Assembly (NCBI GenBank): GCA_046290225.1
Contig: JBKAGE010000075.1
Coordinates: forward strand, 96,001 to 160,000
Source: Bradymonadia bacterium
GTDB taxonomy: Bacteria; Myxococcota_A; Bradymonadia; UBA7976; UBA1532
Direction: 5' to 3'
DNA length: 64,000 nt
Shown: in pieces, positions 1-64,000 of the stretch
Numbering within the stretch: the stretch's first letter is position 1
Layout of the letters: each line of letters starts with the position of its first letter
The notes under the pieces: model-generated
What the model was told of the DNA's origin: nothing
The model's input: only the letters and a program-made list of their open reading frames with translations
Databases searched by the model: none
Position numbers and translations under genes: made by a program

Positions 1-530
1 TGCGCATGGCCAGCCTCGAGTCGGTGAACCCTCAGGTGCTCCGCGACATCGAAGAGGCTCTCAAGACCGAGATGAAGGGCCTCGTGACGAGCCGCGGCCA
101 GGAGACCTCTGGCGTGCTCATGGTGGCGGAGATTTTGAATAGCATCGAGAAGAGCCAGGAGGAGGTCATCTTCGAGCAGTTGCAGGAAATCGACCCCGAT
201 CTCGCCGACGAGATCCGCAGCAACATGTTCGTCTTCGAGGACCTGCTCAAGATCGACGACCGCGGCATTCAAGCCCTGCTCAAGGAGGTGGACAACAACA
301 CCTTGCTGTACGCCCTGAAGATGGCCGCCGACGAATTGAAGAACAAGATCTTCGGCAACCTGTCGAGCCGCGCCGCGGAGATGATCCAGGAAGACATGGA
401 GGTCATGGGCCCCACCAAGCTGAGCGAGGTGGAGAAGGCCCAGGGCGAGATCACCGCCCTGGCCATGAAGCTCGAGGCCGAGGGCAAGATCGTCATCGCC
501 AAGGGCGGCGGCGACGAGCAGTATGTGTAA
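1..530 (+). CDS. fliG: Flagellar motor switch protein FliG (5'-truncated by window edge)
   Basis: FliG C-terminal motifs MFVFEDL, DDRGIQALLKEV, NLSSRAAEMIQEDME, EVEKAQ; directly upstream of fliH-fliI. Confidence 0.97.
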   Translation, partial: RMASLESVNPQVLRDIEEALKTEMKGLVTSRGQETSGVLMVAEILNSIEKSQEEVIFEQLQEIDPDLADEIRSNMFVFEDLLKIDDRGIQALLKEVDNNTLLYALKMAADELKNKIFGNLSSRAAEMIQEDMEVMGPTKLSEVEKAQGEITALAMKLEAEGKIVIAKGGGDEQYV

Positions 531-543
531 GGGGCGACGCTGA

Positions 544-1287
544 ATGGCGATTCTTCGACCAGAAGAGCAAGGACACATCTCCTCGGCGGTCTTTGGCGTC
601 GGGGGGCTCACCGATGCCCCCGCAGGCGATGTGCGCCCCTGGAGTCCCGCGGCGCCGGCGGCCCCCGAACCAGAGCCTGCGCCGGAGCCTGTGGTGGAGC
701 CCGAGAGTGCGCCGCCCGAGCAAGCGGCCCCCGCCGAGCCTCCACCCCCACCGGTCTTTGAGATCCCTGAAGAGCTGTTGGGGGCGCTGTACCAGGAGGT
801 GTTCCAGCAGGGCCTCGTCGACGGCAGGGCGCAAGGGGTGGCGGAGCTCGAGCCCTACAAGGCGAAGTACCTCAACGCGCTCACGGCCCTCGAAGGCCTC
901 AGCGAGGCCCTCGTGGAGCGCAACCGGGTGAGCGTGATCACCCTGGCATGCAAGGTGGCGGAGCAGGTGCTCCGTGCCCATCTGCGGCTGAGCCCGGCAG
1001 ATCTCATCGCCCAGGTGCAGTCGGTCATCGCCGAGATGGAGCCCGTGGAAGAGGTGATCGTGAGCGCCTCTGCCGATGACTTCGAGTACCTCACGGCTCA
1101 GAAAGAAGAGCTGGCGCAGGGTGTAGGCGCTGCCTTCACGGTGCAGGTGGTGCAGGACAACACCCTGGAGACAGGCGATTTTCAAGTGGCGACTCAGGGC
1201 ATCACCGCCGACGCCCGTATTCGCCAGCGCATCGCCACCCTCGAAGGGGCCATGCTTCAGGCGGCCTTGGAGGAGGGGACCTCATGA
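544..1287 (+). CDS. fliH: Flagellar assembly protein FliH
   Basis: Pro/Glu-rich N-terminus, FQQGLVDGRAQG GxxxG segment, C-terminal DNTLETGDFQV..G.TADAR; lies between fliG and fliI. Confidence 0.85.
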   Translation: MAILRPEEQGHISSAVFGVGGLTDAPAGDVRPWSPAAPAAPEPEPAPEPVVEPESAPPEQAAPAEPPPPPVFEIPEELLGALYQEVFQQGLVDGRAQGVAELEPYKAKYLNALTALEGLSEALVERNRVSVITLACKVAEQVLRAHLRLSPADLIAQVQSVIAEMEPVEEVIVSASADDFEYLTAQKEELAQGVGAAFTVQVVQDNTLETGDFQVATQGITADARIRQRIATLEGAMLQAALEEGTS

Positions 1288-2654
1288 GCGCCTCCCTGCT
1301 CGATCGCTTCGCCCCGGACTGGGAGACCCTGAGCCGAGGCATCGCCACCCTCGGCCGGCCCGATCAGGCCCTGGGGGTGAGCCTCACCGGCCGCGTAGAG
1401 CAGGTGGTAGGTCTGGTCATCGAGGCCGTGGTGCCTGAGGCTCGCATCGGCGCGCTGTACCATGTGGACATCCCCGGTCGAGTACCGTTGGTGGCCGAGG
1501 TGGTGGGCTTTCGGGCCAAGACGGCGTTGATGATGCCCCTCGGTGAGATCGAAGGCGTGCGCCAGGGTTGCCCTGTGCGCCCCATGAAGTCTCGCGCCGT
1601 GGCTCCGGTGGGCCCAGCGTTCCTCGGTCGAGCCATCGACGGGCTCGGCAGACCCCTCGACGGTGGCCCCATGCCCGAGGTGGCCGAGCTGGCCCCGCTG
1701 TACGCCAACCCCCCGAACCCCATGCTCAGAGCGCCGGTGCGTCAGCCGCTGTCGCTGGGTGTGCGGGCCATCGACGCCATGCTCACCTGCGGTCGCGGTC
1801 AGCGCCTGGGCATCATGGCGGGCTCCGGCGTGGGTAAGTCGACGTTGCTGGGCATGATGGCCCGCCAGACCGAAGCAGACGTGAACGTCATCGCCCTCAT
1901 CGGGGAGCGAGGCCGAGAGGTGCGCAACTTCGTAGAGCGCGATCTGGGCCCCGAGGGCATGAAGCGCTCGGTGCTGGTGGTGGCCACCAGCGACACCGCG
2001 CCCTTGATCCGGATCCGGGCTGCCTGGCTCGCCACCACCCTTGCGGAGTACTTCAGGCGTCAGGGCCAGCACGTACTGCTCATGATGGACTCCCTCACCC
2101 GCTTCGCCATGGCGCAGCGCGAGGTGGGCCTCGCCGTGGGTGAGCCCCCCACCACCCGCGGGTACACCCCCAGCGTCTTCACCCTGTTGCCTCGCTTGCT
2201 CGAGCGGGCAGGGAACGACGACGGCGAAGGCACCCTCACCGGGCTCTACACCGTGCTCGTCGAGGGGGACGACATGAACGATCCCGTGGGTGACGCTTCC
2301 CGAGCCATCCTCGACGGGCACATCGTGCTCAGCCGCGCCCTCGCCGCTCGGGCCCACTATCCCAGCATCGACATCCTCGAGAGCGCCAGCCGCTGCATGA
2401 ACGAGGTGACCACCAAGGCGCACCAGCAAGCAGCGGGCAAGGTGCGTCGGCTCATGGCCACCTGGGCGAAGGTGGAAGATCTCATTCGGATCGGCGCCTA
2501 TCAGCAGGGGAGTGATCCCGCTGCGGATGCTGCGGTGGCCCACATCGAATCCATCAACATGTTGCTGCAGCAGGGGGTGGAAGAGAACGCCACCTTCGAG
2601 AGAGCCGAGCAACAGCTCACGGCCATCGCCCGCAGGGCAGGAGGTGGGGCATGA
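1284..2654 (+). CDS. fliI: Flagellar export ATPase FliI
   Basis: Walker A AGSGVGKS, LIGERGREV, MMDSLTRFAMAQRE, GEPPTTRGYTPS, LDGHIVLSR; flagellar context. Confidence 0.97.
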   Translation: MSASLLDRFAPDWETLSRGIATLGRPDQALGVSLTGRVEQVVGLVIEAVVPEARIGALYHVDIPGRVPLVAEVVGFRAKTALMMPLGEIEGVRQGCPVRPMKSRAVAPVGPAFLGRAIDGLGRPLDGGPMPEVAELAPLYANPPNPMLRAPVRQPLSLGVRAIDAMLTCGRGQRLGIMAGSGVGKSTLLGMMARQTEADVNVIALIGERGREVRNFVERDLGPEGMKRSVLVVATSDTAPLIRIRAAWLATTLAEYFRRQGQHVLLMMDSLTRFAMAQREVGLAVGEPPTTRGYTPSVFTLLPRLLERAGNDDGEGTLTGLYTVLVEGDDMNDPVGDASRAILDGHIVLSRALAARAHYPSIDILESASRCMNEVTTKAHQQAAGKVRRLMATWAKVEDLIRIGAYQQGSDPAADAAVAHIESINMLLQQGVEENATFERAEQQLTAIARRAGGGA

Positions 2655-3358
2655 CACGCATCGCGTTGTTGGCGCTCCTCGTGGCGGCGCCCGCCATGGC
2701 CCAGGACAAGACGGAGCCACCGAAGGCGGCGGAGTCGAAGCCGGCCAAGACTGCCAAGGCGTCTAAAAAAATGGCCAAAAAAGACGAGGTGCCCGAGGTG
2801 CCTTACGAGCTGCCAGTCATGCCCAAGCCGGGCTCACCCCTGGACACCGTCGACACGCTCGACCCCGCCAACCTCATGGATCAAGGCCAGGTGCTCCGGT
2901 TCTTCCGTCAGGCCCGGGCCCGAGAGCGCGCCGCGAACCGGAAGTCTCTCGAGGCTGATCGTCGCATCGAGCGGCTGGGCAAGATGACCGCCGATCTCGA
3001 GTCTCGCTACGCCGCCTTGAGGGTGGTGCAAGAAGAGCTCTCCGCCAGCATGGAGAAAGAGCAGGCTCGGGTGGCTGCGGAGAAAAAGCGCGCTCAAGAA
3101 GAAGCAGACAATCAGAAGAAGGTTGCAGAGGGTCCCGAGCACGAGGCCAACATCGAGCGGCTGGCGTCGGTCTTCAACAAGATGAAGCCGGCGAAGGCGG
3201 GCAAGGTGGTGGCCCGCATGGACAAGAGCCTGGTGGTGGAGGTGCTCATGCGCCTCAAAGATCGTCAGGCTGCGAAGATTCTCGCCGAGGTGGAGCCCTC
3301 GGTGGCGGCGCGGCTGTCCCAGATGATGGCGGCCCGCAAGGCCAGACAGACCAACTGA
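2651..3358 (+). CDS. MotE/FlbB(YlxF)-like periplasmic flagellar protein
   Basis: Signal peptide, coiled coil, C-terminal FNKMKPAKAGKVV..MD..LMRLKDRQAAKILAE (MgtE_N-like fold typical of this family); sits before fliK. Confidence 0.75.
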   Translation: MTRIALLALLVAAPAMAQDKTEPPKAAESKPAKTAKASKKMAKKDEVPEVPYELPVMPKPGSPLDTVDTLDPANLMDQGQVLRFFRQARARERAANRKSLEADRRIERLGKMTADLESRYAALRVVQEELSASMEKEQARVAAEKKRAQEEADNQKKVAEGPEHEANIERLASVFNKMKPAKAGKVVARMDKSLVVEVLMRLKDRQAAKILAEVEPSVAARLSQMMAARKARQTN

Positions 3359-3416
3359 TCTACGATCTCCCCGAACAATGGGGACACAGCATCGCTTTGG
3401 AAGATAGGAGACAGTC

Positions 3417-4949
3417 ATGCAGACAGTCCTCGGTGGCGGGGTGCGCCCTGCTGGGGCTCAAAGTGGCCAGCCTTCATCGGCACAGAGCGGTGAGTCGCTC
3501 GGAGGTGAGGGCTTCGAGGCGCTGCTCACAGGCGCTGTGGCCCCAGCGTCGTCCAAGTCGATTGAGGGGGCCCCACACAGTGGTGAAGACGCCACCGAGC
3601 AAGCTGGCGAGAGTCAGGACGAGACGGTCGACATGGCCTCGGTGATGGCTTTCAACGCCTCAGCTCTGGTCAATGAACAACTGTCGATGAGCACTCCTCC
3701 TCAGGTCACCGGGGGCATGCCTCAAGCAGGGCAGGGGAAGCATCACTCTCTCGGACATGGGCCTCTCGGCTCTCAAACTGTGCTGCAGCCCGTCGGTGTG
3801 CAATTGCCCGTTGGGCAGAGTGGTGAAGTCAGCGGTGATGAGATGGGGACGCCCCAAGTCAAGGCTCCGCAGGTCGTAGCTGCGGAGGTGACCGTCTCGG
3901 AGATCGCTGCATCAACCCGAAGCGTTGGCGCCGCTGGGACGCAAGGCTCTGGAGCTCCAGGCTGGTCAGGTCAGGCCCCAAGTGTCCAAATCGCTACGCA
4001 GCAGCCCTCCGTACGCATCGATGCGCTGGCGCTCAAGAGCAGAGACATGGACTCGAGCGTCATCCTCGAAGTTCAAGACGACATGGTGTTGGAGTCCATC
4101 GAGCTGAGCGTGCCCAAGGCGGTTCGATTCGAGATGCCTGCTGTGGTGCAGGGGGCACGCACACCAGCAGCTCCGTCAATCGAGCCGCCCGCCGTGGACC
4201 TCGCCGCAGAGCCAAAACAGGAGATCGCTTCCGAAAAGGCCGGCTTCGAGTCGGAGTCCGCCTCTGATGATGGGGCAGAGGCTGACGCTCGTTCCCAACA
4301 ACAGGGTCAGCGACAGAGCCACAGCGAGGGCCGATTCGCCAACACGACCCGGCTCACGGCTCAGGGCGCGGCGCCAGCGTCGATCAACGCCCCCGCTGCA
4401 TCGATCAACGCCCCTGTGGAGGTGACCTCACCTCTACCCAACAACGCACCCGCCCAGACCTCGACCCCGGGACGGCCGACCATGCCCGACACGGAGTCGA
4501 TCATGCGTCAGATCACCGACGGACTGCGGGTGAAGACTGACGGTGGGATCCGCCGAGCGGAGATGGTCCTGCAGCCCGAAGCCCTGGGCAAAGTGCAGAT
4601 GGAGATGGAGATCGAGGGCCAGAACGTACGTCTCAGGCTGATCACCGAGCGATCTGACGTGCAGGCCCTCGCCCGAGCGCAAGAAGGCCAGCTGCGCTCG
4701 GCACTCATGGCACAGGGCCTGCAGATAGAGAGCATCACCATCGAAACCGCCGAGCCACCCGTGGGGCAACAGCACCATGAGGGGCAACAGCCGGGCAATG
4801 GCTTCGGACAGACGGCGAGTGGTCAGGGAGACGGCAGGCGTCACAGCCAGGCCCTCGACCACGGACCAGAAGATCGATGGGGTGAGGTTCAACCCGAGGC
4901 CTCGGAGGCGCCGGTGACGGCCCCCGGGCGCTTGCGTTTGAAGGCATAG
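3417..4949 (+). CDS. fliK: Flagellar hook-length control protein FliK
   Basis: Long low-complexity N-terminus; C-terminal AEMVLQPEALGKVQM...LRSALMAQGL; RBS AGGAG; precedes flgD. Confidence 0.88.
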   Translation: MQTVLGGGVRPAGAQSGQPSSAQSGESLGGEGFEALLTGAVAPASSKSIEGAPHSGEDATEQAGESQDETVDMASVMAFNASALVNEQLSMSTPPQVTGGMPQAGQGKHHSLGHGPLGSQTVLQPVGVQLPVGQSGEVSGDEMGTPQVKAPQVVAAEVTVSEIAASTRSVGAAGTQGSGAPGWSGQAPSVQIATQQPSVRIDALALKSRDMDSSVILEVQDDMVLESIELSVPKAVRFEMPAVVQGARTPAAPSIEPPAVDLAAEPKQEIASEKAGFESESASDDGAEADARSQQQGQRQSHSEGRFANTTRLTAQGAAPASINAPAASINAPVEVTSPLPNNAPAQTSTPGRPTMPDTESIMRQITDGLRVKTDGGIRRAEMVLQPEALGKVQMEMEIEGQNVRLRLITERSDVQALARAQEGQLRSALMAQGLQIESITIETAEPPVGQQHHEGQQPGNGFGQTASGQGDGRRHSQALDHGPEDRWGEVQPEASEAPVTAPGRLRLKA

Positions 4950-4961
4950 AAAGGAGGTCGT

Positions 4962-5627
4962 GTGTCGATCAGCGTCGTCGATCAGGCCGATCAGCTCGCC
5001 GCGCAGACGGTTTCAGCAGATCGCCAGCAGGCCAGCATGGACAAAGAGGCCTTCCTCACCCTGCTGGTGGCTCAGATCTCCAATCAAGATCCGATGAACG
5101 CTCAGGGCAGTGAGCAGTTCATGGAGCAGATCAGCCAGTTCTCCATGCTCGAGCAGATGATGAATCTGAACGAGGGGGTGAACCGCCTGGCCCTGGGCCA
5201 GATCAGCAACAACAACCAGGAGGCCCTGACCTTCGTGGGTCGGGACATCGTCTCCGGCAGTGATCAGATCGAGCGCATCGACGGCGCCCCGGTGGAGTTC
5301 CAGGTGCGCCCTGGCGGTCCGGCGTCGGAGCTGACGGTGCGCATCTATGACAGCGAGGGCGAGTTGGTCCGCACGATGGACGGTGCTTCGTCCCCAGATG
5401 GTGCCCCGGTGGATCTCACCTGGGACGGCCTGGACGAGGAGGGCGGCCCCACACCGGATGGTCGCTATCGCATCGAGGTGGAGGGCGCCAGCGCCGACGG
5501 CGAGGTGGTGTTGTCTCAAGTGCGGACCCGCGGTCGAGTGACCGGGGTGCGCTTCGACGAAGGTTATCCAGAGCTCCTGGTGGGCGACCGCCGGGTGAAG
5601 ATGTCCGAGGTGGTGGAGGTGGAGTGA
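4962..5627 (+). CDS. flgD: Flagellar hook capping protein FlgD
   Basis: FLTLLVAQISNQDPM, QISQFSMLEQ, WDGLDEEG..DGRY; RBS AGGAGG, GTG start. Confidence 0.96.
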   Translation: MSISVVDQADQLAAQTVSADRQQASMDKEAFLTLLVAQISNQDPMNAQGSEQFMEQISQFSMLEQMMNLNEGVNRLALGQISNNNQEALTFVGRDIVSGSDQIERIDGAPVEFQVRPGGPASELTVRIYDSEGELVRTMDGASSPDGAPVDLTWDGLDEEGGPTPDGRYRIEVEGASADGEVVLSQVRTRGRVTGVRFDEGYPELLVGDRRVKMSEVVEVE

Positions 5628-5664
5628 ACCACCTCCCTGAAATCCCTCAAGAAAGGAAGATGAG

Positions 5665-6951
5665 ATGAGCAGTTTGCTGGGATCGATGTACACCGGAAAC
5701 TCGGGCATCCAGGTCAACGGGATCGGGGTGTCGGTGGTGGGCGACAACATCGCCAACACGAACACCACGGGTTTCAAGGCCTCCCGAGCGCACTTTCAAG
5801 AGACGTTCTCCCAGATGATGGTGAACACCCGCGGCTCGGATCAGCTGGGCAAGGGGGCTACGCTGCAACGCATCGAGAAGATGTTCTCTGCGGGCAGCTT
5901 CAAGGCCACGGGGGTGCCCACGGACATGGCGATCAACGGGGATGGCTTCTTCATCACCAATGATCCACAGCAGCCGGGGGCGAACATGTACACCCGCGCT
6001 GGGGCCTTCCGCTTCGACAACGAGAACTACCTGGTAGACCCTGGGGGCAACCGCGTGCAGGGCTTCTCCGCAGGCACGGATGGCACGGTGAACACCGCCC
6101 TGGGCGACATTCAGCTCGACGCCTCGATGATGCCGCCCTCGGCGACGACGACGGTGGAGATGCAGGCGAACCTGAACCCCGAGCCTTCGGAGGCGGGCCA
6201 GCCCCCGGACACCTTCCGCCAGGGCATGACCATCTACGACAGCACGGGGGTGAGCCGTCAGGTGACGGCGGTGTTCACGCCGAACGCCGGGAACGCGGGT
6301 CAGTGGGACGTGACGCTGGAGGTGCCCACCTCAGATCTGGCGGCGCCTGCTGATCCGAACGCCGAGTTCGAGTCGATCAACGTGGGCTCGATCACCTTCA
6401 ACGACTCCGGACGCCTGGATCAGCAGAACCTGAACAACCCGGTGGCCATCGGCTGGAACAACGCCGCCGCGGGTGCGGTGAGCTTCGACTTCGGCGATGA
6501 CATCCAGGGGGGTGGCACGGGGGCCTCGGGGGTGACGCAATACGCCCTGCAGCCGAGCCAGCTCTCTGATCTGCAGACGGACGGCAACGCCCCAGGCAGC
6601 CTCGACGGCGTCATCATCGACGATCAAGGCCGCATCAACATGGCCTACACCAACGGCGAGACCCGCATCGCCGGCCAGGTGGCCCTGGCCCGCTTCAATG
6701 ATCCCACCGAGCTGGTCTCGGTGGGCGGCAACGGCTTCATCGCCTCGCCCGCCAGTGGCGAAGCTGTGGTGGGCAACCCGGGCACTGGCGGCCGCGGCGC
6801 GGTGCAGTCGGGGGCCCTGGAAATGTCGAACGTAGAGCTCTCCGAGCAGTTCGTGGATCTGATCGCCTTCCAGCGTGGCTATCAGGGGAACGCACGAACG
6901 ATCACCACCGCCGATAATCTGCTTCAGGAGGTGATCCAGCTCGTCCGATAG
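5665..6951 (+). CDS. flgE: Flagellar hook protein FlgE
   Basis: GDNIANTNTTGFK, DMAINGDGFF, YTRAGAF, LEMSNVELS, QRGYQGNARTITT. Confidence 0.97.
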   Translation: MSSLLGSMYTGNSGIQVNGIGVSVVGDNIANTNTTGFKASRAHFQETFSQMMVNTRGSDQLGKGATLQRIEKMFSAGSFKATGVPTDMAINGDGFFITNDPQQPGANMYTRAGAFRFDNENYLVDPGGNRVQGFSAGTDGTVNTALGDIQLDASMMPPSATTTVEMQANLNPEPSEAGQPPDTFRQGMTIYDSTGVSRQVTAVFTPNAGNAGQWDVTLEVPTSDLAAPADPNAEFESINVGSITFNDSGRLDQQNLNNPVAIGWNNAAAGAVSFDFGDDIQGGGTGASGVTQYALQPSQLSDLQTDGNAPGSLDGVIIDDQGRINMAYTNGETRIAGQVALARFNDPTELVSVGGNGFIASPASGEAVVGNPGTGGRGAVQSGALEMSNVELSEQFVDLIAFQRGYQGNARTITTADNLLQEVIQLVR

Positions 6952-6964
6952 ATTGTAGAGTGGG

Positions 6965-6998
6965 GCGCCCGCGTTATGGTGCGGGCGCGCTCTTTTTT
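6965..6998 (+). terminator. Intrinsic terminator after flgE
   Basis: GCGCCCGC/GCGGGCGC stem (6965-6972 / 6981-6988) followed by GCTC and TTTTTT. Confidence 0.75.
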
Positions 6999-7149
6999 CA
7001 TCTAACTGTGTACCTGGCCCGGTGGATGTCGACCCATGTCCGCCAGAGCGCTGTGTGCACGCCTATTTATCAAGCTCGCCTGATCATTGGGCGCGACCCA
7101 CGCCTTCTGATCCTCGACAGGCCCCTGGTTATCTGAGAGACCCCATCTG

Positions 7150-7186
7150 GCCACCTGACGCGACCCACGTCAGGTGGCTTTTTTTT
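7150..7186 (+). terminator. Second, orphan intrinsic terminator
   Basis: Perfect 11-bp stem GCCACCTGACG/CGTCAGGTGGC, 7-nt loop, then T8. Confidence 0.8.
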
Positions 7187-7216
7187 ATGGCTCCATCACA
7201 CATGTGAGGGGGGCAT

Positions 7217-7759
7217 CGAATTGGGGGTCGACGGAGGTGGTGGCTGGGCCTTTGTAGGCAGTTATCGCTTCGCTCTGACTGCGTAGGCGCCGGGCCTTCG
7301 GCAGCCCTGCGGGCCGCCTCGTCTGGCGCGTACACGTTCAGGCACCTGCTGACGCAGGCACCTTCCCGGGTAGGCAGGGTCGCTCAATGCTGACGCATTG
7401 ATTGCTCGCTCCCCTGCGTAAAGAGCTTCTTCTGTATCTCGTTGCTTAACCCCGCCGGGGTTCGGCCTACCGCGAACCTGAAAGCCTCTGAGTATGAACG
7501 CTAGGCGTAAGCCCCAACAGCGTTGGAAGCAGCACAAAGCCACACCAAAAGTGACTTTTTACGCAGGGGAGCGAGCGAATAAGGCGAAGCCTTGAGCGAC
7601 CCTGCCTACCCGGAGGCCTGCTCGCGCCAGCGAGCGTGCCGACGTGTACGCAGCTCCAAGGCGGGCCGCAGGCCGGCCGACAGAGCTGCCTACGCAGGCG
7701 GAGCGAAGCGACGACTGCCTACAAAGGCCCAGCCACCACCTCCATCACTCCCCAATTCG
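7217..7759. repeat. Palindromic non-coding element copy 1 (REPIN/MITE-like; ~200-bp imperfect inverted arms and a 135-bp core)
   Basis: Left GGAGGTGGTGGCTGGGCCTTTGTAGGCAGT (7233-) pairs with right ACTGCCTACAAAGGCCCAGCCACCACCTCC (-7743); inner 19-bp IR at 7404-7422 / 7558-7576; homologous to 22296-22813. Confidence 0.92.
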
Positions 7760-7782
7760 GCACTTGGCCAGTTCTCTCGTTC

Positions 7783-8517
7783 TCAGATGCGGGTGAGCAC
7801 CATCGTCCTCGGACCATCGAGGCTCTCCGGGCGGGGATCGCCTGGGCCACCGCTGGCGAAGTAGAGCTGATCACCTTCGATGTGCATGAGCGCGCCGGAG
7901 GCGATGCCCAGAGCAGGACCACAGACAGGGGTGATGTCTACGGGGAAGGGGGACTGTCCGCCGTGTACGGTGAGCTGGGCAGCGGAAATGGTGTCGAAAC
8001 CCTTGCGCACCACCATGAAGCCGTTGCCGAACAAGAAGCTCATCTTGCCCTGAGGGGTGTCCATGCTCCAGGCGCCAGCAAGGCCCGGTAGATCGGCGCT
8101 GGTGGCCTCGGGCTTGACGCCGGCGGGGCCCAAAGCGGTGAAGACAAAGGGATAGTCCGCAGGCCACCAGAGGGCCTCGTCTTCGCCAATGGAGACGCAG
8201 GCGACGACCCGGGCGTCCCCATGGGCATCGAGCACATCGCAGATGGCCTGCTTGCCTGCCTCGAGGTTGTGGATCGCGAAGAACAGGTTCATGGCTCCGG
8301 AGCCGAAATCAGAGCCATCCCCACTGCCAGCGGCGGATGTCTTCAGGGCTTGCTGAAGCTGGCCATAGAGCTGCTCGGCGAAGGCTTGATCGGCTTCGCT
8401 GTGCACCAGAATCTGCACACACAGATTCCCACTCTCACCGGTGGGGGCGGCCTGTGGTTCGCTCGGTGTCTCGGCAGGCTGTGCTTTGCCTTTGAGGAGG
8501 CGTGATAAAAAGCCCAT
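7783..8517 (-). CDS. Hypothetical protein
   Basis: 244-aa ORF with host-like codon usage, starts MGFLSRLLKG, upstream GGGAG RBS-like motif; no family recognised. Confidence 0.75.
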   Translation of the reverse strand: MGFLSRLLKGKAQPAETPSEPQAAPTGESGNLCVQILVHSEADQAFAEQLYGQLQQALKTSAAGSGDGSDFGSGAMNLFFAIHNLEAGKQAICDVLDAHGDARVVACVSIGEDEALWWPADYPFVFTALGPAGVKPEATSADLPGLAGAWSMDTPQGKMSFLFGNGFMVVRKGFDTISAAQLTVHGGQSPFPVDITPVCGPALGIASGALMHIEGDQLYFASGGPGDPRPESLDGPRTMVLTRI

Positions 8518-8606
8518 TGCTTCAGTTCTCCCAATTCATCCGGTGTGCTGAGAGGCAGATAGGGCCATGAGTCAGTGGTTGAATCAACCTGAACTGTCAG
8601 GGGTTC

Positions 8607-10112
8607 CTACTGCACATCCACGTCGAAGCGGTCCCCCACGACGCCGCGCACGCGCAGCCAACTCACCCCGGGCTCCAACATCGCCTCGAAGCTGCATTGC
8701 TCCTCTGTGGTGCACGTGGCCAGCCCAACCTGCTCCACCTCTCGATTGCGGATCAGCGTCGCCTGAATCAGGCCGTCTCTTGCGCTCACTGTGAAGGTCA
8801 GCATCGTGGGTGTGTCCACGAACACGGGGATGTCGTGTATCCCTTCTTCGCAGTCCCAGATCACTGCCTCTGTGAGCGTCGACGGGGGCTCCAGTCGAGG
8901 TGTCTCTGCGTTCTCCGGGCAGTTCGGAGAGATCGAACGTGTCACCGCCAGGGTGTATGGCCCCTCGAAGAGCGGCTTCGTCGTCGCCACCACCGTATAG
9001 AGGCCCCCCTCGAGGTTCAGGGCCAGCTCGGGTCCGCTGCCGAAATACATCTCGTCGTCACCGAGCGGCGTCATGGGATCTCCGTCGACGTCGAGCACCG
9101 TAAGCCGGAGCTCTGTCCCGGGCTCGGCGCTCAGGTCGAAGCGGTGAAAGCCTGCTCTGCGGGTGGCAAAGGTGAAGACGTCTGCCCGGGCATCAGGGAA
9201 GCCCTCGTTGAACTGTAGCTCTGACGGATCACAGTCGTTGAGGTCGAAGCTGCCCATGATGGGGGTGTCCACCAGCACGTCACCATCGATGCCGCAGTCG
9301 GTGCGCCTCAGCTCAGCCTGGTACGCGTAAGCGCCGATGCCGCCGGCGAGCATCACCACATAGGGCCCTGGCATCAGGTCGAGCACCAGATCGTCACCCG
9401 CTTCGGCGATCCGTTGTCCGTCGTTGGCGGAGAACACCTGCGCTGTGGCCGCGAAGGCCTCCGAGCGAGTCGTGAGGGCGAGGGTGGAGAACTCCGCGGC
9501 GTCGAAGCGATACAGATCGACCGGGCCGCCGAGGAAGCAGCTCTCCGCCGTCAACATGCCCGATTGGAACTGGTCCGCTTCAGAGAGCACGAGATCGGGG
9601 AAGGGGGCGGCGCAGGGCTGCTCGAGGGCGAACGTGCCGCTCAAGGTGGAGCCTCCGGGGGTGCCCACCTGCAAACGGAACATCCCCGGACGTACACGCT
9701 CGAGCACGTGCACCAGGGCACCATCGTCACCGGCGACGCCCTCAGCGAAGACGTTGTCTCCGTCCAGCGCGAGCACAAAGGGGGTGCCCGGCGGCAGCCC
9801 CTCGCCGCGGATCACCAGGGTGGCCTCGCCGGTGATCAAGAAGTCACGTTGGATGCAGTCACCCATCAACTCGAAGGGGGTCTCGAAGGTGCCTATCTCG
9901 GGGCGCTCACACTCCAAACCCATGTCGGGTGTCAGCATCATGTCGCTCGGTGTCGGATTCATGTCGCTCGGCAGCCGGGCGTCGAGGGGGCCGGCATCTG
10001 CCGGGCCTGTGTCTGCGCTGGGCGCCGTGGCCGAGGTGTTGCTGTCGTCGCCACAGGCTGCGAGCAAGGTGAGCAGACCGCTCAGGGCCAGGGTGGGTCG
10101 CACGTTCGTCAT
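8607..10112 (-). CDS. Lipoprotein with PPC-like (pre-peptidase C-terminal) beta domains
   Basis: Lipobox LLAAC, DMG-type linker, repeated D.Y/F.F...G.Y.V modules; start moved to the second ATG (MTNVRP). Confidence 0.8.
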   Translation of the reverse strand: MTNVRPTLALSGLLTLLAACGDDSNTSATAPSADTGPADAGPLDARLPSDMNPTPSDMMLTPDMGLECERPEIGTFETPFELMGDCIQRDFLITGEATLVIRGEGLPPGTPFVLALDGDNVFAEGVAGDDGALVHVLERVRPGMFRLQVGTPGGSTLSGTFALEQPCAAPFPDLVLSEADQFQSGMLTAESCFLGGPVDLYRFDAAEFSTLALTTRSEAFAATAQVFSANDGQRIAEAGDDLVLDLMPGPYVVMLAGGIGAYAYQAELRRTDCGIDGDVLVDTPIMGSFDLNDCDPSELQFNEGFPDARADVFTFATRRAGFHRFDLSAEPGTELRLTVLDVDGDPMTPLGDDEMYFGSGPELALNLEGGLYTVVATTKPLFEGPYTLAVTRSISPNCPENAETPRLEPPSTLTEAVIWDCEEGIHDIPVFVDTPTMLTFTVSARDGLIQATLIRNREVEQVGLATCTTEEQCSFEAMLEPGVSWLRVRGVVGDRFDVDVQ

Positions 10113-10226
10113 GCCTTTGTCTCCCGAGAAGCGCTCGCACATCGCAGAGCATTGCTGTCGAACTGGTCATACCACCACGGAGCACTCAGTGGCTCACGCT
10201 TCGGCCTGCCGACGCCGATGTAGAAC

Positions 10227-10244
10227 TTGGAACACAATTCGCAT
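10227..10244 (+). promoter_or_regulatory. Putative sigma54 -24/-12 promoter of the fliL operon
   Basis: TTGGAACACAATTCGCAT: GG-N10-GC spacing, about 85 nt upstream of the fliL ATG. Confidence 0.6.
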
Positions 10245-10269
10245 CAGAAGATGTCATCAGAAGATGTCA
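10242..10269. repeat. 13-bp tandem duplication CATCAGAAGATGT x2
   Basis: 10242-10254 and 10255-10267 are identical, followed by a partial CA. Confidence 0.85.
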
Positions 10270-10326
10270 CCAAAAGTCGGCATCGATTCAGGTGTCGAGA
10301 CTGAGCAGGACATCGTTGGAGAGAAC

Positions 10327-10869
10327 ATGGCCGCGGACGAGACAGTAGAGAACGAAGAGGAAGGTGGGGGCAAAGGCGGGGGCAGCAAGCTCCTCATGAT
10401 CATGCTCCTGGTGAATACCCTGGGCCTCGGTGGCCTCGCTGCGTACGTCGTATTGGGTGGGGGCGGTGACGCCAGCGCCGCCGCGGAGACCGGTGACGTC
10501 GCCGAAGAGGCCCTTGAGCCTCCTGAAGAGATGGAGGACATGCCTGCGGCTGCCCCCGGGGCCACAGGCTTCGAGTACACCGATATGAAGGAGCTCGTGA
10601 TCAACCTCAACGAGCCCAGTGGTGATCGGTACCTCAAGACCAAGATCAACCTGCAACTCGACAGCGAAGAGACCAAAGCCGAGATCGACCTGCGCAAGAG
10701 CCAGATCAGATATCAGCTCAACGTGCTGCTCTCGGGCCAGCGCGTCGTCGACGTGCAGGGGCCCGAGAACATGGAGTCTCTGCGCAAGGCCATGGTGCGC
10801 CGGATCAACGCCAGCCTGTCGAAGGGGCGGGTTACGGGCGTTTGGATGGTGGACTGGATCGTTCAGTGA
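10327..10869 (+). CDS. fliL: Flagellar basal body-associated protein FliL
   Basis: N-terminal TM helix; LVINLNEPSGDRYLK, IRYQL, G.ESLRK..VRRIN, WIVQ; GGAGAG RBS before ATG 10327. Confidence 0.92.
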   Translation: MAADETVENEEEGGGKGGGSKLLMIMLLVNTLGLGGLAAYVVLGGGGDASAAAETGDVAEEALEPPEEMEDMPAAAPGATGFEYTDMKELVINLNEPSGDRYLKTKINLQLDSEETKAEIDLRKSQIRYQLNVLLSGQRVVDVQGPENMESLRKAMVRRINASLSKGRVTGVWMVDWIVQ

Positions 10870-10923
10870 CAGGTTCGAGGCTGTCAGTGCCTCTGATTTC
10901 ACCCTACGAAGACGAGAGGGCTC

Positions 10924-12024
10924 ATGTCTGAGCAGCTGCTGTCGCAGAACGAGATCGATGCTCTGCTCTCGGCGGTCAACGACGGCCAGATCGAGGATGA
11001 TCTCGACGGCGGAGATATGGGGGCCATGGGTGGCGGAGGCATGGAAGCCTCTGCCCCGGCCCTCGACGTGGTCAAATACGACCTGCTCAGCCAGGACCGC
11101 ATCATCCGCGGTCGCATGCCCACCCTCGACATCATCAATGATCGCTTCGCCCGCCAGCTGCGGGTGACGCTGTCGAACATGCTGCGCAAGATGATTCAGG
11201 TCTCGGTGGAGTCCACCAGCCTGATGAAGTACGGCGAGTTCCTGAACTACCTGCCCATCCCCAGCTGCCTGAACGTGGTGAAGATGGCCCCGCTGCGAGG
11301 GGCCTGCATCCTCGCCATGGAGGCCAAGCTCGTCTTCGCCTTTTTGAACAACTTCTTCGGAGGCAGCACCAACGCCCAGGAGCGTGTGGAAGGCCGAGAC
11401 TTCACAGCGATCGAGCTGATGGTCATCCGCAAGGTGGTGAAGTTCCTGCTCTCCGATCTCGAGAAGGCATGGAACCCGGTGTTTCCCCTGAAGGGGGAGC
11501 ACATCCGTACCGAGATCAACCCTCAGTTCCTCGCTGTGGTGCCACCCACCGAAGTGGTGGTGCTCACCAGCTACGAGCTCGACCTCGAAGACCTGCGGGG
11601 CACCCTGCAGGTGGTGGTGCCCTACAGCACCGTGGAGCCGATCCGGCACAACTTGTCGAGTGGTGCACAGGGTGAGGCCGAGGAGGAGGACGACTCCTGG
11701 CGGGATCAGATCGAGTACAACCTCGACGAGGTGCCCGTCGATGGCCGCGTGGAGCTCGGCCAGACCCAGATCACCGTGAGCGAGCTGCTCGAACTCGACG
11801 TGGGCCATGTCATCCCTTTGACGCAAGACGTCAACGCACCGTTGACCATGAAGGTGGCGGGACACCGCAAGTTCGAGGTAGAGCCTATGGTGAAGGGTGG
11901 CCACCTCGCGGCCCGGATCGTACGCCCTGTCTTGCCTCGGCCCGATCCAAAGGCCGAGCTAGCCCTGGAACACGACCCCAGCTTGAATGCTGGCACACCC
12001 CCTGCAATTCCACCCCCCCAGTGA
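10924..12024 (+). CDS. fliM: Flagellar motor switch protein FliM
   Basis: LSQNEIDALL CheY-binding motif, RMPTLDIINDRFAR, EGRDFTAIE, EINPQF, C-terminal SpoA domain. Confidence 0.97.
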   Translation: MSEQLLSQNEIDALLSAVNDGQIEDDLDGGDMGAMGGGGMEASAPALDVVKYDLLSQDRIIRGRMPTLDIINDRFARQLRVTLSNMLRKMIQVSVESTSLMKYGEFLNYLPIPSCLNVVKMAPLRGACILAMEAKLVFAFLNNFFGGSTNAQERVEGRDFTAIELMVIRKVVKFLLSDLEKAWNPVFPLKGEHIRTEINPQFLAVVPPTEVVVLTSYELDLEDLRGTLQVVVPYSTVEPIRHNLSSGAQGEAEEEDDSWRDQIEYNLDEVPVDGRVELGQTQITVSELLELDVGHVIPLTQDVNAPLTMKVAGHRKFEVEPMVKGGHLAARIVRPVLPRPDPKAELALEHDPSLNAGTPPAIPPPQ

Positions 12025-12040
12025 AGGAGGGATGCCTCAG

Positions 12041-12319
12041 ATGAGCCAGGAGCAGGTACAAGACATCGACTTTCTCTTCGATGTCGAACTCGAGGTGACG
12101 GTGGTGCTCGGCACCACTCGCATGCTCATCAGCGATCTGCTCAAGCTGGCAAACGGCTCGGTGGTGGAGCTCGACAAGCTCGCCGGCGAGTCTCTCGACA
12201 TTCTCGTGAACGACAAGGTCATCGCCCGAGGCGAGGCCGTCACCGTCAACGAGAAGTTCGGGGTCAGGCTCACTGAGATCATCTCCCCCATGGAGCGTAT
12301 CCGACAGCTCAAGGGCTGA
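12041..12319 (+). CDS. fliN: Flagellar motor switch protein FliN
   Basis: GSVVELDKLAGE, IARGEAVTVNEKFGVRLTEI; RBS AAGGAGG 10 nt before ATG 12041 (alternative start 12032). Confidence 0.96.
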   Translation: MSQEQVQDIDFLFDVELEVTVVLGTTRMLISDLLKLANGSVVELDKLAGESLDILVNDKVIARGEAVTVNEKFGVRLTEIISPMERIRQLKG

Positions 12320-12425
12320 TGCCCGAGCCCGGCGCGCTCGCAACCTGAACAACTGACGAATCGCCGAGGCGCCCCGGAACAGGGGAGCGCTCACCGGCGA
12401 GGTGCGACCTGCGGAGGTGAGGGTG

Positions 12426-14009
12426 ATGTCTGTGCGGCACAATGTGAGCGTAGCCCTGGGGGCGATGATGATGCTGCTCGCCGGTCTGGCGAGCGCCGAA
12501 GGCACCCTGCCCATGATCGACGGCGTCGATCATGTGGTGCACGCCGAGGGACGGACCTTCCGCTTCACGGCGGACCATCCCCTCACCGCAGAAGGGGCCG
12601 AGGCCTTCACCGATGGGGTGGTCCTCGGTCTGCGCTTGACCTCGGCGAAGGTCCGCAAGAGCTGGCCCGAGTTCGAAGACGCCCGCATCAACCGCACCCT
12701 GATGTTCCAGTCTCATCAGAAGGCCGACTCGGTGGTGCTCCGCGTGCGCTTCACCGACATCAAGGGGCTGCCCAAGTCCTTCGCGAAGAAGGTGCGCTTC
12801 GAGGTGCGCAAGGGGGCGGTGCTGGCCCACGTGCCCCCGCTGCCCGGTGAAGATCTCGCCGGCCTGGGGGTCTCGTCTGCCCGTGCCGTAGCCCACGTGA
12901 TGCCCGCCCCGGAGGTGGAGCCCGCGCTGCTGGTGAAAGCCCCTGAGCCCGCTGCGCCGGCGGTGGCGGTGAAAGCCGTCGATCCGGGGCCTGATCCGCT
13001 GCGGACCGAGAGTCGACCCACGATCAAGCCTGCTGTCGCCCCCACCGCTGGGGCCACGTTCCTCGCCCAGATCGACGCCCCGGAGCCGAAGGCGCCTGAG
13101 GCTGCCGACCCCGCACCGGTGGCTGAGGATGTACCTGCGAAGCCTGTGGTCGAGGTGCCCTCTGCGGAGACTCTTGCTGCAGAAGCATTGGAGACGCCCG
13201 CCGCTGCACCTGAGCTGGAGACCGCTGCGCCGGTGCGCCTCGAAGAGGCCCTCATCACCGAGCCGGAGACCCCTGCGAAGCTGCACGCCAACAACATCGG
13301 GGCCCAAGGGGAAGACCTGCCCTTCGACTGGTCCCTCATCGGGGTGCTCGCCTTTGCCCTCTTCGGCCTGTGGGGGGTGAAGAAGCTGCGCCGGCGTCAG
13401 CCCGGAGCCATCGATGGCCGCCTCATCAAGCCGCTGAGCAGCCATCTGCTCGGCCCCCGCCACGGGCTGCTCCTCGTGGACGTCGCCGGGGAGCACGTGT
13501 TGCTGGGCACCAGCGACAAGGGGGTGCAGATGCTCACCAAGATCAACCCCAACACCGACTCGGTGCGGGCCCTCGAGGCTGACTCCATCATGGTGGACCA
13601 CCCCACGCCCAAGGCCATCACTGACAAGCGCTCTGGCAAGGGGACCGCCAGCAAAGCCCGGGCGGCCTTCAGCCAGGTGCTCAACAGCGTCACCGGCCGG
13701 GTGCCCATGCTCGAAGACGACGAAGTGCCTGTGACCGAGCGCCCCGAGCGCCGGCCTCGGGCCACGGCGCCTCAGGTGTCGAAGGTGACCTCCACTGGGG
13801 GCAACACGACCCGCAGCGAGGACGATGCCCTGCTGGCCATGGCCGCCCAGGTTCAAGATGGTCTGACCAGCTCACAGAGCCGCAACACCGTCACCCGGGG
13901 GCCTCACACCCGCCCCATCGATCCCGTGGAGCTCCCCGAGGCCAACGGTGAAGAAGAGGGCGTCGCCGCCGATCTGCTCACCCGTATCCGCCAGTTGCAG
14001 GGCGCCTGA
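12426..14009 (+). CDS. fliO: Extended FliO/FliZ-family export protein
   Basis: Between fliN and fliP; TM helix followed by FliO-like core LGPRHGLLLVDVAGEHVLLGTSDKGVQML; extra N-terminal signal peptide, periplasmic domain and Pro/Ala linker; start uncertain (12402-12426). Confidence 0.8.
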   Translation: MSVRHNVSVALGAMMMLLAGLASAEGTLPMIDGVDHVVHAEGRTFRFTADHPLTAEGAEAFTDGVVLGLRLTSAKVRKSWPEFEDARINRTLMFQSHQKADSVVLRVRFTDIKGLPKSFAKKVRFEVRKGAVLAHVPPLPGEDLAGLGVSSARAVAHVMPAPEVEPALLVKAPEPAAPAVAVKAVDPGPDPLRTESRPTIKPAVAPTAGATFLAQIDAPEPKAPEAADPAPVAEDVPAKPVVEVPSAETLAAEALETPAAAPELETAAPVRLEEALITEPETPAKLHANNIGAQGEDLPFDWSLIGVLAFALFGLWGVKKLRRRQPGAIDGRLIKPLSSHLLGPRHGLLLVDVAGEHVLLGTSDKGVQMLTKINPNTDSVRALEADSIMVDHPTPKAITDKRSGKGTASKARAAFSQVLNSVTGRVPMLEDDEVPVTERPERRPRATAPQVSKVTSTGGNTTRSEDDALLAMAAQVQDGLTSSQSRNTVTRGPHTRPIDPVELPEANGEEEGVAADLLTRIRQLQGA

Positions 14010-14024
14010 GCCTCGGAGCCATCC

Positions 14025-14831
14025 ATGTACGCCCTCTCCCGGCGGCCGGCCATCTGGCTCGGCGCTCTGATTCTGGTCATGGTCGGCGTGAGCTTCGCCT
14101 TCGGGCAGGCCCCGGCGAACCCACCCCTCGAAGCCCCGGCGGGCACCATGAACCCCATGAGCTTCCCCGAGTTCGAACTCAAGATGGGCGGCGGCGAAGG
14201 GGACTGGGTGAGCACCCTGCGCATGTTGGGGCTCATCACCATACTCACCCTCGCCCCGGGCATCCTGCTCACCATGACCTGCTTTACCCGCATCGTCATC
14301 GTGATGAGCTTCATCCGCCAGGCCCTTGGTACTCAGCAGACTCCGCCGAACCAGGTGCTCATGGGGCTCTCGCTCTTCATGACCGTCTTCATCATGAGTC
14401 CGGTGATCTCCAAGGTGCATCAAGACGCCCTGGTGCCGTACATGGCGGAGACCATCTCTCAAGGTGAGGCCCTCGACCGGGCCGTGGCGCCTCTCAAGAG
14501 CTTCATGATGAAGGAGACCCGAGAGAAGGATCTCGCCCTCTTCGTCCAGGCCAGCGGGGCTCAATACCCACAGACCGTCAACGACGTGGGCATGATGCAG
14601 CTCGTGCCCGCCTTCGTGATCAGCGAGCTCAAGACCGCGTTCCAGATGGGCTTCATGATCTTCGTGCCGTTTCTGGTGCTCGACATGGTGGTGGCCTCGG
14701 TGCTCATGGCCATGGGCATGATGATGCTGCCCCCGGTGCTCATCTCGCTGCCCTTCAAGCTCATGCTCTTCGTGCTCGTCGACGGCTGGAATCTGCTCGC
14801 CGGCAGCCTCATCCGCAGCTTCACGGGATAA
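14025..14831 (+). CDS. fliP: Flagellar export gate protein FliP
   Basis: TCFTRIVIV, ALGTQQTPPNQVL, PAFVISELKTAFQ, MGMMMLPP, LPFKLMLFVLVDGW. Confidence 0.98.
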   Translation: MYALSRRPAIWLGALILVMVGVSFAFGQAPANPPLEAPAGTMNPMSFPEFELKMGGGEGDWVSTLRMLGLITILTLAPGILLTMTCFTRIVIVMSFIRQALGTQQTPPNQVLMGLSLFMTVFIMSPVISKVHQDALVPYMAETISQGEALDRAVAPLKSFMMKETREKDLALFVQASGAQYPQTVNDVGMMQLVPAFVISELKTAFQMGFMIFVPFLVLDMVVASVLMAMGMMMLPPVLISLPFKLMLFVLVDGWNLLAGSLIRSFTG

Positions 14832-14834
14832 ACC

Positions 14835-15104
14835 ATGACCATCGACTATGTGGTGGGGTTCTTCTACGAGGCCCTCAAGGTGGCCGCTCAGTTGTCCATG
14901 CCTGCATTGTTGCTGGGCCTCAGCGTGGGCCTGATGGTGTCGATCTTCCAGGCGGTCACCCAGATCAACGAGCAGACCCTGACCTTGATCCCCAAGATCG
15001 TGGCCATCGTCACGGGGTTGATGGTCTTCGGCCACTGGATGCTCCAGCGCCTGATCACCTTTGCCGGCGACGTCATCGGCAACCTGCACACCCTGCCGGG
15101 CTGA
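14835..15104 (+). CDS. fliQ: Flagellar export gate protein FliQ
   Basis: VSIFQAVTQINEQTLTLIPK. Confidence 0.97.
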   Translation: MTIDYVVGFFYEALKVAAQLSMPALLLGLSVGLMVSIFQAVTQINEQTLTLIPKIVAIVTGLMVFGHWMLQRLITFAGDVIGNLHTLPG

Positions 15105-15108
15105 GCTG

Positions 15109-15921
15109 TTGAGCACGCTGGAGGCGATTACCCCCTTTGCCACGGCGTTGGGGCTGGCCACCACCCGCATCGGGGCCTTGATGATGGCCTCGCCGATCTT
15201 TCAGTCCGCCAGCATCCCCAGCAGGCTCAAGGGGGCCCTCACCATGGTGCTGGCCATCCTGGTGGTGCTCAAGTCCGGGCCGCTGTATCCGGTGACCCCC
15301 AGCGGCGTGCTCGTCGATTCGATGGACGGCGCGTTCCTGCTGTCGGCGGTGGCTCGTGAGCTGATGGCTGGCGCCCTCATGGGCCTCGCGGCGACGGTGA
15401 CCTTCTCGGCGATCCAGATGACCGGTGAGACCATGGGTGTGCAGATGGGCTTCTCGGTGGCCAACGTCATCGATCCCACCACGCGCCAGCAGAACGGTCT
15501 CATCACTCAGCTGCTCAACCTCATGGCGGTGCTGATCTTCCTCGCCGTCGATGGTCACCTGTTCCTGCTCAAGGCCTTGTTCGACAGCTTCGACGTGGTG
15601 CCCCTCGCTCAGGTTGCGCCCGATCTCGGCGCCCTCATGGAGATCTTCCTCACCATGGGCACACGGCTGTTCTCGCTGGGTTTGAACATGGCCCTGCCGG
15701 TGATCTGCGTGGTGCTCTTCGTGAATGTGGGCTTGGCCCTCTCGATGCGGGCGGTGCCCCAGATCAACATCTTCGCCGTGGGCTTCATCTTGTCCATCGG
15801 CCTGGGCCTCGTGGTCCTGATGCAAGCCCTGCCCTCTGAAGGCGGGGCCATCGCCCACGTCATCGAAGAGGCCGTGTCATCGGCCGCTCAGGTGGTGCCG
15901 CTCCTCGGAGAGCAGCGGTGA
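15109..15921 (+). CDS. fliR: Flagellar export gate protein FliR
   Basis: Polytopic membrane protein; QMGFSVANVIDP, DGHLFLL, RAVPQINIFAVGF; TTG start inferred. Confidence 0.94.
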   Translation: MSTLEAITPFATALGLATTRIGALMMASPIFQSASIPSRLKGALTMVLAILVVLKSGPLYPVTPSGVLVDSMDGAFLLSAVARELMAGALMGLAATVTFSAIQMTGETMGVQMGFSVANVIDPTTRQQNGLITQLLNLMAVLIFLAVDGHLFLLKALFDSFDVVPLAQVAPDLGALMEIFLTMGTRLFSLGLNMALPVICVVLFVNVGLALSMRAVPQINIFAVGFILSIGLGLVVLMQALPSEGGAIAHVIEEAVSSAAQVVPLLGEQR

Positions 15922-16988
15922 GCGAAGGCGGCGGGGGAGAACGCACAGAAAAGGCGACGCCCAAGCGTCGGGAGGACGCACGAAAAAAAGGTGATGTGGC
16001 CCGATCACGCGATGTGGCCACGGTGCTCATCGTCTTCGCGGGCTTCACCTACCTGACCCTCTTCGGAGGCCGACTGCGAGAAGGGGTCTCGTCGCTGATT
16101 CGAAGGTGTTTTGGCGAGCTCGAGGGCCCATTGAAGTCCTCGGATGCATTCATCGAGTTCACTGGGGAGATCGTGGCCCTCATGGCGGGCTGGCTGGCGC
16201 CGCTCTTCGGCGGGGTGGTTTTGCTGGCGATCCTGGGCAACGTGGCCCAGGTGGGCTGGCTGATCACCTTCGAGCCCCTCAAGCCCGATCTCACCAAGCT
16301 CAACCCGCTGCCGAACCTGAAGAACATTTTCTTCAGCAAGCGCACCCTCGGGAACCTCGTGACCAACGTGGCCAAGGTGACGGTGGTGGCCTCGGTGGTG
16401 GCCCTCACCATCCGCTCCGACGCTGAGAGCATCGCGGTGCTCTCGCAGATGCCCCTCATGGCGGGCATGGAGACGATCTTGTCCACGGTGCTGCAGCTCA
16501 TGCTCAACACGGGCCTGGCCCTCATCGCCATCGCTGGGGCTGACTTCGCGTGGAACAAGTACCTCTACGAAGAGAAGCTCAAGATGAGCAAACACGACGT
16601 GAAGGAGGAGGCGAAGGAGCAGGAAGGCAACCCGCTCATGAAGGGCGCCCGCATGCGCCGGGCCCGGGAGCTTTCCAACAACCGCATGATGCAGGCGGTG
16701 CCCGAGGCCGACGTCGTGCTCAACAACCCCACCCACCTGTCAATCGCCCTGCGCTACCGCCAAGGGGTTGACGCTGCACCGGTGGTGGTGGCGAAGGGGG
16801 CCGACCTCGTGGCGATGCGGATTCGCCGCATTGCCGCAGCGAACGACGTGCCCATGCTCGAGGACAAACCCCTGGCACGGTTGTTGTTTAAGAGATGTGA
16901 GGTCGGTCAGGCGGTGCCCGAAGAGGTGTACCGGGCTGTGGCCGAAGTTCTCGCGTACGTGTACCAGCTGAAAGGCAAGACCGGCTGA
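15918..16988 (+). CDS. flhB: Flagellar export switch protein FlhB
   Basis: RTEKATPKR, EGNP, intact NPTH autocleavage motif, VAKGAD, AVAEVLAYVY. Confidence 0.98.
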   Translation: MSEGGGGERTEKATPKRREDARKKGDVARSRDVATVLIVFAGFTYLTLFGGRLREGVSSLIRRCFGELEGPLKSSDAFIEFTGEIVALMAGWLAPLFGGVVLLAILGNVAQVGWLITFEPLKPDLTKLNPLPNLKNIFFSKRTLGNLVTNVAKVTVVASVVALTIRSDAESIAVLSQMPLMAGMETILSTVLQLMLNTGLALIAIAGADFAWNKYLYEEKLKMSKHDVKEEAKEQEGNPLMKGARMRRARELSNNRMMQAVPEADVVLNNPTHLSIALRYRQGVDAAPVVVAKGADLVAMRIRRIAAANDVPMLEDKPLARLLFKRCEVGQAVPEEVYRAVAEVLAYVYQLKGKTG

Positions 16989-19138
16989 TGGCAGCAGTGG
17001 AAAGCACGGGCATTCGCCAACAACTCTCCGGCATGTGGTTTGCCGGCGGGGTGGTGGGATTGCTCTTGCTGATGGTGGTCGAGCTGCCCACCTTCCTGCT
17101 CGACGCACTGCTCGCCCTCAACCTCACCATCGCCCTCGTAGTGCTCGTGGTCGCCATCTACCTGAAGCGGCCCCTCGACTTCTCTGGCTTCCCCGCTGTG
17201 TTGTTGCTCACCACCTTGTTCAGGCTGTGTTTGAACGTGGCGTCGACCCGCTTGATTCTGCTCAAGGGCAAGGATCAGGGAGAGGCCGCAGGGCAGATCA
17301 TCCAGGCCTTCGGAGAAAAGGTTGTGGGTGGTAACTATGTGGTGGGCATCATCATCTTCATCGTGCTGATCATCATCAACTTCATGGTCATCACCAAAGG
17401 CTCTGGCCGCATCGCCGAGGTGGGGGCCCGCTTCACCCTCGACGCCATGCCCGGCAAGCAGATGGCCATCGACGCCGATCTCAACGCCGGCCTCATCACC
17501 GAAGACGAAGCCAAGCAGCGGCGCCGCGACGTGGAGCGCGAGGCGGACTTCTACGGGGCGATGGACGGTGCCTCGAAGTTCGTGCGCGGTGACACCATCG
17601 CCGGCATCTTGATCACCTTCATCAACATCATCGGCGGCTTCATCGTGGGCACTGCCCAGCTCGGCATGGACGCCGGCGACGCCGCCGAGACCTTCACCAT
17701 GCTCACCGTGGGTGACGGCCTCGTGAGCCAGATCCCCTCGCTGGTCATCTCCACCGCCGCGGGCATCATCGTCACCCGCGCCGCAGGCACCGCCGATCTG
17801 GGCTCGGAGCTCGGCAAGCAGCTCACGGGAAACGACAAGGTGCTCAAGCTGGTGGCGGGCATCTTGTTGCTCATGATCTTTGCGGGTGGCATGCCCTTCT
17901 TCACCTTCGGTGCCATCGCTGCGGGCCTCTTCTGGCTCGCGACCCGCATGAACAAGCCCACTGAAGAAGAGGCTGCTGGCTCTACTGGTGGCGGTGAAGG
18001 CGCTGCTGCCCTGGGTGGCACCACTGAAGAGGCGCCCCAGGTGAGCGACGAGGAGCGCATCGCTGGCATGCTGCCCATCGACCAGCTCGAGCTGCACGTG
18101 GGCTATGGCCTCATCGGCATCGTCGATCCCGCTCAGGGCGGCGACATGGTGGAGCGCATCCGGCGGATGCGGGAGCAGTTCGCCCTGGAGATGGGTGTGA
18201 TTCTGCCTCCGGTGCACATCCGCGACGACCTGCAGCTCGCCCCCGACGAGTACCGCCTGCTCATCAAGGGGGTCTCCGCCGCCGAGGGTGAGCTGATGCC
18301 CAGCAAGATGATGATGCTGGTGCCTGATCCTGCAGAGGCCCCTCAAATCGAAGGGGTGCCCACCATGGAGCCGGCCTTCGGCATGGCCGCTCGCTGGATC
18401 GATCCCCAAGATCAGGAAGAGGCCGAGGGCATGGGCTACACGGTGGTGGAAGGCACCACCGTCGTGGCCACCCACATCGGCGAGGTGCTGCGCAAGAACG
18501 CCCACGAGCTCGTGGGCCGCACCGAGGCACAGCGCCTGGTGGACATCCTCTCGGAGCGGCACCCCAAGCTGGTTGAGGCCCTGATCCCCAACAAGGTGGA
18601 CCTGGGCGATCTGGTGAAGGTCATCAAGAACCTGCTCATCGAGCAGGTGAGCGTGCGAGATCTGCGCACGATCCTCGAGGCCATGGCGGACTTCCCCAAC
18701 ATCAAGAGCCCCGAGGTCCTCGCAGAGTGTGTGCGCCAGCGCCTGAACAAGGTGCTCTCCGCCACGTTGCGGGGCCCCGACGGTGTGGTGCACGTGCTCC
18801 AGATGGACGGCGCCATGGAGGGCCACCTGCGGGGGGCCCTGAAGCAAATCGACAACGATCTGCACTTTGTGATCGACCCGGCGATTCATCAGGCGGTGGT
18901 GGAGCAGGCCGCCGAGGGCGCCGGGCACATGCAGGCCTGCGACTGGATGCCGGTGTTGATCACCGCCCCAGAGCTGCGGCGGGCCATGAGCAACCTGCTC
19001 ACCCCCTACATCGACGGGCTGAGGGTGATCTCCACTCGGGAGATCGCGCCGGGGGTCGAGGTGAACAGTGAAGGCATCATCGGTGGCGGCATCCCCCTGC
19101 CGCCCATGGCAGAGGGCATGCCCCAAGGGCTGAGGTAA
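16988..19138 (+). CDS. flhA: Flagellar export protein FlhA
   Basis: FHIPEP signature RIAEVGARFTLDAMPGKQMAIDADL, FYGAMDGASKFVRGD. Confidence 0.98.
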   Translation: MAAVESTGIRQQLSGMWFAGGVVGLLLLMVVELPTFLLDALLALNLTIALVVLVVAIYLKRPLDFSGFPAVLLLTTLFRLCLNVASTRLILLKGKDQGEAAGQIIQAFGEKVVGGNYVVGIIIFIVLIIINFMVITKGSGRIAEVGARFTLDAMPGKQMAIDADLNAGLITEDEAKQRRRDVEREADFYGAMDGASKFVRGDTIAGILITFINIIGGFIVGTAQLGMDAGDAAETFTMLTVGDGLVSQIPSLVISTAAGIIVTRAAGTADLGSELGKQLTGNDKVLKLVAGILLLMIFAGGMPFFTFGAIAAGLFWLATRMNKPTEEEAAGSTGGGEGAAALGGTTEEAPQVSDEERIAGMLPIDQLELHVGYGLIGIVDPAQGGDMVERIRRMREQFALEMGVILPPVHIRDDLQLAPDEYRLLIKGVSAAEGELMPSKMMMLVPDPAEAPQIEGVPTMEPAFGMAARWIDPQDQEEAEGMGYTVVEGTTVVATHIGEVLRKNAHELVGRTEAQRLVDILSERHPKLVEALIPNKVDLGDLVKVIKNLLIEQVSVRDLRTILEAMADFPNIKSPEVLAECVRQRLNKVLSATLRGPDGVVHVLQMDGAMEGHLRGALKQIDNDLHFVIDPAIHQAVVEQAAEGAGHMQACDWMPVLITAPELRRAMSNLLTPYIDGLRVISTREIAPGVEVNSEGIIGGGIPLPPMAEGMPQGLR

Positions 19139-19142
19139 CGAG

Positions 19143-20528
19143 ATGGAGTCGACCCACAACTTCCGTGGCCGCACCATGAGCGAGGCGGTGGCCCGCCTCA
19201 AGGCGTCTCTGGGCCCCGAGGCCGTGATCATCCAGACCCGACGCGGTCGAGACACGGATGGCACCTTCGTGGAGATCACCGCGAGAGGCCCCCAGGAGCC
19301 GGCGATGGCCGGCCCGGGCTCCGGCGCTGCGGCCTATCGGCGCATGGAGAAGGTCACCGCCCCCGCGGCGACCCCTCGTCGCCAGCCTGGCCGGGAGGCG
19401 GCCCGCACGTCGGACCAGAGCATCGGCCTGGCCAAGGCCCGGGAGATGGCCGCCCGCATCGCCCCCGAGGTGAGCGCCCGCAACCCCGAGCTCGCTCGAC
19501 GCCTCGAGGCCCTCAAGGGGGGCGCGCCCACCGGCGTGCCCGGCCCGCTCAGCCGAGCTGCAGGCATCACTGAAGCCGCAGCGGCGCCTCAGCCCACAGC
19601 CCAGCACGCACCCTCTCGTAATGTCGCCGCCGTGAGCAGCGGAGAGACCGATCGCCTCAAGGCCCTGGTCGATGTCTTCGCCAGCAAAGTAGAGGCCTTC
19701 GAGGCCCGCCTGGCGGAGCAGGAGGGGGGTACGGTGAAGCGTCTGGCCCACATGCTCAACGAGGTGGGCATCAGCCGGGCCCACGCCGAGGCCCTCGCCC
19801 GGCGAGCCAGCGAGCGTTGCCCGGGCTGCACGCCCGAAGACGGCGCACTGCTCGCAGCCCTTGGCCGCGAGATGGCCGACAGCATGCCCGTGAGCGGCGA
19901 TCTGCTGCCGGCACCGGGTGCCCGCCGCGTGCTGGCCTTCGTGGGCCCCACGGGGGTGGGCAAGACCACCACCATCGCCAAGATCGCCGCTCGGGCGGCT
20001 TTGATGGAGGGCCGCACCGTGGCCCTCATCACCGTGGACACGTTCCGCATGGCCGCTGTGGAGCAGCTCGCCAGCTACGCACGGATTCTCGAGTGCCCAC
20101 TGCGCATTGCCCGCGACGCCGGAGAGCTGAAGGCCGCCCTCGAGGCATTCTCTGATCGCGATCTGGTCCTCGTGGACACCACGGGGCGCAGCCCCAGGGA
20201 TACCGAGCACGTGAGCGCCCTCGGCGGCTTCTTCCCCGAAGGGTGGGGGGGCTCGCTGGTGCTCACGGTGTCGAGCAGTACGCGAGAGCGCGACATGTTC
20301 GCCGCCGTCGACGCCTATGGCCAGCTGGGGGTGGAGACTCTGTGCGTCACCAAGCTCGACGAGACCGACGCCCCCGGCGCGGTCTACAGCGCCGTGCGCC
20401 GCGCCGGCCGCCCTCTGGCGTGGGTCACCACCGGCCAGCGCGTGCCCGAAGATCTCGAGCAGGCCGAGGCGGCTCCGCTCTCTGCCCGCATCGTCGCGCG
20501 GGCGTCCACGTTGAGGCAGGCAGCATGA
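19143..20528 (+). CDS. flhF: SRP-type GTPase FlhF
   Basis: N-terminal F...M..A.....LGPEAVII; GPTGVGKTTT, DTFR, DTTGRS, TKLDE, GQRVPEDL. Confidence 0.95.
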   Translation: MESTHNFRGRTMSEAVARLKASLGPEAVIIQTRRGRDTDGTFVEITARGPQEPAMAGPGSGAAAYRRMEKVTAPAATPRRQPGREAARTSDQSIGLAKAREMAARIAPEVSARNPELARRLEALKGGAPTGVPGPLSRAAGITEAAAAPQPTAQHAPSRNVAAVSSGETDRLKALVDVFASKVEAFEARLAEQEGGTVKRLAHMLNEVGISRAHAEALARRASERCPGCTPEDGALLAALGREMADSMPVSGDLLPAPGARRVLAFVGPTGVGKTTTIAKIAARAALMEGRTVALITVDTFRMAAVEQLASYARILECPLRIARDAGELKAALEAFSDRDLVLVDTTGRSPRDTEHVSALGGFFPEGWGGSLVLTVSSSTRERDMFAAVDAYGQLGVETLCVTKLDETDAPGAVYSAVRRAGRPLAWVTTGQRVPEDLEQAEAAPLSARIVARASTLRQAA

Positions 20529-20598
20529 AGGCGTTACCAGGACTTCGTCATACGGCTTCGTCTGTACGTTCAGTTCACGTTGACTGCCAGAGGGACCG

Positions 20599-21516
20599 AT
20601 GAACAACCATAAGGCAAACGTGATCCCCTTATGGGGCCACACAACAGATCAGGCATCGACGCTCCGACGGCTCGCCGGCGGGGCCTCGGCGCCTGTGGGA
20701 GACAGACGCAGGATGCGCATTCTCTCGGTCACCAGCGGAAAGGGTGGGGTGGGCAAGACCAGCCTCACCTGCAACCTCGCGACCCGTCTCGGTCAGATGG
20801 GCCAGAAGGTGCTCGTCGTCGACGCCGACATGGGCCTCGCCAACGTCGACATCGTCATGGGCATCAAGCCCAAGGCCACCTTGGAGCAGCTCTTCAGCGA
20901 TGAAGAGCGGCGCCTCGAAGACATCCTCGTTGACGGGCCGCCGAACGTCACGGTGCTGCCTGCAGGCTCCGGCGTGCGAGATCTCGTACATCTGAGCGAA
21001 GGGCAGGTGCTGAAGTTCCTCGAGGCCTTCGACACCCTCGAGGAGACCTTCGACTTCACCCTCATCGACACCGGGGCGGGCATCGGCAGCAACGTGCTGT
21101 ACTTCAACGCCGCAGCTCAGGACGTCCTCGTGGTGGCCACCCCGGAGCCCACCTCGATGACCGACGCCTACGCCACGATGAAGGTGCTCCACCAGACCCA
21201 CGGCCTGAAGCGTTTCACCTTGTTGGTGAACGCCGTGGAAGATCGCAAGGAGGCCCTCGACGTCTACCGCCGCCTCACCGGTGTGGCCGACAAGTACCTC
21301 GACATCTCCATCGACTATCTGGGCCACGTGCTCCGCGACAACCGCGTGGGCCGGGCCATCATGGAGCGAGGTCTCTTCATCGATCGCTACCCCGACAGCG
21401 AGTCCGCCCGGTGCATCGCCGAGATCGCCGAGCGTCTGATGGAAGACACCGAGGCCCGGCCGCCCACGGGGAACCTGCAGTTCTTCTGGCGACGCCTCTT
21501 GTCTGCGGGAGCGTGA
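20599..21516 (+). CDS. flhG: MinD-like ATPase FlhG/FleN
   Basis: SGKGGVGKT, DADMGLANVD, IDTGAG, TPEPTSMTDAYA; between flhF and fliA. Confidence 0.95.
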   Translation: MNNHKANVIPLWGHTTDQASTLRRLAGGASAPVGDRRRMRILSVTSGKGGVGKTSLTCNLATRLGQMGQKVLVVDADMGLANVDIVMGIKPKATLEQLFSDEERRLEDILVDGPPNVTVLPAGSGVRDLVHLSEGQVLKFLEAFDTLEETFDFTLIDTGAGIGSNVLYFNAAAQDVLVVATPEPTSMTDAYATMKVLHQTHGLKRFTLLVNAVEDRKEALDVYRRLTGVADKYLDISIDYLGHVLRDNRVGRAIMERGLFIDRYPDSESARCIAEIAERLMEDTEARPPTGNLQFFWRRLLSAGA

Positions 21517-21523
21517 GTCAGCC

Positions 21524-22285
21524 GTGAACCCTGCCCTGCGCCGATACGGCTCCAAGGCCTACCAGAAAGGTCGCCAGGAGAGCCGCCGGGATGCCCTGCT
21601 GAGGGCCCACGCGCCCTTGGTCCGCAAGGTGGCGTGGCGCATGATCCACCGCGTGCCCAGCTCGGTGGACATCGACGATCTGATCTCGGTGGGTACTCTG
21701 GGCCTCCTGCAGGCCATCGATCACTTCGACGAGTCGAAGGGCACCCGCTTCGAGTCCTTTGCGGAGTTCCGCATCAAGGGGGCGATGCTCGACGAGCTGC
21801 GATCTTGTGATCACATGTCTCGTACGGCCCGCGGTCGCATCAACCAGATCGAGAAGGCCCGAGCAAAGCTCGAGGCAGACCTGGGGCGCGCGCCAAAGGT
21901 GACGGAGATCGCCGAGGTGGTGGAGCTGCCCGCGGACGAGGTGGCCCGCCTGCTGGCAGAAGACGAGAACACCACCTTCATGACGCTCGACGACATGACG
22001 CCGGTGGCTGCAGAGCAGACCGAGTCGCTCTCGGAGCTGGCGGCCCAGGGTGGCAGCCACGGAGATCCCTTCGGCACCCACCTGGCGCGGGAGCTCAAGG
22101 CGGCCCTGGCTGCGGAGATCGGCAAGCTGCCGGATCGTCTGCAGCTGGTCCTGTCGCTGTACTACGAGCAGAGCCTCAATCAGAAAGAGATCGCCGCAGT
22201 GCTCGACCTGACGGAGTCGCGCATCAGCCAGCTGCACAGCGAGGCGGTGAAGATTCTCCGGCGTCGGATGCAGCGCCTCGTTTGA
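21524..22285 (+). CDS. fliA: RNA polymerase sigma-28 factor FliA
   Basis: DDLISVGTLGL, RIKGAMLDELR, LSLYYE..L..KEIA.VL.LTESRISQLH. Confidence 0.96.
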   Translation: MNPALRRYGSKAYQKGRQESRRDALLRAHAPLVRKVAWRMIHRVPSSVDIDDLISVGTLGLLQAIDHFDESKGTRFESFAEFRIKGAMLDELRSCDHMSRTARGRINQIEKARAKLEADLGRAPKVTEIAEVVELPADEVARLLAEDENTTFMTLDDMTPVAAEQTESLSELAAQGGSHGDPFGTHLARELKAALAAEIGKLPDRLQLVLSLYYEQSLNQKEIAAVLDLTESRISQLHSEAVKILRRRMQRLV

Positions 22286-22295
22286 CCTTCAGAGT

Positions 22296-22813
22296 GTGTC
22301 TGTTGTGGCTGGGCCTTGGTAGGCAGTCATCGCTTCGCTCCGCCTGCGTAGGCGCCGGGCCTTCGGCAGTCCTTCGGACCGCCTCGTCTGGCGCGTACAC
22401 GTTCAGGCATCCGCTTGCGCGGACACCCTTCCGGGTAGGCAGGGTCGCTCAATGCTGACGCATTGATTGCTCGCTCCCCTGCGTAAAAAGTCAGTTTTGG
22501 TGTGGCTCTGCACTGATTCCGGTGCTGCTGGGGCTTTCGCCGAGCCTTGGGGCTCAGAGGCTTGCAGGTTCGCGGTAGGTCGAATCCCGGCGGGGTTCAG
22601 CAACGAGATACAGAAGAAGCTCTTTACGCAGGGGAGCGAGCGAACAGGGCGAAGCCTTGAGCGACCCTGCCTACCCGGAGACCTGCTCGCGCCAGCGAGT
22701 ACGTCGACGTGTACGCGCCAGACGAGGCGGTCCGAAGGACTGCCGAAGGCCCGGCGCCTACGCAGGCGGAGCGCAGCGACGACTGCCTACCAAGGCCCAG
22801 CCACAACAGACGC
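22296..22813. repeat. Palindromic non-coding element copy 2 (core inverted relative to copy 1)
   Basis: 22298-22402 pairs with the right end (to 22811) over 105 bp with 2 mismatches; inner 19-bp IR at 22469-22487 / 22623-22641; lies between convergent fliA and fliJ. Confidence 0.95.
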
Positions 22814-22832
22814 TACAGATGATTTTCGATGT

Positions 22833-23258
22833 TCAGCCAGATTTCCCGAACCGCAGTGTGGCCATCTCGTCGAGCATGGACTGCTCCGCCTTCTGGCGCT
22901 CGAACAGCCACTCCGCCTTCTGTTTCGCTTCGAGGCTGTTGAGCGACTCGAGCGATTGCTGCGCCTGCTGCAGCTGCTTTCGAGCCACGTGCATGGCTTC
23001 CTCTGCAGCCGTCAGCTCCTTCTGGTGCTCGGCGAGCAGCTCGGTGAGGTGAGCGCGGTAGCGGTTGTGGTTGATTTGCCCCTGGGGGTCGAGCGGTCGA
23101 CGGGCGTCGAGCATGCTCAGATGGGCAGTGAGGTCCTGATGCCGGCTCAGCGCGCTTTGATACTGCGCTGTCGCTTGCTGCATCGCACGCTGTTGCTCGT
23201 CTACGTCGAGCTGGCGCAGCGTCTGGACCGGGGCGAGTGGGAAGTGAAAACGAGCCAT
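22833..23258 (-). CDS. fliJ: Flagellar export chaperone FliJ
   Basis: 141-aa coiled coil with N-terminal F.F.L..V..LR and C-terminal EQ..LDEMA..RF, both typical of FliJ; fliJ is absent from its usual place after fliI. Confidence 0.8.
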   Translation of the reverse strand: MARFHFPLAPVQTLRQLDVDEQQRAMQQATAQYQSALSRHQDLTAHLSMLDARRPLDPQGQINHNRYRAHLTELLAEHQKELTAAEEAMHVARKQLQQAQQSLESLNSLEAKQKAEWLFERQKAEQSMLDEMATLRFGKSG

Positions 23259-23265
23259 ACCTCGA

Positions 23266-23293
23266 TCATCGGCACTTGAGCTGAGCGGCTTGA
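23266..23293 (-). promoter_or_regulatory. Putative sigma28 promoter of fliJ
   Basis: Minus strand TCAAG-N15-GCCGATGA, similar to the TAAA..GCCGATAA consensus; 7 nt from the ATG. Confidence 0.5.
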
Positions 23294-23343
23294 TGACCGA
23301 TTTGAGTCAAAAGTGGTGCAGACCTTCGCCCGCCCGTGCGGCC

Positions 23344-23372
23344 TTGACACCGAGGACCATCGAGTCCATCAT
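23344..23372 (+). promoter_or_regulatory. Putative sigma70 promoter of rpoZ
   Basis: TTGACA-N17-CATCAT. Confidence 0.45.
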
Positions 23373-23451
23373 TTCGCCCCTGTATCTTTGATGCAGTGGG
23401 GGTGTGTACCCCGCATCAAAAAATGACCATCAGGTTCAAAAGGAGCCCTCT

Positions 23452-23766
23452 GTGGCACGCGTCACCGTAGAAGATTGCCTGGACCACTGCTTCGATCAGT
23501 TCGCTCTGGTGCATCTGGCTTCCAGCCGCTACCGCCACCTGAGCAAGGGGGCGCCCTCCCTCGTGCCTCAGGGCAAGAACAAGCTCATCGTCACCTCGCT
23601 GCGCGAGATCGCTTCGGGCAAGGTGAAGTTCCGCGACGACATCGAGGCCGCTCTGCTCAAGGCCCGCCAGGAAGAGTCCATGCGGCGTCAGCAGGCCCTC
23701 GAGGCCGCCCGCGCCGCCGACGAGGCCGGCAACGATGCTGATCCCAAGGCCCTCATGGCCTTCTGA
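23452..23766 (+). CDS. rpoZ: RNA polymerase omega subunit
   Basis: MARVTVEDCL, F.LV.LA..R, NK..V..LREIA.GK; RBS AAGGAG before GTG. Confidence 0.93.
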   Translation: MARVTVEDCLDHCFDQFALVHLASSRYRHLSKGAPSLVPQGKNKLIVTSLREIASGKVKFRDDIEAALLKARQEESMRRQQALEAARAADEAGNDADPKALMAF

Positions 23767-23870
23767 TAAGGGATCGCAAAGGGAGGCCCCCTCGAGAGAG
23801 GGCGGTCACCCGCCCACTCACACTTCAACCCAATGTGTTGAGGTCATCCCCGATGCGTCGGGGAGAGGAT

Positions 23871-24290
23871 TCAGCCCTCGCCGTCGGCGGGGGCTTCGTC
23901 TTTTTTGGCGGGTGTCTTCTTGCGGCGACCGCGGGTGGGCTTCTTCTCTTCCGCAGGTGCGGCGTCCTCAGCTGCTTCTTCCGCGGGGGCCTCTTCCGCA
24001 GGGGCCTCTTCCGCAGGGGCTTCGTCCTTCTTGGCAGCAGGCTTTGCGGTGGCCTTTGCTGTGGCTTTACCACCACCTGCGGCTGCGGCCTTGAGAGCCT
24101 CCACCAGCGTGGAGACGCGGCTGCCGTTGGCTTCGATGTAAGCGGCGATGGCCTCGACGCCCTTGCCGTCGAAGGGCCCCTCGGCGCTCAGGCCCGATTT
24201 GCTCGCGGCGGTCTTGAGGACCACACGGGCAGCCAGATAGTCGTACCGCTGCTCCAGGATTCGCGTGACCGCGTCTGCGGTGAGGCTCAC
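23871..24290 (-). CDS. Hypothetical protein with a low-complexity Ala/Glu/Lys/Pro tail
   Basis: 139-aa ORF, RBS AAGGAGG; small globular N-terminus, then APAEE repeats and a basic patch. Confidence 0.8.
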   Translation of the reverse strand: MSLTADAVTRILEQRYDYLAARVVLKTAASKSGLSAEGPFDGKGVEAIAAYIEANGSRVSTLVEALKAAAAGGGKATAKATAKPAAKKDEAPAEEAPAEEAPAEEAAEDAAPAEEKKPTRGRRKKTPAKKDEAPADGEG

Positions 24291-24378
24291 ATCGCCCTCC
24301 TTCTCAATCGTGGAATGTCAGAAACTCGACCCGTTGGCGGCCATCCTGGCACAGGGGCAAGGGGTGGGCAAGAAGCCG

Positions 24379-25119
24379 TCACAACCCCACGCCGCCGTCG
24401 ACGCCGATGACCTGCCCGGTGAGGTATCCGGCGTCGGGGCCCACCAGAAAGCTCACCAGTCCGGCGATCTCTCCAGGCTGCCCGAAGCGGCGCATCGGCA
24501 CGGCTTTCTTGAGGTCTTTGCCCGCCTTGTCGCGGACGAAGGCGCTCATCTCGGTCTCGATGATGCCCGGGGCCACGGCGTTCACGGTGATGCCCTTGGG
24601 CGCAAGCTCTACAGCGAGGGCGCGGGTGAAGGCCTCTACGGCGCCCTTGCTCGCAGCGTAGTTCGCCTGGCCGCGGTTGGGGCGTCTCGCCGAGACGCTG
24701 CTCAGGTGCACGATGCGGCCGTGGCGGTTGAGCAACATGGGTCGGGCTGCGGCCCGGGCCATTTCGAAGGCAGAGGTGACGTTCACCGCCATCACCCGAG
24801 ACCAGGCCTCGTCACCCATCTGCAAGACCAGAGTGTCGTCGGTGATGCCCGCGTTGTGCACCACGGCGTCGATGCCGCCCAGTTGATCCAGACAGGCCTC
24901 CACCACCGCAGTACCTGCACCGGCCTCAGCGAGATCGCATTGATGCAGAATCACCTCGGCCCCGGCTGCTTCGCAGGTGGCCTTGACTGCCTCGGCCTCT
25001 TCGACGCGGCTGCGGTAGGTGAGCAGCAGCTTGGCTTCGTAGTCGGTGGCGAGGCGCTCGGCGATGGCTCTGCCGATGCCTCGGCTGGCGCCGGTGATCA
25101 CTGCTGTGATGGCCGTCAT
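24379..25119 (-). CDS. fabG: 3-oxoacyl-ACP reductase (FabG-like SDR)
   Basis: TGASRGIG, HNAGIT.D, NYAASK, NAVAPG; ATGA overlap with the upstream KS-fold gene. Confidence 0.9.
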   Translation of the reverse strand: MTAITAVITGASRGIGRAIAERLATDYEAKLLLTYRSRVEEAEAVKATCEAAGAEVILHQCDLAEAGAGTAVVEACLDQLGGIDAVVHNAGITDDTLVLQMGDEAWSRVMAVNVTSAFEMARAAARPMLLNRHGRIVHLSSVSARRPNRGQANYAASKGAVEAFTRALAVELAPKGITVNAVAPGIIETEMSAFVRDKAGKDLKKAVPMRRFGQPGEIAGLVSFLVGPDAGYLTGQVIGVDGGVGL

Positions 25120-26396
25120 GCTGTCTCCTGAGCCCGCTCCACGGCGAGCCACGCGGTCTGACCGCCGAGGCCCGCAGCATGGACCAGCAGGCGGGTGGGC
25201 TGAGCTGCCCGAGGGGTGCCAGAGACGAAGTCCAGTCCGCCGTGGATCGGATCTTCGAGGTGAGCGATGGCGGGCAGCTGCCCGCGGGCGCTGCAGGCGA
25301 GCAGCCCCAGCAAGCTGAGCGGGCCTGCTGCTGCCACTGTGTGGCCCTGCAAGCTCTTGTCGCCGATGATGGGGGGGCTGTGATCGCCGAAGAGGGTCGC
25401 CAGAGCCTCGGCCTCGAGGGCGTCGAAGCGGGGGTTTCCGTTGCCGTGGGTGGCGACGGCGTCGACGTCAGAGGGCGACCAGCCAGCCACTTCGAGGGCC
25501 CGTTGCGCTGCCCGCAGCACAACGGCGCCGTCAGGGCTCATGAGTCGGGCCGCGGCCTGCCCCTGACCGAAGCCACGGACATAGGCCAGGATCTGCGCCC
25601 CACGTGCCCGGGCATGATCTGCCCGCTCGAGGGCGACGAAGCCAGCGCCCTCACCAGGGCAGAAGCCCTGAGCGCGGCGATCGAAGGGCCGCATGTGGTG
25701 CGCCTCGTCGGCTTCGAGGAGCAGGCCCAGGCGACCGAAGCCCGTGAGGCGGGCAGGGGTCACGGCATTGTCGGCCCCCCCGGCGATGATGAGATCAGCC
25801 CGCCCCTCGTCGAGGGCCCAGGCGGCCTCACCGATGGCCAACAGGCCGCCGGCGCCGGAGTGGCAGTAGTTCTGGTTGATGCCCTGAGCGTCGAGGGCCG
25901 CGGAGGCAAAGCCCAGAACGTTGTTGCTCAGCCCCTTGAGCAGCCAGAGGGGGTTGATGAGCGGCACGCCCTCGTGGCCGAAGCGCACGGTGTCGAAGCC
26001 CTCGCCGTCGTTCACCACACCCTTCTCGAGGGCCGGCAACAGGTCGCGGGTGTCACCAAAGGCGGTCCCGGCACCGACGAAGATGCCGAGCCGATCTGGT
26101 GCGACCTGCTCCCCGGCAGTCACCGCGGCGTCGAGGGCGGCTCGGCGTACGGCGGCGAGGCCGTACCGGACCGCGTCGGACATCAGCTTCAGGTTCTTGC
26201 GGTTGCTCACCCAGTCCCGGGCCCGAAAGTCGGTCACGCGGGCGCCGATGCCGCAGGGGAAGGGGGTGGTGTCGAAGTGCTCGATGGGCTTCAGGGCCGT
26301 GGCACCCTCGAGCAGGCCCGCGGCGAGGGCCTCGAGATCATGGCCCAGAGGGGCCACCACCCCAGCGCCGGTGAGGGCGATTTCGGCGTGCTTCAT
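25116..26396 (-). CDS. Ketosynthase-fold protein lacking the catalytic Cys (chain-length-factor-like)
   Basis: KS fold (ITG.G...P.G, PFDRRAQGF..GEGAG, HGNG); GINQNYCHSGAGG places Gly at the TAC cysteine position. Confidence 0.8.
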   Translation of the reverse strand: MKHAEIALTGAGVVAPLGHDLEALAAGLLEGATALKPIEHFDTTPFPCGIGARVTDFRARDWVSNRKNLKLMSDAVRYGLAAVRRAALDAAVTAGEQVAPDRLGIFVGAGTAFGDTRDLLPALEKGVVNDGEGFDTVRFGHEGVPLINPLWLLKGLSNNVLGFASAALDAQGINQNYCHSGAGGLLAIGEAAWALDEGRADLIIAGGADNAVTPARLTGFGRLGLLLEADEAHHMRPFDRRAQGFCPGEGAGFVALERADHARARGAQILAYVRGFGQGQAAARLMSPDGAVVLRAAQRALEVAGWSPSDVDAVATHGNGNPRFDALEAEALATLFGDHSPPIIGDKSLQGHTVAAAGPLSLLGLLACSARGQLPAIAHLEDPIHGGLDFVSGTPRAAQPTRLLVHAAGLGGQTAWLAVERAQETA

Positions 26397-27349
26397 GTCG
26401 AGGGGCTCCCAAGCAGGTTCAAGATGCCGTCGAGATCGGCGGTGGTGTCGAGCGAGGCCACAGGGGTCCGGCGCTTGATGCGCTTGACGTGGCTCAGATT
26501 GGATCGGCCCGGCCCCAGGTGCCAGAAGCGCTCGATGCCGTGATCGAACAGCTGCTGCAGGCTCTCTCGCCAGCGGACCGGGGCGGTGATTTGAGCCACA
26601 AGGCGTGCCTTGAGGGCCTCTGGGGTGATCTCCGTCGTCCAGGTGGCGCTCACGTTGTCGACGTAGGGCACCTGGAGCGGTCGCAGCGTGATGGCGTCGA
26701 GTGCTTCGCCGAGGCCCGCTGCCGCCGGGGCCAGGTAGGGGCTGTGGAAGGGGGCAGAGACGGGCAAGGGGGTCACCCGAGCGCTCAAGCGCTCCAGGCG
26801 ATCATTCGCCTCGGCCACAGCTTCGGCAGCGCCGCTGATCACCACGAGGCCTGGCGCGTTGTCGGCGGCGATGCCGACGATGCCGCTCACCGACTCGACC
26901 ACCGGGGTGATCTCCACAGGGCCCAGGCCACCGATGGCTGACATGGCCCCGACGCCGGGATCCACCGCGCGCTGCATCAGCTCGCCGCGGCGGCGGCACA
27001 GCCGAATGGCGTCGGAGAAGTCGAGGGCCCCTGAGGCAACGAGGGCGCCGAACTCCCCGAGGGAGTGCCCGGCGACGGCAGAGGGCACAAAGCCACGGGC
27101 CCGAAGCACGGCCCACCCGGCCACGGCCACTGTGAGCACCGCCGGCTGCGTGTTCGCCGTGAGGGTCAGTTGATCTTCGGGGCCTTCGAAGATCAGACGA
27201 GAGAGGGGCTCACCGAGTGCTGCATCAGCCTGCTCGAAGACGTCGCGGGCCTCGGGGAAGCGATCGCGGAGGATGCGCCCCATGCCCACGTATTGGGTGC
27301 CCTGGCCGGCGAAGAGCAGAGCCGTCGGGGGAGATGTCGGGGCGATCAA
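26393..27349 (-). CDS. fabD: Malonyl-CoA:ACP transacylase
   Basis: FAGQGTQ, TQPA, GHSLGE catalytic Ser, VSAPFHS, PVRW. Confidence 0.93.
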   Translation of the reverse strand: MIAPTSPPTALLFAGQGTQYVGMGRILRDRFPEARDVFEQADAALGEPLSRLIFEGPEDQLTLTANTQPAVLTVAVAGWAVLRARGFVPSAVAGHSLGEFGALVASGALDFSDAIRLCRRRGELMQRAVDPGVGAMSAIGGLGPVEITPVVESVSGIVGIAADNAPGLVVISGAAEAVAEANDRLERLSARVTPLPVSAPFHSPYLAPAAAGLGEALDAITLRPLQVPYVDNVSATWTTEITPEALKARLVAQITAPVRWRESLQQLFDHGIERFWHLGPGRSNLSHVKRIKRRTPVASLDTTADLDGILNLLGSPST

Positions 27350-29580
27350 TTCAGGCTCCCATGGCCGTCGACGGCTTCGGGATGGGCCAGGGCGAGGCAG
27401 GCGTTCTGCCCCCCGAACCCAAAGGAGTTGCTTAAGAGCGCCGCTGGCGCCCCTGGGCGACCCACTGGGCCCACCAGGTCGAGATCTATGGCTGGGTCGA
27501 CGTGCTCGGTGTGCGGGTTCGGTGGCAGCGCGTCACCGGCGAAGGCCGCTAGGCAGGCGGTGAGCTCCACGGCCCCTGCGGCTGCGATGGCGTGACCCAC
27601 CTGTGCCTTGCTGCTGCTCACTGGGGGGGGCGCGTCGCCAAAGACCGAGCGGATGGCGAGGCTCTCGGCGACGTCGTTGAGCGCAGTGCCCGTGCCGTGG
27701 GCGTTCACGTACTCCACACGGTCGGGCGCCCAGCGGGCATGGCTCAGAGCGGCTTGCATGGCCTGTGATGCCCCTGCACCCTCCGGGTGTGGGGCGGTGA
27801 CGTTGTAGGCGTCGAGGCTCGCGCCCCAACCGGACAGCACACCGTAGATCCGGCGCCCTGCTGCCCGCGCTGCTGCATAGGGCTCGAGCGCGAAGAAAGC
27901 CGCGCCCTCGCCCATGACGAAGCCGCTGCGGTCCACGTCGAAGGGTCGGCCGGCGCGAGCGGGATCAGGCTCTTCGGTGGTGGCGCCCAGTCGGATGAAG
28001 GGCAACAGCCCGAAGGGGTGCACCATGCTGTCGGCCCCCCCGGCGAGGACCATGGGGGCGGCCCCACGTCGGATGAGATCTGCACCATGACCCACCGCCG
28101 CCGAGCCGGCAGCGCAGGCGCTGAAGTGACACCCCCAAGGGCCAGTGAGCCCGAGATGAGTGCGGAGCAGACGCGCCGGTCGATCGACGCGGTGTCGCCA
28201 GGGCGACTGGGGTCGCTCGGAGAACCTGTGAGCCCCGAGGCCCTTCAGATCGAGCACACCATCGCGCAGCCAGGGGGCGTAGTCCTGATTCAGCTCTGTG
28301 GCGGTGGCGCTGGACAACCCCGTGGCATACACGAGGCCCGCATCGACTGGCAGACCACCCACGGAGGCCACAGCGTCGAGGGCCGCGGTGAGGGCCAGCT
28401 CGCCCTTTCGATCTTCGAGGCCGGCCATGGCCGCCTCGAGGGGGTCGGGCAAGGTGAGGGGGCCATCGACCTCACAGGCGACCTTCACTGGGAAACGCCG
28501 AGCGTCGAAGCGCGTGATGGTGCGACTGCCACAGCGCCCTGCGAGCAACGCCTCAGTGAAGGCGCCGAAGGTGTGCCCCAGGGGGGTTCTCAGGCCGATG
28601 CCCGTGATGGCCACCGCCTGTCCGTCGATGCCCCGTCGAGTATGGGCCGCAGGGGCGCGCGGTGTCTCTGATGAAGGCCTGGCGGTCAACGTCAGCGTGC
28701 CGTGCTGAGCACGGCCCTTGAGCGCGAAGGTGCTCACGAGGTTCATCGCCGAGGTGGCTGCGCCACAGTCACCCCAAGGTCCCGCAGTTGTCGATCCGTC
28801 GTCAGCGTGTCGGCGGATCACCCCCTTGATCTGCGCACCACGGGCCCGCGCAGCATCGATGGGCTCGAGGACCAGGATCGCAGCCCCTTCGCCGAGGCGG
28901 GTGGGCTCTTCGGCGCCGGCTTGCAGAGCACGGGCTGCGCTGATGCGATCGGTGAGATCCACCCGGCTGTCGGCTGCGCCGGCGAAGGCCATCTGCACGC
29001 GGCCTTCTTCGAGGGCCACCAGGGCCTCCTCGAGGGCCGTGACCCCCGACTCTGCTTCAGCGCAGAGGGCGTGGTTGTGTCCGGTGATGCCGAGGGTGAT
29101 GGCCACGTGGGCCGGACTCATGTTGGGCAGCGTCTTGAGTGATGACAGAGGGTTCATCCACCCCATGCCCTCGTCGATGAGCCGATCGAGATCGACCTGA
29201 CCTGTATCACCAAGGCTGTGGCTCAGCATGGGGAGGAGATCATCAAGGTTGCCAGGCTCACGGCCCACACCGATGAACAGGCCCGCAGCCCTCAGTGTGT
29301 CACCCTCTTCGAGGCCCGCGTCACGGGCAGCGAGGGCTGAAGCCACCACGGCGATGCGGTTGGCCCGGGCCATGAGCTTGAGATCTTTGCGCCGGCGCAG
29401 AAAGGGCTTGGGGTTGAACCCTTCGGGGAGAGGGCACACCTCTATCCCCGGGGCCGCCGCACCCTCGTCTTCCGTGGGTGTGCGGCGAGGGTCATGACCA
29501 GCCTTGAGGCCTTCGAGGGTGGCCTCGAGGCTCAAGCCCAGTGGGGTGAGCAGGCCCACACCTGTGATGGCGATCTCCAT
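27346..29580 (-). CDS. Tandem CLF-like + active ketosynthase fusion protein
   Basis: Two KS N-termini (IAITGVG; VAITGIG). The first has GHNHALCAEAESG (no catalytic Cys); the second has SACAAG, HGTGT and KAQVGH. Confidence 0.85.
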   Translation of the reverse strand: MEIAITGVGLLTPLGLSLEATLEGLKAGHDPRRTPTEDEGAAAPGIEVCPLPEGFNPKPFLRRRKDLKLMARANRIAVVASALAARDAGLEEGDTLRAAGLFIGVGREPGNLDDLLPMLSHSLGDTGQVDLDRLIDEGMGWMNPLSSLKTLPNMSPAHVAITLGITGHNHALCAEAESGVTALEEALVALEEGRVQMAFAGAADSRVDLTDRISAARALQAGAEEPTRLGEGAAILVLEPIDAARARGAQIKGVIRRHADDGSTTAGPWGDCGAATSAMNLVSTFALKGRAQHGTLTLTARPSSETPRAPAAHTRRGIDGQAVAITGIGLRTPLGHTFGAFTEALLAGRCGSRTITRFDARRFPVKVACEVDGPLTLPDPLEAAMAGLEDRKGELALTAALDAVASVGGLPVDAGLVYATGLSSATATELNQDYAPWLRDGVLDLKGLGAHRFSERPQSPWRHRVDRPARLLRTHLGLTGPWGCHFSACAAGSAAVGHGADLIRRGAAPMVLAGGADSMVHPFGLLPFIRLGATTEEPDPARAGRPFDVDRSGFVMGEGAAFFALEPYAAARAAGRRIYGVLSGWGASLDAYNVTAPHPEGAGASQAMQAALSHARWAPDRVEYVNAHGTGTALNDVAESLAIRSVFGDAPPPVSSSKAQVGHAIAAAGAVELTACLAAFAGDALPPNPHTEHVDPAIDLDLVGPVGRPGAPAALLSNSFGFGGQNACLALAHPEAVDGHGSLN

Positions 29581-29584
29581 GGGA

Positions 29585-30853
29585 TCAGCCCTCGTAGCGC
29601 GCCACTGCGAGGGTGCCGTTGCTGCCCCCGAAGCCAAAGGCGTTGGTCAGCGCCACTTTGACGTCGCAGGTGCGTGGGGTCTTGGGCACATAGTCGAGAT
29701 CACAGGCTGGATCCGGGTGCTCGTAGTTGAGCGTGGGTGGCAGGATCCCGTGGGCGATGGCCTTCACGCACACGATCAGCTCCACCGCACCACAGGCTGC
29801 GACGAGGTGCCCCATCATCGACTTCGTCGACGACACGGGGGTGGTGTCAGCTGCGGCACCGAGTGCGCCGCGGATGCCTGCGGTCTCCGAGGCGTCGTTC
29901 TGTTGAGTGCTCGTCCCGTGGGCGTTGATGTAGTCCACCTCGTCAGGGTTGAGCCGGGCGTCGGTGAGGGCCTGCATCATCGACTGCCGCGCCCCGCGGC
30001 CGTCCGGGGGGCTGTCGGTGATCCGCCACGCATTGGCTGAGCAGCCGTAACCGAGCAGCTCTGCATGAATGCGGGCACCTCGGGCCCTGGCATGGGACAG
30101 GCGCTCTAAGATCACGAAGCCGGCGCCCTCGCCCAGGACGAAGCCGTCTCGGGTGCGATCGAAGGGGCGGCAGGCCTCGGTGGGCGCCTCGTTCCGGGTG
30201 GACAATGCCCCCAACAGGCCAAAGCCCACCACCATGAACTCTTCAACGAGGCGATCGGTGCCCCCGGTGATCATGACGTCGACTTCACCGCGGCGGAGCA
30301 GCCGCATGGCGTCGCCGATGGCCTGAGCGCTCGAGGTGCACGCGGTGCTGGTGGTGAGCGTGGGCCCTTCTGCACCTACGCGCTCGGCGAGGTGGCTCGC
30401 CGGGAACCAGGGGGCCATGACCACGAAGTCCCGGGGCTCGACGGAGCGATAGACTTCGCTGGGGCTGCTGGTCTTGAGCGTGCGCACGCGGCCGGCGAGG
30501 GTGTGCAGGTCAGGTCGGCTGATCTCGGCGCCCACGCTGATGCCCATACGATGGGGGGCAATCTGACCGCGCTCGAGGCCCGCGTCGGCGAGGGCTTCGT
30601 CCACAGCGGCGCTGGCAAAGGCGGCCTTGTCGTCGGACCACTTCACGTGGTGCCCGCTCAGCGGTGACGTGAACCCCTTGATCTCGGCGGCGAAGGTGGT
30701 GCCGAAGCCGCTGGGATCGAACCGGGTGATGGGGGCCATGGCCGACTGCCCGCCCAGGATCGCATCCCAGGTCTGGGTCACGGTGTGACCGAGGGGGGTG
30801 ACACACCCGATGCCGGTGATGACCACCCGATCCTCTTCTGGGTGTCGACTCAT
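29585..30853 (-). CDS. fabF: Beta-ketoacyl-ACP synthase (FabF-like, catalytically intact)
   Basis: STACTSS, INAHGTST, KSMMGHL, NAFGFGG. Confidence 0.9.
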   Translation of the reverse strand: MSRHPEEDRVVITGIGCVTPLGHTVTQTWDAILGGQSAMAPITRFDPSGFGTTFAAEIKGFTSPLSGHHVKWSDDKAAFASAAVDEALADAGLERGQIAPHRMGISVGAEISRPDLHTLAGRVRTLKTSSPSEVYRSVEPRDFVVMAPWFPASHLAERVGAEGPTLTTSTACTSSAQAIGDAMRLLRRGEVDVMITGGTDRLVEEFMVVGFGLLGALSTRNEAPTEACRPFDRTRDGFVLGEGAGFVILERLSHARARGARIHAELLGYGCSANAWRITDSPPDGRGARQSMMQALTDARLNPDEVDYINAHGTSTQQNDASETAGIRGALGAAADTTPVSSTKSMMGHLVAACGAVELIVCVKAIAHGILPPTLNYEHPDPACDLDYVPKTPRTCDVKVALTNAFGFGGSNGTLAVARYEG

Positions 30854-31161
30854 GAAGGTGTGGCCTCCGTAGCAATGACCGTGAGCCGCACTGTGTCCTG
30901 TACGGCACGGGCACTATAGGGGAAACGGTCCTGTACTGGGAAGCCCGCGATTCGCGGCGTGAAAATGTATAAGCGATCCTCACAAAACAGCTCCCGTCGT
31001 CAGTGCCGCGATGTACTTCGCGAGACGCGAGAAACCGTCCTCGACGATGCTTTGGCATCGCCTGCGGGTGTTTCTCACGTCTCACTCGTGCCTCGCGGCC
31101 CTGTCTCGGTCCGCTGTTGGGTGAGAATCTCCAAGTGCCCAGATCGGTGAGACAGTTCTCG

Positions 31162-31190
31162 TTGACCCTGGGGTGGGCTTCGTTTAGGCT
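31162..31190 (+). promoter_or_regulatory. Putative sigma70 promoter of the small basic protein gene
   Basis: TTGACC-N17-TAGGCT. Confidence 0.55.
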
Positions 31191-31227
31191 GCCGGCCGCT
31201 CAAGGCTCTATCAAAAAGGACTCTGTC

Positions 31228-31353
31228 ATGAAGACTCGTAAGCAGCGCAACAACACCGCCCGTTACAAGGCCGCCCGCAAGGCCAAGCTCCGCAAGGCCC
31301 GCAAGCGCGCCGCTGGCCTGCTCAAGAAGAAGGCCAACCGCCGCCTCGCTTGA
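31228..31353 (+). CDS. 41-aa Lys/Arg-rich small protein
   Basis: MKTRKQRNNTARYKAARKAKLRKARKRAAGLLKKKANRRLA; AAGGA RBS, strongly biased codons (AAG, CGC, GCC), own promoter. Confidence 0.8.
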   Translation: MKTRKQRNNTARYKAARKAKLRKARKRAAGLLKKKANRRLA

Positions 31354-31553
31354 GCCCTGCCTGGGCTGCACTGCCCGGACTGCACTGCCTGGGCTGTCCT
31401 CTCTGAGAGCCCGCCCACACCACGCCTCTCCAGGTGTATCGGCTTTTGCCGAGCACACCGCGTACATCTACAACGCTGATGCAGACAACTGGATATGGGT
31501 GAAGTGCGCCTGAGCGCAGGAGTGCGCTCGGCGTGGGGAGAGCAGGCGCCTGC

Positions 31554-34500
31554 TCAGGGCAGGGTGACCTCGCTCCAGCTGTTGAGGGGGAGACTGGTGA
31601 GCGGGTCGACGGGCTGCGGGTTGTCTACGGGGCTGAGCAGATCACACTCGCCGTCGGGGTTGGCGTCGAGATCGGTCTCCACCACGTAGAGCGAGTAGTC
31701 CACACGCTGCTCTTCGTCGGGCACCCGGCCTACGTTGAAGGCGTTGATGAGCACCGACTCGTTCAACTGGCCGCCTCGGATGTTGAGACAGGTCATGTTG
31801 GTCGAGCGGGAGGCGAAGACCGTCTGGGGCAGCACGTCATCGTCGGGGTTGCGGGCCACTGCGGTGATCCGGACCTCGCCGTCGGTGGCTTCGAGGTAGG
31901 TCACCGCCACAGTGCGGTGGGCGCCCGGCGGCACCTCAAGCTCGAACCAGTCACCGACGTTGGGGCCGCGCTCGCCGAAGGTCTCGTTGGTGTTGCCGCC
32001 GCAGATCCAGGTGTCGCCGAGGAACACGTCGCCGCTGCCGAGGCTCGTGGCCCGGGCAGAGTCGTCGTTGTCGGTCTCACCCTCGCGATAGTCCGGCGCG
32101 CAGAAGTAGGCCTCAGCGCAGATGCGCTCGCCATCGGCACAGGCGTTCCCACCACCAGGGCAGATGCGCTCCTCGAGGGGGCAGGGCAGTACCGGCACAG
32201 CGGTGATGGTCAGGTTGTAGGTGTTCTGGATCACCTGACCGCCATTGTTGAACACGCGCAGGTAGTAGGTGCCCGCCTGGCCCAGGTTCAGGGCTCGATC
32301 GATCAGCTCGCCGTTGCGGGCGGTGATGCTCTCGGAGGTACGACCGATCTGATCCTCGTAGTAGAGCTCGAGATCGATGTTGCCGAACTCGTTGATGAAC
32401 TGCACCGAAGCAGAGATACGGGCGTTGTCTTCGGGCACTAGAATCTCGTACCAGTCCTCGTCGGGCACACCATTCTGACCACACAGCTGCATGTTCTCGA
32501 AGACCGCGCGGTTGTTGTTGGCCAGCGTGGTGGCGCTGCCGCGGGTGTCGTTGCGGCCCTGGCCGTTGACGTCGTTCTCCGGGTCGAGATCGCAGTTCCC
32601 GCCGTCGCTTGGCTGGCGGCGTACCACCAACTCGTAGTTCGCCGAGGCCTGGTCCACCACACCGCTCACGAGGATGGCCACGTCGCCAGCGGCGCCGGCA
32701 GGCACCTGGTAGAAGGCGTTGATCTGGCCGATGCGACCGCGGCCGATGACACCCTGAGGCACACCGTCGCGTACGAACTGCACCTGCATGTCACCGCCAG
32801 CGTTGCCCTCGATGACCACCGAGGCGGTGAGTACGTCGAACTCGTTGGCGCGGATGGTGAAATAGTCGCGATCACGGGGGCACAGGCGCAGCCCCACGGG
32901 GATCGAGTGGTTCACGCCGATCAGGAACCGGCCCTGAGCATCCAAAGCGTCGGGGAGGACCTGGTCCTCCAGGGGGGGCGCGAGGCCGATGGCGTCGTTG
33001 TTTTCGAGGGCGTCGGCGGCACAGGGGTCAGCGCGGTTGAAATTGATGGAGAGGCGGTAGTTGGCGATGGTCTCGTCATCAGCGCCCACCACCCGGGCGA
33101 ACCAGCGCGGTGAGTCGTCGAAGGCGCCAGTGCCCTCGGCGAGGTTCAGGGTCCAGACCGTGCTGCCGTCAGGCTGCACTGCGCCGTCTTCGAGCACAGT
33201 GGTGTAGTTGGGCTGGGCCACGTTGTTCACCCGGTTGGGGCTGAACAGCTGCACCAGCACAGGCGTGCTCCCGGGCAGCGCCGTCAGCTCGATCTCCGTG
33301 CCGTCGTCGGGGCTGATGGGGAACGTGAACCAGTCGGTGTCATCGCCACAGATGCTCTGCTCGAAGACCTCGACACCACCGCCAGGACGCAGACCGATGA
33401 GGCGGGCGTCGTCGGAGAAGTCGTCATTGGGCTCGGCGAGATCGAACTCGTCGAGGAAGCAGGCTGGCTCGCCGTCACCGCCAGCAACCTCGATGGTGAG
33501 ATCGTACTGGTTGGTCACGTCGTCGGCGGCGCCGTACACCCGGACCGAGTAGTTGCCCGCGGGGGCACCCTGGTCGAGGGCTGCAGGCCAGAGGATCACC
33601 TCGGGGGCCACCAGGTTGGTTTGGCTCTCGATGAGCATGCCATCAGGGCCGAAGAGGGCGAGCTGCAGATCGCCGGGCACGTTCGGATCGGGGGCCTGCT
33701 CGAAGTCCAGGGTGATGCGGATGCGGCCACCCTCGGGCACGTCGATGGCGTAGTAGTCGTCATCTGCGGGGCAAAGGGTGCGCTGGCCTGTGGAGACCTG
33801 GCCCACCACGAGGTTGAGAGGAGTGGCATCTTCCAGGCCGTTGTTGGGCTCGTGATCGAGATCGTCACGGCAGCCCTCCTCACACTGACCCAGGGTGATG
33901 TTGCAGAACTCGTCGGCGCTGATGCAGTCGTCGTGGGCGGCGCACCGGGCGCGGCAAATCTCTGCCACCTCGTCGCAGTAGAAGCCCTCTTGATCAGGGC
34001 AGGGGAAGTCGGCGTTGCAGAAGGCGCGGCACACGTGGTTGGCGTCGCAAGTGAGGCCGTTGGCGCAGTCGTCACCGCCGATGCGGCAGCCTTCGGCGCA
34101 GGTCCCGGTGCCCTCACCGACGTTGATGTCGCAGTAGAAGCCTTCTTCACAGTCAGTATCGGCCTGGCAGGTGATCTCCTCGCACAGGCGGGTGTCGGGG
34201 TTGCAGGCCTCGCCCTCGGGGCAGGCGGTGCCGTCGGGATCCTGGGCGCCCTCGCGGCAGCCGCGCTCGCAGCGGCCGTCGGCGTTGCAGTACTCGTCGG
34301 GGCCGCAGACCTCGTCTACGTTGTTGTCGTCACACAAGGCGCCACAGGGATCGTTGGCGCACGACGTGGTGTTGGGCAACACCGAGCCCTGGCACTGGTT
34401 GGCCACGCCGAGGGCGCACGTGTTGTCCTCGCTGCAGCAGGCCACGAGCGGGGCACACTGCCGGGTCATCTCGTCGCAGCGGAAGGTGATGCCGCCCTGA

Positions 34501-34958
34501 GGCTCGCAGTTGTCGGGCATGGTGCGGCAGCCAGGCGTACAGCCGTCGGGGCTGCAGTACTCGCCGTCGGCGCAGTCCACGTCTCGGGTGCAGCGCTCTT
34601 CTTCACAGGTGCGGCTCGAAGGGTCGCAGAACTCCCCTTCACCACAGGCGTCGAGGCGACAGCCATCTGCACAGGTGCCCACCACGGCATCGCCGATGTC
34701 GCAGAACTGATCGTCTGCACATTCGCCGTCTTCGAAGCAGGCCACGTCTTCGCCGCCACCTCCTCCGCCCTCGCCGGCGTCGCCGCCGATGCCGCCCATA
34801 TCACCACTCTCGCCACCGACCGTCGCGTCGGCCAGCCGGGTGGTGGTTTTGTCGTCACAGCCAAAGCCCCAGAGGCTCAGAGCCACGATCAGGGCCGGTG
34901 TCCACCAGCGCTTACCTGCGAGGGTCGCTTTGTGAATTGAGTGCTCACTCATGCTCAA
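31554..34958 (-). CDS. Large Cys-rich/PPC-domain lipoprotein
   Basis: Lipobox WGFGC; many C..D.DC..G..C....C..GC repeats; then E.ND..A...LC..D.DY/W PPC-like repeats. Confidence 0.88.
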   Translation of the reverse strand: MSMSEHSIHKATLAGKRWWTPALIVALSLWGFGCDDKTTTRLADATVGGESGDMGGIGGDAGEGGGGGGEDVACFEDGECADDQFCDIGDAVVGTCADGCRLDACGEGEFCDPSSRTCEEERCTRDVDCADGEYCSPDGCTPGCRTMPDNCEPQGGITFRCDEMTRQCAPLVACCSEDNTCALGVANQCQGSVLPNTTSCANDPCGALCDDNNVDEVCGPDEYCNADGRCERGCREGAQDPDGTACPEGEACNPDTRLCEEITCQADTDCEEGFYCDINVGEGTGTCAEGCRIGGDDCANGLTCDANHVCRAFCNADFPCPDQEGFYCDEVAEICRARCAAHDDCISADEFCNITLGQCEEGCRDDLDHEPNNGLEDATPLNLVVGQVSTGQRTLCPADDDYYAIDVPEGGRIRITLDFEQAPDPNVPGDLQLALFGPDGMLIESQTNLVAPEVILWPAALDQGAPAGNYSVRVYGAADDVTNQYDLTIEVAGGDGEPACFLDEFDLAEPNDDFSDDARLIGLRPGGGVEVFEQSICGDDTDWFTFPISPDDGTEIELTALPGSTPVLVQLFSPNRVNNVAQPNYTTVLEDGAVQPDGSTVWTLNLAEGTGAFDDSPRWFARVVGADDETIANYRLSINFNRADPCAADALENNDAIGLAPPLEDQVLPDALDAQGRFLIGVNHSIPVGLRLCPRDRDYFTIRANEFDVLTASVVIEGNAGGDMQVQFVRDGVPQGVIGRGRIGQINAFYQVPAGAAGDVAILVSGVVDQASANYELVVRRQPSDGGNCDLDPENDVNGQGRNDTRGSATTLANNNRAVFENMQLCGQNGVPDEDWYEILVPEDNARISASVQFINEFGNIDLELYYEDQIGRTSESITARNGELIDRALNLGQAGTYYLRVFNNGGQVIQNTYNLTITAVPVLPCPLEERICPGGGNACADGERICAEAYFCAPDYREGETDNDDSARATSLGSGDVFLGDTWICGGNTNETFGERGPNVGDWFELEVPPGAHRTVAVTYLEATDGEVRITAVARNPDDDVLPQTVFASRSTNMTCLNIRGGQLNESVLINAFNVGRVPDEEQRVDYSLYVVETDLDANPDGECDLLSPVDNPQPVDPLTSLPLNSWSEVTLP

Positions 34959-37900
34959 CGGACCGCCTCCTGTCGAGGGACGATGAATGCAGACAGTTGC
35001 CTGACTCCAGCGGCGGGGCCGGGGAGTACGGGGACATCTGAGCCTGCGCTCAAGTGGATGATCTGGTTGCCTTCAGCGAGGGCGAGGCCGCGCTCGGCGC
35101 GGACGACCTCTTCGATGCTCAAAATGGCCGATGTGACCAGGTCGTAGGCCAGGACCGGCTCGCCACCATCGTCGGGGATCCGGTACACCCCGGCGTCTGT
35201 CGCTGCGAGCACACCGCCCTCATCGGCGAGGGCGAGGGCCTCGACCGCGAAGTCCAGGCCGACGCTCTCCGCAGCGGGGAGCGGATCGGCGATGGTCACG
35301 GACTGCACTCGGCGGGCCTTGGCGTCGACGATGTAGGCCGTGCCTGTACGGAGATCGGCGAGCAGCTGCTGGGGCTGGCCGCCGAGGATCAGCGTATCGG
35401 TGACGATGTTGGGCAGCCCGGCGTTGGCGCGGGCGGCGTTCACCAGGGTCAGGCTGCTGGCGTTGGGGCTCACGATGGCCAGATGGGCGCTGCCGAGGCC
35501 GCCGGTGCCCGTGGGCAGCCAGGCCATGTCCACCGGGCCTTCGATGCCAGTGCTCACCGTGCGTAGCACCTTGAGCGTGTCGGGATCGATGATGGTCACT
35601 GTACCGTTTCGGGCATCGAGGGCCCACACTCGGCCAGCGCCGTACACCACGTCGATGGTGTCGTAGCCTGTGGGCACCACCCGAGCGAGGACCGGGGTGT
35701 CGCCGGTGAGATCGACCACTGCGACCCCGCCGGTGCCTGGAGAGGCCACGAACAGGCGGCTGCCGTCCTCCGCCGCCGCCATGCCCGCGGTGCCCTGACC
35801 CACGGTGACGTCGGCCCAGGGGGTGAAGGTCTCGCGCTGAAGCTGCGGATCGAAGCCGTACTGGAACAGGAGCACCCGGCCTCGGGCCGCCGTACCCGCC
35901 GTGGCGGCGAGGATGGGCGTGCCCTGGTCGGCCACCTGGATCTGCGTCGTGTAATCGGCGTCGTTCCCCGAAGGCGGCCGCGCGCTCAAGCGAATGCGGG
36001 CGTCGCCAGCGTCGGTGAAGCTCGGCGTCCAGCGGACCGTGACCCGGGTGGGCGTGTCGTCGGGCGGATCCTGCTCTGGGGGCGGGCCGTTGATCTCGGC
36101 GACGGCGCCTTCGGGCAGGCTGCTCATGATCACCTGAAGCGGCGCATCGTATACCCCCTCGTCCCGAAGGGCGGGGGTGATCACGTACTCGACCACCACC
36201 TCTTCACCCTCAGAGGCCTCGACCTCGAGGGGGCCGGCGATGATGGGGGGCGCGCTGCCGACCCGGATCTCGAGCTCGGCGACGGCGCGGCCGCCGTCTC
36301 CATCGTCCACGGTGGCCCGTACCTGGTACACCCCGCGGCTCTGATAGCGGTACTCGTGGGTGGCGAGGTTGCCCACCTCGTCGCCGTTGCCCATCTCCCA
36401 CGTCAGCCGGGGCACATCACCTGGTGCGTCGTCGATGTGGGCGGTGAAGGTGATGGGCGTGTCGAGGGCTGCGTTGAGGGTAGAGGCCTCGATCTCGAGC
36501 ACCGGATCGCGGTTCTCGATGATGATGGCCACGTCGGTGCTCGTGCCCGTGTCTTCTTCGTCGTACACCGTGAGACGGGCCGTGTAGACGCCGTCATCGG
36601 CGTAGGTGTAGATCACGTCGGGGGTGTCGTCCTCGACGAAGAGGGGCGGATCACCGGGGCCCTCGTGATCCCCGAAGGTCCACTCGTAGCGATCGATGGG
36701 ATCAGCAAGACCACCGCCCTGCACGATGCAGCCCGTGATCACGAGGGGCTCGCCCTCTACACCATCGAAGCGCGGCGGGCAGCTCACGCTGGGCTCGGCA
36801 TCGAGGATCTCGATCTCTCGCTGCAGCTGAGTCGAGGAGTCTTCGTCGGTGATGGTGAGGGTGATGGTGTATCGCCCCTGCTCGTTGAAGTTGTGGGTGA
36901 CCAGATCTTCTTCGAGGCCGTTCACCTCCGGGCTGCCATCCCCGAAGTTCCATCGGAAGTCCGTGATGGGATCCGCGGCACCGCCTGCCCGGCTCGCCCG
37001 GGCGTCGAGGACCACGTCTTCACCTTCTTGCGCCACCAGAGGGGCGATGAGCAGAGGCTCGGGCTGGAGATCAGCCACTTCGATGTCGAACTGCACCTCG
37101 GTCTGCGAGTCGATGTCGGAGACGGTGAGGGTCACCGTGTACGTGCCGTCGTCAGGGTAGATCGCCTGCACCTGAGTGAGGGCGGCGCCGCTCTGATCTT
37201 CCAGATCGTCGGCGCCGAAGTTCCAGCTGAAGCCGGTGATGGGCTCCGCGGCGCTGCCCGGCGCGGGGAGGCCTGCGGAGAACTCCGCCACGTCGCCCTC
37301 GCTCACGGGGTTCACCAACGGGCCGGCCCCCTGCACTGTGGGGCGGGCGTCGACAACGGTCACCGTGGTGGTGGCCTGACAGCTCGAGTCGATGTCGTTG
37401 AGGGTGAGGGTGACCTGATACTCGCCCTCGGCGTCGTACGCATGTCGGGGCCGGGGCTGGTTGGCGATGTTCAGGTTCTGGCCGTCGCCGAAATCCCAGC
37501 TCCAGAGGCTGAGCGGGTCGAGGGCGTGGCTCGCCGAAGAGCCCGAGCCGTCGAACTGCACCGCCTCGCCTTCGGCCACTTCATAGGGCCCCGCGAGCAC
37601 GCACGTGGGGTTGACATCCTCGATGGTCACCGTGGTCTGCGCGAAGGCAATGCGATCAGGCGCTGCCCGTACGCGGGCGCTGATGAGGTATTCGCCGTTC
37701 TGCTGGTTGCCGTCGAAGGGCACCACGGGGCTGTCACCGTCGTCGAACTGGCCATCGCCGTCGAGATCCCAGGCCCATTCCACGGGGATCTCCTCGGGGA
37801 AGGGCGTGCCGGTGCCGTCGATGTCGAGGGCGTCGCCCTGGGAGATGGTGTAGGGGCCGCCGAGATCCAGCTCCGGGAACTCGGCGATGGTGAAGCTCAC

Positions 37901-38860
37901 CTGGTCCTGGCCGATGACCTCGCCACAGGCGCTCACGGAGACGTTGGCCACATAGGCACCAGGGGCGTCGATCTCCTGGCCGGGGATCAGCACACCTTCA
38001 GGATCGTCACCTCGGGTGAGGGTGCCAGTGATGGCCTCGAGACAGCCCGCCTCGGACTGCACGTCGTAGGTGAGGGCACCGCCGAAGAGCACTGCGCCTT
38101 CCTCGATGCCTTCGATGGAGATTTGCGGGGGCACGGCGTTGGTGCGCACCCGGAGCTCGATGTCCTGGGTGTTGCCGCAATTGTCGGTCACCGTCACCGT
38201 GCGCAGGTTCACACAGCCGATGACCTCGTTGGACTGCTGCACGATGGGGTTGGGATCCTGCTCGTCGATGACCTGGATGGGCAGGTTGGCCAGATCAGGC
38301 GCGTTCTCCTGATAGCACTGGTCGAGCAGGTCGAAGTCCTGGTCGGCGAGGTAGACGAAGGGCGGTGCGCGGTCGATGCGCACCGTGGTCTGTGCTTCGT
38401 CCTGATCACCATCGTCATTGGTGGCCCTGACCAGAATGAGCCGATCGTCTCCATCGGAGATCAGGTCCGCAGGCACCGCGAGATCGTCGATGAGGGCCTG
38501 GTAGGGCTCACCGGGCACGCGATCGAACTGAAAGGGCGTGATGGTGGTCTCGAAGACTTCGACCGGATCGATGGCGTCGTTGATGTCTTCATCGACGAAG
38601 ATCTCGATGAGGACGTTCTGCCCCTCGTTCTCCTCGAGGGTGAGGCTGAGCACGATCCCGTTCGGCGAGACGGCCCCCTCGAAGACCTCACCCACTCTCA
38701 GAGGGGGCGTACCGAGGATCTCGTCATCATTGCCGACACAACTGCCTTCTACGGGCGCCTGCATCGTCAAAATCGGCTCGGCCTGGACGACACCGGGGAT
38801 CAAGCCGATGAGCAGCGTGACGCCGGCGAGGGATCCTGAGAGCTTCGAAAGGCTCGGCAT
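34955..38860 (-). CDS. Secreted multi-PKD protein with a C-terminal YVTN-like beta-propeller
   Basis: Signal peptide (VQA-E); repeated W.FGDG..H.Y...G.Y.VTLT PKD motifs; C-terminal LFVAS..GGVAVVD / GTVTIID blades. Confidence 0.88.
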   Translation of the reverse strand: MPSLSKLSGSLAGVTLLIGLIPGVVQAEPILTMQAPVEGSCVGNDDEILGTPPLRVGEVFEGAVSPNGIVLSLTLEENEGQNVLIEIFVDEDINDAIDPVEVFETTITPFQFDRVPGEPYQALIDDLAVPADLISDGDDRLILVRATNDDGDQDEAQTTVRIDRAPPFVYLADQDFDLLDQCYQENAPDLANLPIQVIDEQDPNPIVQQSNEVIGCVNLRTVTVTDNCGNTQDIELRVRTNAVPPQISIEGIEEGAVLFGGALTYDVQSEAGCLEAITGTLTRGDDPEGVLIPGQEIDAPGAYVANVSVSACGEVIGQDQVSFTIAEFPELDLGGPYTISQGDALDIDGTGTPFPEEIPVEWAWDLDGDGQFDDGDSPVVPFDGNQQNGEYLISARVRAAPDRIAFAQTTVTIEDVNPTCVLAGPYEVAEGEAVQFDGSGSSASHALDPLSLWSWDFGDGQNLNIANQPRPRHAYDAEGEYQVTLTLNDIDSSCQATTTVTVVDARPTVQGAGPLVNPVSEGDVAEFSAGLPAPGSAAEPITGFSWNFGADDLEDQSGAALTQVQAIYPDDGTYTVTLTVSDIDSQTEVQFDIEVADLQPEPLLIAPLVAQEGEDVVLDARASRAGGAADPITDFRWNFGDGSPEVNGLEEDLVTHNFNEQGRYTITLTITDEDSSTQLQREIEILDAEPSVSCPPRFDGVEGEPLVITGCIVQGGGLADPIDRYEWTFGDHEGPGDPPLFVEDDTPDVIYTYADDGVYTARLTVYDEEDTGTSTDVAIIIENRDPVLEIEASTLNAALDTPITFTAHIDDAPGDVPRLTWEMGNGDEVGNLATHEYRYQSRGVYQVRATVDDGDGGRAVAELEIRVGSAPPIIAGPLEVEASEGEEVVVEYVITPALRDEGVYDAPLQVIMSSLPEGAVAEINGPPPEQDPPDDTPTRVTVRWTPSFTDAGDARIRLSARPPSGNDADYTTQIQVADQGTPILAATAGTAARGRVLLFQYGFDPQLQRETFTPWADVTVGQGTAGMAAAEDGSRLFVASPGTGGVAVVDLTGDTPVLARVVPTGYDTIDVVYGAGRVWALDARNGTVTIIDPDTLKVLRTVSTGIEGPVDMAWLPTGTGGLGSAHLAIVSPNASSLTLVNAARANAGLPNIVTDTLILGGQPQQLLADLRTGTAYIVDAKARRVQSVTIADPLPAAESVGLDFAVEALALADEGGVLAATDAGVYRIPDDGGEPVLAYDLVTSAILSIEEVVRAERGLALAEGNQIIHLSAGSDVPVLPGPAAGVRQLSAFIVPRQEAVR

Positions 38861-39027
38861 GTTTCAGTCCATCCAAATGGTGGCGGAGAGGGTGGGGCAC
38901 AGCCTCACCCTCCCTTTAGGAATCAGTGTATGCAGTGCACCGGATCAGAGGCAAAACGCTGTGTTTGCTCATACGCCTCCTCCCCTCATCGCCTTTTGTT
39001 GCCAAAGACTTGAGGGATGGCGTGTCA

Positions 39028-42000
39028 TCACCGGGCTTCCCCACAAATCGGGGGCAAGTCGACAGGGTCGGCCCCGCCGACCCGTGCGAAGCATCGGTTG
39101 TACCCTCTCAACGCGAGACATCGGCCTGCCTGGTCTCGGCTGTGATCGAGGGCTGAGTAGAGATCGAAGTCGAAGTCGAGCAACTGCTCGGTGATGTCGA
39201 AGCGCACTTCGGCATCTGCAGCCCATTGATCTTCGGCACCGCACACCTCACTCAGGCGCTGCGTCCACACGTTCTCTCTGAACCGCAGAGTGTTGGCAAG
39301 ACACGTCTGCCACGGGCCGTCGTAGAGCCCGCTGAGACGAGCCTCGCTCAAGGCGATGCTGGCGTCCATGAGATCGAGACGAATTTCCAGGGCCAGGGCG
39401 TCGCTCATGCAGGGGCCCTGGCACTCGATCCCCCCGGGCTCGCCGAGGGCGAGCTGGGCTTCTCGGATGCGCAGCAGGGCCTTCGACAGCGCCGCACGCC
39501 CCGGTAGAGCGTTGCCCAGGTCGAGGACTTGCTGGATCTCAAAGGCCAGAGTGGCGAAGGACTCGGTGACCCGATCAGCGACGAGGTTGACCTGGAAGTC
39601 GATGCCCTGGAAGCCCGGTGGCGGGATCAAGTACCGGTTGTTGACGCCCCCGAGGCATGGGCTCTGCTGGCGCGCGAGCAGATCGTAGGCGGCGAAGATC
39701 TGCAGCCACACATCGTTGGCGCGCCAGGCCAGGCGCCCGATGGCGATCGTCTCTCGCAGGGTGGGATCAGCCATTTGAGCACGGGCCTCTACGAGCACGG
39801 GCTCGGCGGCGAGACGCTCGCGCTCGTCGATGAGGTCGAGCTCGGCCACGATGGCATTGAGGGCTTCGGTCTCTTTGAGGGTCTGGGTCAGGAGCAGCCA
39901 CATCCAGTCATCGACGGTGGCGCCCTGACCAGCGGCGAAGCTGAGCGCCTGGACGAGAGCACCGGCGGCGTTCAATGCGCTGCCTGTGACATCGCGCTGG
40001 GCGAACCACAGGGCCCGGTCGAGTGAGGACCGGGCGCCGTCGAGCGTGTTGGCTGCTGCCGGTGGAGAGGCCTCTACACGATCTGCCCAGCTGCGCTCGA
40101 TTTGCTCCAAGGCCTCGAGCAGGCTCGGAGCCCGTACGTCGATCACCAGGGTGCCACGGGTCTCGGAGTCGGTGTCGTGCACTGTGGCGGTGATGGTGTA
40201 CGTGCCCGGCGCATCGAAGGTGTGCTCCACCTCGAAGAGATCAGCACCACGGACCTGTGTGCCATCTCCAAAATCCCAGCTGTAGGCCTGGAGTGGATCG
40301 CTCACCACTCCGGGCTGCGCCGACACGGAGAATCGCTGAGGCGCCGAAGCGAAGGGCTCCGCAGGGCCCGAGAGCTCCACGATCACCGGAGGCGCATCGA
40401 CCACCCGAACCGGGACCTGGATCGAGGCCCGGCTGTCCTGGTCGATCACGGTGAGCTCGGCGGTGAAGACGCCGTCCCGGGTATAGGTGTGTGTGGCGAT
40501 GATCCCGCTGGTGTCAGGGGTACCGTCACCCCACCGCCAGACATATCCCGTGAGGCCGTCGAGGGGGCTTCCGGGCTGGGAGGGGCGCCCGTCGACGGCC
40601 AACGCCTGGCCCTCTACGATCGAGTATGGCCCCGTGGTCGCAGGCTGTGGCGCTGCGTCGACCACACTGATGGTGAGGGCGACGTTCGTCGATGCGCCGA
40701 AGCCATCGATCACCTGAATCTGTGGGCGGAACACCCCCACTTGATCGGTGGGGAAGTTGATCTGCCCTGCGAGCGTCCCGAGCAGGGCAGCATCTGCCTC
40801 CACAGGCACACCGGCCGCCTGGATCAGCTCATAGTCACCATCGCCGTCAAGATCCCAGCGGTACTCTGCCACGACATCGCCCACCTCGGGCGGCGTGGAG
40901 CCGCTCATGTCGAGGAGCAACGGCTCGCCTTCGACGACGGTGTGATGCAGGGTGCCCATCACCTGAGGCGGGCCGTTGATCGAGAACTCACGCTGACTGA
41001 CGAAGGCTTCACCGATGCAGTTTCGAGTGAGGGCGTCGAGGCGGTACACCCCTGGCTGATCGATGAGGCTGCCTTCGGTGTAGACCTGAACCCCGCCACC
41101 CTGGCGGGCCAGCGTCACGGTGGGCTCGTCCAGGCGACAGTCTGCTGGGGTCTCGTGATCCCAGGTGATGCTGGTGGAGCCCGAGAGCACACCTTCGCTC
41201 GGGGCGTCGAGGGTGAGGCGGGGGTTGATGCCCACCTGCCAGGTGCGAACGAACTCGCTGGTGTTGCCACAGGTGTCCGTGGCCACGAGCCGCTGGCTGC
41301 GGGTGCACGCACCTTCTGTCTGAGTGCGGCTCAATGTAGGGAAGGGGTCGAGGGCGTCGTAGACTTCGAGCTCGGCCCCCGGAGTACCCAGGGGATAGCA
41401 GCCACCCTCCACAGGGAGCGCAGAGGCGGCGATTTGCGGTGCCGTACGGTCGAACAACAGAGTGCCGGCGTCGAGTGTGAGGGGCTGGCCGCCGCCATCA
41501 TCGACGACAAAGGCCACATGGTGGAGCCCTTCGTCCACAGCCTCTGGTGCGAAGGTCACATCGCCTTCGAGGAGATCACCGTTCTCAGGCACGTCGACGA
41601 GCTGAGGCTCACCGAGGATCTCGCCATCGACAAGGACGGTGAGGAGCAGAGCGTCGCCGTCGGCGTCGGAGATGGCGTACTCGATGGTGAGGCCTTCGAT
41701 GCCGATGCACTGAGTCTCGTCGGCAGAAGGAGACAACAACACCCCTTGAGGGGGCACGCTGTCCCGGACCTGAATGACCACAGGGGTCGGTGCCGAGTTC
41801 ACGCCCCGGGCGTCCTGCACCCTCAAGAAGACCACCTGCGAGGTCCCCGGCAACCAGTTGGGGTTCACATAGTCTTCGATCACGGGCCCTGTGTAGTCGG
41901 ATCCCAGCTGTCCAGGGGCGCCGTTGGCGTCGTCGGCGCCGAACTGGCCGTCACCGTCGGTGTCCCAGGCCCAGGCGACGATCTCGTCACAGGGGGCGTT

Positions 42001-45000
42001 GGGATCATAGGAGGAGCGGCCGTCGATGGTGATGGGCTGGAACTCCACCACCAACCCCTCGCCGTCCCGTACGGGTCCGGTGACATAAGGGCCAGCGACC
42101 TGGGCGACGGGAGGCAGATTGTTCACGTTGATGGTGAGGTCGAGTTGGGTGGTGTCTTCGAGGCCACCGCCATCTGTGACCCGCAAGGCGATGGTGCGTA
42201 CACCATCGCCCTGGGCTCGGAAGCTCAACTGCGGCCCTGTGCCATCGTCGAACTGGCCGTCGCCATCGGTGTCCCAGGCCCAGTCGGTGATGACACCTTC
42301 TTCACCAGGGGCGTCCGAGAAGCTCTGGGCACCGCTGAGCTGTACATCGGCCTGACACCCCACCACGGTCTCTGCTGAGGTGATGATCGCCTGTGGGCCT
42401 TCGTAGATTTCCAGGCGCGTGCGGGCTACGGCGGTGGCGCCCAGGCGGTCCACTGCGGTGAGCTCGGTGATCCAGGTGCCGCGCTGGTCGACGCCGAGGG
42501 CGACGAGGGTGGCCCAGTCCACCTCGGCGACGGGATCTTCGACCTCCAGATCGGTCTCGCCGTCTCCATTAAAGTCCCAGAGGTAGCGCACAACGTCGTC
42601 GCCGCAGTCGCCATCGACGTCAAAGGTGCCGCTGGCGTCGAGGAACAAGTCGCTGCCCACCTGCACAGGGTAGGGGCCCCCGGAATCCACCACCGGCGGG
42701 TTGTTGCCCGCGGTGATCGAGAGGGCAAAGCGCGTCTCGGTGACCTCACCGGTGCTGTCTTCCAGACGCAGCCCCACATCGAGGGGGCCGTCGAAGCTGA
42801 AGCTCGAGGCCTGGGCCCAGAAGCGGGCATCGGCGCTGTCGTCATATTCGCCGTCGCCGTCGAGATCCCACGCCCACGAGACCAGATCGATGTCCGGGTG
42901 TCCGTGATCGCTGTCGGCGATGTCGAAGAGGATCCGCGCGTCGGGGCCGCAGGCTGCGGGGTTGGGCTGAACCAGCGCCCGGGACACGGGGCCCACGGGG
43001 TGCAGGGTCACCGAGGTGAGGTCTTCCCCGGGCAGGGCTTGTCGATCACGGACCTGGAGCCTCACCGGATATCGGGCGAGCGGGGTCTCGATGCCGAGAT
43101 CGAACAGCTCGTCGGCGGGGATGATGGTGATGGCCTCAGCACCATCGCCGTCATCGTCGATCCGCTCGATCTCGTAGTCGCCATCGTCGAGGAAGTCCCA
43201 GCGGTAGCGTCGGATGTAGTCGCCCTCGTTGAGTGGGTCGAAGCTGCCCGAGGCGTCCAGCACCAGATCTTCACCGACGAGCACATGGTAACCGGGCTCG
43301 GGGAACGGCTGAGGATCTGCATCAGCGGTGGGTGCTACGGCCTCGATCATCCGACGGATGGTGTAGAGGGTCACCGAGGCGCTGCCCGTAGAGTCGACCA
43401 GCCGCAGGCGTATGTTCAGGTCGGGGATCGAGTTCCGGGTGGGGATGGGCAGCGTAAAGCGCTCGAGGTCGACGATGGCCCCTGCTTCGCCCCCCCCGAT
43501 GATCTCGTAGATGCCATCATCATCGAGATCCCACTGGTAGGAGACGATGTCGATGTCGGGGTTTGGGTGGGCGCTCTGTCGGGCGTCGAGGCTGACGACG
43601 GTGCGACCCGTGATCGTGTCGATGGGCGCGGGATTGGGCCACTGCTCGATGACCGCGACTGGGCCAGTGGGTTGCCGCACCACCCCAAAGGTCGTCTCTG
43701 CCGTGGCACCCTGTCGGTCCGTCACGCGCAGCCTGCCCACGAGGGTGGGCAAATCGGTGCCGAGGGGTGACTCGGGCACGAGGAGCGCCAGAGTGTCGGA
43801 GTCGATGACCATCTCGACGCCGCGGCCATCGAAGAGGCCGTCATAGGCCCCGTCATTGTCGAGATCCCAGGCCCACTCCACGATCTGATCGTCGCACCGC
43901 CGATCAGGGTCGAAGGCGCTGTGCGCCGAGAGCGTGAGGGGTCGATTCGTCTCGCCGATGAAGAGCGCCGCATCGGGGATGGCGATGGGCGGCTGGTTGC
44001 CACCGCCTGCATCCACGGTGAAGAGGGTCTGTCCGGTGAGACCCTGATCGTCGATGACCCGGAGCACCACGGGGATCTGACCGCCCCGGTTGAATCGGTA
44101 CACGAGGACCGGATCACGGGTCTCGCGTTCGAACCCGGGCTCGCCATCGAGGCTCCACTGATAGCGTACGATCTGGTGGGCCGGATCGGGATGGAAGCTC
44201 TCGGAGGCATCGAGCTCAACTTCTACGTCACACAGAGTCGGTGTCGGCGTGGCGTTGAGCACGGCAGAGGGGTTGGGGGCGTAGATCGTGAGGGTGGTCT
44301 GCGCAGCGGTGGCCGCTTCACCATCATTGACGAGCACCCCGATGGGATGGGGGCGGTTGAGGGCAAGACCCTCGAGGAAGGCCTCGTCGAGGACCAGCGA
44401 CATGCCCTCGCCGTCATCGTAGGCGCCATCATCATCGAGATCCCATCTGACAGTCACAGCCTGGCCGCAGGCGATGTTCGGATCCTGGACATGGGCGGTG
44501 AGGGTGACGGCCTCGCCGAGCCCCGCAGTGTAGGGCCCGCCGGCGTCGACCACCGGAGTCTGGTTGTCCAGACCTCTCACCGTCACGGTGCGCGTGATCG
44601 TACTGGAGGCGTCTTGATCGTCTCTCACCCTCAAGGTGGCGGTGTAGACACCCTGCTGCACATAGCGGTGGGTGAAGATGCTCGAGGCGTTGTCACTGGT
44701 GAAGTCCGGCGCCACCCCGGTTTCCCACCAGAGGCCGTCGCTGTCGTCCACATCCCAGTCCCAGCCCACGAGGCGCCGCTCTCCGCCGCTGACGAAGCTC
44801 TCGTTGTGGCTGAACCTGACCATGCCATCCGTGGGGCCCGCACAGCCTTCGTTCACCACCTCGGGCACTGGGGCACCAGAGGCCACGGGGCCGAGCTCGA
44901 CGAGTTCGGGTACGAGCAGCTCGGAGGCCCACGCAGAGGTGATGGGGGGGCCCGCCAGATCACAGGTGATCGAGGCGCCGTCGCAGAACAAGTCAGTGGT

Positions 45001-46890
45001 CTCGCCGAAGAGCGCGAGCTCGAAGATGTTCCGGCTCTGGGCCCGCACTTGATAGACGTCGAAGTCCTGGCGCCAGTCGTTCACCCCGACGAGGTCGATG
45101 GGGGGATCAAAGGTGCTCAGGGCGTGCTGGTGAGCCAGCATGGCGTAGGTGTTTCCGCAGCGTGCGGCGACATTGTAGGACCGCTGAATATCGCCACAGG
45201 TGGGATCACCGGCGGACCACAGCCGGCTCACTTCACCCTGGGCGCCGCGGCCGCTCGTATCACGCCAACCCTGGGCGTCATAGGCGAGCAGTCGAGCATA
45301 CATCTCCCTCAGCTCGTCTGCGGTGGCGGTGCTGTAGGTAAAGCCCTGACCGGCAAAGGGTTGATCATCACCAGGGGCCAGCGTGTGCAGCCCCAGCCAC
45401 CGAGCCCCCAACAGGGCGACGGCGGTCATCTGATGGCTGCTCTCACCGGCGCCGCTGATCTCGATGGTGCGACGGGCGCCGCCATCGGTGGCCTCGGTGG
45501 ATCGAAGGGTGCCACCTACTGCGCCGAGCTGGTTGGCCCGAAGGTAGTCAGCGAGCCGGTATTTGACGCGGTTGTTCACTACGAGGGTGGCCTGCCCCTC
45601 GCCGACGCTGGCCTGAGCCTCGGCGCTGCTCAGGGCGATGATGGCCCAGTGACCGGCGAAGAGATCGGCCACTTCGCACCCCGCGGCGCCATCTGCAGGG
45701 GTGAGGGCGGCGGCCCAGCCGCCGGCGCCACAGCCTACGTCGAGCTGTGCCGAGGCGAGCAGGTCGATCATCTGCTGCGCGAGCCAGCGCCACGATTGAC
45801 CCCTGATGCCTTCTGGGCCCACCTGAATCGGAACGTCACCGAGGGTGGGCAGCACCGAGATCACCGCGGAGAGGGCCGTGGCATGGCTGAACAGGTCGAG
45901 CTGATCCCGGGCGGCGCCGATCCAGACCCCACGGCCATCGTCCGTACCCTCAATGGGGGCACACGTCAGCTCATTGCCGCTCTCGTCGATGCCGCAGGTG
46001 TTGATCTCGTCTGCGATGTTGACCGCTTCGAACCCTGCCCCAGAGAGGATCAGGGTGTGGAGCAGGCGCAGCTGGGTCTCGGCGAGCGGATCCGCCGCCC
46101 AGCGGGCGTCATTGTCGAGCTTCCAGGGGCCATCGAGGACGACCCCCTCGGGGTTGAACAGCTCCGCGTCGGGGGGAAACGCCGGCTGGTGCCCGCCGAG
46201 ACTCATGGACTTGATGGTGGCGGCGGCGGTCACCGCTTCTCGATGGGCGCCGCCGGGGTGCACGATGCGCGTGCTCATCTGGGGCCCGGGTGGCGTGCGG
46301 CCCTGAGACGCGGCGAGGTGCCGGCTCCAGAGGGCTTCACGGGCAGCGATCTGCCGCATCACTCGTCGTTGCTCGGCGGTCCATCGAGCGGGATCCCCAT
46401 CTGGCTCCCAATCGCGCACGAGGAACGCGTGGGTGCCGTAGGCCACCGCCCGATCGTCGCAGGTGCTCGTCACCTGAACGGTGTAGGCCACCACCTCGTC
46501 GCCTTGAACACGGGGCAACTGGTGGGTCTGGCTCAGGCTGTACACCGTCTGACCCTCGAGGGGCTCGGCGCCGCGGAGGAGCTGCTGATCGTCAGAAAAC
46601 AGGCCATTTCGGTCGATGTCCCACCGCACCTCGTACCCTGTGGGACAGACTGCATCACGGAGGATGGCCTTGAGGGTCACCGGGGCCAGCTCGTGGCCCG
46701 GATGAGGCAGATCGGGCTGAGCGCTGCTGTATGGAGCGACGATCACCGTAGGCGGTGGCTCGGGCGGATCCTCTTCGCCTTCTTCCTGGGCGAAGGCCGT
46801 GTTGCCCAGCCCCAAGACGAGGCTGGCGGTGGCAAGTAGAAGGGCCCTCGGTGAAGGGACCATGGTCGAGAGCGTAAAACGCGGAGACAT
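39028..46890 (-). CDS. Giant (~2620 aa) secreted PKD-repeat protein with an N-terminal helical domain
   Basis: Signal peptide (AFA-Q); more than 12 repeats of GPY...LDAS.S.D...WD.D.DG.YD; helical Cys-containing C-terminus; start moved to ATG 46890. Confidence 0.88.
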   Translation of the reverse strand: MSPRFTLSTMVPSPRALLLATASLVLGLGNTAFAQEEGEEDPPEPPPTVIVAPYSSAQPDLPHPGHELAPVTLKAILRDAVCPTGYEVRWDIDRNGLFSDDQQLLRGAEPLEGQTVYSLSQTHQLPRVQGDEVVAYTVQVTSTCDDRAVAYGTHAFLVRDWEPDGDPARWTAEQRRVMRQIAAREALWSRHLAASQGRTPPGPQMSTRIVHPGGAHREAVTAAATIKSMSLGGHQPAFPPDAELFNPEGVVLDGPWKLDNDARWAADPLAETQLRLLHTLILSGAGFEAVNIADEINTCGIDESGNELTCAPIEGTDDGRGVWIGAARDQLDLFSHATALSAVISVLPTLGDVPIQVGPEGIRGQSWRWLAQQMIDLLASAQLDVGCGAGGWAAALTPADGAAGCEVADLFAGHWAIIALSSAEAQASVGEGQATLVVNNRVKYRLADYLRANQLGAVGGTLRSTEATDGGARRTIEISGAGESSHQMTAVALLGARWLGLHTLAPGDDQPFAGQGFTYSTATADELREMYARLLAYDAQGWRDTSGRGAQGEVSRLWSAGDPTCGDIQRSYNVAARCGNTYAMLAHQHALSTFDPPIDLVGVNDWRQDFDVYQVRAQSRNIFELALFGETTDLFCDGASITCDLAGPPITSAWASELLVPELVELGPVASGAPVPEVVNEGCAGPTDGMVRFSHNESFVSGGERRLVGWDWDVDDSDGLWWETGVAPDFTSDNASSIFTHRYVQQGVYTATLRVRDDQDASSTITRTVTVRGLDNQTPVVDAGGPYTAGLGEAVTLTAHVQDPNIACGQAVTVRWDLDDDGAYDDGEGMSLVLDEAFLEGLALNRPHPIGVLVNDGEAATAAQTTLTIYAPNPSAVLNATPTPTLCDVEVELDASESFHPDPAHQIVRYQWSLDGEPGFERETRDPVLVYRFNRGGQIPVVLRVIDDQGLTGQTLFTVDAGGGNQPPIAIPDAALFIGETNRPLTLSAHSAFDPDRRCDDQIVEWAWDLDNDGAYDGLFDGRGVEMVIDSDTLALLVPESPLGTDLPTLVGRLRVTDRQGATAETTFGVVRQPTGPVAVIEQWPNPAPIDTITGRTVVSLDARQSAHPNPDIDIVSYQWDLDDDGIYEIIGGGEAGAIVDLERFTLPIPTRNSIPDLNIRLRLVDSTGSASVTLYTIRRMIEAVAPTADADPQPFPEPGYHVLVGEDLVLDASGSFDPLNEGDYIRRYRWDFLDDGDYEIERIDDDGDGAEAITIIPADELFDLGIETPLARYPVRLQVRDRQALPGEDLTSVTLHPVGPVSRALVQPNPAACGPDARILFDIADSDHGHPDIDLVSWAWDLDGDGEYDDSADARFWAQASSFSFDGPLDVGLRLEDSTGEVTETRFALSITAGNNPPVVDSGGPYPVQVGSDLFLDASGTFDVDGDCGDDVVRYLWDFNGDGETDLEVEDPVAEVDWATLVALGVDQRGTWITELTAVDRLGATAVARTRLEIYEGPQAIITSAETVVGCQADVQLSGAQSFSDAPGEEGVITDWAWDTDGDGQFDDGTGPQLSFRAQGDGVRTIALRVTDGGGLEDTTQLDLTINVNNLPPVAQVAGPYVTGPVRDGEGLVVEFQPITIDGRSSYDPNAPCDEIVAWAWDTDGDGQFGADDANGAPGQLGSDYTGPVIEDYVNPNWLPGTSQVVFLRVQDARGVNSAPTPVVIQVRDSVPPQGVLLSPSADETQCIGIEGLTIEYAISDADGDALLLTVLVDGEILGEPQLVDVPENGDLLEGDVTFAPEAVDEGLHHVAFVVDDGGGQPLTLDAGTLLFDRTAPQIAASALPVEGGCYPLGTPGAELEVYDALDPFPTLSRTQTEGACTRSQRLVATDTCGNTSEFVRTWQVGINPRLTLDAPSEGVLSGSTSITWDHETPADCRLDEPTVTLARQGGGVQVYTEGSLIDQPGVYRLDALTRNCIGEAFVSQREFSINGPPQVMGTLHHTVVEGEPLLLDMSGSTPPEVGDVVAEYRWDLDGDGDYELIQAAGVPVEADAALLGTLAGQINFPTDQVGVFRPQIQVIDGFGASTNVALTISVVDAAPQPATTGPYSIVEGQALAVDGRPSQPGSPLDGLTGYVWRWGDGTPDTSGIIATHTYTRDGVFTAELTVIDQDSRASIQVPVRVVDAPPVIVELSGPAEPFASAPQRFSVSAQPGVVSDPLQAYSWDFGDGTQVRGADLFEVEHTFDAPGTYTITATVHDTDSETRGTLVIDVRAPSLLEALEQIERSWADRVEASPPAAANTLDGARSSLDRALWFAQRDVTGSALNAAGALVQALSFAAGQGATVDDWMWLLLTQTLKETEALNAIVAELDLIDERERLAAEPVLVEARAQMADPTLRETIAIGRLAWRANDVWLQIFAAYDLLARQQSPCLGGVNNRYLIPPPGFQGIDFQVNLVADRVTESFATLAFEIQQVLDLGNALPGRAALSKALLRIREAQLALGEPGGIECQGPCMSDALALEIRLDLMDASIALSEARLSGLYDGPWQTCLANTLRFRENVWTQRLSEVCGAEDQWAADAEVRFDITEQLLDFDFDLYSALDHSRDQAGRCLALRGYNRCFARVGGADPVDLPPICGEAR

Positions 46891-47211
46891 CACTCCCCCG
46901 TGCACAGGTGGGTCGATGCGGTGGCCAGACGGGGACAGAAAACCATCTGGTGGCGCCTGCTCAAAAAAAGAGGCACCTCTGCCAGAGGGATATCGGCCAC
47001 ATCGCGTGGGGGCCCGAGTGCCAGATTCGGTGCTGGACATTACCGTGGCCTGCGAGGGTCAATCAAGCTGCCAGGCCCCTCGACCGATGGAGGGAGAGCG
47101 CATCGTAAATCACCTGCGGTCGCGACATTGAAACCAGGCGGGGTCATCTCGTAGAGTCAGCCTCAAGCCTGGGCCTTGGCGGACCAGCGCCTCAAGACGG
47201 AGGAACGTCTC

Positions 47212-50187
47212 TTGAAGTGGGAACGGCTGTCGTTCAAGCGGAGTCTCTGGCTCCCCAGCCTCGTGATCGCAGCGCTCGTTGTCGGGTGTGACGATGAGCC
47301 CCAGGATACTGGTCCACAGGCTGGTGCGGGTGGCGCGGGCAACCAGGGCGGCGCCGCGGGCGCTGGCAACGCCGGTGGCGCAGGTGGCGCAGGGAACGAA
47401 GGCGGCGCTGGGGGCGAGATGACCCCGGATGTCGGCATGGGCGGTGACGGCGGCATGGGCGGCGCGGGCGGTGCCCCACCCAATCTGTGCGAGCCCAACC
47501 CGTGCACCGGCGATCAGGTGTGCGATCCCACTACGGGGGCCTGCCTCGAGCCCGCCATGTGCGATTCCGACGACGACTGCCTCGAGGGTCGCATCTGCGA
47601 GGCGCCAAGCTGCGTGCCGGGCTGCGGATCCGACGAAGAGTGCGTCGGCACCGCCGCCGGTGACTTCTGCAACCCCGACACCAACCGGTGTATGACCTGC
47701 TTCCTCGACGAGCACTGTCCGGGCTTGCAGCTGTGCGATGTGGAGAGCGCCGCCTGCATCGAGGCCAACGTTTGTCGTTCTGGCGTGGATTGCCTCGGTG
47801 ACCGCGTGTGTGTCGATGGCGCCTGCGCCGACGGCTTTGACTGCGCTCGAGATGGCTGCCCCGACGGTCGTGTTTGTGTGAACGCCGAGTGCATCCTGCC
47901 CCCTGACGGCACGTGTCAGAACAACGACCAGTGCCCCTTTGGCCAGATCTGCAACGTCGACACCTGTGAACCGTGCAGCGCCGACGAGCAGTGCCCTGGC
48001 AACCAGGTCTGCGTCGAGGGCCCAGAGGGTCCTGTGTGCGGCGAGCCGCTGGCCTGTGTGAACGATGACGATTGCGTGGGTCTGCGTACCTGCGTGGAGA
48101 ACGAGTGCGTCGCCGCCATCTGTGACGACGGCGACGATGCTTTCGAGCCCAACAACGCCCTCGCCACCCCTCAGGTCCTCATGGGGGCCCAGAGCTGGCC
48201 CGATCTGCTGAGCTGCGATCCCGACTGGTACCAGATCGACGTGCCCGCCGACGCCCAGCTCACGGTGAGCATTCGCCAGGCCGACGCCGCGGGCGATCTC
48301 GATCTGTTCCTCGTCAATGGCGATGGCCGAACCCTGGGCAGCTCCGAGACTCTGCAGCTTCTGGAGTCAGTCACCGTGGGGCCCTTCGAGGGCGGTGCGG
48401 TGACGTCTGTCTACGTGGAGGTGCGCCCCGAAGAGCTGGTGAACCCCGTGCGGTACACCCTCGAGGTGGAGATCATCGAAGGGGGTGACGTCTGCATCGA
48501 CGATGCCGGTGAAGATGGTGTGGGCGACGACACCGTTGAGACCGCTCAGGTGCTCCGGGCCGAAGGCGAGCAGGAGGTCGACGGCCTCGTGAACGGCCGG
48601 CTGTGCCCCATGGACGACGACTACTACAGCATTCATCTGACTGCCGGTGAGCGCTTCGCCATCGACGCTGAGATCGACATCAACGATCTCACCCTCGAGG
48701 TGACCCTCATCCCCCCTGTAGGTCCCGAGCAGACCACGCGCTATGGCCGCGGCATCGTGCCTGAGCCCATCGACATCTTCCCCATCAACGCCACGGGGGA
48801 GTACATCCTCCGGGCTCGGGCCGTGGACGGGGCTGGTGATTACCGCCTCGTCATCACTGCCATCGATGCCGATCTGCAGCGCATCTGTGATGACGCCCGC
48901 GACGCGCTCCCCATCTCCCTCGCTGGTGGGGTGGGTCAGGTCATCGATCGTTTGCCAGCCCCCGTGGCCGGCCAGCCTCAGGGGAACAACGAGCTCAACG
49001 TCATGACGGCCACCTGCGCCCCCCCGGGAGAGGGCAGCGAGGCTGTGTACGTGATCAACGTCGACCAGCCCCAGCTGCTCATGGCCAGGGTCACTGGTCT
49101 TGGGACCGGCACCCTCGGTGATCCGCTGGTGAGCGTGCGCTCGGTGTGTGAGCAGGCGGCCTCCGAGCTGGCCTGCAACGACGATGTGCCCTCGCCCCTG
49201 TTCCCCATGCTCTACAGCATCAACCCTGCAGAGCTGCGGGTGCCCCTTGACCGGGCGGGCCAGTACTACGTCATCGTCGAAGGGGTCGACGGAGGTGATC
49301 AGCGGGACTTCCAGCTCGATCTCGAGAGTCGCCAGCTGGGCGCCGCCCCGCCGAACGACAGCTGCCTCGAGGCCGAGAACCTCGTCTTCATGGACGGAGA
49401 GGCCAGCACTACAGTGCTCCTCGATCAGGCAGAGGACGATCACGAGGGCAGCTGCATCGGCATCGGCGGCCCCGACGCTGTGTATCGACTCAACCTCGAG
49501 CAGCCCGCCTCCGTGCGGGTGAGCCTCGACGCCGATTTCGCCGTCGGCGCGTGGATCAGCCCGGTGTGTGGCGACGCTGAGATCGAGGCCGCCTGTGGTG
49601 TGGGCCTCGACGTGGCGCTGCTCCCTGCAGGGGAATACTTCCTCGGCATCGAGGGGGCGTCGGCGACGAGCCGTGGTCGGGTGCGAGTGCAGGTGCAGGT
49701 GGATGAGGCCCGTACAGATCAGCTGAACGAGACGTGCGACGGCGCTCTGGCCCTCGATCCTGCTGGTGGTGAGATCAACGGCGACACCCGTGCTGCTGAA
49801 GATGATCACCGCCTCGGCGAAGACAACGTGTGCACAGGTCACGACACCCGCGGTGGCGATCTGGCGTACGCTCTTTCGGTGCCCAACGGCGAGCGCGTTC
49901 GGGTGGAGGTGAACCCCATCGGTGGCTGGGATGCATCGCTCTATGTCACCTCAGCCTGTGGAGATCTCCTGGGCAACTGCATCGCTGGAAGCGATGGTGC
50001 CCTCTCGGAGCGGGTGGTGATCACCGCCAACGGCGCCGAGGGTGGCAGCAGCGACTTCAACATCATCGTCGACGGCACCCAGGGCGAGCGAGGGCCCTTT
50101 ACCCTCAGCTGGGGCCCTGTGGAGTGTCTCGCGGACAACGAGTGCCCCGCCGGTCGCTGTGTTGATGATCGATGTGTGAACGACTGA
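47212..50187 (+). CDS. Cys-rich/PPC-domain lipoprotein, divergent paralogue-like of 31554-34958
   Basis: Lipobox LVVGC, Gly-rich linker, Cys-rich repeats, FEPNN/LCPMDDDYY PPC-like modules, ND.C..A repeats; RBS GGAGG before TTG 47212. Confidence 0.88.
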   Translation: MKWERLSFKRSLWLPSLVIAALVVGCDDEPQDTGPQAGAGGAGNQGGAAGAGNAGGAGGAGNEGGAGGEMTPDVGMGGDGGMGGAGGAPPNLCEPNPCTGDQVCDPTTGACLEPAMCDSDDDCLEGRICEAPSCVPGCGSDEECVGTAAGDFCNPDTNRCMTCFLDEHCPGLQLCDVESAACIEANVCRSGVDCLGDRVCVDGACADGFDCARDGCPDGRVCVNAECILPPDGTCQNNDQCPFGQICNVDTCEPCSADEQCPGNQVCVEGPEGPVCGEPLACVNDDDCVGLRTCVENECVAAICDDGDDAFEPNNALATPQVLMGAQSWPDLLSCDPDWYQIDVPADAQLTVSIRQADAAGDLDLFLVNGDGRTLGSSETLQLLESVTVGPFEGGAVTSVYVEVRPEELVNPVRYTLEVEIIEGGDVCIDDAGEDGVGDDTVETAQVLRAEGEQEVDGLVNGRLCPMDDDYYSIHLTAGERFAIDAEIDINDLTLEVTLIPPVGPEQTTRYGRGIVPEPIDIFPINATGEYILRARAVDGAGDYRLVITAIDADLQRICDDARDALPISLAGGVGQVIDRLPAPVAGQPQGNNELNVMTATCAPPGEGSEAVYVINVDQPQLLMARVTGLGTGTLGDPLVSVRSVCEQAASELACNDDVPSPLFPMLYSINPAELRVPLDRAGQYYVIVEGVDGGDQRDFQLDLESRQLGAAPPNDSCLEAENLVFMDGEASTTVLLDQAEDDHEGSCIGIGGPDAVYRLNLEQPASVRVSLDADFAVGAWISPVCGDAEIEAACGVGLDVALLPAGEYFLGIEGASATSRGRVRVQVQVDEARTDQLNETCDGALALDPAGGEINGDTRAAEDDHRLGEDNVCTGHDTRGGDLAYALSVPNGERVRVEVNPIGGWDASLYVTSACGDLLGNCIAGSDGALSERVVITANGAEGGSSDFNIIVDGTQGERGPFTLSWGPVECLADNECPAGRCVDDRCVND

Positions 50188-50242
50188 GGTCATACACGGC
50201 ACTGATGATGTGCCGTCAGGACCACGAACCCCTGGGAGTCGA

Positions 50243-51433
50243 ATGACTGACGCGCCGTCGCCCGCCCCTGAGGCCGGACCCCTCGACGTCGGAGCGCTGA
50301 GGCCTCACTACAGCGCCTTTCTCACCCCTGGCCGAGTGCTGCTCACCGGCCATTCTCATCAAGCGTGGCCCGACGTGGCCCGAGCGGGCATGCTCGAGGC
50401 CTTCGAAGATGCTGCGGCCCACGTGGACGACAAATGGTCCCGGGCGCTGGCCTGCGCAGATGACATCAGAGCCTCGCTGGCATCGAACCTCGGCGCCCGG
50501 CCGGAAGAGTTTGCTCTGGGGGCCAACACCCACGAGCTGATCGCCCGATGTCTCTCCACTCTCCCAGAAGGGCGTCGTCGACACCTCGTCACCACCGATG
50601 GGGAGTTTCACAGCATCACGCGTCAACTGCGGCGGCTCGCCGAAGAAGGGGTGGAGATCACCTGGGTGCCCGCGCAGCCCGTGGACACCCTCGCAGAGCG
50701 GCTCGCCTCGGAGATCCGGCCAGATACCGGCGCGGTGATGGTGTCCACGGTGCTCTTCGGCACGGGCCACGCCGTGCCTCATCTCCGAGCCTGTGTCGAC
50801 GCTGCGCATCGCCACGGGGCGCGGATCATCCTCGATGCCTATCACGCGTATGGGGTGAGGCCCTTTGCCCTGAGTGATTTCGGGCCTGATCCGATCTACA
50901 TGGTGGGTGGTGGCTACAAGTATGTGCAGTGGGGCGAAGGTGTGTGCTGGTTGCGGACCCCCGCTGGATGCACGGACCGGCCGGTCTACACCGGGTGGTT
51001 TGCAGAGTTTGCCCAGCTCGATGCCCCCCGCCACCCCGGCGAGGTGTTGTACGGCGGGGGCGGGGCGGGCCGGTATGCCGGCAGCACCTATGATCCCGTG
51101 AGTCACTACCGTGCACGAGCGGTCATCCGCTTTTTCGAATCGCAGGGCATGACTCCGAAACGATTGCAGGCGCTCTACAGCCGCCAGACCCAGCGCATCA
51201 TCGACGGCCTGCCCCCTCAGTGGACGCTCTTGTCGCCTCGCGAGGCGAGCCGACGAGGCGGCTTCGTGTCGGTGCGCCATCCGAAGGCTGCCGAAGTGGT
51301 GACCCATTTGAGGGGGTTGGGCATTTACACCGATGCCCGGGGAGAGCGATTACGGTTGGGCCCGGCGCCGTACATCCTCGACGACGAGATCGATCAAGCC
51401 CTGGCGGCGCTCCGCGCCCCCGAGCTTCAGTGA
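50243..51433 (+). CDS. kynU: Kynureninase-like PLP enzyme (class V aminotransferase fold)
   Basis: LTGHSHQ, EFHS, LDAYH, GGYKY (PLP Lys), TGWFA, RRGGFV, DARG..LRLGPAP. Confidence 0.75.
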   Translation: MTDAPSPAPEAGPLDVGALRPHYSAFLTPGRVLLTGHSHQAWPDVARAGMLEAFEDAAAHVDDKWSRALACADDIRASLASNLGARPEEFALGANTHELIARCLSTLPEGRRRHLVTTDGEFHSITRQLRRLAEEGVEITWVPAQPVDTLAERLASEIRPDTGAVMVSTVLFGTGHAVPHLRACVDAAHRHGARIILDAYHAYGVRPFALSDFGPDPIYMVGGGYKYVQWGEGVCWLRTPAGCTDRPVYTGWFAEFAQLDAPRHPGEVLYGGGGAGRYAGSTYDPVSHYRARAVIRFFESQGMTPKRLQALYSRQTQRIIDGLPPQWTLLSPREASRRGGFVSVRHPKAAEVVTHLRGLGIYTDARGERLRLGPAPYILDDEIDQALAALRAPELQ

Positions 51434-51521
51434 CTGGAGCGCGCCTCGCCCCCCGGTGAGGTTGTGCTAATGTCTCTTTATGACACACTGCGCCCACGTT
51501 CGGCTCTGAGGAGGCTGGCTC

Positions 51522-53639
51522 TTGGAGTACGCCACAGATCCCGAGACCCTGCCAGAGGAGGTGATCCGCGGAGTACTCAGCCAGTGGGCTGAGCTCGGCG
51601 CCCTCGTCGTGACTGGGGCTCAGGATGAAGCGCAGGCCATGACCGTGGCCAGGGGGCTGGTGCAGATCGCCTCCAGCACAGGGCTGGTCCTGCTGCTGTC
51701 GCCGAACACGATACAGGCGCGGGGTCACGTGGTCTTCGAGGCCCCGCTCCAGCAGCGCAACTACCTCCCTTATATTTTGTTTCGTCATGGCATCCGGCGA
51801 CTGAGCTTCGACAGTACGCTCACCTCCCTCCAGGCCCGGGCCCTCATCGATGGATACATCGCCTGTCTGAGCCCGGGTGGGGGCCAGCTCGACCTCTCGG
51901 AGGTCTGGAGCAGAGCTTCGGTGCAGAGCGTGCGCTGGCTCACGGTGAGCCCCCTCGGGGAGCGGGCGATCCTCGGCGAGCCCAAAAGCCTCGAGGCCAT
52001 GGGTACAATGCTCAAGCGCCTCACGGGGCTGGGGGAGCCTCTGGCAGACCGCCTCATGCCCTCGGTGACCCCTCTACAGGAAGATCCCTTCGAGACCGAG
52101 GCATTGCTGCCTGCAGAGGGACCCCAAATCGCCGAAGCGCTGATTCAGGCGGAGGAGCGGTCGTTCCCCGACGAGGTGGCCCACCTGGTGCACCTGCTGG
52201 CATGTTTCGCTCTGCGGGCGCCGTCCCCCCTCGGTGTGAAGGGTCTCAGCGCGCTGATCTCCCGATTGCTTGTAGAGACGGCAATTCGTCGCCACTGGAA
52301 CCAGTACGCCGCGGTGTGTCGAACCCTCCAGGCGCTGTGCGGGCTCAAGCAGACTCAGAGCAGTGCCGTGCTGTTTTCACTCGAGGCCGTGGAGAGGGCG
52401 CTGGTGAGCGCCGAGGTGATCGAGGCCCTGGCGCTGTATCTCGACGACGAGCGGGACTTCAACCTCTGGATCAGGTGGTTCTTCGCCACAGAGGAGTATT
52501 TCGAACTCGATGGGGTGGTGGAGACCCTCGCGGTGGTGCCAGAGGGCCCTGGGCGAAACTTCTTGCGCGACTTGCTCCATCAGCAAGGCCTCGGATCGCT
52601 GGAGCGCTGGTCGGAGCGTCTGAAGTCGGGGGCCATAGACGAAGCCTTCGAGCTGTTGCGACTGCTGGAAAAGGGGGCCCTCGGTGATGGGGGGACGGTG
52701 CTCCTGAGGCTGGCCCTTAGACACACCCACCGTGACGTGCGCACCCAAGCTGCTCAGGCCCTGGCCCGCCGTCGCCCCGGGCGCCTGGTGGACTGGCTGG
52801 TGCCCCTGCTTCACGATCCTGAGGCGATGGTGCGTCGAAGCGCAGCAAGAGGTCTCGTGGAAGCTGGAGGCCGTGAGGCCGCCGAGGCGTTGGGTCGATG
52901 CATCCTCGAGGATGTCTTCGAGCAACGCCCTGCGAGCGAGCGCCGCGCCCTCTGCGAGGCACTGGGCGCCCTCGGTGGCCCTGAAGCCATGCGCACCCTC
53001 AGTCACAAGATCAACCCCGTGGAGCATCCCTGGGCCGCGGACGATCCGCGATGGCCTGCGGTGTACGGTCTCGTGAGGCTGGGCCCGCCAGGCCGCATCA
53101 TGGTGGACCAGATCAAACGCCATGTGTCGACGCCAGAGTCAGAGGGTCGCCTGAGGCACGCCCTGTCCAGCATCCAGGAGCCCCCCTGGGTGGTGCCGTT
53201 GAAGGCGACCCCCTTCGAGGTGGAGCCGATCTCCCGGGATACCCTCGCCTTCATCGATGGGGAGCAGGCGATGGGCGAGGGGTTGATCTTCGATCCGCAG
53301 ACACTGGTGGATGCGGTGATTCCACCGCCGAAGATCCCTCGACAGGTCGAGGTCAGCCTCGAACACGTCATCGAGCCTGATTTGGCGAGCCTCGACGAGA
53401 TGGTCTTCGACGAGTCTGTCTGGGCCGTGGAGCAGATCACCCACGTGGAGCTTGAAGAAGAGGAGACCGCCGCCGAGGCAAGCCCGGGGCAGGGGGCTTC
53501 GGAGGTGAGCGCTCTGGTGAGTGCATATCTCGAGTCGGTGCAGACGCCTCGAACGGTGAAGAGGCCCGCTGAGCAGCCTGACGCGCAACAGAGCTTGCCC
53601 GACTTGTTGAAGTCTTTCCTGGAGCAAGTGGATGACTGA
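51522..53639 (+). CDS. HEAT-repeat protein
   Basis: LFRHGIRRLSF N-terminal module; HEAT repeats DVRTQAAQAL, DPEAMVRRSAARGL, ALGALGG. Confidence 0.75.
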   Translation: MEYATDPETLPEEVIRGVLSQWAELGALVVTGAQDEAQAMTVARGLVQIASSTGLVLLLSPNTIQARGHVVFEAPLQQRNYLPYILFRHGIRRLSFDSTLTSLQARALIDGYIACLSPGGGQLDLSEVWSRASVQSVRWLTVSPLGERAILGEPKSLEAMGTMLKRLTGLGEPLADRLMPSVTPLQEDPFETEALLPAEGPQIAEALIQAEERSFPDEVAHLVHLLACFALRAPSPLGVKGLSALISRLLVETAIRRHWNQYAAVCRTLQALCGLKQTQSSAVLFSLEAVERALVSAEVIEALALYLDDERDFNLWIRWFFATEEYFELDGVVETLAVVPEGPGRNFLRDLLHQQGLGSLERWSERLKSGAIDEAFELLRLLEKGALGDGGTVLLRLALRHTHRDVRTQAAQALARRRPGRLVDWLVPLLHDPEAMVRRSAARGLVEAGGREAAEALGRCILEDVFEQRPASERRALCEALGALGGPEAMRTLSHKINPVEHPWAADDPRWPAVYGLVRLGPPGRIMVDQIKRHVSTPESEGRLRHALSSIQEPPWVVPLKATPFEVEPISRDTLAFIDGEQAMGEGLIFDPQTLVDAVIPPPKIPRQVEVSLEHVIEPDLASLDEMVFDESVWAVEQITHVELEEEETAAEASPGQGASEVSALVSAYLESVQTPRTVKRPAEQPDAQQSLPDLLKSFLEQVDD

Positions 53640-55020
53640 GGCTTTGCCCCCGAGCTTGAGCTCCGGAGACATCCCTCTGGTGCATCTGCACGGCCGCTCG
53701 GTGATCATGGCCCTCGCCGAGCTGTGCGGAGGTCGGGGCACCCCTGATCCACGTGTGGTGGCGCGGTTGATCCAATCCGCGCAGATGATCGAGCGCGATG
53801 GGCCGGTGCGGGTGATGGTGCACCTGAGGCTGCCCCGCATCAACGAGCAGGCCTTGTGGCTCACCGCAGAAGACATCGAGGTGCTGTCGCCACTGTTCGA
53901 GCGTCTGGAGGCTCGTCAGGCCGGTGGCTGGTCCATACCGCCTCACCTGACGATGGAGGCGGTGCGAGATCACTTCACCGCCCTGGTCACCGGTGAGCCC
54001 CTCCCAGAGGGGCCTCACCACATGCGGCTCTTGCCTCGCCGTCATCTCCCAGGGGAGATCCAGGCCCCACGGGGGGCCCAGGCGATCTGGGCGTTCTCAC
54101 AGGCTGTGGCAGAGACCGCCAGGGTGCTGAACCGCAGGCCCATAGACCTGCGTAGGGCCCGAAGGGTGGTGGCGCTGCTCAGAGATGTGCTTGAGATCGA
54201 GGGCGACTTCATGACCGCCCTTCTGCTCAAGCCACCACCAGGACCGAGCGTGAGCCGCCGTGCTGTGGAGACGGCGGCACTCACGTTGAAGTTCGCCAGA
54301 GCGCTCTCGCTGCCCTCGGAGACTGTCAACGCCCTGGGCCTCTCGGCTTTGTTGCACCCTGCCGGGCAGGCCTGGGTAGACGACATCCCGAAGGGCCTGT
54401 TCGACGCCGCTGAGCTGAGGCACACCCTGGCGCTGGCTCAGCTCTGGTCGCAGAGCCGCTGGACGCCGAGCTTGATGCGGCGTGTCTCCACTGCGGTGGA
54501 GCATGCTCTGGGTCCAGCGGGTCGAGGGGCACCCCGACTCGGCGGCGCTCCGCCCCCGCTCCACTGCAGCCGATTGCTGGCTCTGATCTCGCTGTGGCTG
54601 GAGCTTGTGCAGGGGTCGACCTTTGCGGATCCGGTGACGCCCTTCGAAGCGGGGCTCACCTTGTTGAGGCGCCCTCCGGCACACCTGGGTGGCGTCCTGG
54701 TGAACACCTTCATCGCCACTGTGGGCCTGATGCCCGTGGGGGCGATGATGGCCCTGGGGAACCATCACCTCGGGGTGGTGGTGGGGATCGATGGCTCGCC
54801 CCTTCAGCCTCAGGGGCTGAGCACCAGAGTGCGGGTGATCGACACACGCCACCAGCCCGAGCCAGACGAGATCCTGGTGTGCGAGGGGGCCTGGGGCCAT
54901 GAGCACCGACCGCTGCGTCGTCTGATCCTGGGCCCCGACTCCTGGCGCTGGCGGGCCCTGGTGCCTGACCAGGCAGCCATGAGCCGCGCCCTCGGTGTGC
55001 CTGAGTTTTCAGCCACTTGA
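53632..55020 (+). CDS. Degenerate HD-GYP-like protein
   Basis: LRRARRVV, LGLSALLHPAG (HD to HP), VEHALG, SRLLALI, LVNTFIATVGLMPVG; overlaps the HEAT gene stop. Confidence 0.65.
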   Translation: MTEALPPSLSSGDIPLVHLHGRSVIMALAELCGGRGTPDPRVVARLIQSAQMIERDGPVRVMVHLRLPRINEQALWLTAEDIEVLSPLFERLEARQAGGWSIPPHLTMEAVRDHFTALVTGEPLPEGPHHMRLLPRRHLPGEIQAPRGAQAIWAFSQAVAETARVLNRRPIDLRRARRVVALLRDVLEIEGDFMTALLLKPPPGPSVSRRAVETAALTLKFARALSLPSETVNALGLSALLHPAGQAWVDDIPKGLFDAAELRHTLALAQLWSQSRWTPSLMRRVSTAVEHALGPAGRGAPRLGGAPPPLHCSRLLALISLWLELVQGSTFADPVTPFEAGLTLLRRPPAHLGGVLVNTFIATVGLMPVGAMMALGNHHLGVVVGIDGSPLQPQGLSTRVRVIDTRHQPEPDEILVCEGAWGHEHRPLRRLILGPDSWRWRALVPDQAAMSRALGVPEFSAT

Positions 55021-55074
55021 GGCTGGGTGGGTTTTCTTCTTGACCCGAGGCGGAGCAGAGCAGACATCTGGGTT

Positions 55075-55626
55075 ATGTCGTTCTCCACTGCACCAGGCAT
55101 CCTGATCGCCGTCCCACAGCTCACCGATCCCAACTTCCATCGTTCGGTGGTGGTGATGATCGAGCACAACCACGAGGGGGCCGTGGGGCTGGTGATCAAT
55201 CAGCCCACCCAACATCGCAACGCCGAGATCACCCGCAACCTCGATCTGCACTGGCCGGGCGCTCCGGATGCGCGACTGCTCAAAGGCGGCCCCGTAGAGC
55301 CTCACAGTCTCTGGATTCTCCACGAAGATGGCTGGTGTTTCGAAGAGACGGTGCAGGTGTGCTCAGGGGTGGCGGTGAGCCGAAGTCGTGAAGCCCTGCA
55401 TCGCATGTGCAGGGCAGAAGAAGAGTGCATGTTGCTCGTGGTGGGGTATGCCGGCTGGAGCCCCGGCCAGCTCGAGAACGAGATCGCCCAGGGTGCGTGG
55501 ATCACCAGCGAAGCGAGCACCGATCTGGTGTTTCAGTGGCCCCGCGAAGATCTCTGGAGGCGTTCTCTGGGCATCATGGGGATCGATCCGGCTCACCTGG
55601 TCGAGGGCGGCCGGGTGCTCAACTGA
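55075..55626 (+). CDS. yqgE: YqgE/AlgH family protein
   Basis: LIA.P.L.DPNF.RSVV, GAVGLVINQP, GGPV, GYAGWSPGQLE.EI. Confidence 0.92.
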   Translation: MSFSTAPGILIAVPQLTDPNFHRSVVVMIEHNHEGAVGLVINQPTQHRNAEITRNLDLHWPGAPDARLLKGGPVEPHSLWILHEDGWCFEETVQVCSGVAVSRSREALHRMCRAEEECMLLVVGYAGWSPGQLENEIAQGAWITSEASTDLVFQWPREDLWRRSLGIMGIDPAHLVEGGRVLN

Positions 55627-55636
55627 GCCTGACGGG

Positions 55637-56314
55637 TCAGATCTTCGGATGCAGCGCGCGGGCGGTGCCGTACTGGAGCGCGTGGCGAATGCGTACGGCG
55701 AGGGCGTCGCTGGCGGCGCCGAACTCGAGACCGAGTCGCTTGTATTCTCCGCTCTGATGCACTGAGCGTACATGGGCAGGCAGCTGCAATTGCTCCTGGT
55801 CGAAGCTGAGATGGACCACCAACGTTTCGCCGGCGCCGAGGGCCTCGGGCCCCGTGACCTTCACGCCTACACCCCCCATGGAGATGTCGAGCCCCTGAGC
55901 AGGGTAGAGATCACCGTCGTGTTCGAGGGTGATTTGTGCCCCGAGGGTGGAGTCCACCCGGATGCTCTCTCGCCCAGGCCAGAAGATGACCTGGGCTGGG
56001 CGCTCGAGCCTGAGCTGCCCGCCCTCGGTGCTCTGCACTCGACTGCGGAAGGCGGCATAGCGCAGCTCGCGGTGGTAGCTGATCGACACGGGCTGCCCCA
56101 GGCCAATGGAGAAAGGGCCTTCGGGGATCAGCGTCAGCGGCCCCTGATAGCGCACCACCTCGAGGCGCCCGTCATCGACGGCGAGCAGCACTTCTTTGCC
56201 CTCGAGGGCGGCGAGGATACGCTGCACCACCAGTGGCTCTCGGGATTGCTCCGCGCCATCGACGTTGTGCAGAAACGGATCAAAGCGATTGCGTCGGCTG
56301 CTCGAGTCGGCCAT
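55637..56314 (-). CDS. PilZ-domain (YcgR-like) c-di-GMP receptor
   Basis: Intact RxxxR (RESIR) and DxSxxG (DISMGG) motifs, C-terminal RLGLEF; start 56314 or 56332. Confidence 0.82.
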   Translation of the reverse strand: MADSSSRRNRFDPFLHNVDGAEQSREPLVVQRILAALEGKEVLLAVDDGRLEVVRYQGPLTLIPEGPFSIGLGQPVSISYHRELRYAAFRSRVQSTEGGQLRLERPAQVIFWPGRESIRVDSTLGAQITLEHDGDLYPAQGLDISMGGVGVKVTGPEALGAGETLVVHLSFDQEQLQLPAHVRSVHQSGEYKRLGLEFGAASDALAVRIRHALQYGTARALHPKI

Positions 56315-56439
56315 GGGCGCTCCCTGAGGCATGAGAGAGGAGGTCGACGCCCGTCGAGTGAGGGCGTCGACCGTGCACTACAAAATGGGTCAACGGAAAT
56401 CGTGCCGATGCCCTTGAGACTGATTGAGCGTGTGACCTG

Positions 56440-57609
56440 ATGACTGTGAACCGAACCTGGTGTGAGGTCAACTCGACGGCCCTGGCGGCGAACATCGATG
56501 TCCTCAAGGGGCACCTCAGACCCGGCATCATGGTCGCACCGACGGTGAAGGGGGGTGCCTATGGTCACGGCATCCCTCTCGCTGCGCGGGCCTTCATCGA
56601 CGGGGGGGCCCAATGGCTCTGTGTCGACAGCCTCGATGAAGCCCGAGTGGTCCGGGATCACGGCATCGACGTGCCGATCCACGTGACGGGCTATGTGCCT
56701 CTTGACGATCTTGCCGAGGCCGCCGCCCTCGACCTGCGTTTGATCGTCTACACCCGGGAGACCATCGATCGTCTCGCCGCCCTCGACGTAGAGGCCCGCG
56801 TGCACTTGAAGCTCGAGACGGGTAATCACCGACAGGGTGTGTGTGGCGAAGAAGCCCTCGATCTTGCCGATCGTGTGCGTCGGGCGCCGCACTTGACCCT
56901 GGAGGGGGTGTCGAGCCACTTCGCCAACATCGAAGACACCACAGATCACAGCTACGCGCGCAGTCAGCTGGCCCGATTCGAAGCGGAGATCGCGGCCCTC
57001 GAGGCGGCAGGACACACCTTCGAGATGCGTCACCTCTCCAACAGCGCCGCGACGCTGCTCTGGGCGGGGCAGAAGCTCGAGATGGTGCGGGTGGGCATCG
57101 CCGCGTATGGACTATGGCCGTCTCGTGAGACCCGAGTGGCCACGCTGCTCACAGGCCAGACCCCCCTGGCGCTCACACCGGCCCTCACCTGGAAGACCCG
57201 AATCGCTCAGGTGAAGTGGGTGCCCGAGGGGGCCTACATCGGCTATGGCTGTACCCACCGCACCACACATCGCACGCGGCTGGCCATCCTCCCGGTGGGG
57301 TACTACGACGGTTATGATCGTGGGCTGAGCAACATGGCCCATGTGCTCATCGGCGGCCGCAGAGCGCCTGTTCGAGGTCGGGTGTGCATGAACATCACCA
57401 TGGTGGACGTGACGCACATCCCCGACGTGCACTTGGAGCAGGAAGTGGTGTTGTTGGGGCGGCAGGGTGATGAGGTGATCACCGCGAGCATGCTCGCCGA
57501 CTGGGCAGGGACCATCCACTACGAGATGATCACGCGCATCGCCGATCACGTTCCGAGAGTGGACTGCCCCGAGGATCTCAGCGGGGTGGGGGATCGAGGG
57601 CCAGCCTGA
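56440..57609 (+). CDS. alr: Alanine racemase
   Basis: VKGGAYGHG, HLKLETGNHRQG, SHFA, SNSAA, IGYG, GYYDG, GRVCMN, TIHYE. Confidence 0.95.
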   Translation: MTVNRTWCEVNSTALAANIDVLKGHLRPGIMVAPTVKGGAYGHGIPLAARAFIDGGAQWLCVDSLDEARVVRDHGIDVPIHVTGYVPLDDLAEAAALDLRLIVYTRETIDRLAALDVEARVHLKLETGNHRQGVCGEEALDLADRVRRAPHLTLEGVSSHFANIEDTTDHSYARSQLARFEAEIAALEAAGHTFEMRHLSNSAATLLWAGQKLEMVRVGIAAYGLWPSRETRVATLLTGQTPLALTPALTWKTRIAQVKWVPEGAYIGYGCTHRTTHRTRLAILPVGYYDGYDRGLSNMAHVLIGGRRAPVRGRVCMNITMVDVTHIPDVHLEQEVVLLGRQGDEVITASMLADWAGTIHYEMITRIADHVPRVDCPEDLSGVGDRGPA

Positions 57610-59998
57610 AGCCGATGTCGTCTACCTGGGCCTCTCGATGCACGAACTGGCGGCTGGCCAGATGGCATGTGGCACGGTGACTGCGGAAGCTGCCGCCCTT
57701 GACCACTTGATGACGGGCATCTCGGGGGTGGGCGGTGGCGGTCCACTCCTTGATGCCCCCCACCATATCTCTCACCCCGTACGGGCTCTCGTCCTGAGGG
57801 TTGCCCACGGGGGCAAGTACACCGCCCTCAGGGCCTTCGGCACAGCTGCAGAAGGTGGGCTCCCAGGCATCGCCCCAGCTGTACGCGCGGCCTTCGGGGC
57901 CCCGAGCGGCTTTCTCCCACTCGTGCTCACGGGGCAAGCGCCAGGGCTGTCCGTCTATCTGTTGTCGCCAGCGACAGTAGGCCTCAGCGGAGGCGAGATT
58001 GATCCCAGTGACCGGCGTGGGGCCAGGCAGGGTGAAATACCAGCGACCACTGGTGCCCAGCTGCCAGATGCCGTCGAGATCGCTGCCCTTGGGCACATGC
58101 TCCGCAGCGCTCTGGGGGTCCTGCGTGTAGAGGGCGTTGAGGAAGTCTGCATACGCCGAGAGCGTCACCGGCTCTCGAGCCACCATACACGTCTCCACCC
58201 GCAAGCGCGCCCGGGGGCGGGCCGAGAGCTCACGGGCCGAGGCCCCGAGCATGGCGGGCCCACCAGGGATCAGCGCCATCTGCTCCGGCAAGGCCCCTAT
58301 GGGCCAGAGGGTGGGACGCAGCTCCACTGACTCCTGGCGGCCCACTTCGAAGGGCATGCGCAGGGTGTCGTACCCCTCGAGCTCCAACACAGCGAGGTAG
58401 ACACCTCGAGGCAACGGGTCGAGGGCCAGCGGCGTGGGACCACAGCGCTGGGGGTGCCCGGGGACCTGTCGGCGGCCCTCGTCGTGCACGCGGTAGAGCG
58501 TCATCTGCGCCCCAGGCGGATCACTCACCACTACGAGAGCACCCTGGCCCTCGAGGGCAGGTGACAGCGCCCCCTGAGGATCGTGCAGCGCCGCCAGGGC
58601 CTTGAACACCCCCATGGCGCTGTGATCCTGCAGGCGCTCTGCTTCGAGGAACCGGTACCAGTAGATGTCGCGCAGGCCCTCTCGGGCCTCGCGGTGGTCA
58701 GGCGACTCCGCGAGGATCTGGGCATAGCGGGAGACCGCGTGCTCAAAGGCTTGATCCACCTCAAGCCGGAGGCTCTTCAGATGATCCTCCAGGTGCCAGA
58801 TGCGCTCCACTTCGCTGTGCAGATCAGTGGGCAGGCGCTCCGACATGGCCTCGGCGAACTCTCGAGCGGCCCGTCGCCGGCGACGGGACAGGTCTCGAAA
58901 TTGCTGCATGGCCCGGTGCGCCTCGCGCAGGGTGTGTTGGGTGCCTCTCAGGCGGTGCATGCCCGTGCGGCTGCCCGGGGTCATCGCCGCCTCGATCTCG
59001 TCGCGGAGTTCCAGAGGTGTGGTGTATCGGGCTTCGGGATCCCGCGCCAGACATCGCAACACCACGGCATCAAGCTCAGGGGGGATCTCGCGCTCAGGGG
59101 CGGCCTCACTCGGCGGGGTCACCACGCTCTCGCGCACCCGGCGGAGGATCTCCTGCACCGAGTTGCCCGTGTGTGGGGGCTGACCCGTGAGGATCTCGTA
59201 GAGCACGGTGCCCAAACTGTAGATGTCGGAGTGCGGGCCGAGCACATCGATGAGCCCCATGGCCTGCTCGGGGCTCATATAGGCCGGGGTGCCGGTGATC
59301 TCGCCCATGCGGGTGCGATACGACTCGTCTTTGTTTCGACCGCCCACCATGGGCTCGGCGACGTCGGTGGTGATGATCTTCGCCAGGCCCCAGTCCATGA
59401 CGAAGACCTCACCAAACTCACCGAGCATGATGTTCTCGGGCTTGAGATCGCGATGGATCACCCCACGGTTGTGGGCATAGGCCACCGCCATGCAGACCTG
59501 GATGAACAGGTTGAGCAGTCGCACACGGCTGAAGCGGCTGACCAGCACAGGATCGCCATCGCGCACCCCGTCGAGGATGGCCTTGAGCGTGCGCCCTTCG
59601 ATGAGCTGCATGGTGAAGAAGGGCCGGTCGTCGTCGCCCATCCTGATCTCGTGCACGGGCACGATGGAGGGGTGGGCCAGCTGAGCGGTGATGCGGGCCT
59701 CTTCGAGGAATCGAGCGGCGGCACCGGGCACGGGGCCCTTGGGGTCGAGGATCTTGAGGGCTACGCGACGCTGAAGAGTGAGATCACGGGCGATTTGGAT
59801 GGCGCCCATATTGCCCCGGGCGAGATCGCTCTCGATCTCGTAGGCGGTCTGACGAGGCAGCTCGATGGGCAGCACGGCGTCGGCGTCCCAGCCCCGATCG
59901 CTCGAGGCATCGCTGAGCACCTCGGTCCCGCTGCCCGCGGCGACGCTCGGCGGCAGGGTCCCCTTGATGGTGGGGCGATGTCGATCGTGATCATCCAT
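57578..59998 (-). CDS. Ser/Thr protein kinase with a C-terminal FGE-sulfatase domain
   Basis: VALK, HRDLKPEN, DWG, GTPAYMSPEQ; RLPREHEWEKAARG, SPYGVRDMVG...EW, IGFRL. Confidence 0.93.
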   Translation of the reverse strand: MDDHDRHRPTIKGTLPPSVAAGSGTEVLSDASSDRGWDADAVLPIELPRQTAYEIESDLARGNMGAIQIARDLTLQRRVALKILDPKGPVPGAAARFLEEARITAQLAHPSIVPVHEIRMGDDDRPFFTMQLIEGRTLKAILDGVRDGDPVLVSRFSRVRLLNLFIQVCMAVAYAHNRGVIHRDLKPENIMLGEFGEVFVMDWGLAKIITTDVAEPMVGGRNKDESYRTRMGEITGTPAYMSPEQAMGLIDVLGPHSDIYSLGTVLYEILTGQPPHTGNSVQEILRRVRESVVTPPSEAAPEREIPPELDAVVLRCLARDPEARYTTPLELRDEIEAAMTPGSRTGMHRLRGTQHTLREAHRAMQQFRDLSRRRRRAAREFAEAMSERLPTDLHSEVERIWHLEDHLKSLRLEVDQAFEHAVSRYAQILAESPDHREAREGLRDIYWYRFLEAERLQDHSAMGVFKALAALHDPQGALSPALEGQGALVVVSDPPGAQMTLYRVHDEGRRQVPGHPQRCGPTPLALDPLPRGVYLAVLELEGYDTLRMPFEVGRQESVELRPTLWPIGALPEQMALIPGGPAMLGASARELSARPRARLRVETCMVAREPVTLSAYADFLNALYTQDPQSAAEHVPKGSDLDGIWQLGTSGRWYFTLPGPTPVTGINLASAEAYCRWRQQIDGQPWRLPREHEWEKAARGPEGRAYSWGDAWEPTFCSCAEGPEGGVLAPVGNPQDESPYGVRDMVGGIKEWTATAHPRDARHQVVKGGSFRSHRATCHLASRQFVHREAQVDDIGFRLALDPPPR

Positions 59999-60025
59999 GG
60001 AGGAGCATCTTAGAGCACATTGGGG

Positions 60026-60394
60026 TCAGGGGTCAGACTTTCCTTGAGCGGGCTGACTCGACACCGCCGCTGAGGCGATCTCCGCAGCGGCAGAGCGCCG
60101 CCCGCAGCGGCGGCAGTGCACGCCCATGGGCAGGCGGCCTTGAGCCCACAGCTCCGTCTCTGTGGATCCACAGGCCGGGCATGGATGGCCTGGCAGCTCA
60201 GCAACGGGTATCCCGCCGACCTCTCGTACGGGCTTGACGATGGCGCGCCACATCCAACCCAGAGCCCCGATCATGGCGAGGTCGATGGTGACAGACAGCC
60301 AGGTGGGCGCGCCGAGAGGCCAGGGGGCGATGGCGACGAGCAGCAACAGCGGAAGTACGGCACACATGTGCTGGGAGCCTAACACGATCCTCAT
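60026..60394 (-). CDS. Small membrane protein with a C-terminal zinc ribbon
   Basis: Two hydrophobic helices, then CPAC...CRRC; start uncertain (60394 or 60367). Confidence 0.6.
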   Translation of the reverse strand: MRIVLGSQHMCAVLPLLLLVAIAPWPLGAPTWLSVTIDLAMIGALGWMWRAIVKPVREVGGIPVAELPGHPCPACGSTETELWAQGRLPMGVHCRRCGRRSAAAEIASAAVSSQPAQGKSDP

Positions 60395-60419
60395 CGGTGA
60401 TCGTGGTAGGCTGCCCCCC

Positions 60420-63400
60420 ATGAACAGTCCTTTTGATTCTGCCTCTTCCCAGGTGCCTCGACGCCCTCATCTGAGCCGGTGGCTGCCTTGCCTCTGCTTC
60501 GCGCTGTGGGGCTGCCTGCCGGATGATCCGCCCGAAGTGCTCTCCGCGGCTCCGCAGGAGGGCACCGGACCCATGGTGGTCTTCGAAATGAAGGCCACCC
60601 CGATCCCCGACGTGCCGTTTCCCAACGACCTGCTCACGCGACCTGATCCCGACTCGACGACGGGCCTGCGGCTCAACCTGTCGATCCAGGCCCCCACGGC
60701 AGCCAACCGCTCGATGCGGCGACGCCTGCTCGAGCTCGACGGCTTCGGTTTGAGCGGCCAGATCACCGTGCGCTTCGACGCCCCCGTCGACGTAACGCTG
60801 CTCCGTGGTGTCGGTCGTGCCTACGTCGATGACCCCTTGTGGGTGATCGACCTCACCGAGGGGGCTCACTTCGGAGAGCGGATCCCCCTCGACCTGGGTC
60901 GGGGCAACTTCCCCCTCGTGGTGCATGATCCCGACGGCTCGTTTCCCCGAGATCCACGGGCTGGGGAGCCCAACCTGATCTTCGAGACGGTGGCGGAGGA
61001 TCTCGATGGGGATGGGCAGCTTGGCCCTCTCGAAGATGGCGACGGCGACGGGGTGCTCGATCAGCCCAACGTGTTCTCCGAGGGGGGAGATTCGGTGGAC
61101 GATCTCGTAGATTTCTACGAGAAGGAGACCGACACCCTGATCCTCCGGCCCGTGGTGCCTCTGCGCCCAGGGCACACCTACGCCGTGGTGATCACCGATC
61201 AGGTCCGTGGCGTGGACGGCCAGCCGGTGCGCTCACCCTTTCCCTTCATTCATCACAGCCGTCAGTTCGCCACCCTCAAGGCGTTGCCTCAAGCCCTCGC
61301 CGATCACGGCCTGGATCTACAGTCTGTGGCATTCACTTGGGCCTTCACCACTCAAACGGCGACACGGGCGCTGCTCGATCTACGCCATGGCCTCGTGGGT
61401 CAGGGGCCCTTCGAGGCCCTCGAAGACGTGTTCCCGCCGGGGGTGACGGCCATCGAGGTGCTCAAAGATCAAGGCACGCCTGAGCCTCTGCTGCTCCGCA
61501 CCGAAGATCTCGAGTCCCTGCTCGATGCTGCCGGTGAGATCCTGCTCGGAGGGACTGAGCTGGAGCGTGCCGGGGTGCGTCAGGCGGTGTCCACCATCGA
61601 CTATCTGGTGTCTGCGCGCTTCGTGGCGCCGGATCTCCTCATCGAGGAGCCCGAGGTGGACGAAAACGGCCTCATCGTCACGCAGGCCGAGGGCAACTTT
61701 GCCCCCGCACCGATTTTCCGACTCGACACCACAGCGATGACCGTGGAGGCGAGTGCCGCGACGGTACCCTTGTGGTGCGCTGTGCCCAAAGCCACAGACG
61801 TGCATCAGGCGCCGTTCCCCGTCGTGATGTATCAGCACAGTCTCGGGGCCACCGGGTTCGAGCTGATCCGCGTCGCTGGTCCGCTCACGGCGGGTGGCTT
61901 TGCGGTGTGCAGCATCGACGCCTACGGCCACGGTGCGGTCCTGTCAGATGCAGAAACACAAGCCCTGGAAACGGCCCTGGAGCCGCTGGGCATGGCCCCC
62001 TTCATCTCGGCGTTCATGGGCCTGCGTGCCCGGGACCTGAACAATGATGGTGTGCTCGATCCTGGAGCCGGCACCTTCACTGCTGATCCTTTCCGGACCC
62101 GGGACGTGCTGCGCCAGGGTGTGGTGGACGCGCTCCAGACCATTCGGGTGTTGCAGGGCTTCGACGGCTTCGCCGGTTGGGCTCCGGCCCAGGGCGGTGG
62201 GGCAGGGGCCCTCGCCGGAGACTTCAATGGTGATGGCGTGGTGGACTTTGGGGGCCCCGGCGTGACCTATGCTGTGACCGGGCAGGGATACGGCGCCATG
62301 GTCGCCAGCATGGTGGGCGCAGTGGCCCCGGAGATCGACGCCACCGCGCTCATCTCTGGAGGCGGCGGTCTCACCGACATTGGCACCCGCACCCAGGACC
62401 GCTCGATTCTGCTCTCCGCCGTCGCCCAGATCATGGGGCCCTTGATCATCGGTGATCCGCCAGAGAGCAACTTCACCGCGCTTCGATTCTGGGTGCCCGA
62501 TGAAGACGCGCCTCGGGCAGCCTTCGCCCGTCTGCCACCGCTGGTGCCTGGTGACATGGTCCGGTTGGTGAACCTCACCTCAGGGGAGGCCCAGACCGCT
62601 ACAGTGGACGGTGAGGGTGGGTTCCACATCACGGTGGCTGCAGATGCCGTGCGGGCGCCGAAGATCTCGGCCACCCTGGCGAAGGTGCGCAACCAGCGCC
62701 AGCTGGCGGAGACGCCGCCATACACGCTCGACGCCGATGAAGTGACGGCCTTCGGTGATCCGCTGGCCCTGGAGGTGGTCGACGTCAACGGCAACCTGAA
62801 GCATCGCGTCGACGCCCTCGACAGTGTGATCAGCCACAATGGCCTGATCTACCCCGCCGGCAGCCCCCTCGTGGCCATCGAAGGGGGTATGGGCCTGCGC
62901 CGACAGACACCTGAGTTGCGTCGGTTCTTGATGCTGTACCAGACCGCTGTCGATCCCGGTGATCCGCTGATCTACGCCCGGGCCCATCTGCTTGAGCCCC
63001 GAGAGCTGGTGAGCCCGGCCCCGCTCACAGATCCCATGGCCGCGCCCCCGACGCCCACCCCTGGCTCCACGGAGAACAGCCCCCTGATGATCCTGGCCAC
63101 CGCCGGCGACTCGGTGCTGCCGGTCTCCTCAGCCGTGGCCCTGGGCCGCGCCGCGGGGGTGGTGTCCATCGACGAGCCCCTCGACGATCACAATGGCCGC
63201 ACCCCCAATGAGGTGCTCATCGATTACCGGGTGGTGGAAGGGGTGCCCCGCCTCGAGCGCTACGAAGGGGGGGGTCTCTTCGACGTGGACGATCTCAGCG
63301 ACGGCACTGACGGCTTCGAACTGCCCCGCCTCGATCCACCCCTGCGCTGGTCTGTGGAGACGCCTGGGGTGGGCACGTCATCGATTCGGGTGCCGGTGCT

Positions 63401-63506
63401 CGATCCGGAAGGTAGCCACGGGCTCACGGGGCCGCGGCCGGATCTGCCGTGGGATGGTCCCACGGCGCTGCTTGAGATGATGGTGGAGTTCTTTCAAGCG
63501 CAGTAG
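60420..63506 (+). CDS. Large lipoprotein with an alpha/beta-hydrolase-like domain
   Basis: Lipobox LWGC; PFPND, LDGFG, FPVVMYQH, IDAYGHG, TRDVLRQ..VD; nucleophile elbow reads GQGYG. Confidence 0.8.
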   Translation: MNSPFDSASSQVPRRPHLSRWLPCLCFALWGCLPDDPPEVLSAAPQEGTGPMVVFEMKATPIPDVPFPNDLLTRPDPDSTTGLRLNLSIQAPTAANRSMRRRLLELDGFGLSGQITVRFDAPVDVTLLRGVGRAYVDDPLWVIDLTEGAHFGERIPLDLGRGNFPLVVHDPDGSFPRDPRAGEPNLIFETVAEDLDGDGQLGPLEDGDGDGVLDQPNVFSEGGDSVDDLVDFYEKETDTLILRPVVPLRPGHTYAVVITDQVRGVDGQPVRSPFPFIHHSRQFATLKALPQALADHGLDLQSVAFTWAFTTQTATRALLDLRHGLVGQGPFEALEDVFPPGVTAIEVLKDQGTPEPLLLRTEDLESLLDAAGEILLGGTELERAGVRQAVSTIDYLVSARFVAPDLLIEEPEVDENGLIVTQAEGNFAPAPIFRLDTTAMTVEASAATVPLWCAVPKATDVHQAPFPVVMYQHSLGATGFELIRVAGPLTAGGFAVCSIDAYGHGAVLSDAETQALETALEPLGMAPFISAFMGLRARDLNNDGVLDPGAGTFTADPFRTRDVLRQGVVDALQTIRVLQGFDGFAGWAPAQGGGAGALAGDFNGDGVVDFGGPGVTYAVTGQGYGAMVASMVGAVAPEIDATALISGGGGLTDIGTRTQDRSILLSAVAQIMGPLIIGDPPESNFTALRFWVPDEDAPRAAFARLPPLVPGDMVRLVNLTSGEAQTATVDGEGGFHITVAADAVRAPKISATLAKVRNQRQLAETPPYTLDADEVTAFGDPLALEVVDVNGNLKHRVDALDSVISHNGLIYPAGSPLVAIEGGMGLRRQTPELRRFLMLYQTAVDPGDPLIYARAHLLEPRELVSPAPLTDPMAAPPTPTPGSTENSPLMILATAGDSVLPVSSAVALGRAAGVVSIDEPLDDHNGRTPNEVLIDYRVVEGVPRLERYEGGGLFDVDDLSDGTDGFELPRLDPPLRWSVETPGVGTSSIRVPVLDPEGSHGLTGPRPDLPWDGPTALLEMMVEFFQAQ

Positions 63507-63524
63507 AGCGGACGACCGCGCTGC

Positions 63525-63912
63525 GCGCCGTCTGTAGCGGACGGCCAGCTAAAGCTTTCGTGCCTTTGGCACCGCCTGTAGCGGACGCCTCGCCTTTGGC
63601 GAGAGCTGTAGCGGACGCTCATTTGCCTATGGCAAATTCCCTGTAGTTTTTTTGAAGATCAGTTGGGGGGCGTTGGCTCATCTACCGCGAAGGTTGTGGC
63701 CCTTTGATGAACCAGTTCCGGCGTAAGCCCCAATCGGGGTCGAGAAGCCTACCCGGCACACCATAAGTCTCTTAGAAAGCTACAGCTCAGGCTGCCGGAG
63801 GCAGACCCGGCGTCCGCTACAGCTTTGCGCCGGCGTAAGCCGGGGCAGGCGTCCGCTTCAGGCGGTGCCAAAGGCACGAAAGCTTTAGCTGGCCGTCCGC
63901 TACAGGCGGTGC
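63525..63912. repeat. Palindromic non-coding element copy 3 (different arms, related core)
   Basis: 47-bp perfect IR at 63532-63578 / 63859-63905; arms are tandem CTGTAGCGGACG-hairpin units; core shares three boxes with copies 1 and 2. Confidence 0.92.
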
Positions 63913-63913
63913 C

Positions 63914-64000
63914 TCACCAGCCCGACTTCTTGTACTTCTGCGTCGCTTCGAGGAAGGCCCCTTCAGCAAACTGGTTCGGGGACAGCTCCTGGATGCCGTC
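63914..64000 (-). CDS. 3' end of an unidentified gene
   Basis: Open frame DGIQELSPNQFAEGAFLEATQKYKKSGW* with host-like codons, running off the window edge. Confidence 0.6.
   Translation of the reverse strand, partial: DGIQELSPNQFAEGAFLEATQKYKKSGW

What the first reader, a model, noticed from the sequence alone, without database searches (positions are those of the whole stretch)
7404..22641. Invertible 135-bp core inside a dispersed palindromic element
Seen: copy 1 (7217-7759) and copy 2 (22296-22813) have asymmetric arm markers in the SAME orientation. The left arm carries TCAATGCTGACGCATTGA and the right arm carries GGCGAAGCCTTGAGCG and CCTGCTCGCGCCAGCGAG. The cores (7423-7557 and 22488-22622, both exactly 135 bp) are reverse complements of each other, with no gaps and about 20 mismatches by hand count (~85%). 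The flip is bounded exactly by a perfect 19-bp IR, GCTCGCTCCCCTGCGTAAA (7404-7422/7558-7576; 22469-22487/22623-22641). Inference: the core has been inverted by recombination within that IR, through a site-specific invertase, a HUH/RAYT-type enzyme or hairpin template switching. That would make this a multi-copy non-coding element with a flippable cassette. No recombinase is encoded in the window.
Basis: partly seen in the sequence, partly recalled or inferred. Interest (0 to 1): 0.85.

Follow-up and report, generated by a model that had tools for sequence, protein, structure and literature searches.

The report
Shuffling hairpin repeat, not a switch
The two copies belong to a family of about 45 non-coding, hairpin-armed DNA repeats in this bacterium whose parts swap between copies and whose middle only occasionally ends up reversed, so it looks like an elaborate relative of known bacterial palindromic repeats rather than a dedicated on/off DNA switch.

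Summary
The element has 45 core copies in this genome and none in the relatives searched. Each arm is four GTA(G/C)-headed hairpins (M1-M4) of REP-like build. The 19-bp IR is only M4's 3' stem plus GTAAA. M2/M3 stay linked: 26 normal, 6 reversed including copy 2. So reversals are real but a minority, and the crossover cannot be placed in the 19-bp IR. A second arm family with a homologous core shows 0 of 24 reversed. Core direction ignores neighbouring genes, and no recombinase is tied to the element. Best reading: a BIME-1/REPIN-like non-autonomous element. Copies trade blocks by gene conversion, arm tips are mirrored by fold-back copying, and reversal is a by-product. A Y1-HUH mobiliser is inferred from relatives but absent from this assembly; one copy encloses a four-helix-bundle pseudogene. 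Earlier scan notes saw similar palindromes in this genome.

The parts
7217..7253 (+). Copy 1 outer tip: G/T-rich, degenerate between loci, mirrored within the locus
7254..7282 (+). Copy 1 upstream arm module M1 (GTAG-headed hairpin)
7283..7329 (+). Copy 1 M2, allele a (GTAG at the foot of a bulged hairpin)
7330..7369 (+). Copy 1 M3, allele a (GTAC-headed hairpin)
7370..7417 (+).
7404..7422 (+). 19-bp inner IR, left (M4 3' stem plus GTAAA)
7423..7557 (+). Copy 1 core, 135 bp, majority orientation; non-coding, no supported consensus RNA fold
7558..7576 (-). 19-bp inner IR, right
7563..7722 (-). Copy 1 downstream arm: M4 allele B1 (7563-7609), M3 b (7610-7649), M2 b (7650-7693), M1 (7694-7722)
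7723..7759 (-). Copy 1 right outer tip, mirror of the left tip
22296..22487 (+). Copy 2 left arm: tip, M1 (22319), M2 a (22348), M3 a (22395), M4 A (22435), GTAAA (22483); inserted just after the fliA stop
22488..22622 (-). Copy 2 core, 135 bp, reversed relative to M3 (minority class)
22623..22813 (-). Copy 2 right arm: IR, M4 B1 (to 22674), M3 b (to 22714), M2 a identical to the left M2 (to 22761), M1 (to 22790), tip; abuts the convergent fliJ-like gene
63508..63912 (+). Sister family F2 copy: arms of tandem CTGTAGCGGACG-headed hairpins around a homologous core (about 63635-63772, + strand)

Best explanation
A non-autonomous, REP-built composite element (BIME-1/REPIN-like): two inverted arms of four GTA(G/C)-footed ssDNA hairpins around a conserved, fixed-length, asymmetric linker. 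SHOWN: the anatomy; insertion into a tight gene junction; preference for convergent gene ends; block-wise mosaicism of cores and modules; mirroring of arm tips; about one copy in five reversed. INFERRED: (i) copies spread through a Y1-HUH (RAYT/TnpA-REP-like) enzyme acting on folded single strands, now lost or unassembled; (ii) dispersed copies exchange inner blocks by gene conversion, which randomises M4; (iii) fold-back copying from one arm to the other mirrors the tips and sometimes whole modules; (iv) an occasional crossover or strand switch in either ~20-bp perfect tract between the arms, or a donor block pasted in backwards, reverses the core. The reversal has no switch function. My odds: about 0.85 that reversal is a non-dedicated by-product, about 0.6 that the mobiliser is Y1-HUH.
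For: GTAG directly at the foot of bulged stems in M2 and M4, the REP build described in PMC3333891 and PMC8266576 (passages). Mini-hairpin loops are G-N-A or G-N-N-A on one strand (374 matches vs 26 on the other), including GTCA, GCCA and GTTA, which fits DNA mini-hairpins (PMC13037366, start of abstract) rather than RNA GNRA loops. 20 of 42 F1 and 17 of 28 F2 copies lie between convergent genes against 17% background. fliA is followed within 5-23 bp by a convergent fliJ-like ORF in 7 of 13 relatives, and none of the 13 has a long IR there. Linkage inside the core decays with distance (r2 0.19 to 0.03). Two loci share an identical 137-bp core and near-identical upstream M2-M4 but have different tips and a different downstream M4. 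Rare variants are mirrored within a locus at the tips (28 vs 4.1 expected, maximum 9 in 300 permutations) but not in M1-M4. Y1 genes of class relatives sit inside long hairpin IR arms in 9 of 21 loci vs 0 of 60 control genes, and several Y1 loci carry GTAG-footed bulged hairpins. Template switching is known to homogenise IR arms and invert spacers (PMC8604942, passages).
Against: No Y1/RAYT gene in this genome by Pfam, NCBIfam or a custom profile; the one weak tblastn hit lies antisense to a host gene. No Y1 gene with these exact arms or core was found anywhere. The relatives' Y1 proteins score as IS200/IS605-family, below the REP_Tyr_transpos cut-off, and the GTAG-footed hairpin excess near them is modest (33 vs 17.6 shuffled). 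M3 is headed by GTAC, which E. coli TnpA-REP would not accept (PMC8266576). The only gene found enclosed by these arms is a four-helix-bundle pseudogene. Published template-switch inversions in the paper read are 2-5 bp, not 135 bp. The excess of unlike M4 alleles at the two arms (4 of 35 alike vs 11.6 expected, p=0.003) is not directly explained; I infer loss of over-perfect palindromes. No read-level data.
Confidence: 0.55

Rival explanations
1. Gene-less miniature of a small four-helix-bundle (TIGR02436 / PF05635, Avd-like) gene cassette that spreads by an unknown route, possibly with a reverse transcriptase in trans; reversal still incidental.
For: Complete F1 arms enclose a frameshifted four-helix-bundle gene at G000:C77:107005-107859, and the arms of a third family enclose one with an open frame at C72:82266-83361; these are both PF05635 hits in the genome. 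Such genes are IR-flanked in 10 of 21 relative loci. The genome holds two retron-type RT genes with an M1 remnant between them.
Against: Four-helix-bundle arms in relatives are mostly short tandem repeats with no excess of GTAG-footed hairpins (21 vs 17.7 shuffled). The core has no match in the C77 cassette or near the RT genes. Loops look DNA-type and the core has no supported RNA fold. The protein has no catalytic role known to me (recalled).
Confidence: 0.2
2. Dedicated site-specific inversion of the core at the 19-bp IR by an invertase acting in trans.
For: The IR is the best-kept part next to the core (median perfect inner IR 19 bp). Six copies are reversed, in probably 3-5 independent events (tree). 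4 of the 5 reversed copies with unlike M4 fit a single crossover in the IR.
Against: The same 4 fit a single crossover at the M3/M4 junction. M4 is unlinked from M3 and from the core while M2/M3 stay linked. One copy has M2 normal and M3 reversed. F2 shows 0 of 24 reversed (p=0.03 against F1). No promoter-like site, no orientation link to genes. The nearest recombinase is housekeeping xerC-hslVU 2.7 kb from one copy; the rest are over 58 kb away or on contigs without copies; no IS110.
Confidence: 0.07
3. Classical DDE-mobilised MITE or foldback element with long terminal inverted repeats.
For: Long terminal IRs, no coding capacity, many copies, empty site in relatives.
Against: No target duplication seen at the 27 F2 end pairs listed (by eye). 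F1 tips are the least conserved part between copies, the opposite of DDE transposase-bound ends. Conservation lies in internal hairpins.
Confidence: 0.08
4. The reversed copy is an assembly chimera.
For: Draft assembly of 83 contigs; some copies break contigs. Reads bridging the locus were not available.
Against: Contig overlaps point to k=99, whereas the perfect tract shared by copies 1 and 2 around the IR is 57 bp. Six reversed copies lie on six contigs, and copy 2 shares a 96% identical core with another reversed copy.
Confidence: 0.04

Closest known systems
E. coli BIME-1 (REP - long conserved L linker - iREP; PMC3333891, passages)
   Same: Inverted GTAG-footed imperfect hairpins around a long conserved linker, single dispersed copies, extragenic; chimeric forms occur.
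   Different: Four hairpin modules per arm (about 190 bp) instead of one REP; 135-bp linker shared by two unrelated arm families; no cognate TnpA-REP in the assembly; one module headed GTAC.
REPINs / REPtrons and TIRtrons with RAYT or TIRYT Y1 transposases (PMC3733652, abstract, first part and passages; PMC6006769 and PMC8266576, passages)
   Same: Species-restricted palindromic doublets, several families per genome, enriched downstream of genes; composite TIRs made of degenerate GTAG units joined to other stem-loops are described.
   Different: Larger modular arms with allele shuffling; no flanked Y1 gene found here; a four-helix-bundle pseudogene inside one copy.
Template-switch homogenisation and spacer inversion at inverted repeats (PMC8604942, passages; PMC5941160, abstract)
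   Same: Arm-to-arm copying plus occasional spacer inversion without a dedicated enzyme.
   Different: Spacers inverted in that paper are 2-5 bp; here 135 bp, with exchange between loci as well.
Site-specific invertible segments (hin, fim, shufflons; recalled, no call)
   Same: Asymmetric segment between short perfect IRs, found in both orientations.
   Different: No linked recombinase, no promoter or coding content, crossover not localised, orientation strongly biased, sister family not reversed.
IR-flanked four-helix-bundle (TIGR02436 / PF05635) cassettes
   Same: One F1 copy and one F3 copy enclose such a gene; IR flanks are common around these genes in relatives.
   Different: Typical flanks are short tandem repeats, not GTAG hairpin modules.

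Membership tests
REP/BIME/REPIN | GTAG tetranucleotide at the 5' foot of an imperfect hairpin | tested here: met
   M2 and M4 clearly, M1 weakly; M3 has GTAC
REP/BIME/REPIN | REP and iREP in inverted orientation around a linker | tested here: met
   35 complete copies, linker 134-137 bp
REP/BIME/REPIN | Multi-copy, extragenic, enriched downstream of or between convergent genes | tested here: met
   20 of 42 convergent vs 17% background; genes from my own crude caller
REP/BIME/REPIN | Narrow taxonomic range | tested here: met
   Core not found in 40 relatives; 1 weak hit inside a coding region among 112 class genomes; arm patterns at control level in 400 phylum genomes
REP/BIME/REPIN | Cognate TnpA-REP/RAYT gene flanked by the same repeats | tested here: not met
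   None in G000; draft of 83 contigs, smallest 1091 bp, so a short arm-flanked gene could be missing
REP/BIME/REPIN | Binding and CT cleavage by TnpA-REP | not testable with these tools
   needs biochemistry
BIME-1 | IHF site in the linker | not tested
   no motif scan run
Site-specific invertible segment | Fixed crossover site in the IR, outside markers moving as one block | tested here: not met
   M4 unlinked from M3 and core; one mixed copy; two equal candidate tracts
Site-specific invertible segment | Associated tyrosine, serine or IS110 recombinase | tested here: not met
Site-specific invertible segment | Promoter or coding content whose direction matters | tested here: not met
   0 sigma-70-like sites at copy 1 (other promoter types not covered); orientation vs genes 10:9; 1-2 bp indels in cores
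Site-specific invertible segment | Both orientations at one locus in a population | tested here: inconclusive
MITE (DDE) | Target-site duplication and conserved termini | tested here: inconclusive
   none seen at 27 F2 end pairs by eye; F1 tips degenerate; no close empty site
Four-helix-bundle cassette miniature | Same arms enclosing a four-helix-bundle gene | tested here: met
   one F1 copy, gene frameshifted
Four-helix-bundle cassette miniature | Short tandem-repeat arms as around such genes in relatives | tested here: not met
   F1 arms are GTAG hairpin modules
Retron-derived repeat | Core homologous to sequence beside a retron RT | tested here: not met
   no core-profile hit near C79:178-181 kb
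Known structured RNA | Rfam match or covarying consensus fold | tested here: not met
   0 Rfam hits in the window; 3 pairs, no covariation on the forward strand of 32 cores

The most novel reading that the evidence does not exclude
A new class of modular ssDNA mobile elements in which a conserved ~135-bp core is the cis-acting unit (origin or protein-loading site, with conserved blocks about 37 bp apart), arms are interchangeable arrays of GTAG hairpin modules shuffled enzymatically faster than point mutation, the same arms can carry small cargo genes (four-helix-bundle) or drag a flank along, and the mobiliser is not a recognisable Y1 transposase.
Probability: 0.15. Interest if true: 0.7.

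Novelty: new variant of a known kind. Interest (0 to 1): 0.4.

Why it matters
How REP/BIME elements spread and diversify in vivo is still open. This genome holds about 45 + 29 copies with many polymorphic markers, so exchange between copies, fold-back copying and inversion can be read from one genome. One core with two unrelated arm sets (and a natural chimera) suggests arms and core are separable parts. It is also a caution for scans of invertible DNA: two orientations across dispersed copies of a palindromic repeat do not imply a switch.

Tried and rejected
Y1/RAYT gene in the genome: none; the weak C35 hit is antisense to a host gene. Core in other genomes: pattern scan of genome contigs gave 10 hits, all without arms, best profile E 0.005, read as chance; covariance-free model over 112 class genomes gave 1 weak hit in coding DNA. 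F1 arm pattern in metagenomes: 0. F2 tandem head in metagenomes: 12 hits, none with a core or facing arms; L159 has similar hairpin modules as a one-way array. Viral contigs were not scanned. Sequencing runs: no RNA holder listed; two marine runs with small share hold a near strain in short contigs, none bridging copy 1, so orientation mixing is untested. RNA structure in the core: not supported. Retron origin: no core match near the two RT genes. XerC near one copy: housekeeping operon. Mixed orientation suggested by contigs C30 and C53 both ending in the same core end: better read as a collapsed two-copy segment C69. Homology of the F3 core to the F1/F2 core: none. Whether module exchange happens exactly at module junctions was not tested, because hairpin selection confounds it. 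Literature: no paper on this element in 9 searches; subscription journals are mostly not covered and no supplements were read (the REPtron lists of PMC3733652 and PMC6006769 may hold similar arms).
Full report
OBSERVATION. The cores at 7423-7557 and 22488-22622 are 135 bp each and are gap-free reverse complements with 20 mismatches; the four 19-bp IR copies are identical. Arm markers face the same way in both copies. The window is a flagellar region: copy 1 lies between flgE and a convergent unknown gene, copy 2 between fliA and a convergent fliJ-like gene. No recombinase was seen in the ORFs scanned and Rfam gave no match.

FAMILY AND ANATOMY. BLAST finds 45 core copies in the genome; cores average 84% identity and are 134-137 bp. 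Read from outside in, each arm is a degenerate G/T-rich tip, then four hairpin modules headed GTAG, GTAG, GTAC, GTAG (M1-M4), then GTAAA. In M2 and M4 the GTAG sits at the foot of a bulged stem, the REP build of PMC3333891 and PMC8266576 (passages). The 19-bp IR is the 3' stem of M4 plus GTAAA. Mini-hairpin loops are G-N-A or G-N-N-A on the strand opposite the heads (374 matches vs 26), with free middle bases. That fits DNA mini-hairpins (PMC13037366, start of abstract), so I infer selection on folded single-stranded DNA. The core shows no supported RNA fold and no sigma-70-like promoter. Its conserved blocks are about 37 bp apart (by eye); its role is not shown.

TEST OF THE FLIP. Of 45 copies, 35 had both arms complete and parseable; 7 were truncated, interrupted or at contig ends, and 3 had an aberrant upstream arm. 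A core flipping at the 19-bp IR would randomise M2-M4 together and keep them linked to each other, so that model fails as the general explanation. Counting M2/M3 together: 26 normal, 6 reversed, 1 mixed, 2 uninformative. M2 and M3 reverse together more than by chance (p=0.014), so real block reversals exist. Copy 2 is one of them, judged by M3 alone, since its two M2 are identical. The tree suggests about 3-5 independent events but is weakly resolved and the cores recombine. The breakpoint cannot be placed. The reversed haplotype follows from the common aaA/bbB type by a crossover in the inner IR, or from the equally common aaB/bbA type by a crossover at the M3/M4 junction, whose perfect tract is as long (median 22 vs 19 bp).

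SISTER FAMILY AS CONTROL. A profile built from F1 cores alone (chimera left out) finds 25 further hits at E<1, all in a second family F2, best E 7e-7. F2 arms are tandem hairpins headed CTGTAGCGGACG, drawn in varying number and order from a shared pool; one copy is in this window at about 63508-63912. Of 29 F2 loci, 24 have the two distinct innermost modules and all 24 have the same polarity; 2 have the downstream module copied to both sides, 3 are atypical, including an F2/F1 chimera at C82. So the same core is not reversed where the inner IR is short (p=0.03 against F1). Outer F2 modules are pooled, so reversals further out would be invisible.

WHAT SHUFFLES THE PARTS. Linkage between core variants decays with distance (r2 0.19 at 1-5 bp, 0.03 beyond 80 bp), so copies recombine even in the module-free core. 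Loci C72:93150 and C80:94640 share an identical core and near-identical upstream M2-M4 but differ at the tips and in the downstream M3 and M4: exchange outpaces point mutation. Within a locus, rare variants are mirrored at the tips (28 vs 4.1 expected, maximum 9 in 300 permutations) but not inside M1-M4; whole-module identity is in excess mainly for M1 (12 of 35 vs 14% between loci). An outward gradient is what fold-back copying would leave (inference). Template switching is known to homogenise arms and invert spacers, though the spacers in the paper read are 2-5 bp (PMC8604942, passages; PMC5941160, abstract). The two M4 of a locus are alike less often than chance (4 of 35 vs 11.6, p=0.003). 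Collapsed derivatives lacking the core exist, so loss of over-perfect palindromes is a plausible but untested cause. M4 state is only weakly tied to core lineage (p=0.04).

CONTEXT AND MOBILITY. With a crude codon-based gene caller, 20 of 42 F1 and 17 of 28 F2 copies lie between convergent genes against 17% background; among co-directional neighbours the core points either way (10:9). In 7 of 13 relatives a convergent fliJ-like ORF follows fliA within 5-23 bp; three more look similar but my script picked the wrong frame, three have other neighbours, and none has a long IR there. Copy 2 is therefore an insertion. The family was not found in 40 relatives, 112 class genomes (one weak coding hit), 400 phylum genomes or the public collections.

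WHO MOVES IT. No Y1/RAYT gene was found by Pfam, NCBIfam or a profile from relatives. The assembly is 99.4% complete in 83 contigs, smallest 1091 bp, and repeat arms break contigs, so a short arm-flanked gene could be missing. In the class, 9 of 21 full-length Y1 loci (of 30 fetched; 9 at contig edges dropped) have long hairpin IR arms vs 0 of 60 control genes, and several Y1 loci carry GTAG-footed bulged hairpins. Those proteins score as IS200/IS605-family rather than RAYT, and none carries this core. TnpA-REP cleaves at CT and recombines BIME pieces in vitro (PMC3333891, passages), which would suit F2's CT-GTAG junctions. Against this, the only cargo inside F1 arms is a frameshifted four-helix-bundle gene at C77, and a third family (F3) encloses one with an open frame at C72. 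Such genes are IR-flanked in 10 of 21 relative loci (of 29; 8 edge loci dropped), mostly by short tandem repeats. Tyrosine and serine recombinases of the genome are not tied to copies; the nearest is xerC-hslVU, and there is no IS110.

ARTEFACT CHECK. Contig overlaps point to k=99, longer than the 57-bp perfect tract shared by the two copies around the IR, and six reversed copies lie on six contigs. Two public runs hold a near strain only in short contigs; they show pieces of the element, one with the IR and M4 joined to a different outer sequence, but none bridges copy 1. Whether any locus is polymorphic is open.

VERDICT. It works like a BIME-1/REPIN: inverted GTAG-footed hairpins around a conserved linker, dispersed at gene ends. 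It is not filed as a member, because the cognate transposase was tested for and not found. The reversal is real in a minority of copies but is best read as a by-product of exchange between long inverted arms and between copies. What is unusual is the four-module arms, the core shared by two arm families, and the missing mobiliser. I found no description of it in nine paper searches; supplements were not read. Papers seen: PMC3733652 (abstract, first part, passages), PMC6006769 (passages), PMC3333891, PMC8266576 and PMC8604942 (passages), PMC5941160 (abstract), PMC13037366 (listing only). Statements on hin/fim/shufflons and on Avd are recalled. Novelty: new variant of a known kind; interest 0.4.

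Noticed in passing
window 63508-63912: Copy of sister family F2 (29 loci with a core): tandem CTGTAGCGGACG-headed hairpin modules in shuffled order around a core homologous to F1; outer ends are sharp and often follow TGA.
   Followed up: yes
G000:C82:48350-48800 (L039): Natural chimera: F2 arm upstream, divergent core, F1 arm downstream.
   Followed up: partly
G000:C77:107005-107859 (L091) and C72:82266-83361 (L022): F1 arms around a frameshifted four-helix-bundle gene; F3 arms around one with an open frame. These are both PF05635 hits of the genome.
   Followed up: partly
G000, e.g. C34:227513-227869, C78:312912-313270: Third family F3 (about 46 complete copies): arms with tandem hexamer repeats, a fixed-length asymmetric core unrelated to F1, and outer ends resembling the F2 core ends; 30 of 166 contig ends fall in it.
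   Followed up: partly
   Followed up: no
G000:C34:360955-361135 and C78:372750-372900: A small TA-flanked MITE-like insertion sits inside one F1 core and one F2 core; its terminal motif has 67 matches in the genome.
   Followed up: partly
G000:C69 with C30, C53, C64, C22: A 1.9-kb segment starting in the inner IR of an F1 copy (core, downstream arm, next gene) has two incoming and two outgoing contig links; the two upstream arms are near-identical. Possible duplication of an element with its flank, or strain mixture.
   Followed up: partly
G000:C79:178397-181400 (L092): Two convergent retron-type reverse transcriptase genes with a collapsed F1 M1 remnant between them.
   Followed up: partly
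G000:C50:55530-57157 (L083): An ORF that looks like a DDE transposase (by eye, not scanned) is inserted inside an F3 core.
   Followed up: no
L063-L081 (class relatives): Y1 transposase genes flanked by long modular hairpin IRs; several share a motif upstream of the start codon (ACGCAAC ... CCGAAAAC), perhaps a promoter.
   Followed up: partly
L159 (metagenome contig) 2500-2700: One-way tandem array of F2-like GTAGCGGACG hairpin modules, without core or facing arm.
   Followed up: no
window 7149-7189 and 6965-6998: Terminator-like hairpins between flgE and copy 1.
   Followed up: no
window 34955-47040: Two very large PKD-repeat proteins (1301 and 2670 aa) next to a ketosynthase gene cluster at 24379-30853.
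   Followed up: no

Follow-up and report, generated by a model that had tools for sequence, protein, structure and literature searches.

Close to the right-hand end of the window, that is, of the whole 64,000-nt stretch of DNA analysed here, lies a palindromic element (copy 3, family B; plus strand, 63506..63912), which begins at the upstream ORF's stop codon and, as DNA, folds into a long branched hairpin (z -17.9). Its left arm (63506..63646, plus strand) consists of tandem modules, each made of TGTAG-CGGACG and a mini-hairpin; its right arm (63779..63912, minus strand) has the same module type in inverted orientation and is devoid of the outermost module. The arm pair 63525-63590/63847-63912 is 95% complementary. 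The arms enclose a loop, or core (63641..63784, plus strand, including the innermost arm bases), with three boxes on the plus strand: box 1 (63682..63691), with CTAC, the complement of GTAG, at its start; box 2 (63720..63733), a 3-bp stem with a GNAA loop, similar to a hairpin that serves as an arm module in copy 3; and box 3 (63757..63768).

Two further copies in the window belong to family A. Copy 1 (7217..7760, plus strand; loop 7427-7566) follows a flagellar hook-type gene, and copy 2 (22298..22811, minus strand; loop about 22476-22626) has a sigma-70 family gene on one side and fliJ on the other, the two being convergent. The initial annotation had reported three boxes common to elements with otherwise unrelated arms, and this description was borne out: the boxes start at 63682, 63720 and 63757 in copy 3 (spacing 38/37 nt) and at 7467, 7504 and 7541 in copy 1 (37/37 nt), and in copy 2, which has the GAAA variant of the hairpin loop, they are on the minus strand (box 1 start at 22578, box 2 at 22529-22541). 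The arms of copies 1 and 3 could not be aligned (best blastn E 0.48). A strict three-box pattern matched precisely copies 1-3 in the window and 18 sites in the genome; a looser box pattern had 46 genome matches, versus 0 for the reversed control.

The genome comprises 8.58 Mb in 83 contigs and is 99% complete. Searching it with a loop profile yielded 75 matches, among which full-length loops were assigned to family A (39, one of them an A/B hybrid), family B (26) and one odd type, the rest being partial. The loop of ~135 nt is carried by palindromes of about 370-580 nt that are spread across the genome, and the box spacing holds in this larger alignment to about 1 nt, almost every copy having 37 or 38 nt. 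Counted by arms, each family has 50 loci: full loops are dominant in A (39 of 50, with 6 loci retaining a part and 5 none) and in the majority in B (28 of 50, with 1 part and 21 none). Family A measures 466-474 nt from the outermost GTAG to CTAC in 35 of the 36 measurable copies (39 examined) and has ragged ends; family B spans 368-465 nt and its end is fairly fixed.

Arms are unrelated between the two families, and GTAG-led modules with GNA mini-hairpins occur in both. B arms contain 3-6 modules, in each of which GTAG and an invariant 6-mer precede a small hairpin of variable sequence. The hairpin loops of the arms are predominantly C(GNA)G triloops, the most frequent being C(GAA)G and C(GCA)G with their relatives; GNA triloops are a typical feature of DNA hairpins of high stability. 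Left and right arms fall into two lineages, with values of 0.83 and 0.85 inside and 0.78-0.80 across them, and their outer 30 nt are paired copy by copy (0.73 for the own pair vs 0.61 for others). It should be added that one and the same MITE-like element of ~165 nt is inserted in an A loop and in a B loop (C34:360847-361156 and C78:372671-372968). Other ~165-nt fold-back repeats with internal hairpins form clusters of 23, 11 and 4 loci (e.g. C56:41980-42145, C54:69879-70041 and C55:39111-39275), and abundant 16-mers near 80 copies represent a protein repeat.

The sequence between the boxes had been described as divergent, and diverged it is, although not unrelated: the A and B consensuses coincide in part in both inter-box gaps (15 of 27 and 10 of 25 sites) and left of box 1 (17 of 35), a level equalled by 33, 53 and 33 of 2000 shuffles, respectively. 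Over the entire loop, 81 of 135 sites agree. Because homology extends along the whole length, non-box stretches included, the loops of both families are, judged from their consensus sequences, one homologous sequence of common descent. The shared core is hence a product of whole-loop descent and not of three motifs set in unrelated DNA. The earlier view of the core as the selected functional unit was supported in so far as the boxes exceed the rest of the loop in conservation in each family separately, their spacing holds and most loci retain the loop. Measured in this one genome, with neither a same-genus relative nor an outgroup, and for boxes originally picked from three of the same copies, the minor-allele share was 0.042 in boxes vs 0.203 between them in family A, and 0.084 vs 0.169 in family B. 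When the box mask was shifted along the loop, it did as well as the true position once in 83 shifts for A and four times in 84 for B. The boxes are therefore the slowest-changing patches of the loop. Either family showed the effect for C alone and for G alone; per-site variation was correlated between A and B (rho 0.34), and the overlap of invariant sites, 25 in number, was above chance (odds ratio 3.25, p 0.002). In family B, sites identical between A and B were no less variable than those that differ (0.116 vs 0.124, p 0.68).

Inter-box segments occur as discrete alleles that are reshuffled among copies. Linkage in family A (Mantel) was 0.43-0.57 inside a segment and fell to between -0.05 and 0.27 for pairs of segments; the pattern was less clear in B. 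Hybrid copies on contigs C82 and C81 switch near box 1, where they unite B-type with A-type arms or change to other sequence; breakpoints of other truncated copies lie elsewhere. Together with the whole-loop homology and a weaker box effect in B, such clear shuffling and the hybrids would suit a neutral history of the same repeat family, in which the boxes are functionless patches, either homogenised via gene conversion among the many copies and across the two families or mutating slowly within a passively inherited linker. In its favour, the B base is a minor A allele at 18 of the 54 sites where the consensuses differ, but this number is about that expected by chance from 56 minor alleles. 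The separate effects for C and G in both families, and the coincidence of invariant sites in two long-separated families, likewise speak against it, and we consider this explanation rather unlikely, if the foremost among the alternatives.

The core had also been proposed to be a structured non-coding RNA with a constant scaffold and variable, possibly guide-like, segments. The stem of box 2, which is 96.9% paired and topped by a GNAA loop in nearly all copies, and the discrete reshuffled alleles of the variable segments would fit such an RNA. However, an alignment of 33 of the 66 full loops revealed 0 compensatory changes in the GNAA stem (33 sequences), and the joint alignment gave no consensus fold (-1.34 kcal/mol, covariation 0). 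Individual loops are weakly folded (mean z -0.2 to -0.9). An Rfam search returned no match on any loop, in agreement with the first impression that no known RNA family is involved. The 112 variable segments found no targets in the masked genome, the best score being 17 vs 17 for shuffled segments. No sigma-70-type promoter was found for the loop, and its orientation in same-direction gaps is random, 15 copies pointing with transcription and 17 against. A derivative of IS110 bridge RNA or TnpB omega-RNA was rejected as well, given that no IS110 gene was found, that tnpB ends gave no significant match and that no guide targets were detected. The boxes look like pieces of a small mobile DNA element and not like a guide RNA, and the RNA interpretation was left with very little probability.

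Descent of the loop from a decayed protein gene, be it a RAYT-like start, a tnpB end or a four-helix-bundle gene, is the least probable of the explanations and largely refuted. What recommended it was a RAYT-like N-terminal profile that scored 15.6-15.8 bits on one A copy, the top match of the genome, and the variable base of the box 2 loop, which falls on a third codon position in the frame of that match. Nevertheless, the match stems from box 2, which had selected the query, and the flanks of that A copy score like shuffles. The ratio pN/pS was 0.76-1.33 in all 12 frames, and a Pfam search of the 12 loop frames was blank. Comparison with tnpB ends gave a best E of 0.64, with no significant match at 19 tnpB loci, 4 of them from this genome. 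The third variant was rejected because the loop has no homology to the interiors of four-helix-bundle cassettes beyond arm-adjacent bases.

As for genomic context, 64 of the 65 full copies reside between called protein genes and one at a contig end; this location is not the one within rRNA genes that an intervening sequence (IVS), which RNase III excises, would have. According to crude gene calls, convergent gaps hold 27 of 64 copies (background 255 of 1633) and divergent gaps 5 of 64 (background 447 of 1633); the distance to a stop codon is at most 30 nt in 22 of the 26 B copies. No target duplication was detected in B by a statistical test of 4-mers (0 of 26 copies), nor in A, with its ragged ends, by inspection. 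In a single contig of a related strain (depth 2.6), the sequences flanking an A copy are joined directly, 584 nt being replaced by 5 different letters, which is a weak hint that copies are insertions.

The assembly yielded 0 matches to the Y1/RAYT families PF01797 and NF047646, and our own Y1/RAYT profiles reached a best E of 0.13; this top match, beside a B half-arm, was rejected, as it runs antisense to a response-regulator gene. Given the 83 contigs, a RAYT gene may have been lost or may not have been assembled; Y1 genes are present in 12 of 30 relatives of the order. A RAYT-like Y1 family (L124, L162-L191) is present, and multi-copy, in 25 of 301 genomes of the phylum and was not found in the order with that query. 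No IS110 gene was found in the assembly, and a search for IS91 had no match, but its positive control gave none either. The genome encodes four tnpB genes (L199-L202), with no Y1 tnpA found in the assembly, as well as two reverse transcriptases and one DDE_Tnp_1 gene, which are linked to the arms only via a minimal A hairpin. The latter is situated between the two reverse-transcriptase genes, which are convergent (L024, C79:177218-180823); one of them is preceded by a region with inverted ends, as is the case in retrons.

Both four-helix-bundle (PF05635) genes of the genome sit inside long palindromic arms: one, frameshifted, takes the place of the loop in A arms, and the other is intact and belongs to a third palindrome family. 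This family, whose arms are tandem hexamers and whose core measures ~213 nt (33 copies of 205-220 nt), has about 49 loci (e.g. C70:216408-216746). Part of its core resembles an arm module of the copy with the intact gene (C72:82618-82929), and another of its cores is interrupted by the DDE_Tnp_1 gene (L232, C50:55946-56395). The association between PF05635 and palindromes was tested in this genome and in its order, where 12 loci were found in relatives, 10 of them readable and 5 of these 10 with inverted repeats flanking nearby. These data, the two reverse transcriptases and the copy-by-copy symmetry of the outer arm ends are compatible with gene-less copies of an IVS/S23p-type four-helix-bundle cassette spreading by a non-RAYT route, for instance RNA plus a host reverse transcriptase, or replication fold-back, with the loop as the signal for that route. 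On the other hand, the gene was seen in just 1 of 50 A loci and in none of the 50 B loci, searching the reverse-transcriptase locus with the core profile gave no match, and neither homology to cassette interiors nor a strong stem was detected in the loop (see above). We regard this scenario as improbable, roughly halfway between the neutral and the RNA explanations.

A bolder proposal, which we hold to be a long shot, is that the loop, not the arms, would be the mobility signal of a RAYT-independent class of elements, a tripartite ssDNA site with a putative four-helix-bundle protein (S23p/Avd-like) or a host enzyme as its reader. If so, the arms would be exchangeable wrappers, any fold-back arms could replicate, and four-helix-bundle cassettes would be the gene-bearing form. 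With two arm families on one loop, hybrids between them and no RAYT gene found, 65 natural variants allow the question "arms or loop?", which bears on the spread of REP-like palindromes and of four-helix-bundle cassettes, to be asked directly; reach and testability are narrowed by the confinement, so far, to a single genome, whose organism is uncultured.

Outside this genome, the GTDB scan gave 2 matches, neither of which reached an E of 1 when scored against the core profile, and the metagenome scan 74 pattern-selected matches with a best E of 3e-4, 1 of the 74 having a weak 23-bp flank repeat. Viral scans produced 1 and 4 matches with no notable match to the core. BLAST against 30 genomes of the order returned two short weak matches for A, apparently in coding DNA, and none for B. 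A sequence-only model, which scored only 20-27 candidates per genome, was applied to 112 genomes of the class and 150 of the phylum (overlapping sets) and gave 3 single weak matches, none of them in an inverted repeat. Thus, among the genomes, metagenome and viral contigs searched, the element is so far confined to one genome. It was also undescribed in the literature covered by our search, which left subscription journals aside; msDNA-like repeats were reportedly noted in a myxobacterium in 1997.

From the observed number of copies, their architecture, surroundings and recombination, and the constraint on the boxes, we favour, with a probability of about 0.55, the reading that the palindromes are non-autonomous ssDNA elements of REPIN/BIME-like type and that the boxes mark stretches under constraint in their central linker. 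In the copies themselves, one ancestral loop is now found within two unrelated sets of GTAG-led modular arms; the element folds back as a long branched hairpin and is placed behind stop codons with no target duplication, and copies exchange segments and form hybrids. For the remaining steps, we infer that the element would be copied as single-stranded DNA by an HUH (Y1/RAYT-type) nuclease, since lost or unassembled. The arms would supply GTAG recognition sites and be otherwise free to change, and the loop would keep short cis sites, namely a C|TAC nick-like site in box 1, the GNAA mini-hairpin of box 2 and the C/A-rich box 3, serving binding, nicking or rejoining. The boxes are probably cis sites, with a putative role in protein binding or nicking. 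Against this reading count the facts that CTAC is a mere 4-mer and that box 1 has variants without it, that no Y1/RAYT gene was found, that 21 of 50 B loci are loop-less, and that the contrast at sites shared by A and B is absent in B.

Among known systems, bacterial MITEs, derived from IS elements and bounded by terminal inverted repeats, are likewise non-coding and multi-copy with inverted ends. They differ from the element described here, in which no target duplication was seen in B and ends are ragged in A, and the sole DDE_Tnp_1 gene found sits in another repeat family. The 23S rRNA IVS with an S23p ORF in Coxiella and Leptospira is similar in having complementary ends around a loop able to hold a PF05635 gene, according to the portion of the source available (PMC4990558). 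In contrast, the copies examined here lie between protein genes, almost all of them are gene-less, and their arms are 130-250 nt long compared with the 28-bp stem of the IVS.

The closest parallel is with BIME-1 and REPIN, associated with RAYT (TnpA-REP) in E. coli and Pseudomonas. Differences are nonetheless considerable. The present element is much longer, with 3-6 tandem modules per arm, and its loop is unstructured, asymmetric and common to two arm families, unlike REPIN spacers, which are described in the sections available as poorly conserved and folding into a hairpin (PMC3337134, PMC3116915). Hybrids occur here, whereas none are mentioned for SBW25 in the available part of the report (PMC3337134). 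A classical REP has GTAG directly before a stem-loop of 20-40 nt; in our case a constant 6-mer stands between GTAG and the small variable hairpin. No RAYT gene, and accordingly no cognate RAYT flanked by the repeats, was found, and for that reason the element was not filed as a REPIN/BIME member, despite its BIME/REPIN-like working. Conversely, it exists as many intergenic copies of inverted GTAG-tagged units, and the whole unit, though not the weakly folded loop itself, forms an ssDNA hairpin, as in copy 3. As far as the accessible parts of the sources show, unequal arms, mosaic structure and a position 3' of genes are shared with BIME-1/REPIN (PMC3333891, PMC3733652, PMC3116915), and the conserved loop has its counterpart in the long conserved linker, L, of BIME-1 (PMC3333891). 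Moreover, box 1 of family A fits, as a match of sequence only, the cut consensus of the E. coli iREP-II given in the available text (PMC3333891).
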